Shown here piece by piece: positions 1 through 44,930 of a stretch of DNA of 44,930 nucleotides (the stretch's first letter is position 1; each line of letters opens with the position of its first letter). The notes under the pieces were generated by a model. That model had not been told where the DNA came from. It was given only the letters and a program-made list of their open reading frames with translations, and searched no databases. The position numbers and the translations under genes were made by a program. Source of the stretch: Nitrospirota bacterium (GTDB taxonomy: Bacteria; Nitrospirota; JACRHJ01). The stretch is taken from NCBI GenBank assembly GCA_963733375.1, contig CAVTDB010000015.1:1-44930 (forward strand), read 5' to 3'.

Positions 1-108
1 AACCTTTTCAAGCCTTTGCGGCGTCATTTGCGGGCGACCTGCGGCTGCCGGCCGAGGAGGAGGGCCCCGCCAGAAAGCGACGTTGCCCCCGGCGGGCGCC
101 CCATGACT

Positions 109-366
109 TCAGGGACGCTTCAAAGAGGCGTCAAGCGCGCGTCCAGGACGCGTCCGGGAGCTCAAAACGGGCCGAAAACTGCTTCCATTCCCTTCCATTG
201 CTGGCAGCGAATCGCGCCTTATCAAAGGGTTATCAGCGACATTCGGGAAAAGATCTTTTTTGAGGCCCTTTCTGCCCTCGGCGCCGCGTTCTCCGCTCCG
301 ATCGATCGCGAGGGGCAATGAGCGGCGGAACGGGTTCGACGCAACCGGACACTCGGCCCTCTCCAT
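109..366 (-). CDS. small hypothetical ORF downstream of a LexA box (may be non-coding)
   Basis: ATG at 366 is in frame with ORF 109..396; no recognisable domain. Confidence 0.25.
   Translation of the reverse strand: MERAECPVASNPFRRSLPLAIDRSGERGAEGRKGLKKDLFPNVADNPLIRRDSLPAMEGNGSSFRPVLSSRTRPGRALDASLKRP
220..232 (+). promoter_or_regulatory. IHF consensus site
   Basis: TATCAAAGGGTTA is an exact match to WATCAANNNNTTR. Confidence 0.45.
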
Positions 367-379
367 CAGACGGCGGCAA

Positions 380-394
380 GAACAAACATAGAAC
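380..394 (-). promoter_or_regulatory. alphaproteobacterial LexA (SOS) box
   Basis: GAAC-AAACATA-GAAC equals GTTC-N7-GTTC on the minus strand; a minus-strand TTGACA lies at 410-415. Confidence 0.65.
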
Positions 395-593
395 ACATAT
401 GCGCAACCTTGTCAAGCAAATGTCGGTCTTTCTGCGCAACCGCAACTGGCGCCGCGGCCCCTGAGCAAACACGTTCGGCTTGCGACAGCCGGTCGAACGG
501 CGCAGACTCCGCCCGTCTCACGGCCAAAAGGCGAACGCCGGCGGGATATCAACCAGAAATAATCGTCACGAGAGAAATATGAGAGGGACGGAA

Positions 594-1025
594 ATGTCAG
601 CAGAAAGCGAAGTTCGAGCCGCGTCGGAGAAGTTCCATTCGGCGTTGAACGACATGGCCAAAGGGGACGCCGGTCCGATGGCGCAAGCGTGGTCGCACGG
701 CGCCACGGTAACGACCATGCACCCTCTCGGCGGTCGAGAAACCGGGTGGGATAAAGTCGGCCCGACCTGGAGGGAGGTGGCCAAGCTTGCTTCCGGCGGA
801 CAGATCAAGTTGACTGATCAACACATTCATGCGGCCGGAGACATGGCCTACGAAGTGGGCGTCGAAAAGGGCCACGTCACGATGGGAGGGCATAAGGTCG
901 ACATTGATCACCGTGTCACCAATGTGTATCATCGACACGATGGGGCGTGGAAAATTATCCACCACCACACCGATCTTTCTCCGGCGATGATCGAAGTTCT
1001 CGGCAAGTTGCAGGCCAAGAAATAG
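594..1025 (+). CDS. NTF2-like / SnoaL-like (DUF4440/YybH) protein
   Basis: MSAESEVRAASEKFHSALN...GDMAYEVG...RVTNVYHRHDGAWKIIHHHTD; GAGGGA RBS before ATG 594. Confidence 0.85.
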   Translation: MSAESEVRAASEKFHSALNDMAKGDAGPMAQAWSHGATVTTMHPLGGRETGWDKVGPTWREVAKLASGGQIKLTDQHIHAAGDMAYEVGVEKGHVTMGGHKVDIDHRVTNVYHRHDGAWKIIHHHTDLSPAMIEVLGKLQAKK

Positions 1026-1115
1026 GAACGGTTGCCTCGCGGCATGGCCGTCGAGCGCTTAGCCAGGCGGTCAGCGATGAGCGCGGGCCCGCGACCGCTT
1101 GCTTGCGGGCGGCGG

Positions 1116-2901
1116 TCATGGCTCCGGCAGCCCCGCCTTGCGCAGGCCCTCGACGAACCGCTCGAAATCCTCCGGGTTCTTGTAAGGCAGCACCTTGCGG
1201 CGCTGCTCGATGGAATAGTCCGGGTTGACGCGCATGAGTTCCCGCCACGCCTCGCGGGCCTCCTCGATGAGGCCCATCTGGCCGTAGCTGGCGGCGAGCA
1301 GCGCGCGCGAGGCGTCGGTTTCGGGGTTGCGCAGGATGCGCCGCTTCAGCACGCCGACGGCCTCGGGATACCGGCCCAACTGGTAGGCCGCCTGGGCCTG
1401 GAAATGCAGCACCATGTCAGGGCAATAGGGGTCCAGCGCCACCGCGCGCTCGAAGCATTTGACGGCCTCTTCGGACCGGCCGACATAGTGCAGGATGAAG
1501 CCGAGCGCATGTGCCCGTCGGCGAAGCTCGGATTGAACGCAATCACTTTCTCGGCCGCGCTCACCGCCTCGTCATGGCGGCGCGCCCAAAGACAGGCGCA
1601 GGCGAGCGCCCACAGCGCATAGGGGTAGCGCTCATCGAGTTGCACCGCCTGTCGCGCGGCCTTCTCGGCCTCCTCCAGGGCTTGCGCGGCGAGGCGCTCC
1701 ACCCGCTCGCGTAGTCGTTCACTTTCGCCGCGGCGAGGAAGGCGAAGGCGGGCGCGAAGCGGGGGTCGAGTTCGATGGCGCGCCGCAGCAGCGTCTCGGC
1801 TTCGCGGTTGGCCTCTCTTGCGTGCCGCCACCACAGCTCGCGCCCGCGCAGGAAGCAGTCGTAGGCTTCCGGATTGTCGGTGTGCTCGGCGGCGATGCTT
1901 TGCCGGTCGCCGGCGCTGAGATTGAGCGCCAGCGCCGAGACGATCTGGGTCGTCACGTCGTCCTGCACGGCGAAGATGTCGGTGAGCTCCCGGTCGAACC
2001 GCTCGGCCCACAGGTGCCCGCCGGTCGTCGCGTCGATGAGCTGCGCGGTGATCCTGACGCGGGCGCCGGATTTGCGCACGCTGCCCTCGAGGACATAGCG
2101 CACGCCGAGGCTCTTGCCGACCTCGCCGACGTGGACGTTCCTGCCCTTGAAGGTGAACGAGGAATTGCGGGCGATGACGAAGAGCTGCGGGAGCTTCGAC
2201 AGCGCGGTGATGATGTCTTCCGAGATGCCGTCGGCGAAATATTCCTGCTCGGCGTCGCCGCTCATGTTGGCGAAGGGCAGCACGGCGATCGACGGCTTGT
2301 CGGGCAAGGCGGGACGCGCGCGGCTTGTCCTCGGACTTGGCCTCGACCGGCGCGACCGGTTTCGCCTGAGCCGGCGGTCCGACCTGCAGCGAATAGACCC
2401 GCACCGGCTCGGCGATGTTCTTGAGCTGGGTCGCGCCGAGATCGCTGACCGCCAGATCGAGCCGCGCCCTCACCTGCCGATAGGCGTCTTCCGACAGACA
2501 GATCGCGCCGGGCTCGGCGACGCCTTCCAGCCGCGCGGCGATATTGACGCCGTCGCCCATCAGGTCGCCGTCGCTCTCCTCGACCACGTCGCCGAGATGA
2601 ACGCCGATGCGGAACTCGATGCGCCGGTCCTCCGGCACGCCGGCGTTGCGCTCGACCATGGCGTTCTGCAATCTCGATCGGCGCAGCGCACCGCGTCGAC
2701 CACGCTGCGGAATTCGACGAGCGCCCCGTCGCCGGTGCGCTTGACCACGCGGCCGTTATGCACGGCGATCGTCGGGTCGATGAGGTCGCTGCGCAGCGCC
2801 CGCAGCCGCGCCAGGGTGCGGTCCTCGTCGGCGCCGGCGAGCCGGCTGAAGCCGACGACGTCGGCGGCGAGGATCGCGGCGAGTTTCCGGGTTTCGCTCA
2901 T
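1116..2901 (-). CDS. class III adenylate/guanylate cyclase with TolB-like N-terminal and TPR domains (several frameshifts)
   Basis: RKLAAILAADVVGFSRL, TGDG, FRIGVHLGD, GDGVNIAARLE, KPSIAVLPFANMSGD and TPR C-terminus are spread over ORFs 2560..2925, 1346..2671, 1561..2307 and 1116..1442. Confidence 0.9.
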
Positions 2902-2974
2902 GAGCGCGACTCTGCAGGCGCGCACCGTAGCACAAAGGCCCCGAGGAAAAAGCGCACCTGATGCGACGCTGTCG

Positions 2975-4766
2975 CTAAGCCTGGATGCCCGCCTTGCTGA
3001 GCCCCTCGCGCAGCCGATCTACATCGGCCTGGTTGCTGAAAGGCAGCCTGCCAACGTGTTCGGCAAAGGAGTATTTCGGATTGATCTCCATCAGTTCGCG
3101 CCAGACCCGCTTGGCTTCCTCCGCCTCGCCCAGATGGCCGAGCGCGACGGCGAGAAAGGCGCGCGAGAGGTCGGTCTTGGGGCAGAGCCGGATGCGTTCC
3201 CTGAACGCGCCGCGGCGGCTTCGTACTCTGCCGGCGACCAGATAGGCCGAACCGAGAAAGTGGACGTATAGCTGCCGCACAGCCGGATCGAGCCGAATGG
3301 CCTGCTCGATATGCGGAACGGCGGCGAGCGGCTGGCCGCTATAGATGTAGACGAGGCCGCGCGAATTGTGCGCGAGAGCATAGTTCGGATTGAGGTTGAG
3401 CGCCACGTCCGCTTCGGCCGCGGATCGGTCGAGATCCTTCTTCCAAAAGTAGAAGACCGAGGCGACGTAATGCACGAAGGCGACCTGCGGACTCTTCTGC
3501 AGGGCCAAGTCGAGATAGCGCTCGGCCTTTTCGAGCGACTGGCGCCAGTCATCCGTCCAATGATACTGCCAGTTCAAATTCTGCCACATCGCGAGGCCGG
3601 CGTAGGGCTCGCCATAGCCCGGATCCTCGGCGATCGCCTGTTCGAACAGGTCGGTCGACCTCTCGAACGTCTCCCGGTTCCTGGTCGTCCCGAAGCAGCA
3701 CTTCGCGCCCGAGCAGGAAAAGGTCGTGCGCCTTGCTGTTGGTCGTCTTGACGGCATCGAGCATCGCGGCTTCGCCCGGGCTCAGCTTGATCTTCAGGGC
3801 GTCGACAATCCGGCGGGTGACCTCGTCCTGAACCGCGAAGATGTCGGTCAAGTCCCGATCGAAGCGGTCGGCCCAAAGGTGTCCCCCGGTCTCCGCGTCG
3901 ATCAGCTGCGCGTTGATCCTGACCCGGCCGCCGGCGCGCCGGATGCTGCCTTCGAGAATCGTGCGGACGCCGAGCTCGCGGGCGACGACGCGGATATCGA
4001 CCGCCTTGCCCTTGTAGGCGAAGCTCGAATTGCGCGCGATCACCAGAAGGCCGCCGATCCTGGAGAGGTCGGTGATCACGTCCTCGGTGATGCCGTCGGC
4101 GAAATATTCCTGCTCCGGGTCGCCGCTCATGTTCTGAAAGGCCAATACGGCGATCGAGGGCTTGTCGGGCGGTGGGGGACGCGCGGGGGGCTTCTCTTCG
4201 GACTTCGGCTCGACCGGCGCAGGCGGCTTCGCCTGGGCGGGCAGCCCGACCTGCAGCGAATAGATCCGCACCGGCTCGGCGATGTTCTTGAGCTGGGTCT
4301 GGCCGAGATCGCTGACCGAAAGGTCGAGCCGCGCTCTCACCTGCCGATAGGCGTGCTCGGACAGGCAGATCGCGCCGGGCTGCGCGACGCCTTCCAGCCG
4401 CGCCGCGATATTGACGCCGTCGCCCATCAGGTCGCCGTCGGCCTCCTCGACGACGTCGCCCAGATGGATGCCGATGCGAAACTCGATGCGCCGGTCCTCC
4501 GACACGCCCGCGTTGCGCTCGACCATGGCGTTCTGCACCTCGATCGCGCAACGCACGGCGTCGACCACGCTGCGGAATTCGACGAGCGCCCCGTCGCCGG
4601 TGCGCTTGACGACGCGGCCGTGATGCACCGCGATCGTCGGGTCGATCAGGTCGCTGCGCAGCGCCCTCAGCCGCGCCAGCATGCGCTCCTCGTCCGCGCC
4701 GGTCAGCCGGCTGAAGCCGACGACGTCGGCGGCGAGGATCGCGGCGAGTTTCCGGGTCTCGTTCAT
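2975..4766 (-). CDS. paralogous class III adenylate/guanylate cyclase-TolB-TPR protein (frameshifted)
   Basis: MNETRKLAAILAADVVGFSRL...GDGVNIAARLE...KPSIAVLAFQNMSGDPEQEYFADG; TPR part is in ORF 2975..3757. Confidence 0.9.
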
Positions 4767-4930
4767 AGCGCGCCTCTGCGGCTTACAGAGTAGCACAAAG
4801 ACAGCCACTGCCGGCGGGCCATTGGGTACAAATGTCGCAGGCGCCGCTGGCGTCGCCGGACGGCGCCCCCAATCCGGCGGATGTCTGTTAGACTGGGCGC
4901 GCGCGCCCACATCAGAGCGACGGCCTTCGG

Positions 4931-6028
4931 ATGTCGTTTCCCCAGCTGCCGAGCCGGCTCCGGCTCATTCTCTGGCTCACCATGATCAGCGCGACGATCG
5001 GCGCAGCCTACTCTCAGCTCCATGTCGTGCAGAACCGCGAACCGTTCTTCGCCGCCTATGGCATGCCGCGCGGCGCCATGGTCGGCCTGCTGATCGGGGG
5101 TCTTCTGAGCTCGTTCGAAATCTTCATCCTGCAGTGCCCGGTCGGGACGCCGCTTCGCCGCGCGCCGTTTGCGGTGCATGTGGCGGTCAAGACGCTGATC
5201 TATCTTATCGTGATCCTGTTCGCTCTTTCGCTCGGGGCGTGGATGTTTCCGGCGCCAGACCAGCACGTCATTGAGGGCGGGGACGTGCTGTTCTCGCTCG
5301 CGGCCTCGTTCGTCTTCGTCTTCATGCTCGACGTGAACCAGCTTCTCGGCCAGAACGTGCTGCTCAACTTTGTCACCGGCCGCTATCACAAGCCGCGGCT
5401 GGAGGAGCGGGTCCTTCTGTTCCTCGACATGGAGGGCTCGACCGGATTGGCCGAGCGGCTCGGCCCGCTCGCCTTCCACCGCCTGCTCAATCGTTTCGTA
5501 ACCGATCTCACCGAGCCGATCGCGGCGGCGCACGGCGAAATCTACAGCTATGTCGGCGATGAAGTGATCGCGACCTGGAGGCTCGAGCAGGGAATCGCCG
5601 AGGCCCGCTGCGTCACGGCCTGTTTCGACGCGATTGACGAACTCGCGCGACGGGCGCCCGAATACCGGCGCGAATTCGGCGCCGCGGTCGAGTTCCGCGC
5701 CGGGTTGCATTGCGGTCCCGTGGTGACCGGCGAGATGGGGTCGGTGAAGAAGGAGATCGTCTTTCTCGGCGACACCGTCAATACCGCGGCCCGCATCCAG
5801 GAATTCTGCCGGCAGACCGGCGATCGCGTCCTCGCCTCGGCGGACCTGATCGATCGCCTCGAATTGCCGCCCGGCGTCGCCAAACGCTCGCTCGGCGACC
5901 TCCGGCTGCGCGGCAAGGGCGCGGACATGGCGCTCTACGCGCTGACCAAGGCGCGCAAAGAGCGCGTCGAGCCGAGGTTACCGTCAGCCGCGAAATGGGA
6001 CGCGTCTAGCATCTCCCGACCGCATTGA
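4931..6028 (+). CDS. membrane-anchored class III adenylate/guanylate cyclase
   Basis: About four hydrophobic helices, then LLFLDMEGST, YVGDE, FRAGLHCG, GDTVNTAARI. Confidence 0.9.
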   Translation: MSFPQLPSRLRLILWLTMISATIGAAYSQLHVVQNREPFFAAYGMPRGAMVGLLIGGLLSSFEIFILQCPVGTPLRRAPFAVHVAVKTLIYLIVILFALSLGAWMFPAPDQHVIEGGDVLFSLAASFVFVFMLDVNQLLGQNVLLNFVTGRYHKPRLEERVLLFLDMEGSTGLAERLGPLAFHRLLNRFVTDLTEPIAAAHGEIYSYVGDEVIATWRLEQGIAEARCVTACFDAIDELARRAPEYRREFGAAVEFRAGLHCGPVVTGEMGSVKKEIVFLGDTVNTAARIQEFCRQTGDRVLASADLIDRLELPPGVAKRSLGDLRLRGKGADMALYALTKARKERVEPRLPSAAKWDASSISRPH

Positions 6029-6206
6029 ACCCGAGCGCGGAACAGCCTCCTCGCTGGCAGGGACGCCTGTAGAGGCAAGCGGCTCCGGACCCGACAGCTC
6101 TGCGATAGAGCCGCCGGCAGCCGCTTTCCGGCGCGACAATTGGCGCAGACGCGGCCCGGCGTACGTCTGCTAGACTGTACGAGCCCATCAGAGCGGCAGC
6201 ACTCCG

Positions 6207-6270
6207 ATGCCATTTTCCCAATTGCCGAGCAAACTCCGGCTCATCGCCTGGTTCACCATGATCTCCGCCG
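6207..6270 (+). pseudogene. truncated 5' end of a paralog of the 4931 cyclase, cut at a segment junction
   Basis: MPFSQLPSKLRLIAWFTMISA versus MSFPQLPSRLRLILWLTMISA; upstream TAGACTG...CATCAGAGCG is also shared. Confidence 0.75.
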
Positions 6271-6589
6271 CGGTGCCGGGCATGGAAAATATGCTCACCA
6301 CGTCGAACCGGCAGGGCGAATTGTATTTCTTCGTGCGGGTGAGGTACATGAAGGCGGCGCGCGCGAGCTGCCTCTGCTTCCTTGCGTCCACCGCCAGCTC
6401 CGGCGCTCCGAACTTCTTGTCCCGACGCGACTTCACTTCCACGAAGACGATAGTGTCCCCGTCGCTCGCGACGATGTCCAGCTCGCCCATCTTCGTCCGG
6501 TAGTTACGCTCCAGGATTTTGTATCCGAGTGTCTTAAGGTGCCGCTCCGCCGCGTCCTCGCCGCTTGCCCCGAATTCTTTAGCGTCCAT
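6261..6589 (-). CDS. yraN: YraN family (UPF0102) endonuclease-like protein, C-terminus lost at junction
   Basis: GEDAAERHL..GYKILERNYR...GELDIVA...VFVEVKSR...RFDVVSI. Confidence 0.85.
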
Positions 6590-6631
6590 CACGCCATTAT
6601 CCTAAATAACGCCGCAGGTTGTCAAGGAATT

Positions 6632-6735
6632 CTACTTTCTTTTCAGGTGAAAAGAAAGTAGCAAAGAAAAGCCGGGTTTTAAGCCCAGCTTTCTTTTGGT
6701 TACTTTTCTTTCCCGAAAGAAAAGTAACAAGGTTT
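6632..6735. repeat. double-hairpin intergenic element, copy 1 (two right-type arms)
   Basis: CTACTTTCTTTTC-AGGT-GAAAAGAAAGTAG and GTTACTTTTCTTTC-CC-GAAAGAAAAGTAAC. Confidence 0.85.
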
Positions 6736-7342
6736 ATAACAGCGGTTTCACCTGCCGGGCGATTAACGCGATTGCCTTTTCCAGCAATTTTTTATTATCA
6801 CCCATATACTGCCACGTGCTGCGGCCGGACGGGTGCGGGAGCGCGATTACCAGCGTCTCGAAGCTGTGATAGCGGCGCGGGATTGCCCTGCCCACGATGT
6901 CCGCAAGCTTCGCCGGGCCGAGCAGGCGCTCTATTGCGAGCTTCCCGATTGCCAGAATGACCTTCGGCTGGACGATGCGGAGTTCCGAAACAAGATACGC
7001 CGCGCAGTTATGTATTTCGATATCCCCGGGCGTCTCGCGGCGTCCGTTTCTGTCCGGGGCGGGATAGCACTTGGTGACGGCGGTCATGTACGCATTCGCG
7101 CGGAAGTTTTCTACGGCGACACCGGCACGCGCCAGCCACGTGAATAATGTCTTACCCGCCGTCCCCGCGAATGGCCTTCCTTCCCGGCACTCGATAAGCC
7201 CCGGCGACTGCCCGACGCTCATGACTTTAGCGCCAAATTTCCCGGATACGATCGGGTACGCGGGCGGCGGGATGTTGCACATCGTGCACGGGCGGATAAG
7301 CGATAGGAGGCGGGAGAATTCGGCTTCGCGGTTCTCAATCAT
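6734..7342 (-). CDS. uracil-DNA glycosylase superfamily protein
   Basis: VGQSPG..E...GRPFAGTAG, TKCYP, LPHPSG. Confidence 0.85.
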   Translation of the reverse strand: MIENREAEFSRLLSLIRPCTMCNIPPPAYPIVSGKFGAKVMSVGQSPGLIECREGRPFAGTAGKTLFTWLARAGVAVENFRANAYMTAVTKCYPAPDRNGRRETPGDIEIHNCAAYLVSELRIVQPKVILAIGKLAIERLLGPAKLADIVGRAIPRRYHSFETLVIALPHPSGRSTWQYMGDNKKLLEKAIALIARQVKPLL

Positions 7343-7438
7343 AAGATATTTGAAAGTATGATGCAGATAAAAAATGGCATCAATGCGGCGAAATATTTTT
7401 TCACCCGCTCCTCCGACCCCGGGCCTATCCGGCTTCAG

Positions 7439-8338
7439 CTATTTTATAAACGTCCCATTCTCGAACTCCTCGAATGCGACCCGCAGTTCTTCGCGCGTGT
7501 TCATCACGATGGGGCCGTACCATGCGACGGGCTCGCCGATTGGCTTGCCGGATATCAGCAGGAACCGGACCGGGCTCTCTTGCGTGGTAATCGCCACCTC
7601 GTCCCCGTCCCCGTAAAGCACGAGGTCTTTCGCGGCGCACTTGCACTTCTGCTTGAAGTCGAAATAATTTTCCCCTACCACCTCGTGGGCGTAGGCGCTG
7701 CGCTCCGGGTCGAAATATCCCTCCCCCTCAACTATATAGGCGAAGACCTTGTACCCGGGCTTGAAGCCGCGCGTGAAGGTCGTCCCCGTGGGTATGGTAA
7801 CGTCCAGGTATTCAGGGTCCACGACGACATCCGTAACCGGCCCCGACACGTCGCCGACATGTCCGCAGATTATCTTTATCTTTACATTATCCTGGGTGAT
7901 TACCTCCGGGATGTCTTTGGCTGAAATTCCACGGTAGCGGGGCGCCATCATCTTCTTAGACGCGGGCAGGTTCGCCCATAACTGGAACCCCCACATGACG
8001 CCCGCCGCGTCCCCCTTCGGCATCTCCTGGTGGATGATCCCGCTACCCGCCGTCATCCACTGCACGTCGCCGGGGTGGATGACACCACTGTTCCCCATGC
8101 TGTCCCCGTGCTCCACCCTGCCGTTATACATATATGTAATCGTCTCGATGCCCCGGTGCGGATGCCAGGGGAAGCCCGGCAGGTACTCCTCGGGAGTAGC
8201 CGATTGAAAATCGTCCAGCAGCAGGAACGGGTCGAGCTGAGGCGCCTCGTTATTCCCGAACGCGCGCCTTAAGTGCACCCCCGCCCCCTCGATCGTCGGC
8301 CTGCTCACCCATACCTGTTTTATTTTTCGTATTTTCAT
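7439..8338 (-). CDS. pirin family protein
   Basis: EGAGV, LDPFLLLDDF, GFPWHPHRGIETITY, VQWMTAGSGIIHQEMP, GPIVMNT. Confidence 0.95.
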   Translation of the reverse strand: MKIRKIKQVWVSRPTIEGAGVHLRRAFGNNEAPQLDPFLLLDDFQSATPEEYLPGFPWHPHRGIETITYMYNGRVEHGDSMGNSGVIHPGDVQWMTAGSGIIHQEMPKGDAAGVMWGFQLWANLPASKKMMAPRYRGISAKDIPEVITQDNVKIKIICGHVGDVSGPVTDVVVDPEYLDVTIPTGTTFTRGFKPGYKVFAYIVEGEGYFDPERSAYAHEVVGENYFDFKQKCKCAAKDLVLYGDGDEVAITTQESPVRFLLISGKPIGEPVAWYGPIVMNTREELRVAFEEFENGTFIK

Positions 8339-8455
8339 AGTGGTCTCCCATGTCAGCCCGTTTTGACCCGAACACCTGATATTTAAATTTAACAGGTTTT
8401 TTTGGAAAACGCTTAAGGCTGGTCTGCTGCACGCCCCGGAGGCCGAATGAGGGTG

Positions 8456-8489
8456 TGAGACGGAGGTGGTGCGAATTTCACTCGTCTCA
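8456..8489. terminator. bulged hairpin at the end of the AT-rich island
   Basis: TGAGACG(G)AG(G)TG-10 nt loop-CACTCGTCTCA, 1 nt after the stop of 8491..8700. Confidence 0.4.
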
Positions 8490-8490
8490 T

Positions 8491-8700
8491 TTATTGGTCT
8501 GAGCACCATTCAATGGTATATTTTGTAGGAATTTCTTCAAAAGATGCTTCGGCCCTATGTATTTCACTACGAGAATACTGGCCCGGTTTCTTCTTTGCCG
8601 TTGGAGGAACTCGAATGAATCCTTTATCACGCAAGAGTCGTTCTTTGGCATCCGCTTCGGACTTATTTTTAAATAATTTTGACTCTATATGTATTGCCAT
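8491..8700 (-). CDS. hypothetical protein (AT-rich island)
   Basis: 69-aa ORF with GAGG RBS; no recognised domain. Confidence 0.55.
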   Translation of the reverse strand: MAIHIESKLFKNKSEADAKERLLRDKGFIRVPPTAKKKPGQYSRSEIHRAEASFEEIPTKYTIEWCSDQ

Positions 8701-8749
8701 GAATGTATCCTCTCTTTATATTTTAGTTGTCTATCGGCCACACAAACTT

Positions 8750-9760
8750 CTAACTTTCCTTTAATAATACTTCTAATTGTAAGATATTGAAATCTTTTAA
8801 AATATTTATTTTGATAAGCCCGTCAATTAGAGCATGTTTTGGTGTCCCAATAATGTTTAATATATTTTTTGACACCTCATGTATAAGAGTTCCCTTATGT
8901 ATAAGAGTTCCCTTTTCATTTAGACTATCTTCGGGATAAAAAGGAAGCGGGGCATAAGCCTCCAGACACTTATTTAAATCAGAAATAAAGGCATCTTTTA
9001 TCGAATAAGCATTTTTCTCGTAATGCCCTAGTAAAGCAAGGGAAATAAATTCTTCATGCAAAGCATCCATAAAAATGTCTCTTTTTTTCTTACCAAGCAC
9101 TGAAAAAGCACACCTATCTATATAACCTAAATATAAGGCCGCAATTTCAACAAATAATGCGCTTAAACTTATAGGCTCTCCTTTTATAATATTACTTTCC
9201 TTATTTTTAGACGTAATTGCCATATCAGAAAATAATTCTACACGGCGGCCAATCCAATCACTGAGAATTGCACCCAATGCCCCTGCTTTTAATTTTAGAA
9301 TATGTTCATCATTTGGTTTTCCTTGAAAATGAAAACTTAACCAAATCCTGGCCATCGCCTCCTCCCTAATTGCTTCGCCCAAGGTATTATCCATAATTAG
9401 CTCACAATCTCTCTCTAGCTCAAAGTCACTCTCTGCCTGATAAGTTGTACTCTGAAGCGGCCACGTTTGCCATTTTTCTCGTGGAAATTTAGCCACTAAT
9501 TCTTCGGTTTCAAAATGTTGTTTTTTGGCTTCTTCAAACGTTTGAAAAATGCTGACCTTTAAAGGTTCATCAGTATTTACAGATCCATACAAGAACGGAA
9601 TCTCAAAGGAAACTCGAAAAACAGCGAGTTGCCAACCTCCGCGCGGGTCCTTAGCTGTTGAAACGATATATTTTTTGCCGTCAATGAGGTTGGTAACCTT
9701 TGTAGAAATACCTTGGTCGTTGTTGGTGTAGGTTCTCTTCATTTTATCATTTCCTCCCAT
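8750..9760 (-). CDS. hypothetical protein (AT-rich island)
   Basis: 336-aa open frame in AT-rich DNA; contains an in-frame 18-bp tandem duplication (KGTLIH x2, 8879-8914). Confidence 0.7.
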   Translation of the reverse strand: MGGNDKMKRTYTNNDQGISTKVTNLIDGKKYIVSTAKDPRGGWQLAVFRVSFEIPFLYGSVNTDEPLKVSIFQTFEEAKKQHFETEELVAKFPREKWQTWPLQSTTYQAESDFELERDCELIMDNTLGEAIREEAMARIWLSFHFQGKPNDEHILKLKAGALGAILSDWIGRRVELFSDMAITSKNKESNIIKGEPISLSALFVEIAALYLGYIDRCAFSVLGKKKRDIFMDALHEEFISLALLGHYEKNAYSIKDAFISDLNKCLEAYAPLPFYPEDSLNEKGTLIHKGTLIHEVSKNILNIIGTPKHALIDGLIKINILKDFNILQLEVLLKES

Positions 9761-9836
9761 AATGGGCCAATCCTTTTGGGTATTGCCTAGCTCATGATTA
9801 AAAATATCATTTAGTATATAAAAAATCTACTTAATT

Positions 9837-10105
9837 GCTCTTAATAGCTCTTCCTGCTTAACCGTACTAAACCATCATCGGTTCACATTTAATTAAAAAA
9901 ATAAAAAAAATCAACAAATTTTCTCCGGTATCGAATTCAGCACATCTCCACGCTCAGCACAATGCATTTTGGGGGGTCTGGGGCCGGTTTTTAAGACGCG
10001 AGTTTTTTGGGTAATGCTAGGGATTTTCACTGTATTTTCATTAGATTACGCCCATATTGCGGCAGATTCCTAAAGTTTGTTTCGCCTTTTGCAAGTCATT
10101 GAAAA
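9837..10105 (-). repeat. ~270-bp six-block element, copy A
   Basis: Six colinear blocks are shared with 27997-28277 in inverted orientation (23/25, 14/18, 30/34, 16/17, 16/18, 16/18 identities). Confidence 0.85.
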
Positions 10106-10186
10106 GTAAGGAATAATTTTAGCGAAAAAATGCGAAAAATGGCCGGATTTCCACTTTTAGGGGAAATTCCGCCAAATTATTGACGC

Positions 10187-11161
10187 TCAGAATGACAGGT
10201 TCATGGCCTTGCGCACTTCATCCATCGTCGCCGCCGCGACCTTGCGGGCGGTATCCGCCCCGGCCCTCAGCATCTCCCGCGTCTCGTCCTCTCGTCCTGT
10301 CAGCGCGGCCCGTTTCTCGCGGAACGGGGCAAGGTAAGTGCTTAATATTTCGGCCAAATAGCCCTTGTGATTCACGCATCCGAGCCTGCCCGCCCGGCAG
10401 TCCACGTCAGCTTGCGGCGCGTCATTTGGCCCGAACGCCTTGTGGTAGTCCTGGACGGAGCATATGTCCGGGTCGCCGGGGTCGTTCGCGTGGATTTTCT
10501 TAGGGTCCGTAATGAGTTGCATCACTTTCGGCTTAATAGATTCCGGCGGCTCGTCCAAAAAAATGGCGTTATTCAATGACTTGGACATCTTCCTGCCGTC
10601 CGTGCCCGGCAGCTTCGGGATCTGTGTCAGGAGCGCCTTCGGTTCCGGAAAAACCTGTTTATACCGATGGTTAAACGCCCTTGCGATTTCTCTGGCAAGC
10701 TCGATGTGCGGGACCTGGTCAACCCCCACGGGCACCGCGCCCGCCTTGTATAGCGTTATGTCCGCCGCCTGAAGCACCGGGTATCCCATCAGGCCGTAGT
10801 TCACGCCGTGTAAGTGCATGTCTTCAATCATGTTTTTTAGCGTCGGGTCACGCTCCAGCCAGGGCATTGGGGTGATCATCCCGAACAGGAGATAAAGCTC
10901 CGCATGTTCCTTCACCTCGGACTGGACGAATACCGTCGAGCGTGAGAAATCGATCCCCAGCGCCCGCCAATCAAGGGCCATTTCCATAATGTTTTTAGGA
11001 AGTTCGGAAGTATCGGCGTATGCGGTGGTCAAGGCGTGCCAGTCTGCGGCCATGAAAAAACATTCATACTCTTCCTGCAATGAGAGCCAGTTGCCGAGCG
11101 CGCCTACAAGGTGCCCGATATGCAGTCTGCCGGTAGGCCGCATCCCGGATAAGAGCCTCAT
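10187..11161 (-). CDS. trpS: tryptophanyl-tRNA synthetase
   Basis: SGMRPTGRLHIGH, YPVLQAADI, VPVGVDQVPHIE, KMSKS. Confidence 0.97.
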   Translation of the reverse strand: MRLLSGMRPTGRLHIGHLVGALGNWLSLQEEYECFFMAADWHALTTAYADTSELPKNIMEMALDWRALGIDFSRSTVFVQSEVKEHAELYLLFGMITPMPWLERDPTLKNMIEDMHLHGVNYGLMGYPVLQAADITLYKAGAVPVGVDQVPHIELAREIARAFNHRYKQVFPEPKALLTQIPKLPGTDGRKMSKSLNNAIFLDEPPESIKPKVMQLITDPKKIHANDPGDPDICSVQDYHKAFGPNDAPQADVDCRAGRLGCVNHKGYLAEILSTYLAPFREKRAALTGREDETREMLRAGADTARKVAAATMDEVRKAMNLSF

Positions 11162-11270
11162 AAACCGTTACCTTTTTGGAAAAAGGTAACGCCAAAAACT
11201 TTTGGGCTGTTTTTAAGCCCCGCTTTTCTTTGTGTTACTTTCTTTTCCCGTGAAAAGAAAGTAACGGTTT
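11162..11270 (+). repeat. double-hairpin intergenic element, copy 2
   Basis: AAACC-GTTACCTTTTTGGAAAAAGGTAAC...GTTACTTTCTTTTC-CCGT-GAAAAGAAAGTAAC-GGTTT; 10-bp terminal inverted repeat. Confidence 0.95.
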
Positions 11271-11275
11271 TATCC

Positions 11276-12943
11276 CTATAATTCAAAATCCCCCGCCTCC
11301 AGGTGCTCCTTTATGCGGTGCAGGAACTCATTCGCAGTCAGGCCGTCCACCACGCGGTGGTCGTAGGAAAGCGCTATATACATCATGGGCCGTATGGCGA
11401 TGGCGTCCTCGCCGTCTTCCGCCGTAACCACCACGGCGCGCTTTACCAGCTCTCCCATCCGGAGTATCCCCACCTGCGGCTGGCTGATTATCGGCGTCCC
11501 GAACAGGTTTCCATGCCTGCCGGGATTTGTCACGGTGAACGTCCCGCCCGCCATTTCGTCGGGAGTTATCTTTTTATCCCGCACTTTTACGGAAAGCTCG
11601 GAGAGCGCCTTTGCCAGGTCCAGCAGGGACATATCCTCCGCGCCCTTTATCACCGGGACCATCAGGCCCCGCTCGGAGTCCACGGCCACGCCCAGATTTA
11701 TATGCCGCTTCGTAAGGACGGAATACCCCTGGACTACCGAATTCATCAGCGGGAATTCCTTCAAGGTCCTGATCGCCGCCGCCATGACGAAAGGCGTATA
11801 AGTCAGGCTGATTCCCACTTCCGCCTTGACTTTATCTTTATTACGCTCTCGTATCCCCACTATATTCTCAAAGTCGGCTTCGGCTATAGTCGTCACATGG
11901 GCCGACGTCCTTTTGCTGTAAACCATGTGGTCGGCGATTAATAGTCTGAGGCGCGAGAACGGAAGCTCCGCATCACCTTCTTCTACTTCATAAGAAGGCG
12001 GCTTATATACCCCGTATCCTGCATGCATTTCAGGCGGGGGGGCCGACTCCAGAAGCTCTTCCTGCACTATCCGGGGCGAAGGCATGTCCTTCTCCGGCGC
12101 GTGGATAGGGCCCCCCGGCGGCACCGTCCTTTCCGGACCCTTCTCCGGTGGCAAAGTCGCTTCCGGCCCGGTCTTTTTCTCCGCGAGCACGCGCATAACG
12201 TCCGCCTTGGTCACCCGTCCGCCTTCGCCGGTGCCTTTAATGGCCTTTAAATCCACGCCATGCTCCATAGCCAGGCGCATTACCGCAGGCGAGTAAAACC
12301 CGGACTTATCAGTCATTGATTCTGGTACTGCCTCAGGCTCCGGGACCTCCCGCTTTATCTCCGGCGGGGGGGTCAACTCCTCTTCGGGCCGGGTTTCCCG
12401 CTTTGCCTCGACGGCAGGGATGCCTTCCGGACGCGCGGGATGCTCCGCCGGGCCGTCTCTTTTTGTCGCCAACTCCGGCGGTTTGCCCTCAACCGTGGTT
12501 TTTGCCTCTGGGGTCTCTTGCGGCGGCGCGGTCTCGACCTTCGCGGTTTCCACCTCCTTGCCGATTTCCGCGCCCGATACTCCTTCAACAGGCTTCATGG
12601 CTCCCGGCTTCACAGGGGCGGCTTCTTCAGTTTTGGCGGCCTCTGGCGTTTCTGGTTTCTTGGGCTCCATAGCTATCGATTTCGGTGCATCTTTCCCCAC
12701 CACAGCCGATTTTTCGTCAATTCTCGCCATCAGCGCTCCCACCTGGATGGTCTCGCCCTCTTTGGCGATTATCTCCGTAAGGACGCCGGAAACGGGCGAC
12801 GGAACGTCCACATCCGCCTTGTCCGTGGAGACCGTCACCAACGGCTCATCGGCCTTTACCGCCTGCCCCTCATCCACCAGCCAGACGGATATCGTCCCTT
12901 CGGCTATGCTCTCCCCCATCTGGGGCATCTTTACGTCGGTCAT
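11276..12943 (-). CDS. 2-oxoacid dehydrogenase E2 (dihydrolipoamide acyltransferase)
   Basis: Lipoyl domain (STDKA), E3-binding domain (GTGEGGRVTK), catalytic SYDHRVVDG. Confidence 0.95.
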   Translation of the reverse strand: MTDVKMPQMGESIAEGTISVWLVDEGQAVKADEPLVTVSTDKADVDVPSPVSGVLTEIIAKEGETIQVGALMARIDEKSAVVGKDAPKSIAMEPKKPETPEAAKTEEAAPVKPGAMKPVEGVSGAEIGKEVETAKVETAPPQETPEAKTTVEGKPPELATKRDGPAEHPARPEGIPAVEAKRETRPEEELTPPPEIKREVPEPEAVPESMTDKSGFYSPAVMRLAMEHGVDLKAIKGTGEGGRVTKADVMRVLAEKKTGPEATLPPEKGPERTVPPGGPIHAPEKDMPSPRIVQEELLESAPPPEMHAGYGVYKPPSYEVEEGDAELPFSRLRLLIADHMVYSKRTSAHVTTIAEADFENIVGIRERNKDKVKAEVGISLTYTPFVMAAAIRTLKEFPLMNSVVQGYSVLTKRHINLGVAVDSERGLMVPVIKGAEDMSLLDLAKALSELSVKVRDKKITPDEMAGGTFTVTNPGRHGNLFGTPIISQPQVGILRMGELVKRAVVVTAEDGEDAIAIRPMMYIALSYDHRVVDGLTANEFLHRIKEHLEAGDFEL

Positions 12944-12967
12944 GGTAAGTTGTTGTCCATGTTCAGG

Positions 12968-13945
12968 TTAATATCCCGCCAGTTTCCGCGCCGCCGCAAG
13001 GACCTTGTCCTTGTTCGGCAGGATGTACTCCTCCATCGGCCCGGCGAAGGCGTTATGCGTATCCTTGCTGCACCACGCGCATTACCGGCGCGTCAAGGTA
13101 CTCGAATGCGTTCTCCATGATTATCGCCGAGACCTCGCCGCCAATGCCCCCGGTAAGCTGTCCTCGTGGACTATCAGCACCTTGCCCGTCTTCTTCGCGC
13201 AGGAGATTATCGCCTGCCTGTCCAGCGGCAGGAGCGTCCGCAAGTCCAGCACCTCGGACGATACCCCTTCCTTCTCCAGTTCTTCAGCCGCCGCGAGGCA
13301 GAGGTAGAGCGCGGAGCCGTAGGTGATGAAGCAGATGTCGTCGCCCTCGCGCCGGAGCGCCGCCTCTCCTATTGGGACGATATAGCTGTCCTCGGGTATA
13401 TCTTCCTTTATGCGCCGGTACAGGAACTTGTGCTCGAAGTAAAGTACCGGGTCGTCGTCCTGTATGGCGGCGATAAGGAGCCCCTTGGCGTCGAAGGCCG
13501 TCGCGGGCGCGACGACTTTAAGGCCGGGCACGCGCGTGAACCAGGCCTCCGGGTTCTGCGAATGGAACAGCCCGCCCCGCACGCCGCTCCCGGACGGGCA
13601 CCGGACCACCATCGGGCATTTGGCCTTCCCGCCGTGCCGATACCGAAGTGTAGCCGCCATGTTCACGATCTGGTCGAACCCGCAGGAGATGAAATCCGCG
13701 AACTGCATCTCCGCCACCGGCCGCATCCCGGCAATGGCAAGCCCGACCGATGCGCCGTTGATAAGAGATTCGGAAATTGGGGTATCGATTACCCGCTCCG
13801 CGCCGAACTCCTCGAACAGCCCCTCCGTTGCCAGAAACGCCCCGCCCAGCGCGGCAATGTCCTCGCCCAGGAGCACGACGTCAGAGTCCAGCCGCATGGA
13901 CTGCCGGAGCGCTTCGTTAATAGCTTTTATGTAAGTCAGTTCCAT
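12968..13945 (-). CDS. 2-oxoacid dehydrogenase E1 beta subunit (frameshifted near the 3' end)
   Basis: GEDI...GGAF, DTPISE, EMQFADF, HSQNPE, FEHK, VLDLRTLLPLD. Confidence 0.93.
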
Positions 13946-13946
13946 T

Positions 13947-14057
13947 AAAACCTTTGTTACTTTCTTTTGCGAAAAAGAAAGTAACCAAAGAAAACGGGAC
14001 AAAAAGACAGTCCAAAAGTTTTTGGTGTTACCTTTTTCCAAAAAGGTAACGAATTTT
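13947..14057 (-). repeat. double-hairpin intergenic element, copy 3
   Basis: GTTACTTTCTTTT-GCGA-AAAAGAAAGTAAC ... GTTACCTTTTTCCAAAAAGGTAAC. Confidence 0.93.
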
Positions 14058-14059
14058 CC

Positions 14060-15028
14060 TCATACCGGCGTCGCATACAGCCCTTCCATCGCCTCCGGGC
14101 CGTCCGGCTCCGGGGAGTTTTCCGCGAATTTCACCGCCTCGTCCACCACCGCCTTCACCTTGGCGCCCGTCTCTTCTATTATCTTCGCCACGTCGTAACC
14201 CTTTTTTTCGAGGAAGAACTCGTAGCGCTGGATGGGGTCGCGGCTTTCCCACTCGATAAGCTCCTCCTTCGCCCGGTACGAGGCCATGTCGTGTTCGCTG
14301 TGGCCGGAGTAGCGATAGGTCTTGCATTCGATCAGTTCCGGCCCCTCGCCCCGCCTCGCCTGGTCGATTGCATGCTCCACCGCGCGCAGGACGGCAAAGA
14401 GGTCGTTGCCGCTGCAGACGTGCCCATGAAAGCCGTATCCGGCCGCCCTGTCCGCCACGTCCTCTACCGCCATCTGAATGGATTGGGGCGTGGAAAAAGC
14501 GTAGAAGTTGTTCTCGCAGACGAAAACGACGGGCAGTTTGCGGACGCCGGCGAAGTTCAGCGCTTCGTGGAAATCGCCCCTGGAGGACGCGCCCTCGCCG
14601 AAGAAGGCGACGACTACCCGCGGCTCTTTCCTGATTTTAAATTTCAAGGCGACGCCGCAGGCGACCGGCAGGGACGAGGCGAGCATGGAGGTGGAGCCGA
14701 CAACGCCGTTCTCCAGGACGCCGGCGTGCAGGAACGAGTCCCTGCCCCCGGAGAAGCCCGTCTTTTTGCCCATTATCTGGGCCATCAGGAGTTTCGGGTC
14801 CACGCCTTTTACGAGGAACGCGCCCAGGTCGCGGTGCAGCGGGAAGATGAAATCGTCGGGCTTCAGCCTATAAACCGAACCGACGACAACGGCCTCCTGA
14901 CCGAGGCCGGAGTAAACGCCGCCCGGTATCTTGCCCTGGTGGTGTAACTTGGAGACCCTGTCCTCAAACTCCCGGACGAGGCGAAGGTGGTAATAAAGCT
15001 CGAGGTCCTGGTCCACACGCCTCCTCAC
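14060..15028 (-). CDS. 2-oxoacid dehydrogenase E1 alpha subunit (TPP-binding)
   Basis: GQEA, FFGEGASSRGDFHEALNFA...ENN, TYRYSGHS. Confidence 0.93.
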   Translation of the reverse strand: MRRRVDQDLELYYHLRLVREFEDRVSKLHHQGKIPGGVYSGLGQEAVVVGSVYRLKPDDFIFPLHRDLGAFLVKGVDPKLLMAQIMGKKTGFSGGRDSFLHAGVLENGVVGSTSMLASSLPVACGVALKFKIRKEPRVVVAFFGEGASSRGDFHEALNFAGVRKLPVVFVCENNFYAFSTPQSIQMAVEDVADRAAGYGFHGHVCSGNDLFAVLRAVEHAIDQARRGEGPELIECKTYRYSGHSEHDMASYRAKEELIEWESRDPIQRYEFFLEKKGYDVAKIIEETGAKVKAVVDEAVKFAENSPEPDGPEAMEGLYATPV

Positions 15029-15519
15029 TCACGCCAATTTAAATCCTTTATTCTTTTTGAGATACGGGACCAGTCCGCCCGCCTCGAGGATATCCGTCAT
15101 AACCTGGGGCATCGGCGGGAACGGCAGCTCGATACCCTTGGTCTTATCCCTTAATACCCCGCCTTAAGGTCCAGCTCGAGCTCGTCCCCGTCGTCTATCT
15201 GGTCGGTATCCACCCGTACAGCCGGAAGGCCGATATTTATGCAGTTCCGGAAGAAAATCCGGGCGAAGGACTTGGCGGCGACACACGAGGTCCCGGCCAT
15301 TTTTATAATCACCGGGGCATGCTCGCGGGAGGAGCCCATGCCGAAATTCGTCCCGCCCACGACGAAGTCGCCGGGTTTTACCTGGGCCCTGAACTCGTCG
15401 CGCGCGTCCTCCAGGACGTGCTTGGTAAGCTCCGGCAGGTTCGTCCTCAAGTACGCGTACCTGCCAGCCGCGATCAAGTCCGTGCTTATATCGTCCCCGA
15501 ACTTCCAGGCCCTTCCCAT
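15029..15519 (-). CDS. leuD: 3-isopropylmalate dehydratase/homoaconitase-family small subunit (frameshifted)
   Basis: [40 protein letters not shown]. Confidence 0.85.
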
Positions 15520-15530
15520 GGAACCTCCAG

Positions 15531-15640
15531 ACCGTTACCTTTTTGGTAAAAAGGTAACGCCAAAAACTTTTAGGCTGGTTTTAATTGTCCCGCTTTTCTT
15601 TGTGTTACTTTCTTTTCCCGTGAAAAGAAAGTAACGGTTT
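15531..15640 (+). repeat. double-hairpin intergenic element, copy 4
   Basis: Near-identical to 11162-11270. Confidence 0.95.
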
Positions 15641-16898
15641 ATATATATTTTCTTGGGTCGGCAAGCTTCCCTTCGATGGCGGAGGCCGCGACAGCGCGGG
15701 CGAGGCAAGGTAAACGAACGACTTGGGGTTTCCCATCCTGCCCTTGAAGTTCCGGTTTATGGAGGCGGCGCAGTTCTCGCCGTCGCCCAGGATACCTTCA
15801 TGGCTTCCGGGGCATGCCCCGCATCCCGGCGAATTGATTACGCCGCCCGCATCCAGGAATATATCCATAAGACCTTCGGCCATCATCTTTCTATAGACGC
15901 TCTTGGTGCCCGGGGTTACGACGAGCCTTGAGCCGGGGGCGACATGCTTTCCCTTGAGTACCTTGGCCGCCGCCTCGAAATCCTCGAAATAACCGTTGGT
16001 CGTGGAGCCAAGGTACGCCTGCTGGATCGGGACGTCCTTGCAGTCCGGGTGCGAGATGGGCCTCGTGTTGTCCACCATGTGGGGGAAAGAGACCATCGGC
16101 TCAAGGCTGACCCGCGTCTATCTTGACTACCCTGACGTATTTCGCGCCGGGGTCGCCCTTTATCTCCTTGAAATCCTTCTCCCGCTTGTTCTCGCGGAGC
16201 CAGTCCAGGGTATGCCCGTCCGATTCGAACAGGCCGCACTTCCCGCCGGCTTCCACGGCCATCGACGAAATAGTGGTCCTTCCGGGGATGGATAACCCCT
16301 CGATGGTATCTCCGAAGAACTCAAGGGACTGGTATGTCGCGCCGTCCGCGCCGATTAAGCCGATAAGGTAGAGGATGATGTCCTTGGAATATACCCCCGG
16401 CGGGAGCTTCCCGGTGACTTCCACCCGGATTGCCTCCGGGCACAGCATCCAGGTCTCGCCGGTGGCCATGGCGACCGCGATGTCCGTCGAGCCCATGCCG
16501 GTTGCGAAGGCCCCCAATGCGCCGCCCTGGCAGGTATGGGAGTCCGCCCCGACCATCAGCATGCCGGGGGACGTGACCTGCTCGCCCAGGACCAGGTGGC
16601 TTACCCCTCCCCCTATGTCGGAGAGCATGCAGCCGGAGTCCTTTGCGTACTCGCGGAGCTTGGTGTGCCCGGTGGAGACTTCCTTGAAGGAAGACGGGGA
16701 GGCGTGGTCTATGAATACGGCGGTATGGGAGGGGACTTTTGCAAGTCCCGCTCCCAGCTCCGCAATCTTGTCAACCGTCAGGGGGCCGGTCCAGTCCTGC
16801 ACGTAGGCGAAATCCACCTTCACCACGGTCAGCTCGCCTGCGTGTACCTCGTGCCCCGCATGCATGGAGATAAGTTTTTCAGCCAGGGTCAGCGGCAT
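15639..16898 (-). CDS. leuC: 3-isopropylmalate dehydratase/homoaconitase-family large subunit (frameshifted)
   Basis: TLAEKLI, GADSHTC.GGALGAFATGMGSTD, GATY, PGCGAC, NRNFKGRMG, YLASP; ends DPRKYI-TAA. Confidence 0.85.
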
Positions 16899-16902
16899 AT
16901 TC

Positions 16903-17518
16903 TTACGCCGCCCTTCCCAGGGCCTCATCCAGTTTCAGGGATGTCTGAAGGCGCTTCTCCACCACGTTCCAGTCTATGTTCTGGAAGAACGCGTCTAAGG
17001 TATGCCGCGCGCTTTACGCCGTAGTCTATCATGTAGGCGTGCTCGTAGACGTCCAGTATCAGAAGCGGGATCTCATTCCAGATAGCACCGATATCGTGCA
17101 TATCCATCATGTAGTTGTGCAAAGTGTTGTCGTTCATGCTCCAGGAGAGCACGGCCCAGCCGCGTCCGGACATTCCGACCGCCTTGAACTGCGCCATCCA
17201 GTTATCGAACGAACCCCAGCGCTCTTTTATCATCTCTGCTATCCTGCCGCCCGGCGCGCCTCCCTTGCCGCCAAGGTTCTCGAAATACCACTCGTGCAGA
17301 AAAACGGCGTTTGTCGTAAAGGACTTCTCCTTGAACATCTCCCGGATAATGGCGTAAGTGGCGTTTGCGCCTTCGGTCGGCGCTTTTTTTATCTCTTCCT
17401 CAAGCATGTTCAATTTATCCACGTATCCCTTATAGAGCACGTCCCTGTGCTCCTGGATCTGCCTGTCGGAAATACCCTTGAGTTTACCTTCCAGCTTGAA
17501 TTCCTTTACCTTGTGCAT
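16903..17518 (-). CDS. Fe/Mn superoxide dismutase family protein (frameshift near the 3' end)
   Basis: QEHRDVLYKGYV, LHEWYFENL, WGSFDNW, PLLILDVYEHAY..DYG, NIDW. Confidence 0.9.
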
Positions 17519-17602
17519 GATTGTACCGTCCTTTCTAATACGCGAGGCTAAGACAAAAAAGAAATGCGGCAAAGATTATGCCGCAGGCGGCCGACTTCAA
17601 AA

Positions 17603-17630
17603 AGTATAACAAAGATTTAAGCAGTGTCAA
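17603..17630 (-). promoter_or_regulatory. sigma70-type promoter of the SOD-leuCD-E1/E2 run
   Basis: TTGACA-16 nt-TATACT with an extended TGn. Confidence 0.6.
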
Positions 17631-17761
17631 TTTTGTAGAACAATTTTAAGTATTTTGATTAACCGGCGCGACTTGCGGACGGTAAAAGTCCGTGGTATAA
17701 ATTTATACAAAGGAATTTATTTTTACTGAAGGGTAAATTTGGCCGCCCTGAAGGAGACTTT

Positions 17762-19253
17762 ATGGAGCATAACCTCAAAATCAAGAGCCAGGAAGTATAT
17801 GACAGGAACCTGCTGGAGGCGAGCCTCGACCCGATCGTGGCGATAAACCTGGAAGGCAAGTTCACCTACGTCAATGAGGCTATGGTAAGGATCACGGGCA
17901 TTCCGAGGGACGCCCTCATCGGGTCGGACCACTTCGGCATCTTAACCGAGCCCGAAAAGGGGAAAGAGGGCCTTCTGCAGGCTTTAACGATAGGGTCCAT
18001 CACCGACTATCCCCTCACCTTCCGGCACACGGACGGGCACCTGACGGACGCACTTTGCAACGCCTCCGTTTACTTGGATGACGAGGGCAAAGTCGCCGGC
18101 ATCTTCGCGGCGGTGAGAGACATTACCGAGAGAAAACGGGCCGAAGAGGCCCTTCGAGAGGCCGGGGCATACACCAGGAGCCTGCTGGAGGCGAGCCTCG
18201 ACCCGCTCGTGGGGATAAACCTTGAAGGCAAGTTCACTTTCGTCAATGAGGCTACGGTCAAGGTCACGGGCGTTCCGAGGGACGCCCTGATAGGGACGGA
18301 CTTCGCCAGCTACTTCACCGAGCCCGATAAGGCGAGAGAGGACTTCCAGCAGGCTTTAGCGACAGGGTCCGTCACCGACAATCCCCTCACCATCCGGCGC
18401 AAGGACGGGCACCTGACGGACGCACTTTGCAACGCCTCCGTCTACCGCGATACAGGGGGCAAAGTCGCCGGCATTTTTGCCGCCGCACGCGATATAACGG
18501 AGAGGAAGCGGGCGGAAGAGGAGGTAAAAAAATTAAACCTGGAGCTGGAGCAGAGGATCCGCGAACGGACGGCCCAGTTAGAGTCCGCCAACTGCGAGCT
18601 GGAATCCTTCAGCTACTCGGTCTCCCACGACCTCCGCGCGCCTCTTCGGAGCCTGGACGGCTTTTCCCAGGCCATCCTGGAGGAATATTCGGACAGGTTA
18701 GATGAAAAAGGGAAAGACTACCTGGGAAGGATCCGCCTTGCCAGCCAGAGGATGGGCCATCTTATAGACGACATGCTGAAGCTCTCCCGGGTGACAAGGA
18801 GTGAGATGCGTTTTGAAAACGTGGACCTGACGGGGATTGCGAGAGAAATAGGAGATGAACTGAGGAGGGCGGAGCCCGGGCGCAAGGTCGAATTTATCAT
18901 AGAAGATGGCGTCACGGCATGGGGCGACTTGCCGCTCATGCGGACGGTTATGCAGAACCTGCTGTCGAATTCCTGGAAATTCACATCCAGGCACGAGAAG
19001 GGGGTAATCCAGTTCGGCGTCTCGGAGATGGGGGGCAAGAAAATTTATTTCGTGAAGGACGACGGCGCCGGTTTTGACATGAACTATGCCGACAAACTTT
19101 TTACCCCATTCCAGCGGCTGCATTCCACGGCGGAGTTTCCGGGGACGGGTATCGGCCTCGTAATCGCAAAAAGGATTATTAAGGCGGCACGGGGGCGACA
19201 TCTGGGCTACGGCCGAAACCGAAAAAGGGGCGAACTTTTATTTCTCATTTTGA
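17762..19253 (+). CDS. PAS-PAS sensor histidine kinase (frameshift near the 3' end)
   Basis: Two near-duplicate PAS/PAC repeats, FSYSVSHDLRAPL H-box, NLLSNSWKF, DDGAGF, GTGIGL. Confidence 0.93.
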
Positions 19254-19265
19254 AAGGGGGCAGAT

Positions 19266-19729
19266 ATGGCGGACAGGGAAATATTGCTGGTGGAGGATAA
19301 CCCGGACGACGTCGAGCTTACGCTTCGGTCGTTCAAGGCAAACAACATTTGCAATAAAGTCGTTATCGCCCAGGACGGCGCACGAGCGCTTGGATTTTCT
19401 TTTCAGCACCGGCGCATATTCCGGGAGCAGCAGCAGACTGCCCCAGCTCGTGCTGTTTGGACCTTAACCTGCCGAAGATATCGGGCCTGGACGTGCTGAA
19501 GCGCATCAGAAGCGACGAAAGGACAAAATGCCTGCCGGTAGTGATACTTACCTCTTCCAACGAGGAGAAAGACCTTATAACCGGCTACGCGCTGGGCGCA
19601 AACAGCTACGTGCGAAAGCCGGTGGATTTTGTCCAGTTCAATGAAGCCATAAAACAGCTCGGCCTCTACTGGCTTATCTTAAACGAAGCGCTGCCGCAGA
19701 CAAGGGAACCGAATGAAAAAGCCGCTTAG
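19266..19729 (+). CDS. single-domain response regulator (frameshifted)
   Basis: ILLVEDNPDD, DLNLPKISG, VVILTSS, GANSYVRKPV. Confidence 0.9.
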
Positions 19730-21717
19730 GGCATTGATAGTGGAAGACTCGGAAGACGACGCTATCTTAATGGCGGAGGAACTCCGGCGCGCGGGGTATG
19801 AGGTCTATTTCGAAAGGGTCGAGACGCCGGAAGAAATGTCCGCGGCCGCCTCTGAGAGGGGGCTGGGACGTCATACTCTCGGATTACGTAATGCCCCGGT
19901 TCGACGGCCTGACGGCGCTTAAGCTCCTGAAGGAAAAGGGCCTCGACATCCCCTTCATCCTGGTTTCCGGAAAGATAGGCGAAGACACGGCTGTAGAAGC
20001 CATAAAGGCCGGGGCCTGCGATTATGTCATGAAGGACAGGATGATAAAGCTCGCGCCCTCGGTGAAAAAGGCCCTTTCCGAGCACGAGATGATGATGGAA
20101 AGGGACCGGGCGCAGGAGGCGTTGAAGACGGAGCTGGAGGTATCCAACGCCCTGCTCAAGATGGCCGAGATAACGAGCGCATCCCTTGACTGGGACGAGA
20201 CGGCGGATAAGGTGCTTCACGTCCTGAAGGGGATTATACATTTTGAGGGCGCGGCCGTAATGCTGGCGGAGGCGGACGGCACGCTGACCCCCAGGAAAGC
20301 GGTAGGTTGCGACGGCGGCATACATTCCATTTTGATGGGGATGCGGCCAAGGCTGGCGGACGTCCGGGCGCTCGAGAAGGTGATGTTGACCAGGAAGCTT
20401 TTAAAAATCGGGGAAGAGGAGCTGCCCGGCCTCATCCCGGATTATATCGCGGCAAACCTGAAGCTCAAGGAAGTGATTATCGCACCCGTTATGGCGAGGG
20501 AGCGTGTAGCCGGCTTCCTGGGGGTGAACTTTAAAAAAATCGGCGACGATTCACGCGTCCCGGCCTTGATAAAGGGCATCGCGGACCAGCTCGGCGCGGC
20601 CTTTGAAAATGCCAGCCTCTACGAGGAGACCCAGAAGAAGAGGCTGGAGCTGGCCAAGGGGATGGAGGCGCTCAGGGTACTGCATGAGATAGACAGGATG
20701 ATACTGTCCACTCTCGACAGGGACGAGATGCTGTCAAGGGTCTCGCTGCAGATAAAAAGGCTTATCCCGGCGGATGCGGGGTGCCTGTTGCTGCTGGACG
20801 GGGAGGAGAAGACGCTTAGGGTAAACTGCGGCTGGGGGGCGGACTTTAAAAAAGACGAGCGGTTCATGCTGGACGGCTTCCCCGGCGCCGATACGTTCCT
20901 TTCAGGCAGGCCGGTGATGAGGGCCGACGTCCTGAACGAGACGAGGGAAAGCGGGGAGGATACCGTCTTTCGGGACGCGGTAATCCGTTCCGAGATAATC
21001 GTCCCGATAATGAGCAAGGGGACCGGACGGGGGCTTATCAGGCTCGGGAGCCAGAGGGTGGCGGGTTTCAGTTTCGAGGATACGGCGATGGCTGAAAAAC
21101 TGGCGTACCAGATAGGGATAGCGCTTGAGAACACGCGCCTGATAGCAGACCTGGAGGAGGTGCTGATAAACACCGTCCAGGCGCTTTCCTCCGCGATAGA
21201 CGCAAAAAGCCACTGGACGCGCGGACATTCCACCCGCGTCACGGGCTATGCCGTGCGGGCCGGAAAAGAGATGGGCCTTACGGACGAGCAGATGGAGAGG
21301 CTTAAGCTAGCTGGCCTTCTGCACGATATCGGGAAAATCGGGATATTGGATGCATTACTGGACAAGCCGGGCGCGCTGACGATTGATGAGTACGAATCGA
21401 TTAAAAAACACTCCGACAGGGGGGCGGAGATACTCGCGCCTATAAGGCAGTTCAGGGATATCGTACCCTGCATCCGCCACCACCACGAGCGTTGGGACGG
21501 CAAAGGCTATCCCCTTCATCTGCAGGGCGAACAGATACCTTTCATGGCACGGATATTATCGGTCGCGGACTCTTTCGACTCCATCACCGCCGACAGGCCT
21601 TACAGGAAGGCCAATGACAGGAACTTTGCTTTCGAGGAGCTTATGAAATGCTCGGGGACGCAGTTTGAGCCGAAGGTCGTGGACGCTTTCATCAGTATGC
21701 TGAAGGAGCCCGATTAG
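19713..21717 (+). CDS. receiver-GAF-GAF-HD-GYP c-di-GMP phosphodiesterase (frameshift near the 5' end)
   Basis: LIVEDSEDD, SDYVMPRFDG, LLHDIGK, HHERWDGKGYP, RPYR. Confidence 0.92.
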
Positions 21718-22022
21718 CCGGCGTCTTTCTTTTCTTCTATCTCCGTTATTTTAATCCCGTCTTTAAAAAGAAAAGACTTCATTTCCTTCGCGAAAGCGGG
21801 GTCGTTTCGCCGCACCCACTCAAGGAGCATCGCCGCGTGTTCCTTCTCCTCGTCCCGGTTATGGGCGAGGATACTCTTAAGTTCCTCGTCCTCCGTCGCG
21901 TCCACCCGCTGCTGGTACCAGTCTATCGCTTCCAGTTCCTCCACTATCGACCGAAGCGCCCTGTGTAGCTCTTTTGTCTTGCCGGTCAGCTTATCTTCGT
22001 TTTCATGCAACAGGTATGGCAT
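21714..22022 (-). CDS. encapsulin-associated-type ferritin-like protein (EncFtn/Flp family)
   Basis: HRALRSIVEELEAIDWYQQR...HNRDEEKEHAAMLLEWVRR. Confidence 0.88.
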   Translation of the reverse strand: MPYLLHENEDKLTGKTKELHRALRSIVEELEAIDWYQQRVDATEDEELKSILAHNRDEEKEHAAMLLEWVRRNDPAFAKEMKSFLFKDGIKITEIEEKKDAG

Positions 22023-22111
22023 GTGAGGGGGCCTCCTTTTCCTTTCAATTATAGCAGACGCTATGCCGGATTATTGTTTTTATTGAGGTAAGGTGTTATT
22101 ATCCGGCTTAT

Positions 22112-23379
22112 ATGGAACAGCTTCTGGAAATAATAAAAGAAGAAATCCGGACGGAGGGAAGGATAACCTTCGAGCGCTACGTGGAACTTGCGCTCTATCA
22201 TCCCCGGTACGGCTACTACTCGTCCGGGGCGGCCTCCATTGGCAAGAACGGGCGATTTCTATACCTCCTCGCAGGCCACCCGCATGTACGGGACGCTGAT
22301 GGCCGAAGTCTATGTAAAGCTCGCGGGGAAGTCAGGGCCGGATTTTGTTGAGATGGGTGCGGGAGAGGGGCTGTTCGCGGCCGATTTCCTGCGCGCGCTT
22401 TCTAAGTCCCATCCCCTCGAATATGGAAGATGCCGGTATTTTATAGTGGAGAGCGCAAAGGGCATGGCGGCAAGACAGAAGGATGCGCTTTCAGATTTTA
22501 GTGACAAAGTTACCTGGACCGAGGACTTAGACGGCCTGCCCGATATAGAGGGAATATTTTTTTCAAACGAACTGGTCGATGCGTTCCCTTTCCACAGGGT
22601 TAAACAGGGTCCGGACGGGCTGTCCGAAATTTACGTGTGCCTGCAAGGGGGGTCAGAGTGGACAAGCGGGGCAAGCTGGGCAGGGGACGCAACGGGGGCC
22701 GGATGAGAAACTGGCCTTTGTGACCGGGCCGCTCTCCACGAAGGCACTGGCGAAGCATTTCAACCGGCTGATGCCGAGGCTGCCGGCGGGGATGATAACC
22801 GAGGCGAACCTCAGGGTTTCCGAGTGGATGGGCAAGGTCGGCGGGAAGCTGAAGAAAGGTTTTGTTATCACGGTGGATTACGGGTATACCGCGGAGCAAT
22901 ATTACTCCCCCTCAAAGATGAACGGCACCGCGCTCTGCCATTACAGGCATTCAACCAACGAAGACTTTTTCGAGCGGGTCGGGGAGCAGGATATTACCGC
23001 GCACGTTGACTTTACCGCCGTCAGCCTCGAAGGGGAAAACAGCGGCCTCGCCCCGGAGCTTTTCTGTGATCAGGGACAGTTCCTCATGGAAACGCTGCCG
23101 TGGTTCGAGGACTCAGCCAGGCGTACAAATGCGTCTTTGGATGAGCTTATAGAGGCGGGGCAGGGAATAAAAACATTGCTCCACCCGGAATGGCTGGGAG
23201 GGGCGTTCAAGGTCCTGGTCCAGTCAAAGGAGTGTTCCCTGGACGGATTATTCGGGAGGATACGGAACAGGGTGGACAGCCTGCTGAAGCCCCTGAAGTT
23301 AAGCGGACTACGGCCTGCGAAGTTTATCTGCTCGCCCGGTAATATATGGATGCCGCGCCGGCGAGGGATTTTCCTTTGA
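22112..23379 (+). CDS. MidA/NDUFAF7-family SAM-dependent methyltransferase (frameshifted)
   Basis: ITFERYVELALYHPRYGYY, GDFYTS, EMGAGEG, SNELVDAFP, DYG, QDITAHVDF. Confidence 0.88.
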
Positions 23380-24076
23380 AATCCAGGCGGTGCGACCACT
23401 TGACCTGCCTGAGCCCGGCCATCTCCAGAAGGTTCAGCATCTCCGGTATCTTAAAGCAGTTGACCTCGAAAGCCTGGTCGTAGTTCTCCTTTACGAAATG
23501 TCCCTTCATCAGGACGGTCCCTTTATCTTCCAGAAGCTCCCGCTCCCAGATGACCGATATCTCGCCGGAGGCGTCCCGCACTATGATATTTTTGAAGAAG
23601 GGCTGAGACCAGTAGACCGCGTTGAAGACGAATGCGCCTCGCGGGGCAAGGAGCCTGCGGACCCTGTCGAAGACCACCACCAGCTGGCTTCTTTTGAGCT
23701 GGGATACCGTGTTGCCGAGACTTATGACAAGGTTCTGGATCCCGTAAGGCACCAGGCTGTCGTTCTCTATGTCGGAGAGGTGGAACTCCACGTTTGGAAT
23801 CGCCGCCGCTTTTTCTTTAGCGGCGTTAAGCGCGGCTTCCGTCCGGGCCAGGCCGGTCACGGTAAAGCCGTTCCGGGCAAGGGCAATGGAATGAAGGCCC
23901 GGCCCGCATCCCAGTTCCAGAACGCGGCCCCCCCCGGGCGGCCGGCCGGCCGCTTCCCAGGTTTTTTTATACCAGAAAAGGATTTGCTCTACTTCGGCCT
24001 TTTCTTCTCCGTTCGAGTGATGGGTCTGCTCGAAAAGGTCCACCCGTTCCCTGTTTATTTTCAAAGACTCAGCCAT
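23324..24076 (-). CDS. class I SAM-dependent methyltransferase
   Basis: VLELGCGPG, RRLLAPRGAFVF. Confidence 0.85.
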   Translation of the reverse strand: MAESLKINRERVDLFEQTHHSNGEEKAEVEQILFWYKKTWEAAGRPPGGGRVLELGCGPGLHSIALARNGFTVTGLARTEAALNAAKEKAAAIPNVEFHLSDIENDSLVPYGIQNLVISLGNTVSQLKRSQLVVVFDRVRRLLAPRGAFVFNAVYWSQPFFKNIIVRDASGEISVIWERELLEDKGTVLMKGHFVKENYDQAFEVNCFKIPEMLNLLEMAGLRQVKWSHRLDFKGKSLAGAASIYYRASR

Positions 24077-24088
24077 ATACCCCTCTTT

Positions 24089-24196
24089 AAACCGTTACTT
24101 TTCTTTCGCGAGAAAGAAAAGTAACCAAAAGAAAGCGGGACATAAAAACAGTTTAAAAGTTTTTGGTGTTACCTTTTTCCAAAAAGGTAACGGTTT
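24089..24196 (-). repeat. double-hairpin intergenic element, copy 5
   Basis: AAACCGTTACTTTTCTTTC...GAAAGAAAAGTAAC ... GTTACCTTTTTCCAAAAAGGTAACGGTTT. Confidence 0.95.
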
Positions 24197-24206
24197 TCCC
24201 GCCATC

Positions 24207-24989
24207 TTAAGCCGCGGCCCGGTAGCCCCATTTCATGAAATGGTCTTCCGTCCCTATCTCTCCCGACAACTCGTCCGACTGTTCCGACGCCAGAAAAACC
24301 GCCAGCTTCGCTACCTCGGACGGCTGCTTTAACTGGCCGGATTTTTTAAGGCCCCAGAAAACCCGGTATGCGTCCGGTCCCAGCACGTTCATGTCCAGCT
24401 TACGGATGTCGTCGTGCATCCTGGTGTCCACGGAGCCCGGGTCCATCCCGTAAACTTTAATATTATACGGTTCTAGCTCCCGCGCCAGCGCCTTCGTCAG
24501 CGCGTTCAGCCCCGATTTAGATATGCTGTAGGCGCCCAGACGCGGAATAACGAAGTCAGCCAGGCCTGAAGTAATGTTTATTATCTTGCCGTAGCGTTTT
24601 TTAATCATCCCCGGGATGCACGCCTTCGACACGAGCCATGCGCCGGTAAGGTTAATATCCATGCAGCGGTGGAACTCGGGGTCGGGAATATCCTTCATGG
24701 GGGCTATGGGGCCGGTTATCCCTGCGTTATTCACCAGTATGGAAGGCGGGCCGAACTTCATCTCCACCGCACGGTAGAGGTTCTTTACGTCCCCCGGGTC
24801 GGACACGTCCGCTTTTATCGCGATGGCTTGCCCGCCCTTGTCCGCAATAATGGAAACCGTATCTTCCAGTTCCTCCCTGGTCCTGGAAGCAACCGCCACT
24901 TTCGCGCCAGCCTCAGCCAAGGCTATGGCAATTGCGCGCCCAAGACCCCGCCCGCCGCCGGTTACGACAGCAATCCGCCTTTTGAGCAC
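24207..24989 (-). CDS. short-chain dehydrogenase/reductase
   Basis: TGGGRGLG, NNAG, YSISK; GAGGAGG RBS before GTG. Confidence 0.92.
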   Translation of the reverse strand: MLKRRIAVVTGGGRGLGRAIAIALAEAGAKVAVASRTREELEDTVSIIADKGGQAIAIKADVSDPGDVKNLYRAVEMKFGPPSILVNNAGITGPIAPMKDIPDPEFHRCMDINLTGAWLVSKACIPGMIKKRYGKIINITSGLADFVIPRLGAYSISKSGLNALTKALARELEPYNIKVYGMDPGSVDTRMHDDIRKLDMNVLGPDAYRVFWGLKKSGQLKQPSEVAKLAVFLASEQSDELSGEIGTEDHFMKWGYRAAA

Positions 24990-25107
24990 GCGCACCTCCT
25001 CTTCGGCTGATGAAAATGGGAAAAAAGGGGACCGCAGAAAGTTCCCCCCATTCAAATAATAATCGAGCGGGGGCGACTTGTCAAAAAAGGGGGGAAAAGG
25101 GGGGAAT

Positions 25108-26203
25108 TTATTTAATCTCGATTTCGGCTTCGGAAACTTTTACCGGCTCCGCGCTCTTTGCCGGTATCCCTAACTTCGCGGCCGCGGCGGGGGTAACCAG
25201 CCGGTAATAAAGGGCGGCCTTAGCCTTCGCCGCACCTTTCGGCAGGTCGTATGTCAGCGCCCGCTCCTCGTGGTCTTTTATCCTTGAATCAAGCGCCTCT
25301 TTCGCCTCCCAGGTCGGCACGCCGACCTTGCCGTCCGCGCTGAATACGCGCATGAACAGGTCTTTCTGGCCGGCCGCGGGGGCGGGGCTCTCGAAGAGGG
25401 GCTTTCCCTCTTTATCGAGGACTACAACTTTCAGATATGCCGCACGCATCGGGTTCGTGGACGGGAAGAAGTGCGGGTTATCGTTTTTGATGATTACTAT
25501 CAGCTTCCCCATCTCCGCACCCAGGGAAAGGGATATCCCTTTCTTCAGCATCTCTTTATCATGTCCGCCCGGGAAAAAGTGGGAGTAGTGCGAGCTTTTA
25601 GCCGAGCCTTCGGCGGGCGGGCCCGCTTTTTCTTCCATGTGGCACTTGACGCAGTTTGAGTATCCTTCCAGGTCCGCGCTGCATATTACCGTCCCTTTGC
25701 CGTTTACCATCTTGCCGTGGCAGCCAAGGCACATCATGAACGGCTGAGCGAACGACCACTGGCTTACCTTGTGCGGCGCCTCTTGCGCCGAAGGAGCGGT
25801 TATGGTGGTGGCGAGGTTGTAGGTGTTGAACATTTTCCCTTCCGAAACGCCCTCGACGCCGTGGCAGAACGTGCAGGGTATGCCTGGCATTGGCGAATAG
25901 GTCGTTTGCCATGGCTTCCGACGCGGGGTTATGACAGCTTGCGCAGAAATAGGGCGCTTTTTTGCCCGTTTTGGCCATAGCCTGGGAAAATGCGGAGAAG
26001 ACGGCGTTGTGGGCGGGATCGGAGGCCCTGGACGACTGCGCGTGCATGGACGCGCCCCACTCGTCATAGATGGTCTTATGGCACGGGGCGCAAGAGGCCG
26101 AATCCGCAAAACCCTTGAATCCCGCCGGGTACTGGTGCGCAAATGCCCCGGAAGGCAGGATTGCCAGAAAAATAAAAGCCAACAGGATTTTGCCCGCCCT
26201 CAT
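25108..26203 (-). CDS. exported multiheme (5 CXXCH) cytochrome c (frameshifted)
   Basis: Signal peptide; CAPCH, CASCH, CTFCH, CLGCH, CVKCH; SHFFPGGH. Confidence 0.88.
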
Positions 26204-26479
26204 CCTTCGGTCTCCTCCTCAGCCTGTATCTTTACCTGGTCGCCGGGGCGGACCATCTCCTTGAACTCGGGCATGACCTCCGCCGCGAGCGCGTAGTAGC
26301 TGCGCTGGTTCTTGATGAACCTGTCGGAGGTCTCGTCGTAGACCTTGTCGAAGAGGGTCGAGCCGCATGTCGGGCAGGTGATAACCGCATGGCCCCTCTC
26401 GTCATAAGCAGAGATAGGACATGACGTGCGCTCCGCAGAGCCTGCACGGTGTTATAATAAGTTCCGGGCATGTAGTCAT
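26200..26479 (-). CDS. small zinc-ribbon-like protein (one frameshift; missed by the ORF track)
   Basis: Reconstructed MTTCPELIITPCRLCGAHVMSYLC/YDERGHAVITCPTCGSTLFDKVY...EEETEG; its TGA overlaps the cytochrome ATG (ATGA). Confidence 0.6.
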
Positions 26480-26577
26480 AACTTGAAGTCTATCACGAAA
26501 AAAAATCAGGTTCAACGACAAATAATCTTTCTTGCCATATAAAAATGTGGTATTTGATAGATAACCATGGTTGAACA

Positions 26578-27920
26578 ATGAATAATTTTTCTCCTGATTT
26601 CACATTCTGGGCGGCGGTGATTGTTTTCGCCGTCACTTACGGCCTCATTATCACGGAGCTCGTGGACAGTACCGCCGCCTCGATCTTCGGCGCGGTACTC
26701 ATGCTTGCCCTGGGGGTGCTGGGGCAGGACGAGGCGTTCCATGTCCGGGAACTGGGGGTGGACTGGAACGTGATATTCCTGCTGGTCTCGATGATGGCGC
26801 TTATCGCGATGATGAAGCCCTCCGGGATATTCGAGTACGTGGCGATAAGGAGCGCGAAACTGGGCCGGGGCGACCCCGCGAAGATACTATATATTCTTGC
26901 CGTCCTGACGGCGCTTGCCAGCTCGCTCCTGGATAACATTACGACTGTACTCCTCCTGATCCCGGTAACCATGTTTATCGCGGATGCTTTGGAAGCGGAC
27001 GCAATCCCTTTTCTGCTGACCGAGGCGTTCGCATCCAATATCGGCGGGACCGCGACCCTCATCGGAGACCCGCCCAACATCATGATCGCCTCAAGGGCCG
27101 GCCTTTCGTTCATGGATTTTTTATACAACCTCGCCCCGGCGGTAATCGTGATAATGGCCGGGTTCCTGCTCGTGATAAAGGTCATCTTCGGCAGGGGCCT
27201 GCACGCATCGGAAGATGTGCGGGCGCGGATTATGGCGATGGACGAGCCGCGGGGCCATAAAGGACAAGGCGCTGGCGATAAAATCTGTACTCGTGCTGGC
27301 CCTGGTGCTGCTGGGGTTTATTTTTCAGGGGAAGCTGGGGTATGAGCCCGCGACGGTCGCGCTATTCGGGGCGGGGCTTCTCCTGCTAATCACGGGGAAG
27401 CGGGATATGCACAAGCTCCTTTCCGGGATTGAGTGGCCGACGATATTTTTCTTCATCGGGCTCTTTATTATCGTGGGCGGGGCGGTAAAGGTAGGGTTTA
27501 TAAAATGGCTCTCCAGCGAAATGCTGCACGCCACCGGAGCTAATATGTTAAAGGCCTCGATGCTCGTGATGTGGTTTTCGGCGGGGATTTCCGCGTTCAT
27601 CAATAACATCCCGTTTGTGGCCGCAATGAACCCGCTTAGTCGAGGATATGGCAAAGCAGCTCCTGCCCGGCGCGGCGGTGCACGAGGCGGTAAGGAACCC
27701 ACTTATAATGCCGGTATGGTGGTCGCTCGCGCTTGGGGCTTGCCTGGGCGGGAACGGCACGGCGATAGGCGCGTCCGCCAACGTCATAGTCTTCGACATA
27801 TCGAAAAGACATAGAAAAAAGATAAGCTTCCTTCGGTTCATGCTGTACGGGATGCCGGTGACGTTGATGTCGGTAGGGATAGCGGCGCTGTATGTGTGGG
27901 TGAGGTATTTCGTATTTTAG
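26578..27920 (+). CDS. ArsB/NhaD/CitMHS family ion transporter (frameshifted)
   Basis: LDNITTVLL, SNIGGTATLIGDPPNIMI, INNIPFVA, LGGNGTAIGASANV. Confidence 0.92.
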
Positions 27921-27943
27921 CGGAACGCATCGACAGCTGTTTA

Positions 27944-27959
27944 TTTTCCACGTGGAACG
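27944..27959. other. parS-like palindrome
   Basis: TTTTCCACGTGGAACG is 14/16 to TGTTCCACGTGGAACA. Confidence 0.4.
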
Positions 27960-27996
27960 TTGAAAATCAGTTCAGGCCGCGTGAAAACACCTTTAA

Positions 27997-28277
27997 TTTT
28001 CAGTGACTTGTAAATTGGGCAACACGATTTTCCACGCCGCAAAAATTGGCCGCAAAGTGGGCGTAACCATATGTAAAACAAGGGTAAAAATACCGCCGGC
28101 CCATTAAAAACAGACGCCTCCAAAACCCATCCCGGACCCCCCAAAATCGCCGCATTTGCCCTGAAGACCCCCCATGAATTCGATACCGCATGAAATTCGT
28201 TGATTTTTCCATTTATATATGGATAAATGTTGACGGACGATTACTTGGCCGATTAAGCAGGAATAGCTATTAAAAGC
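27997..28277 (+). repeat. ~280-bp six-block element, copy B
   Basis: Colinear inverted homolog of 9837-10105. Confidence 0.85.
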
Positions 28278-28290
28278 CGGGAGGAAAGTT

Positions 28291-28893
28291 TTGCAAATAA
28301 CGCGCAACAAACCCGATGACAGCAAATTCAATCAAGAAGCTTTATTGCCATACGAACTGAGGCTGAACGACTTCGAAATGGCAATGCAAGATGTATATGA
28401 CTTCTTTTATGATGTGAATTTATTTTTAACTAAGAAGGGACTTTTAAGGCTGGATGACATGCTCCGTCCCGCAATCATGTCCGGCATGTTATCGGATATG
28501 CTTACCGCGAGTCTCGCTAAACATTCTCGGGTACTGAAAGAAAATAAATTTTTTAATGGTCATCCGGACCTCGTAGTACAGGGTATATATCCCGACAACT
28601 CAGTCAAGGCCGGGACGGAGGGTGTTGAAATAAAAAGTACGCGTAAGGCGGGTGGCGCTGTTGACACTCATGGCGCGAGAGATCAGTGGATGTGCGTCTT
28701 CGTCTATGATATTGACTGCGCGACCGAACCTGCCGGAAACAGAAAGCCAATGGCGTTCACGGAAATATATCTCGGTAAAGTAACCATTGAAGATTTCAGG
28801 CGCAATCCCCGAGGCGAACTCGGCACAAGGACAGCCACTCTTCATCGTGAAGGGATTATAAAACTTCGCCAGAACTGGATATATCGGATTTAG
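28291..28893 (+). CDS. putative type II restriction endonuclease (PD-(D/E)XK)
   Basis: HPDL...VEIKST motif; convergent and overlapping with a DNA methyltransferase; GGAGG RBS before TTG. Confidence 0.65.
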   Translation: MQITRNKPDDSKFNQEALLPYELRLNDFEMAMQDVYDFFYDVNLFLTKKGLLRLDDMLRPAIMSGMLSDMLTASLAKHSRVLKENKFFNGHPDLVVQGIYPDNSVKAGTEGVEIKSTRKAGGAVDTHGARDQWMCVFVYDIDCATEPAGNRKPMAFTEIYLGKVTIEDFRRNPRGELGTRTATLHREGIIKLRQNWIYRI

Positions 28894-30032
28894 CGTTTGA
28901 TTTGAAATCCGTAAGTTTAGGAATTGCAGTACGCGCAATATCGAAATAGTGACGGTCTTTTTCGATGCCGATACTTTGATAACCTATAGCTTCTGCGGCT
29001 GCAAGAGTTGACCCGGCCCCGGCAAACGGGTCGAGTATGACTCCCTCTCCCAGCGGGAGGACGCCGCGTATAACTTGCCGCAGAAAGGCCTGCGGCTTAA
29101 GGCTTGGATGTGGCGCAAGGGCGCGTTCGTTTTTTCGGGTAGGCGCGGACTGTATTACGTCACCGAAAGGCTTGTCCGCAGATGGTCGGCGAAATCCGCC
29201 TGTGTGCCATTTTCTAAGGTTATCTTGAACTCTTCCTTCCAGAGGTTTTCGGAATAATATCCAAGGCTCCCACATTGAGCGCGGCATTACGCTTATTTCC
29301 CCAAATTCCGTGTGAGCATCTTTCGGGCGATCCCCTCCCCGCATAGTCATTACGAGGCGGATAATCTCTCCGCGCCGCTCCAGCCCGGCCTCCGCCAAAG
29401 CATTAGAAAGGATATGTGAAAGAAGGGGATTGGATGCCACAACTACGTTTGCGCCGGGAACGAGTTTCGGTAGTAGAAGCCGTGACCACACAAAGAAAAA
29501 GGCGCTCAATTGTGCACGCTGGTCATCTGAGAGGGTGGTGAACCTGGGAAGCGGAGAACCTCGTGTGACCATCAAAAGATGGAGGAATACGCCACACTCC
29601 GCCCTTCCCGTTGCGCAATTTTAACTGTTGGCCGGGCGTATATTCATGAAGTCCGTAAGGAGGATCCGTTACCACCGCATGTATGCTGTTATCCTGCCTC
29701 TTCTCAATCCAGTCAAAACAATCCCCATGGTATAGAATTGTTTTCCCCATTGTAAACGTCCGACCGTATTCAGGTGTATATGAGAATTTGCGGTGCGTAC
29801 CCCCAGCATCTTGTTGCCGGGCACGATATACGCCGCGGTTTTCTCTGATAAAAAGCGAGGGGGTATTGAGACGGAGGTAAGACCGGACGGATGAAGCAGG
29901 GGTGGGCCCCATTACCTTGCTTATTCTTTCTTCAATTTGTTTGATGGAAAGCGCTTCGGAAGTCAGTGACAGTATTTGGAGGATAGCATCTCGCACGCGT
30001 CCGGGAGCATATCTTTTTTCGATTTCTTCCAT
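28856..30032 (-). CDS. beta-class N4/N6 DNA methyltransferase with N-terminal HTH-like domain (one frameshift near 29570)
   Basis: HGDC...VVTDPPY precedes HPSLKP and ILDPFAGAGST; the N-terminus VRDAILQILS...SIKQIEERI...SSVRSYL looks like a winged helix. Confidence 0.88.
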
Positions 30033-30039
30033 AGAAGAG

Positions 30040-30069
30040 AATATAGAACGTCCAGACGTCAAATGTCAA
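30040..30069 (-). promoter_or_regulatory. methyltransferase promoter (leaderless) with an inverted-repeat operator in the spacer
   Basis: TTGACA-18 nt-TATATT-7 nt-ATG; ACGTC-N2-GACGT at 30048-30059. Confidence 0.6.
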
Positions 30070-30140
30070 GGACTATGTTATGCAAGGTGAAATTAACAGT
30101 AACTACACTGTGACCGCGCCCTTTTAAATCTTTCAAGCCG

Positions 30141-30872
30141 CTATAATTTCATCTTTTTGAAGAGCCTCTCCGGGATATTCCTGATTACCAACATTATCCA
30201 TCTCCAAAACCATTTCGTGTAAACAACATCCTTCCTGTTCTTCCATGACTTATAAATGGTTTCCGCGATTTCTTCCGGTTGCGCGGTCAGCAGTGGCGGC
30301 AGGCCCATCCCTTCGGTCATCTTTGTATCTACAAAGCCGGGCTTTACGGTTATTACCTGAATATTTGACTTCGAGAGCCTGTTTCTGAGTCCTGAGAGAT
30401 AAACGCTGAAAGCCGCCTTTGCGCTTCCATAATAATAATTGCTCTGCCTTCCCCTGTCGCCCGCCACGGAACTTATCCCGACGATAAAGCCTTCCCGTCT
30501 TTTCTCGAAGTCACTCGCAATGATACTCAGGATTGAAACGCAGCCTGAATAATTGGTCCTTATTATTTTATCGGCCTCGTCGAAATCCAGTTCGGCCTTT
30601 CTTTGATCGCCTAAATACCCGACCGAGCAGATGACACCGAGCGGCTTTTCCTTTAGGCCGTCATAAAAACCCTGGTGGCTTTTATAGTCCAATGCGTCGA
30701 ATTCCACCGCCCGCGCTTTAATGTTATACCGTATTTCGATGTCTTTGAGGTCGCGCTCAAAACCTTCGTGATGTCGTGCCGCCAGGTAGATATTAAAGCC
30801 GTTTTGCGCAAACTTGTGCGCAATAGCCCTTGCTATGTCCGACCTTGCGCCGAGTATGAGAAGCCAGTGCAT
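30141..30872 (-). CDS. DprE2-like SDR (polyprenylphospho-keto-pentose reductase)
   Basis: ILGARSDIA, SSVAGDRGRQSNYYYGSAKA, VKPGFVDTKMT; directly follows the DprE1-like gene. Confidence 0.85.
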   Translation of the reverse strand: MHWLLILGARSDIARAIAHKFAQNGFNIYLAARHHEGFERDLKDIEIRYNIKARAVEFDALDYKSHQGFYDGLKEKPLGVICSVGYLGDQRKAELDFDEADKIIRTNYSGCVSILSIIASDFEKRREGFIVGISSVAGDRGRQSNYYYGSAKAAFSVYLSGLRNRLSKSNIQVITVKPGFVDTKMTEGMGLPPLLTAQPEEIAETIYKSWKNRKDVVYTKWFWRWIMLVIRNIPERLFKKMKL

Positions 30873-32216
30873 TTATACTCCCAGCCTTTTCGATTGATAT
30901 GACTGAAATTTATTGTCTTTGTCAATGCTATGTTTTGCAATTATAAAGCGTTCGGCACCCTCATAGCCCCTGATAAACATGTCCCGGCCCATCCTTGCAT
31001 CCTTTGATAAATACAGCCTTCCGCCATGGTCCAGGACTATCTTGTCCAACTCGTCCAAAAAAGGAAACAGTCCAGGGGTTATCGGGAAATCCAGTGCCAG
31101 GGTATAGCCTTCCATGGGAAAGGAGAGTAAGTTGTCGTTCTTTTTGCCGAAGAGTTTTAAAACCGCCAGAAATGATCCCCTGCCGCTGTCGCTTATAACC
31201 GTCAATATCTTTTTTAAACCGTCCTTGCTCATGTCGTACGGCAGCACGAACTGATACTGCGTAAAACCCCGCGGACCGTATATCCTGTTCCAGTTCTGGA
31301 TGCTGTCGAGGGGATAAAAAAAAGAATCGTAATCGACGATGGATTCGTTTATCCCGTTCGGATGTTTATGGTAATAGAGGAAATTGAAACATCTTGCGGT
31401 GACGCTGTTCAGTACGGCGTTCGGGAACATTACAGGGATATTCAAAGCGGGCTTTTTCTTCGGGACAAGCGCATTTTTTGAGGCCTTTGAACTCCCGATG
31501 TCTCTTTGCCCGGCATGCTCGCCGAGTATTAAAATGCTTCTTCCCAAGTTCTCATTTTTTGACAGGCAATCGATCCAGGCGACGGAATAGGTGAAGTTTC
31601 CGTATTTCTCAAACAGGTCCATCGTCTCGCCGATATTTTTAGCTTTAACCGTGGTCTGTCTTATGTACGCCGTCTCTATCCGCTTCAGCCTTAATGACGC
31701 GCTCAGGATAATCCCCGTTAAGCCCATCCCGCCGCAGGTGGCCTTGAATAAATCGGCATTGACCGTTTTAGAACATGTCACGGCCTTTCCGTCCGACGTC
31801 ATCACGTCCATGGATACCAGATGCTCTGAAAAAGAGCCGTCCTTATGGTGGTTCTTGCCATGGACGTCGGATGCTATCGCTCCGCCAAGGGTGACATATT
31901 TCGTCCCCGGCGTTACCGGTAAAAACCATCCCCGCGGCACGAAGGTATCCAGGATTTCCCCGAGGTTGACGCCTGACTCGCAGGACAGGACGCCCTCTTT
32001 CGCATCGAATGACAACATCCTGTTGAGCTTTAACGTCAAAAGGACGTTTTCACTTAACGAAGAATCCCCGTAGCTCCTGCCCAGTCCCCGGGTTATGCAT
32101 GAATCAACATCGCGCAGGAACGCCTTTGCCCGTTTGGCCGACTCCGTCTTGTGTACGCTGACTTCAATTTTTGGATAGTTGCCCCACCCTGAAAGCATCA
32201 TTTTAATTTTGCTCAT
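30873..32216 (-). CDS. DprE1-like FAD-dependent polyprenylphosphoribose 2'-oxidase
   Basis: SGWG, RGLGRSYGD, PVTPGTKYVTLGGAIASDVHGKNHH, SFLAVLKLFG, GGRLYLSKD. Confidence 0.9.
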   Translation of the reverse strand: MSKIKMMLSGWGNYPKIEVSVHKTESAKRAKAFLRDVDSCITRGLGRSYGDSSLSENVLLTLKLNRMLSFDAKEGVLSCESGVNLGEILDTFVPRGWFLPVTPGTKYVTLGGAIASDVHGKNHHKDGSFSEHLVSMDVMTSDGKAVTCSKTVNADLFKATCGGMGLTGIILSASLRLKRIETAYIRQTTVKAKNIGETMDLFEKYGNFTYSVAWIDCLSKNENLGRSILILGEHAGQRDIGSSKASKNALVPKKKPALNIPVMFPNAVLNSVTARCFNFLYYHKHPNGINESIVDYDSFFYPLDSIQNWNRIYGPRGFTQYQFVLPYDMSKDGLKKILTVISDSGRGSFLAVLKLFGKKNDNLLSFPMEGYTLALDFPITPGLFPFLDELDKIVLDHGGRLYLSKDARMGRDMFIRGYEGAERFIIAKHSIDKDNKFQSYQSKRLGV

Positions 32217-32261
32217 CCTTCGAGGCAGTCTCCATTGTCCTCAAGCTTGCGGCGCGGCGTT

Positions 32262-33149
32262 CTAATAGATCAGTACCGATAACGTTAAAACCCATCCTAA
32301 AATCGTCAACTGGATAAATCTGTCCCTGAGCAAAACATCGGTAGGAGAGCCGCTTCTCTTATCGACAAAGGCTATCTGCAAATACCTCATGATGCCCAGC
32401 AGTACAAATACAACGGAAAGGTACAGCTTGTCGGTGTGCGCCTTTTTTATAACCTCGGGAGATACCGTGTACATGATATAGGAAACAATGGTAACGGAAG
32501 CTATAATCGTCATCGACAAATTCACCAGGTCGAGGTTGTACCCGTCTATCACCTTTCTCACCCTGTTGCCGCCCGAGAGAAATACAAGCACGTCGTCCCG
32601 TCTTTTGGCAAGCGCCAGAAAAAGGGCAAGCAAAAAAGTCATGAGTATGATCCACATGGAAAGCTGTATGTTTGTCACCGCGGACCCGATAAACAATCTG
32701 AGAACAAAGCCGATTGCAATGATAAACACGTCGATGATGGCTAAGTGCTTCAGTTTGAGTGTATATGCAATGTTGAGGACCAAATAAACGAACACGATGT
32801 ACAGCATTTGGCGGCCCAGAAGAGAGGCGCTGCCCACCCCCGCGACGAGGAGCGTGAGCATTAACAAAAGCGCCGAGTTTTTGGATATACGTCCGGTAGC
32901 CAGGGGGCGGTTTTTTTTCGCAGGATGTAATTTATCCTCTTCGACATCATGGTAATCGTTGAATACATAAACAGCGCTTGCAATAATCGAGAATGAGACA
33001 AACGCCAAGAATACCTTCGACAGCAATTCAATATCGGTAATCTTCAGGCCGAAAAACAAAGGGGCAAATATGAACAGGTTCTTAAAATACTGCGCGGGGC
33101 GCATCAAATCTATATAGTTTTTTAACAATAGCCTTTCTCGCATTTTCAT
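32262..33149 (-). CDS. UbiA-family polyprenyl-phosphate phosphoribosyltransferase (Rv3806c-like)
   Basis: MRPAQYFKN, YVFNDYHDVEEDKLHPAKKNRPLA, KRRDD. Confidence 0.9.
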   Translation of the reverse strand: MKMRERLLLKNYIDLMRPAQYFKNLFIFAPLFFGLKITDIELLSKVFLAFVSFSIIASAVYVFNDYHDVEEDKLHPAKKNRPLATGRISKNSALLLMLTLLVAGVGSASLLGRQMLYIVFVYLVLNIAYTLKLKHLAIIDVFIIAIGFVLRLFIGSAVTNIQLSMWIILMTFLLALFLALAKRRDDVLVFLSGGNRVRKVIDGYNLDLVNLSMTIIASVTIVSYIMYTVSPEVIKKAHTDKLYLSVVFVLLGIMRYLQIAFVDKRSGSPTDVLLRDRFIQLTILGWVLTLSVLIY

Positions 33150-34879
33150 CTGCGGCTGCTCTTTATTTCAATAGCCTTCATCAAATTAGCATTATAAACA
33201 GGGTCGTTCGGATTCAAACGTTGCGCGGAAGCGAAGGATTCTATGGCTTCATCTATCAGCCCTTTACTTCCGAATGCTCTACCCAGTCCATTATAGGCCG
33301 CCGCAAAACCTGGATTTATTTCTATGGCGATTTGGTAATGCTCAACAGCATCGTCAATTAGTCCATCAGCAAGGAACGCATCCCCCAGATTACAGTGCGC
33401 CACCGAATTATTTGGATTTAGCATCAGGACAGTCTGATATTCTGTCATTGCCTGATCTGTCCAACCCTTGACGTAATATGCGGCCCCTAAATTCAGGTGT
33501 ACATCCTCGTTATTCGGGTCGAGGCCTACGGCAGCTTTATATTGCTCGATTGCTTCATCCAGCCTGCCATCAGTATAAAGAGCGAATCCAAGATACTTAT
33601 GAGCTACCGCACTGTCGGGAGCCTTTCGTACGGTATCGGTCCAAAGGGTAAAACTGTTTTTCCAAGCCGTATTTCTTACTATTGTTCCTGCAGAGTACGA
33701 AACGATCAACACAAAAAAAACGATAGCGAGGATTGTATTCTTATAGGATACAGACAGCCTGATCCGCGTAAGAAGCAAGGCTAAAATAATTGCATATCCA
33801 GCCGAAGGGAGGTAGAGATATCGTTCAGCAAACACGCTATCGCCGGCAATGGATGTGATAGCGAAGGCAGGCAACAGAGGGAAAACAACTATGAATAGAG
33901 AGAAAAATATAACCTTGTCTTTTCTCATCGTATATGCAAAGAACGCAAACCCCAGCACAACGATAAGCGCTATCATGGCGTTAGGCTCAAAAATGGTTGT
34001 GAGGGGATGAAATCTGTAAATCGCGCTTAAATTGAAGGGAAAAATAAGTTTTACGATGTATTGAGAAAAAAGATGGATTATATTAATAACATATTGATAA
34101 ACCGTGAGGTCAATATGCGTTTTGCTGGGCGCAAAACTACCAAGGGCGTTAAACCTGAGCACAAAATATATCCCCATAACCGCCAGGTAGGGAAGATATC
34201 GTTTGGCATAACGGGAAAGACTGAAGTCGGATTTTTTGAATGTGTAGTCATAGGCGATTAATACAAAGGGAAGAGTTAATGCGGGCTCTTTGCAAAGAGT
34301 TGAGAGAAAAAACGAAACTATCGACAGGTAATAATTATACTTTCCTCCATCCTCGGAACGCATGTAGAGATACAGGGAAAGGAGAAAGAAAAAGGCAAAG
34401 GAAGCATCCATTACCCCTGATACCCAGTCAACAGTTCCTGTATTGATAGGGTGGGCAGCAAATAGCAAGGCCGCGTAAAAAGCCGGAGAAAACCTGCCGG
34501 GCCAAGGGTAGGGGTCGAATCCCAATATCAATTTTGATGCAATAAAAAACAAGAGAAGGGAGGCGCAAGCATGAAAGAGAATGTTGACTAAATGGAACCC
34601 CCAGGGGCTGAGGCCGAACACGGCATAGGCAAGCATGAATATGACGTGAATCAGCGGTCGATAATAACTTGTCGCATAAGCTGCATTAAATCCCGCCACA
34701 TTCGATGAAAATATTTGCGGGAGGTACCTGATGTCTCTTATCCAGGGATTTTCAACGACATCCTGGATATCATCAAAGACGAATCCATTAGAGAGGGCAT
34801 TAAAATAAACGGCAAAAGTAACAAGCAGGATTAAAAGTACAGGGAGCAACGGCAATGTATTAGATTGCGGCCTGTTCAT
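33146..34879 (-). CDS. TMTC-like GT-C membrane glycosyltransferase with C-terminal TPRs
   Basis: FVFDD, YRPL, FHLVNILFH, LFAAHP, KE, AERYLYLPS, RNTAW...LW, then TPR repeats. Confidence 0.85.
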   Translation of the reverse strand: MNRPQSNTLPLLPVLLILLVTFAVYFNALSNGFVFDDIQDVVENPWIRDIRYLPQIFSSNVAGFNAAYATSYYRPLIHVIFMLAYAVFGLSPWGFHLVNILFHACASLLLFFIASKLILGFDPYPWPGRFSPAFYAALLFAAHPINTGTVDWVSGVMDASFAFFFLLSLYLYMRSEDGGKYNYYLSIVSFFLSTLCKEPALTLPFVLIAYDYTFKKSDFSLSRYAKRYLPYLAVMGIYFVLRFNALGSFAPSKTHIDLTVYQYVINIIHLFSQYIVKLIFPFNLSAIYRFHPLTTIFEPNAMIALIVVLGFAFFAYTMRKDKVIFFSLFIVVFPLLPAFAITSIAGDSVFAERYLYLPSAGYAIILALLLTRIRLSVSYKNTILAIVFFVLIVSYSAGTIVRNTAWKNSFTLWTDTVRKAPDSAVAHKYLGFALYTDGRLDEAIEQYKAAVGLDPNNEDVHLNLGAAYYVKGWTDQAMTEYQTVLMLNPNNSVAHCNLGDAFLADGLIDDAVEHYQIAIEINPGFAAAYNGLGRAFGSKGLIDEAIESFASAQRLNPNDPVYNANLMKAIEIKSSRR

Positions 34880-34959
34880 CGTTTTGAGCCTGTAAAATAG
34901 ATTGTGCAAATTTGTGCGCCTCCGCAACTTTCAGAAACCCCTCGTGACCTGCCCCGCTT

Positions 34960-34987
34960 ATTGTACCAATTGTAAAGTCAGAGTCAA
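34960..34987 (-). promoter_or_regulatory. promoter of the TMTC-ubiA-dprE1-dprE2-like operon, inside an IS-end-like sequence
   Basis: TTGACT-16 nt-TACAAT with an extended TGG. Confidence 0.5.
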
Positions 34988-35086
34988 CTCCTTGTTTATA
35001 GTGCCGGAGAATAACTTCTCGACCTGATAAATATCTGCCCCCTTTTAATCTTTTGCTTTTAAAGACAGTTCTGCTAAAATCTCCTT

Positions 35087-36114
35087 ATGAAATCCGCAAT
35101 CTTAATCAGCCCCGGCGTAATGGAAATAAACCGCAAGGCCCCGGTGCCGTCGCCCGGGCCGGGCGAGGTCGTCGTGCAGGTGAAGGCGGCGCTCACCTGC
35201 GGCACGGACATAAAGGCGTATCTCCGGGGCCATCCGAAGATAACGCTGCCTTCGCCGCTTGGACACGAGTTCTCAGGCGACATCTATAAAATCGGCGAAG
35301 GGGTGGAAGGCTGGGCGGAGGGCGATGCGGTGATGGCGGTGCATTCCGCGCCGTGCGGCGAGTGCGCGTTCTGCAAAATGGGCCGGGAGAACCTCTGCAC
35401 GACCATAATGGACGAAAAAGTCCTGGGCGCGTATGCGGACTTCATAAAGCTCCCGGCGCGCGTGGTGAAGACAGAACATGTTCAAAAAACCCGAGTCGCT
35501 ACCCTATGCGGAGGCGGCGATGCTGGAGCCGCTCGCGTGCGTCGTGCACGGATACCGCATGACGGAGGCCGAGAAGCCGAAGAGCGTCCTGATACTTGGC
35601 GCGGGGCCGATAGGGCTTCTGCACCTGATGCTGCATAAGAAAAACGGCGCGAAGGTCATCCTCGCGGGCAGGAGGGCCGACCGGCTTGAGACGGCGAAGG
35701 ACCTGGGCGCGGACGCCGTGCTGGAAGGCGACCTCCAGGACATCGCATGGAAGGTAACCGAAGAGACCGAGGGCCTCGGCGCGGACCTGGTCATCGAAGC
35801 GACCGGGAACAAGGACCTCTGGGAGAACTCGCCGTCCCTTGTGAGACGCGGGGGGACGGTACTGCTGTTCGGGGGCTGTCCGACCGGAACGCGCGCCTGC
35901 TTCGACGCCGGACGCATCCATTACGACGAGATAAAGCTGATGGGCGCGTTCCATTTCACGCCCTCGGACGTCAAGGCGGCATACGAGCTTCTGGTTGCCG
36001 GCAAAGCTGGATGTCTCGAAACTTATCTCGGGAAGGTATAACCTGGACGACCTTCAGATAGCGTTCGACGAGCTTATCGGCGGCCGAGGGATAAAGTTCG
36101 CGATAATACCGTAA
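35087..36114 (+). CDS. zinc-dependent MDR alcohol/polyol dehydrogenase (frameshifted)
   Basis: CGTD, GHEFSG, CGECAFC...C, LEPLAC, GAGPIG. Confidence 0.9.
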
Positions 36115-36121
36115 ACACCAG

Positions 36122-36237
36122 AACCGTTACCTTTTTTGTAAAAAAGGTAACCCAAAAAACTTTTAGACTGTTTTTTGCCTTTCAGGCCCAACCGTTTTTG
36201 GCTCCACCTTTTTCCGTAAAAAGGTGGAAAAGGTTTT
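36122..36237 (+). repeat. double-hairpin intergenic element, copy 6 (variant second arm)
   Basis: GTTACCTTTTTT-GT-AAAAAAGGTAAC plus TCCACCTTTTT-CCGT-AAAAAGGTGGA. Confidence 0.85.
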
Positions 36238-37150
36238 ATGCTCCCGTACGAAATACTCCGCAAAATTAAGAGACTGGAAATTAAAACCTCCCGGCTGGTC
36301 GAGGGCGCGCTCTCCGGCGGATACCTGTCCACGTTCAAGGGGCGGGGCATCGAGTTTACGGAGGTGCGCGAGTACGTACCCGGCGACGACGTACGGGCGA
36401 TAGACTGGAACGTGACGGCCAGGACGGGCATCCCCCACATCAAGACGTTTGTCGAGGAGAGAGACTTAACCGTCATGCTCGCCGTGGACGTATCGGCCTC
36501 GATGGACTTCGGCACGACCACACAAACCAAAAAAGAGCTGGCCGTGGAGTTCGCCGCCGCCGCCGCGCTCCTCGCCGCCCAGGGCGGGGACAGGGCGGGG
36601 CTTATCGCATACACGGACAGGGTGGAATTATTTATCCCGCCAAAGCGCGGCAAAAGACACGTCTATAACCTCCTGACCGCGCTCTCGACAATCAAGCCGA
36701 AGGGGAAGAGGACCGACCTGGCCGCACCCGCCGAGCTGCTTATACGCGCGCTTAAAACCCGCTCCACGCTGTTCTGGATATCTGACTTCACGGAAGCGTG
36801 CCTGGAGGGCGGCAGGTCCGAAGCCGGTCTACCGGCGTTGCCCGCGCTGAAGGCGCTCTCACGGCGGCACGAGCTTGTGCCGGTCGTGCCCTCGGACAGG
36901 CGGGAGCGGGAGCTTCCGGCAGGGGGCGGGATGGCGGAGCTTATCGACCCGGAGACGGGCGCGGAAGTCCTGGTGGACCTCTCGTCCCCCCGCTTTATTC
37001 AGGCGTTTAAAAGCTGGAGAGACGAGGCGGAAAAGGGCAGGACGGCGCTTTTTAACGCCCTGAAGGCGGAGCCCGTATGGCTTGCCACGGGCAGCTCGCC
37101 CATGACCCCGCTCGCGAGATACTTCCACCGGCACGCGAGGAGAGCGCTGA
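36238..37150 (+). CDS. DUF58 protein (MoxR/Bat-associated)
   Basis: FKGRGIEFTEVREYVPGDDVRAIDWNVTAR, DVSASMDFG, ISDF. Confidence 0.9.
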
Positions 37151-38137
37151 TGGGTTTATTTGTACACCCGTCTCTCCTCTGGCTGGCTGCCATCGTGCCG
37201 GTTATTTTTTACATAGCCATCCGTAAAAAAGAGAAGGCCATCCCCTTCCCCGGCATATCCCTGGCGAAGGACCTCCCGCGCGTAAAACTTTCGTGGCTTC
37301 CGCCGCTTCTTTTGTCGCTTGCCGCGCTCTGCCTGATAATCTCCGCCGCGCGCCCGAGAGTTGCCCAGGGGATGGAGGAGACGAAGATTATCGGCGTGGA
37401 CGTGGCTCTTGCGATAGACCTATCCGGGAGCATGCGGGCGGAGGACTTAAAGCCCAGCCGCATAGAGGCGGCGAAGGCGACGCTTAAGGAGTTCGTGAAG
37501 GGTTTCAACCAGGGTCGAATCGCGCTGGTGGCCTTCGCCGGGCGCTCGTTCACCCAGTGCCCGCTGACATCCGACGGCGAGATACTGACAAGCCTGCTGG
37601 ACCAGCTTAGACGTCGGCTCCGTACAGCTTGACGGCACCGCCATCGGGGACGCGATAGTAAACTGCATAAACAAGTTCAAGGAAAGCTCCGCCTCCCGGA
37701 TCATCATCCTGTTGACTGACGGCGAGAATAACTCCGGCTCCGTGGACCCGATAACCGCGGCGCGCGCGGCGGCTGAGAAGGGGATAAAAATTTACGCCAT
37801 CGGCATCGGCACCCCCGAAGGCGCGCCCATCCCCGTATATGGCCCGGACGGGCGGAAAGATTACATCCGTGACGATTTTGGACATGTTTTGATCGATAAG
37901 GCGGATTTTACCGCGCTGAAAAAGGTAGCCGAGATAACCGGGGGACGTTTCTTCCAGGCTACGGATAACCGCGCGCTGAAGGATATATACGGCGAGATTT
38001 CGCGCATGGAGAAAAAAGAGCTTACCGTGAAGCGGACGAGGGCATACCGTGAACTCTTCCCTTATCCCGCCGGAGCGGGATTTATTCTGCTGACTCTGGG
38101 CGGGTCGCTTATGGCGTGGAGGAGGCGGCTTTCGTGA
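37150..38137 (+). CDS. BatA-like VWA protein (frameshifted)
   Basis: N-terminal F.HP.LLWL membrane segment, DLSGSM MIDAS, CPLT, GTAIGD, LTDGENNSG. Confidence 0.88.
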
Positions 38138-39129
38138 GCGTTTTAGGATATCCGGTGTTCCTGTGGCTACTTCTCCTCGTGGCGGCTCTTGGAGCCGCGT
38201 TCCCGCTATCTCAGCGGAAGGTGAAAAAGTCGCTGCGCGACTTTGCGTCGGTGGAGATGATGGCGCGGCTTGGCCTTGGGAACGGGTCGAAAAAATTCAT
38301 GGCCCGCGCACTCTTTATTTTATTATCCGCCGTCCTTGCCGTCGTCGCGCTGGCCCGTCCCCTTGGGCCCTCCGCCAATGCGGCGGAAGCGGTCCCGGTC
38401 TCCATGGACGTAATCGTCGCGCTTGATATTTCCGACAGCATGGGGGTAACGGACGGCGGGGCCGGGCAGACGGGGGACAGGCTTTCCGCCGCGAAGGAAT
38501 TCATAAAGAACCTGGTGGCCGCCGCGCCTTCGGACAGGTTCGGGCTGGTGCTTTTCTCCGGCAATTCCATAATAAGCTGTCCGCCCACGATGGACCATGA
38601 CGCATTCCTGAATATCCTGGGCGATGCCGGAATGGACAAGCAGGACCTGCCGGGTACGGCCATAGGCGACGCGCTCATCACCGCCGCGACGAAGTTCAAA
38701 AAATCAAACCTTCCGCGCGCCGTGGTAGTGGTTTCGGACGGGGAGAATACCTACGGGCCGGAACCTGCCGACGCGGCAAGGGCGGCGGTGGCGAAGGGGC
38801 TGAAGGTTTATACCGTGGGCGTCGGGACGGCGCGTGGCGGGAGGATCCCGGAGGGCCTCGACTTCTTCGGCCAGATGACATTTAAAAAGGATAGGGCGGG
38901 CCAGACTGTAATCTCGTCGCTGGATGAAGGGACGCTGAAATCCGTCGCGGAGGCTGGCGGCGGGAAGTATTTCTATTCTCTGGACCCCGGCGCGGCAAGC
39001 GGGCTTGCGAAAGAGCTGTCGCCAAAGGCAAAGGAGAACTCGCTTGAAAAATTCGCGGGCGCGGAGGAATACGGGCCGTGGTTTGCGCTCGCCGCGGCGG
39101 TGGCGCTGATGGCGGCGATGGTTATATGA
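38134..39129 (+). CDS. BatB-like VWA protein
   Basis: ALARP, DISDSM, GTAIGDAL, SDGEN, VGVGT..GG.IP; GTGA overlap with the batA-like stop. Confidence 0.88.
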   Translation: MSVLGYPVFLWLLLLVAALGAAFPLSQRKVKKSLRDFASVEMMARLGLGNGSKKFMARALFILLSAVLAVVALARPLGPSANAAEAVPVSMDVIVALDISDSMGVTDGGAGQTGDRLSAAKEFIKNLVAAAPSDRFGLVLFSGNSIISCPPTMDHDAFLNILGDAGMDKQDLPGTAIGDALITAATKFKKSNLPRAVVVVSDGENTYGPEPADAARAAVAKGLKVYTVGVGTARGGRIPEGLDFFGQMTFKKDRAGQTVISSLDEGTLKSVAEAGGGKYFYSLDPGAASGLAKELSPKAKENSLEKFAGAEEYGPWFALAAAVALMAAMVI

Positions 39130-39147
39130 AAATCATAACGCCCCCGT

Positions 39148-39168
39148 CCCCTCTTATCTTAAGAGGGG
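39148..39168. repeat. REP-like CCCCTC hairpin
   Basis: CCCCTCTTA-TCT-TAAGAGGGG, preceded by CCCCCGT. Confidence 0.5.
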
Positions 39169-39195
39169 GATAAGGAAGATGCAATTCTACTCAAT

Positions 39196-40059
39196 ATGAA
39201 GAAAATTTTTATAATAATATTTCTGTGCCGTTTATTTTCGCCTTCTCCCGTCGCCACGCCGACCGAGAAGGGCATCGACGCCTTTTCCGCCGGGAAATAC
39301 GACGACGCGCTATCTCAATTCGGGAAGGCGGCGAAGGATAACCCGGATAAGGCCGAGGCGCATATAAACCTTGGCGACGCGCTGTACAAGAAGGGCGAGT
39401 TCGACAAGGCGGCGAAGGAATATTCCGAGGCGGCGAGGCTTAAGCCAAATATGCCCGAGGCCTGGTATAACATGGGGGACGCGCTCTACAAGATGGGCGC
39501 ATACGACAAGGCGCTCATCGGCCTTCCAGAAGGCGGATTCTTTAAAAAAGGAAGCGGACACGAAGCACAATATAGAAGTGACGATGGAGAAGGTGAAGAA
39601 GGAGCAGGTCAAAAAAAACGGGGGCGGCCCCCAGGAAAAAAGCGGCGGGCAGGGGAAGCAGGGTAATCAGGAGAGCCAGGGTCGACAGGGGAAGCCGGGA
39701 GCCGCAAGTCAAAACCAGCCTGGGCTGGCGGCGCGCAATAATCAGCCGGGTCAGGGGCAGAGCTGGGCAAAGACAGAGTGCTCAGGGCGAGGGTGCTCAG
39801 GGACAGCAAGGGCAGAGCAGGACAGGGCCAGAATGGGCAGGGGGGCGCGGGGGGGCTGTCGGAGAGCGACGTCTCCCGTATGCTGTCAAAGCAGAGCGAG
39901 GAAGAGAAGAGCCTGCGCAGCTATTTCCGGCCCGGGAAGACAGACCCCTTAAGCGAGAGGGAGGCCCGGATAGAACAGATGCTGCGCGGGATGGGCGCGC
40001 CGGCGCCGTCCGCGAGGGCTGTGAAACCGGGCGCTCCATACGTCGAAAAGGACTGGTAA
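39196..40059 (+). CDS. BatC-like TPR protein with Gln/Gly-rich tail (frameshifted)
   Basis: Signal peptide, TPRs (HINLGDALYK, WYNMGDALYK), low-complexity linker, terminal EKDW. Confidence 0.85.
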
Positions 40060-40072
40060 TAGCCTTATTTCC

Positions 40073-40101
40073 TTGACTTAACCCCTTAAATTTTATAAAA
40101 T
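40073..40101 (+). promoter_or_regulatory. sigma70-type promoter of tatB/tatC
   Basis: TTGACT-17 nt-TAAAAT. Confidence 0.6.
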
Positions 40102-40104
40102 TTT

Positions 40105-40214
40105 AAATCTTGTTACCTTTTTGGAAAAAGGTAACGCCAAAAACTTTTGGACGGGTTTAACAGTCCAGCTTTCTTTTGTGTTACTTTTCTTTCTCGAAAG
40201 AAAAGTAACGGTTT
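40105..40214 (+). repeat. double-hairpin intergenic element, copy 7
   Basis: GTTACCTTTTTGGAAAAAGGTAAC ... GTTACTTTTCTTTC-TC-GAAAGAAAAGTAACGGTTT. Confidence 0.95.
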
Positions 40215-40226
40215 TAAGGAGTTGTC

Positions 40227-40735
40227 ATGCCGGGCTTAGGTTTCCCAAGCGAGATAATATTAATATTCATTGTCGCACTGATCGTCTTCGGGCCCAAGAG
40301 GCTGCCCGATATGGCGAAATCCCTCGGCAGGGCAATGAATGAGTTCAAGCGCTCCATGAACGAGTTCAAGCGCCAGATCGAGGCGGAGGTCGGGACCGAG
40401 AACATAAAGGAAGACCTTTTAAGGCAGCAGAAAGAGATACAGGATAAACTCGCCGGCTTAAACCCCGCCGGGCAAGGTCCGGCCCCGGATAAGATAGATA
40501 AGATAGAGACGACGGATTACGCGGACTCCGGACAGGCGGCGGCCAATAAGGCGAGCGTCGCTGCCGTAAAGGCCCCGGCCAGCCAGGCGGGCGTCCCTGC
40601 CGGGCAGACGCCGGACGATAAAGCGAGCGCAGGAGGAAGCGACGAGAAAGCCGAAGCCGCTCCCACCCGACTCTTCCGCCTCCGCCTCCTCCGGCCCCCC
40701 CCGCCCCAGAGGGACCGAAGAAAAAAGATGCCTGA
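40227..40735 (+). CDS. tatB: twin-arginine translocase TatA/TatB family subunit
   Basis: EIILIFIVALIVFGPKRLPDMAKSLGRAMNEFK; probable true stop TGA at 40733-40735. Confidence 0.8.
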
Positions 40736-41532
40736 TCAGGACGGAAAGACGATGTCCATACTCGCGCATCTGGACGAGCTCCGGAAGCGGCTTGTCTATA
40801 CCGTCATCGTGCTTTTCATAGCCTTCCTGGTCTGTTTCCAGTACTGGGAATACCTGCTCCGCTGGATGAAGGTCCCGCTGACCCTGGTGCTTACGGTAAA
40901 GACCACGTATCCCTTTGTGTTCCCGACGTACCTGCCCAGCCCCACGAAGCTCATAGCCGTCGCTCCGGGCGAGGTGTTCTGGATAGCGCTGAAGATCGCC
41001 TTTATCGCCAGCATCTTCCTCTCGCTGCCTTTTATCCTCGCCCAGGTATGGCTCTTCATTGCGCCCGGGCTATTGCCCAAGGAACGCAAATGGGCGCTGC
41101 CTTTCGTCGTCTCGGCGACGTTCATGTTCATCCTGGGGGCGCTGTTCTGCCAGTACGTCGTCCTGCCGTTCGCGATGCGGTTTCTGCTGACATACGGCAT
41201 AGAAGAAGTGACCCCGATGATTACCATCAAGGAATATATCGATTTCTGCGGGAAGTTCCTGCTCTCCTTCGGCCTGGTCTTCGAGCTTCCGCTTATCATA
41301 ACGCTCCTTTCGCGCCTGGGGCTCGTCACGCCCCAGTTCCTTGCCAAGAACAGGAAGTTCGCCATACTCATCGCCTTCATCGCGGCGGCCATCCTTACCC
41401 CGACCCCGGACATGTTCAACCAGACCCTCATGGCGGTGCCCATAATACTGCTCTACGAGGTGGGCATACTCATGGCCAGGATTACCAGGAGGCGAAAGGA
41501 TAACGACGGCCGAGGCGGAGACGGATTTATAA
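40728..41532 (+). CDS. tatC: twin-arginine translocase TatC
   Basis: HLDELRKRL, QVWLFIAPGLLPKE, FGLVFELP, AAILTPTPD, LLYE; probable stop TAA 41530-41532 after a frameshift. Confidence 0.93.
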
Positions 41533-41640
41533 ACCTGTTACCTTTTTGGAAAAAGGTAACGCCAAAAACTTTTAGGGTTAAACACCCCGGCTTTCTTTTG
41601 TGGTACCTTTTCTTTCACCTGAAAGAAAAGGTACGACTTT
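41531..41640 (+). repeat. double-hairpin intergenic element, copy 8
   Basis: GTTACCTTTTTGGAAAAAGGTAAC ... GTACCTTTTCTTTC-ACCT-GAAAGAAAAGGTAC. Confidence 0.93.
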
Positions 41641-41651
41641 CCATTTTACCC

Positions 41652-41680
41652 TTGACAGCCGTCCACCCTTTTTTTATACT
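41652..41680 (+). promoter_or_regulatory. sigma70-type promoter
   Basis: TTGACA-17 nt-TATACT. Confidence 0.8.
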
Positions 41681-41694
41681 CGCTAAAATTTAAT

Positions 41695-41816
41695 ATTCTT
41701 CCGAAGCCGGACCGCCCTACAGCCCTTTCGCAGGGGCCAGGGGTCCCGGCCGACAGGGTCGCATCCGAAAGGGTGCGGTCTCCCATAGAAGCCGGTCTAC
41801 CGGTTTTGGAAAGGAG
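41695..41816 (+). ncRNA. Moco (molybdenum cofactor) riboswitch motif
   Basis: TCCGA...CCCTA...CAGGG..CCGGCCGA.AGGGT-stem/GAAA tetraloop-CTCCC...TTGGAAAGGAG matches the Moco RNA motif architecture. Confidence 0.8.
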
Positions 41817-41832
41817 GGCAACGTTCGCGGCA

Positions 41833-41867
41833 GGGCACCTCTTTATTCAAAGAAGGCGCCTTTTTTT
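41833..41867 (+). terminator. intrinsic terminator (riboswitch expression platform)
   Basis: GGCACCTCTTT-ATTC-AAAGAAGGCGCC followed by T7. Confidence 0.65.
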
Positions 41868-41923
41868 ATTTTAACTGTTTTCATTATTTTTTTAGCAGGC
41901 AATCCGAAAGGGGAAATCCATTT

Positions 41924-42175
41924 ATGAGGCTGATATCGGTTTTAACGTCTTCATTATTAATCCTGCTCTTATCCGTAAGCGCCGCTTTTGCCGACGGACA
42001 GAAGGTCACAAGCGACCTGCTGGACGTGCTTAAGGCAAAGGGCGTGTTAGACGACGCGTCTTACGACAGCCTGAAGAAAAAAGAGGCCGCCTCCCCGACT
42101 CCGGCGGCGAGTACACTACAACTGCTCGATGTCCTTCGGGCGAAGGGCGTGCTGGGCGAGGAGGACTACAATAGA
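41924..42175 (+). CDS. 5' part of an exported, probably porin-like protein (truncated at junction)
   Basis: Signal peptide, then two copies of LLDVL(K/R)AKGVL..EY-like helix typical of OprO/OprP-like porin N-termini. Confidence 0.55.
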
Positions 42176-42220
42176 TGCTCGCTTGTGTAACGCATGCCGC
42201 GTACGCGGCAATATCACGCA

Positions 42221-42510
42221 TCAGGGCGTTCGCGACACGGCCATGGCATGCGAATCGGCTGCGGACGCCGCTAACCGCCCGAAGGCGGCACTCAGGACGA
42301 CGAGCCCTGTCCACGCAAGGAACGGTCCCGCCAGCATGAACGCCGCGCCAGGGACCCTGCGCGCCACGTCGGTCACTTGCCGGCTGCCCGCGGTACCCGT
42401 GCCACACCAGCTGGCGAAGTGCTCGCAGTTGTTCCACAGCGGGCTGTAGGCGCGATGGCCGATCTTCGACCCGGCGCGCTGGGCAGCTTCGGCAGGGGCG
42501 ACGCCCTGCC
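42221..42510 (-). pseudogene. LRAT/NC-domain (permuted NlpC/P60) C-terminal fragment
   Basis: AQRAGSKIGHRAYSPLWNNCEHFASWCGTG..SRQV. Confidence 0.7.
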
Positions 42511-42512
42511 GT

Positions 42513-42976
42513 GCGGCCGCGGCCGCGGTCAGGACCGCCCGCGGCACCGCCAGGCCAGCCTGGAGCCCGCCCTGCTGGCCGGGCTGCGCCACAGCTACGA
42601 CCAGGCCGTCGCCGTGGGGATCTCGGTGAACCTGTCCCGGCCCTGGCACAAGGGCAACCACCCCGGGCTGGTCCTGGCCCGGCGGCTGAAACCCAAGGCC
42701 AGCCAGGTATGGCTATTCGCGACCCGCTTCGACGTCCCGGCCACGAACAACGGATCGGAGAACGCCGTCCGCGGCTACAAGCCGGCCGCGAAAATCAGCG
42801 GCTGCTCGCGCACCCTGGCTACCCTGCAGCGCCACTGCCGCATCCGCTCCTACCTCACCACCGCACGCAGCCACGGCCGCCACCCCCTCGCCGCCATCCG
42901 CAACGCCGTCAGCGGGAACGCCTGGATGCCGCCGCAACCAGCATGATCAGCTAACCAGGCACCCGTGACTGGTTAC
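42513..42976 (+). mobile_element. IS66-family remnant (transposase C-terminus plus right end)
   Basis: VPATNNGSENAVR..K...KISGC.R...RSYLTTA..HG...W.P; ends GTGACTGGTTAC. Confidence 0.8.
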
Positions 42977-43350
42977 GTTGATAGCGCGATATGGGGCAAT
43001 GGGTCGTGTCGGTCCTCGTTCTGGAACCCCTACGCCTGACTGGTCGTGGTCGCTATCACCGCGAGGGGCGACCTTGAGTCGCCAGCCTGACGTTCAAATC
43101 AGAGGGCTGCGCCGACATCCATGACAGCCCATAATCGCGTCATATGGTCCTGATCTGTGCTTTCGCAGGCGCAGGAGGCTGATCACCCGGCTGGATGCAT
43201 GCGACCCCACGCGGCCTGGCGGCCCCGGGCGCCGGTCGGGAGCGCAAGCACCTGACGCGGACGCTGGCGGGCCTGTGGGGTGCCAGAAGTCTGCGTGGCC
43301 TGTGAGCTGCAGTGATGACGAGCGTCAGGCGTAGAGCATCATGATCATTC

Positions 43351-43462
43351 GTGTCCTTGCGCCTGCTCTATCTCATCTTCGTCCGGCTCTGCGGCTTAGC
43401 TGGTCCTGCTCGGCCGGTCATCGGCCTCCAAGGACGCCGAGCTGCTTGTGCTGCGGCACGAG
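43351..43462 (+). pseudogene. N-terminal fragment of an actinobacterial integrase-core/transposase
   Basis: SLRLLYLIFVRLCG..., then RSSASKDAELLVLRHE in another frame. Confidence 0.65.
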
Positions 43463-43469
43463 ATACACA

Positions 43470-43880
43470 GGCGCTCGGCATAACGGCGGTGCCCCCACAG
43501 CGGATTCTCCTGCGCCAGGCGGACGATCAGCCGGGCGATGCCCGGGACCGTCGGCGGGCGGCCGGGCTTGCGTCGCTTGCTCGTGTCATACTTCTTCGCG
43601 GCCAGCCTGCGATGCCGGCGAGTAGCGTCGCAGGTGTCACAGGGAAGACTTCGGCCCAGCGGTTACGCGGTATGAGCCGGGCCAGCGCGGCGAGCCGGTT
43701 CCCGGCAGGCTCGTAACGTACCCGGCTGGCGTGGCGGCGCAGCACCGCGTTCTCGTGCCGGAGTACCAGTAGTTCGGCTAGTTCGGCATCCTTCGCCAGG
43801 TCCGTGCGGAACACCAGGACGGCGAGGCCGAGGACCCGGCCAACTAGCAGGTAGACGATCTTGAGCGGCACCCGGCCAGC
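43470..43880 (-). pseudogene. second fragment of the same integrase-core/transposase family, inverted
   Basis: KDAELAELLVLRHENAVLRRH, VTPATLLA, GRP, LAQENPLWGHRR. Confidence 0.7.
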
Positions 43881-43929
43881 CAACCATGACAGCGCCGAGC
43901 CCATGCCGGCGACAGCGCAGGTCAGCCAC

Positions 43930-44510
43930 TCAATCGATTATTCGAGCGGCACACGCGCACGGTTTCCAGCAGCGTCCGGAACTTAGCGTCGCGGTAGCCG
44001 GGCTGGCGGACCGCGTCCCCGTAGACGCCGAGCGAGACGTTGTTGAGGGACAAGCCGCCCGTTCACTTCCGCCACGTCGGAATCCGGCACTCGACCCCGC
44101 TGGCGAACGCCTCAAGCGCGCCGGCGGGGTCGTGCCGGTCGGCGCCCACGTCGAGCGCGAAATGGTTGCGTGTCCCGGCCGGGATGCACACGAACGGAAG
44201 CTGGCGGGCCGCAGCTTGCGCGGCCACGATCGCGAGCGACCCGTGCACCGCCGGCCACGCCCAGCGCGTCCGCGCCGTTCATCACCGCCGCCTCGGCAAG
44301 CGCCGCCAGGCTCTGCCCCGGGCCAGGACGACAGCCTCGATCCCTTGTTCACGGGCCCGCTGAGCCAGCCTCGCACGTGCAGCTGCGCCATCACCGGACC
44401 TGGGGTTGACGAACAGCACCTGCCGTCGCGGCGCCACGGGGAGCCGCCAGCCGCGTCTCTGGAGCTTCTGCCTGTCCCTGCCAGCGGGGATGCAGGCTGT
44501 CCCCGTGATC
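43930..44510 (-). pseudogene. diacylglycerol kinase family fragment
   Basis: LFVNPRSG, GSLAIVA, FVCIPAGTRNHFALD, NNVSLGVY, split over several frames. Confidence 0.7.
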
Positions 44511-44739
44511 GGATGCGGTCGTCACTCCCCCGCCGCAAGATCAACAACACCCTGCTCTCCCGCAGGATCATCGCATGGCCCACCACAGCGGAAAGCAGCG
44601 GCAGCCTCTGAGGAGGCGCTGGCACAACGGCTGGCGGCCCGGCGGGAGGGTGAGCCTGCCCGGGCCGAGGCCCTACGCCAGCTGGGGGCAGTCGACCGGG
44701 CGGCATACGGACCGCCGTCGCGCATATCCCACCTCGCGC

Positions 44740-44930
44740 TACGCGCAGCGGCGCTGACCCGCAGCCCTCGCTTGCGCTGCTGGCCTATGCGGCGGCGAAC
44801 ATCGTCGCCCTCATCCCAACGCCGGCGGCCTAGGCATCGTGGAAGCCGACCTCGCCAGCCTGCTCGTCCTCGCGGGCGTGCCCAGCGGCCCGGCGTTCGT
44901 GGCTACCCTGGCGTACCGCCTGGTCTCCTA
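44740..44930 (+). pseudogene. lysylphosphatidylglycerol synthase TM (flippase-like) fragment
   Basis: LLAYAAANIVALIPT.., GIVEA, LVLAGV, ATLAYRLVS. Confidence 0.55.

Follow-up and report, generated by a model that had tools for sequence, protein, structure and literature searches.

Results

A dispersed repeat in two sister genera of Nitrospirota

Two intergenic stretches of the window, the 44,930-nucleotide stretch of DNA analysed here, resemble each other, and each is followed by genes of foreign appearance. The pair raises the question of what the repeated sequence is and why variable DNA lies at its end. In the preliminary description, the two stretches were regarded as a duplicated unit of about 270 bp with six shared colinear blocks and one spacer differing by 10 bp. 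MAFFT alignment of 9836-10154 (-), hereafter copy A, with 27929-28279 (+), copy B, recovered all six blocks and showed one 10-column gap, and blastn within the genome aligned 241 nt of the two copies at 70% identity (E=2e-14). The length and the copy number, in contrast, had to be revised. The unit was about 350 nt long, with about 70 nt more on the 5′ side of the first block, and a profile search of the 2.4-Mb Nitrospirota metagenome-assembled genome (MAG; G000) revealed a family instead of a duplication: the dispersed non-coding element was present there in 20 near-full and 5 partial copies.

Copy A (9836..10154, minus strand) matched profile positions 27-353 with an nhmmer E-value of 1.9e-57, and its degenerate 5′ part extended to about 10180; copy B (27929..28279, plus strand) matched positions 3-354 (E=8.2e-79). 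A structure-free CM placed the two copies at 9833-10158 (-) (E=8e-50) and 27929-28282 (+) (E=3.9e-66), respectively. Further copies, the existence of which had been suggested at the outset, were indeed found when the profile was run against the genome and its relatives: two sister genera of one family carried 9-35 matches (about 25) per genome, and no clear match was obtained outside these genera. Positions of the copies were conserved within a genus and partly between the genera, the element sites of which differ. Paralogous copies within the genome showed an identity of 0.49-0.72 (mean 0.59); to judge from this divergence, the copies are old. At six loci the 3′ part of the element was locally duplicated, and each of the six tandem partial copies was most similar to the adjoining full copy. 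Each of the two stretches is one copy of an old, lineage-restricted, asymmetric intergenic repeat of about 350 bp.

A viral origin was considered and rejected: of the pattern matches, 23 fell in viral contigs and about 100 in phyla other than Nitrospirota, and none of them fitted the profile, which was matched together with the pattern at 9 Nitrospirota loci only. A full-text search of the literature found no report of an element like this one, either in Nitrospirota or at hot spots of defence genes.

Conserved blocks and RNA structure

The element consisted of about a dozen short conserved blocks, between which the spacers were free in sequence and nearly constant in length. An IHF-like block of copy A at 10088..10105 (-), TTTTCAATGACTTGCAAA, has its homologue in copy B at 27997-28014 (+). 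A C-rich, G-poor block, CCTCCAAAACCCATCCCGGACCCCCCAAAAT, lies at 28117..28147 (+) in copy B and forms the core of a C>G zone of about 90 nt that was conserved across both genera, with C at 0.33 and G at 0.10 in model positions 181-210 and a C>G skew of up to 0.54 in positions 150-240. Among the most conserved blocks of the family was an AT-rich near-palindrome, CATTTAT-ATATGG-ATAAATG, at 28210..28229 (+) of copy B (the palindrome was read by eye). The 3′ terminal block, ...AAGCAGGAATAGCTATTAAAAGC, occupies 28253..28279 (+) in copy B and 9836-9861 (-) in copy A, and the conservation of the family ends there.

Two of the blocks had been described as IHF sites with one mismatch. The consensus used here, WATCAANNNNTTR, is degenerate and follows that description. 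With at most one mismatch, the motif was present near model position 80 in 15 of the 20 copies and, on the opposite strand, near position 290 in 12 of the 20. Such motifs were both enriched and positioned (2.1 per copy vs 0.54 in shuffles). The first block of copy B has two mismatches instead of one.

Two other candidates were discarded. The ORFs that start at a conserved ATG ahead of the C-rich block run for 3 to 30+ codons in different frames, which does not suit a small peptide, and pairing of the C-rich block with the purine-rich 3′ block in the manner of anti-SD/SD showed no compensatory pattern by eye.

The element showed no RNA-structure signal. A non-coding RNA had been raised as a possibility that structural covariation would reveal; however, RNAalifold on 20 copies gave 0 pairs, and the mean z of the MFE against shuffles was +0.20 for the sense and -0.07 for the antisense strand (20 copies, 12 shuffles each). 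Local hairpins of at least 5 bp were about 3-fold enriched at four places, yet they were present in only 9-15 of 40 copies. The sole Rfam match at gathering level in the window was a Moco riboswitch at 41687-41832; on copies A and B the best E-values were 1.1-8.8, far under the gathering score.

Position of the element behind co-oriented genes

Copy A is preceded by a gene for a class-I Trp/Tyr tRNA synthetase of 324 aa (10187..11161 (-); PF00579, E=1e-63), the stop codon of which is about 7 nt before the projected 5′ end of the copy. This linkage recurred at L075, L076, and L164. Upstream of copy B, a broken CitMHS-type transporter gene in three overlapping frames (26578..27920 (+)) ends 8 nt before the element. 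Both copies had been said to follow the stop of a core gene. This holds for the synthetase, whereas the CitMHS gene is not core, because this stretch had no match at the same position in the congener G002.

Most copies began 0 to about 35 nt past the stop codon of a co-oriented housekeeping gene. A crude ORF caller found the upstream gene to be co-oriented and to abut the element in 13 of 20 copies, plus copy B, and housekeeping Pfam families were assigned to 9 of the 10 upstream genes tested, in addition to the Trp/Tyr tRNA synthetase. The element usually occupies the terminator space of a gene, right after the stop and in the orientation of the gene.

The C-rich zone, the position after the stop, and the co-orientation also fit a transcribed 3′-UTR or terminator role. 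The element would then act as RNA, either as a portable Rho-dependent terminator, the C-rich zone being the rut, or as an RNA without structure that binds proteins or serves as a sponge, with the ext or the g5 hairpin as its end. The start at 0-35 nt leaves no room for another terminator, and copies in G009 occupy the places of intrinsic terminators in G000. As is expected of a rut site, for which about 80 nt of C-rich, G-poor, unstructured RNA behind a stop codon are typical, the 90-nt C>G zone is without stable structure. Furthermore, a motif consisting of an A-tract, a GGGA-TCCC hairpin, and a T-tract was found 10-11 nt past the 3′ end in 5 copies, and the g5 hairpin, TTTACT/AGTAAA, has one compensatory variant (by eye). 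However, about one third of the g1 copies and about half of the g5 copies are without a preceding co-oriented gene, a rut site needs neither 350 nt nor a dozen sequence-specific blocks, and the turnover at the 3′ edge described below would be left unexplained. Such a role at the RNA level is clearly unlikely in our estimate.

Repeats in this position are known from enterobacteria. The REP/BIME sequences, including those of the IHF-binding RIP/RIB type, are dispersed extragenic repeats past the 3′ ends of genes and operons. They carry an IHF-type motif, are reported to be targeted by IS and to undergo illegitimate recombination, and consist of palindromic units of 35-150 nt in hundreds of copies. 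The present element is likewise extragenic, located at gene 3′ ends in many dispersed copies, and equipped with a putative IHF-like motif. It differs in being 350 nt long and not palindromic, in its fixed polarity and dozen distinct blocks, and in its copy number of about 25; an imperfect palindrome forming a stable hairpin was indicated neither by RNAalifold nor by the MFE z-scores.

Variable cargo past the 3′ end

The genes directly past the 3′ end of the copies were variable, foreign-looking, and partly related to defence, as had been proposed. The AT-rich slot of copy A (8413..9835 (-); GC 0.37-0.39) contains one orphan ORF of 336 aa (8750-9760), which had no Pfam, PADLOC, or NCBIfam match. 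In G002, about 950 nt of unrelated DNA fill this slot and homology resumes at 8412. The first cargo of copy B (28291..30062) consists of a 200-aa orphan ORF (28291-28893 (+)) and, convergent with it, an N6/N4 DNA methyltransferase gene split into two ORFs (28856-30062 (-)). It was found in G002 at 89% identity and is likely the remnant of a restriction-modification (R-M) system, in which the 200-aa ORF would, from its position only, be given the endonuclease role. A second insert behind copy B (30084..35043 (-); GC 0.42-0.51), encoding an SDR, an FAD-binding oxidase, a UbiA prenyltransferase, and a TPR protein, is confined to G000 and missing at this place in G002.

Across the slots, the cargo included bSEFIR (1.6e-109), AIPR, NTP_transf_2, ImmA/IrrE, the R-M remnant, and orphans. 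The GC content was 0.31-0.42 in 9 of 12 segments, as compared with 0.55 for the genome. Sequences downstream of 43 copies were unrelated to each other, and the distal cargo junctions (n=11) had no common motif. In the slots of G002, the first cargo ORF had the orientation of the element in about 6 cases and the opposite one in about 5.

Turnover at the 3′ edge between relatives

When G002 was compared with G000, unmatched DNA of at least 200 nt began no more than 60 nt past the 3′ end at 11 of 17 loci; at further loci, one unmatched segment began at 299 nt and one was an insertion on the G000 side. The remainder of the same ~173 kb contained 11 unmatched segments. Between G001 and G000, homology was lost within about 60 nt of the 3′ end at 13 of 15 loci. 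These comparisons have the flanks of the same loci as their control and cover three MAGs of one genus, and MAGs may be chimeric. The pairwise alignments broke 0-25 nt past the sharp 3′ end, ...TATTAAGAGC, and the flanks of the compared loci were about 82-98% identical between genomes. Changes in synteny were also located at element copies. The DNA from the 3′ end of the element was swapped, inserted, or deleted far more often than other DNA nearby.

Orthologous copies kept their own 3′ quarter while the cargo changed. Exchange between paralogous copies was rejected as the main route, because orthologs stayed mutual best matches in nearly all quarters. Some slots (lepA, C16, and C26_481284) were unchanged between G000 and G002, and at copy B the R-M remnant adjoining the element was kept in G002, the G000-only insert lying farther on. 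One occupied/empty pair was observed, G001 L323 and G000 C11, in which the cargo is flanked by an imperfect duplication of about 55 nt of the gyrA 3′ end; the C9 insert is flanked by an 18-nt repeat. Flanking direct repeats beyond shuffled controls were present at 3-4 of 17 cargo segments, and at the other 13-14 the repeats were at most 18 nt or none.

A sharp boundary of this kind could simply mark the edge of a selected element beside dispensable DNA. The element would then be a passive bystander, either a conserved intergenic module (a terminator, an insulator, or another cis-signal) or a long-dead selfish repeat, and indels would pile up in the dispensable space to its functional edge. The boundary of the variable DNA is where conservation ends, some slots are unchanged, the cargo orientation is mixed, repeats beyond shuffles flank few inserts, and no recombinase is linked (see below), all of which agree with this explanation. 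It accounts less well for the difference at 11/17 and 13/15 loci despite such similar flanks, for the merely 11 other unmatched segments, for the synteny breakpoints at copies, and for the duplication of the 3′ part of the element itself at 6 loci. We consider the bystander explanation rather unlikely.

Recombinases and acquisition sites

In agreement with the preliminary description, no short regularly spaced repeats (CRISPR array) followed copy A or B, and the contig had no match to PF00589 (tyrosine recombinases). In G000, G001, G002, G006, and G009, every PF00589 match lay over 10 kb away from the listed copies or belonged to a different contig. The proposed leader-like or attI-like platform, with a Cas1 or integrase gene linked to it, finds no support in these results. 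An integrase 15 kb from the C9 copy was dismissed, the intervening DNA being of normal GC. Neither the Y1 transposase (PF01797) nor TnpB (PF07282) was found in any of the three genomes of the genus, which are 97%, 94%, and 81% complete, and IS110 was found in 0 of 12 genomes of the family; the element is accordingly not the eroded end of a known IS of these types. Serine recombinases occurred in 2 of the 12 genomes, and none of the six recombinase families tested supplied a trans-acting factor with the phyletic pattern of the element.

Integron attI, CRISPR leaders, and tRNA/tmRNA genes are polar acquisition sites, and IHF-type motifs occur in leaders and att sites. The element resembles them as a conserved non-coding sequence with a sharp edge and new DNA on one side; it differs from them in that no integrase (PF00589) is nearby, attC-like or CRISPR repeats are absent, and the cargo orientation is mixed. 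Moreover, integrons and CRISPR are single-array systems, whereas about 25 separate sites exist here. Cassettes of an integron are co-oriented and bounded by attC, a pattern that neither the orientation of the cargo nor the 11 junctions displayed.

The element might nevertheless serve as an attB in the manner of a tRNA gene, with islands integrating at its 3′ part, the cargo being decayed islands and the partial 3′ copies att duplicates. At least 6 loci show a full copy and then a partial copy that retains the 3′ end, at L061 the cargo ends, on its far side, in a repeat of 13 nt of the terminal block, and the 3′ boundary is sharp. On the other hand, the truncation points of the partial copies vary (model positions 58, 166, 211, 245, 248, and 305), the spacing from full to partial copy is only 0-545 nt, and the PF00589 matches are as distant as stated above, with the integrase 15 kb from the C9 copy lying in DNA of normal GC and serine recombinases found in 2 of 12 genomes. 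We judge this explanation improbable.

A possible role of the element in gene gain and loss

Our tentative preference is for an element that is maintained by selection at the DNA level and that has a polar hot spot of gene gain and loss at its 3′ edge. The element may act as DNA, with proteins binding at several sites of a module that would include two IHF-like bends and a palindromic core rich in AT. The 3′ edge would be a polar, recombination-prone site, as the comparative patterns in three MAGs of one genus suggest, at which foreign DNA might be joined in and lost by recombinase-independent routes. Following transformation or fork breakage, the DNA could be joined illegitimately or be inserted with duplication of the target, and no linked integrase or transposase would take part. 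With such an edge, the element would mark about 25 small gene slots in each genome and would probably be a cause of them.

Strain-variable accessory genes at repeat-marked sites between conserved genes are known from the Neisseria intergenic mosaic elements (NIMEs) and minimal mobile elements; the host is transformable, and exchange takes place in the absence of linked mobility genes. A NIME is built as an array of short RS units with 20-bp dRS3 repeats at its borders, whereas the present element is one long unit with a single sharp, polar edge per slot. A recombinase-free precedent was described by Furuta, Abe and Kobayashi in 2010 (PMC2853133): R-M and other genes were inserted with long target duplication, the inserts being of low GC, without mobility genes, and flanked by target direct repeats of 30-400 bp that often overlap a gene 3′ end. 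The duplication of about 55 nt at G001 L323 and, at 6 loci, that of the 3′ part of the element are similar to the cases described there. No dedicated target element is described for that phenomenon, whereas the insertions here concentrate at one repeated element, and most of them are without a repeat beyond chance.

In a stronger version of the DNA-level reading, the element would be a cis-acting polar landing pad. A nucleoprotein complex on the conserved blocks, with their IHF-like bends and AT-rich palindrome, would direct breakage or joining exactly at the 3′ edge, and some 25 dedicated slots would take up foreign genes, often for defence, and discard them again without any recombinase gene at the site. 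We regard this version as rather doubtful; if it is true, the chromosome would possess a new kind of gene-capture system, which an ancient mobile repeat had spread.

Hot spots of defence and accessory genes in several bacteria are usually defined by flanking core genes alone, and the route of DNA entry is unclear. In the uncultured soil lineage studied here, which has almost no transposases, about 25 slots per genome can be recognised by a single non-coding element. It provides a sequence handle for finding slots in metagenomes, for measuring turnover, and for testing recombination-prone sites made in cis. A causal element would reveal a new route of gene capture; otherwise, what remains is a family of bacterial intergenic repeats that is new, well delimited, and unusual in its architecture.

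Promoter-like and transposon-like features

The preliminary description had placed the element as a capture or expression platform or as the end of a mobile element. The variable, foreign-looking cargo at the 3′ end fits this description, whereas a linked recombinase, a common leader, and current mobility are not supported. As to a common expression leader, the cargo orientation is mixed, and several cargo genes have, by eye, TTGACx/TAxxxT-like promoters of their own past the element. As to the end of a currently mobile, cargo-delivering element, the paralogs are at most 72% identical, and orthologs hold their own 3′ quarter as cargo changes; near-identical recent copies, as an active transposon would leave, were not seen.

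A promoter with a leader driving the downstream cargo, or a still-moving non-autonomous transposon (MITE, PATE, or omega-RNA type), can be argued from three features: in genus g5, the terminal block TATTGACA is followed by a TAGATT-like hexamer (by eye), AGGAAAAAAT(A/G)TG follows the element in some copies, and the element sites differ between genera. Nevertheless, copies A and B have no common sigma-70-like site on the sense strand. The sole polymorphic copy, in G001, shares no more than 0.69 identity with any of the others, Y1 and TnpB are missing from the genus as described above, and no TIR or TSD was seen at the single empty/occupied pair; a 9/13 match between the ends, seen by eye only, is weak. 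With the divergence of the paralogs and the orientation and apparent own promoters of the cargo genes, these points make both versions very improbable.

Readings of the element as sigma-54 (GG-N8-GC instead of N10), sigma-28, and ECF-like (GAAAA-N15/16-CGTAAC) sites are leads obtained by eye only. The TGGGATGTGTCCCTAATTTT motif had 8 sites in G000; in 5 copies its position was +10/+11 relative to the end of the element, and in others it was found farther downstream, in inverted or direct orientation. It was considered as a transposon TIR, but a small bidirectional terminator-like hairpin would be the simpler reading.

A dispersed intergenic repeat family

The preliminary description had noted two stretches of ~270 bp sharing six blocks. 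When 9780-10190 (minus) was aligned with 27915-28300 (plus), all six blocks were indeed colinear, with one 10-column gap, and the two copies matched by blastn with E = 2e-14. The pair is therefore real, but it is only part of a set: in the assembly from which the window comes, G000 (2.39 Mb in 26 contigs, 81% complete; contig C15 is the window in its entirety), a search with an iterated nhmmer profile of 355 positions gave 20 near-full and 5 partial copies. Copy B corresponds to 27929-28279 (+; profile positions 3-354, E = 8e-79) and copy A to 10154-9836 (-; positions 27-353, E = 2e-57); accordingly, the unit is ~350 nt, and the first of the six blocks lies ~70 nt inside it. The family alignment is A/T-rich at its 5′ start (AAATAAATA...TTTATTAA), continues through about a dozen blocks that are conserved, with free spacers of nearly constant length, and closes with a sharp 3′ end (...AGCAGGAAGAGCTATTAAGAGC), beyond which the copies are unrelated. 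The element is an old, dispersed intergenic repeat family, and the window pair is a corner of this larger set.

A structure-free covariance model from 16 copies was run over 41 genomes. Within the window's genus, its three genomes gave 25, 32, and 27 matches, and one sister genus gave 9-35 in each of its five. No match came from the four further genera searched within the family, and the 29 genomes from other families yielded a single, weak one (E = 1e-4). A two-block pattern also had matches in 23 viral and more than 100 genome contigs; just nine of these loci, all from two Nitrospirota MAGs, fitted the profile. The viral and other-genome matches were rejected as chance matches in AT-rich DNA, having no profile match. 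Literature searches on Nitrospirota and on defence hot spots gave no description of such an element among the papers listed.

Genomic position of the element

With a crude ORF caller, a co-oriented upstream ORF was observed in 13 of the 20 copies, its stop lying -28 to +34 nt from the projected 5′ end of the element; copy B is a fourteenth case, whose abutting ORF (27648-27920) the caller missed. The upstream genes are mutually unrelated housekeeping genes, namely those for ribulose-phosphate epimerase, SpoU methylase, MoCF protein, NikR, DAHP synthase, RidA, lipoate ligase, GH3 hydrolase, ROK kinase, and FMN reductase, together with a class-I Trp/Tyr tRNA synthetase before copy A. Copy B lies after a CitMHS transporter gene, broken into three overlapping frames (26578-27920). 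At the equivalent position in G002, a genome of the same genus, nothing matched the CitMHS stretch. Two copies of the sister-genus genome G009 were comparable with element-free G000 sites. There, G000 has an intrinsic terminator after the stop codon. Of the two G009 elements, one begins 18 nt past the stop and the other at a stop that is displaced.

Gene turnover at the 3′ edge

In pairwise alignments of orthologous loci, homology spanned the element and broke 0-25 nt past TATTAAGAGC. Seventeen ten-kb G002 loci had a G000 counterpart, and at 11 of them an unmatched segment of at least 200 nt began within 60 nt of the element 3′ end; at one further locus it began 299 nt away, and at another it was G000 that carried an insertion. 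Outside these, the ~173 kb of flanks of the same loci held 11 other such segments. The same behaviour was seen at 13 of 15 loci between G001, the third genome of the genus, and G000 (HSPs of at least 80% identity and at least 200 nt). This turnover is the principal finding, and as a pattern it supports the proposal that the element heads variable foreign cargo.

The unmatched segments were AT-rich (GC 0.31-0.42 in 9 of 12, versus 0.55 for the genome). Their cargo included a bSEFIR defence gene (PADLOC, 1.6e-109), an AIPR abortive-infection gene, a nucleotidyltransferase, an ImmA/IrrE-HTH gene, DUF4760 and DUF3800 proteins, secreted Ig-like or CarboxypepD_reg-like proteins, and many orphans. 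The slot after copy A (8413-9835) holds one 336-aa orphan, and its position in G002 is occupied by ~950 nt of different DNA. The first part of the slot after copy B contains a 200-aa orphan convergent with an N6/N4 DNA methyltransferase gene that is broken up into two overlapping ORFs (28856-30062, -); this part is present in G002 (89%) and resembles a type II R-M pair in decay. The second part (30084-35043) is a 5-kb insert found in G000 only. Because only 826 nt separate a contig-end copy in G001 from DNA matching 35038-36587 of the window, these comparisons suggest that this slot measures 0.8, 1.8, and 6.8 kb across the three genomes.

Synteny changes were also found at element copies. After the DAHP-synthase gene (G000 C3:9771-17613 against G002 L057:6529-6889), G002 lacks the element and 7.4 kb with four co-oriented genes, the final ~15 nt of the last gene being kept, which points to a deletion. 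At G009 L173 and L174, DNA contiguous in G000 (C1:48252-53901, C26:70290-70481) is split, its two halves being joined to different element copies, an arrangement suggestive of recombination between two copies.

Possible routes of cargo entry

A CRISPR-leader, attI, or transposon-end mechanism, as first envisaged, was not supported: no recombinase is linked, and cargo genes are mixed in orientation relative to the element. PF00589 gave no match within 10 kb of the listed copies in five genomes. None of the three genomes of the window's genus had Y1 transposase or TnpB, and none of the 12 in the family had IS110; resolvase occurred in two of the 12 and rve in six, and none of IS110, resolvase, and rve tracked the element distribution. 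Distal cargo junctions shared no common motif. The lack of a linked recombinase and the mixed cargo orientation would sit with the element being a passive bystander, one of the two main rival readings, which we consider doubtful beside the turnover counts at its 3′ edge. The few mobile-element genes in G000, three adjacent tyrosine-recombinase genes (C17:49560-51914) and a resolvase with two rve-domain genes of 781 and 424 aa (C3:186119-196855), are not near any element copy.

The 3′ part of the element was locally duplicated at six loci. Each partial duplicate was closest to the adjoining full copy (0.74-0.93), with varying start points and 0-545 nt between the two. Furthermore, at G001 L323 the cargo lies between imperfect ~55-nt duplicates of the adjacent gyrA 3′ end, and another cargo is flanked by an 18-nt repeat. 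A recombinase-free "insertion with long target duplication" is known for R-M genes (PMC2853133). The element duplications, both repeats, and the synteny changes are similar to that phenomenon, whereas repeats beyond shuffled controls flank just 3-4 of 17 segments, which differs from it.

Age of the copies

G000 paralogs were 49-72% identical (mean 59%), and all 16 tested G000 copies had a same-place ortholog in G002. The orthologs were mutual best matches in nearly every quarter of the element, the last quarter being the most conserved (0.81-0.96). Judging from these comparisons, the element is not mobile at present. The only sites common to both genera follow the synthetase, SpoU, and DAHP-synthase genes, accounting for 5 of 20 upstream flanks with a match from the sister genus or locus L076; the remaining flanks adjoin genes without an element in G000. 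Sites mostly differ between genera, and therefore the family moved or was differentially lost long ago. In the single presence/absence case with flanks of 94-95% identity (G001 L323 against G000 C11:12524/12492), the copy was at most 69% identical to any other. Separately, two G001 contigs, C90 (L316) and C59 (L321), each carry a SpoU gene plus element, the copies being 80% identical; this reflects either strain heterogeneity in the MAG or duplication.

DNA-level or RNA-level role

Rfam gave no match on either window copy, RNAalifold predicted zero pairs from 20 copies, and mean MFE z-scores were +0.20 and -0.07 for the two strands. Short hairpins were ~3-fold enriched at four places, yet in only 9-15 of 40 copies. 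IHF-like motifs occurred near position 80 in 15 of 20 copies and near position 290, on the other strand, in 12 of 20; they averaged 2.1 per copy, versus 0.54 in shuffled sequences. An AT-rich near-palindrome was also present. These motifs, the near-palindrome, and the block conservation with free spacers would fit DNA-protein recognition. We tentatively regard the element as an old DNA-level repeat maintained by selection; its 3′ edge may be a polar hot spot of recombinase-independent gene gain and loss.

A transcribed 3′-UTR or Rho-terminator module, the other main rival reading, is unlikely. Several features would suit such transcription: the element's position after stop codons, a C-rich, G-poor zone of 90 nt, a small A-tract/hairpin/T-tract motif 10-11 nt past the element end in five copies, and a conserved ~100-nt 3′ extension (TATTGACAATGAACTTCCCCGACCGATTAGATTTACT...AGTAAAT...AAAGTCAAC) of sister-genus copies (L157-L166 of G006, L172 of G009). 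By eye, the extension contains a TTGACA-like hexamer as well as a hairpin in which one variant is compensatory.

The small motif consists of the 20-nt TGGGATGTGTCCCTAATTTT preceded by an A-tract, is identical in two genera, and recurs in direct or inverted orientation at the distal end of some cargo segments or close to it. It was found in G000 at C18:4922-4941, C18:483-502, C22:2303-2322, C3:275898-275917, and C1:60850-60890, and in relatives at L056, L062, and L068 of G002 and L168 of G009. Other short repeats (GGATTCTTCGGC...GGAATGACAG type) lie beyond the sister-genus extension.

Other features of the window

Paired palindromes (GTTACCTTTTTGGAAAAAGGTAAC and GTTACTTTCTTTTC...GAAAAGAAAGTAAC types, both orientations) form a second family of dispersed intergenic repeats, at 6633-6736, 11163-11270, 13945-14059, 15531-15640, 24079-24200, 36124-36220, 40097-40216, and 41531-41635; these are probably REP-like terminators. 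A molybdenum/tungsten cofactor riboswitch (RF01055) was detected at 41687-41832 (+), with 41.9 bits against a gathering score of 36. Finally, 1907-2901 and 3772-4766 are tandem paralogous gene segments of 70-93% identity, spaced by 1865-1867 nt.
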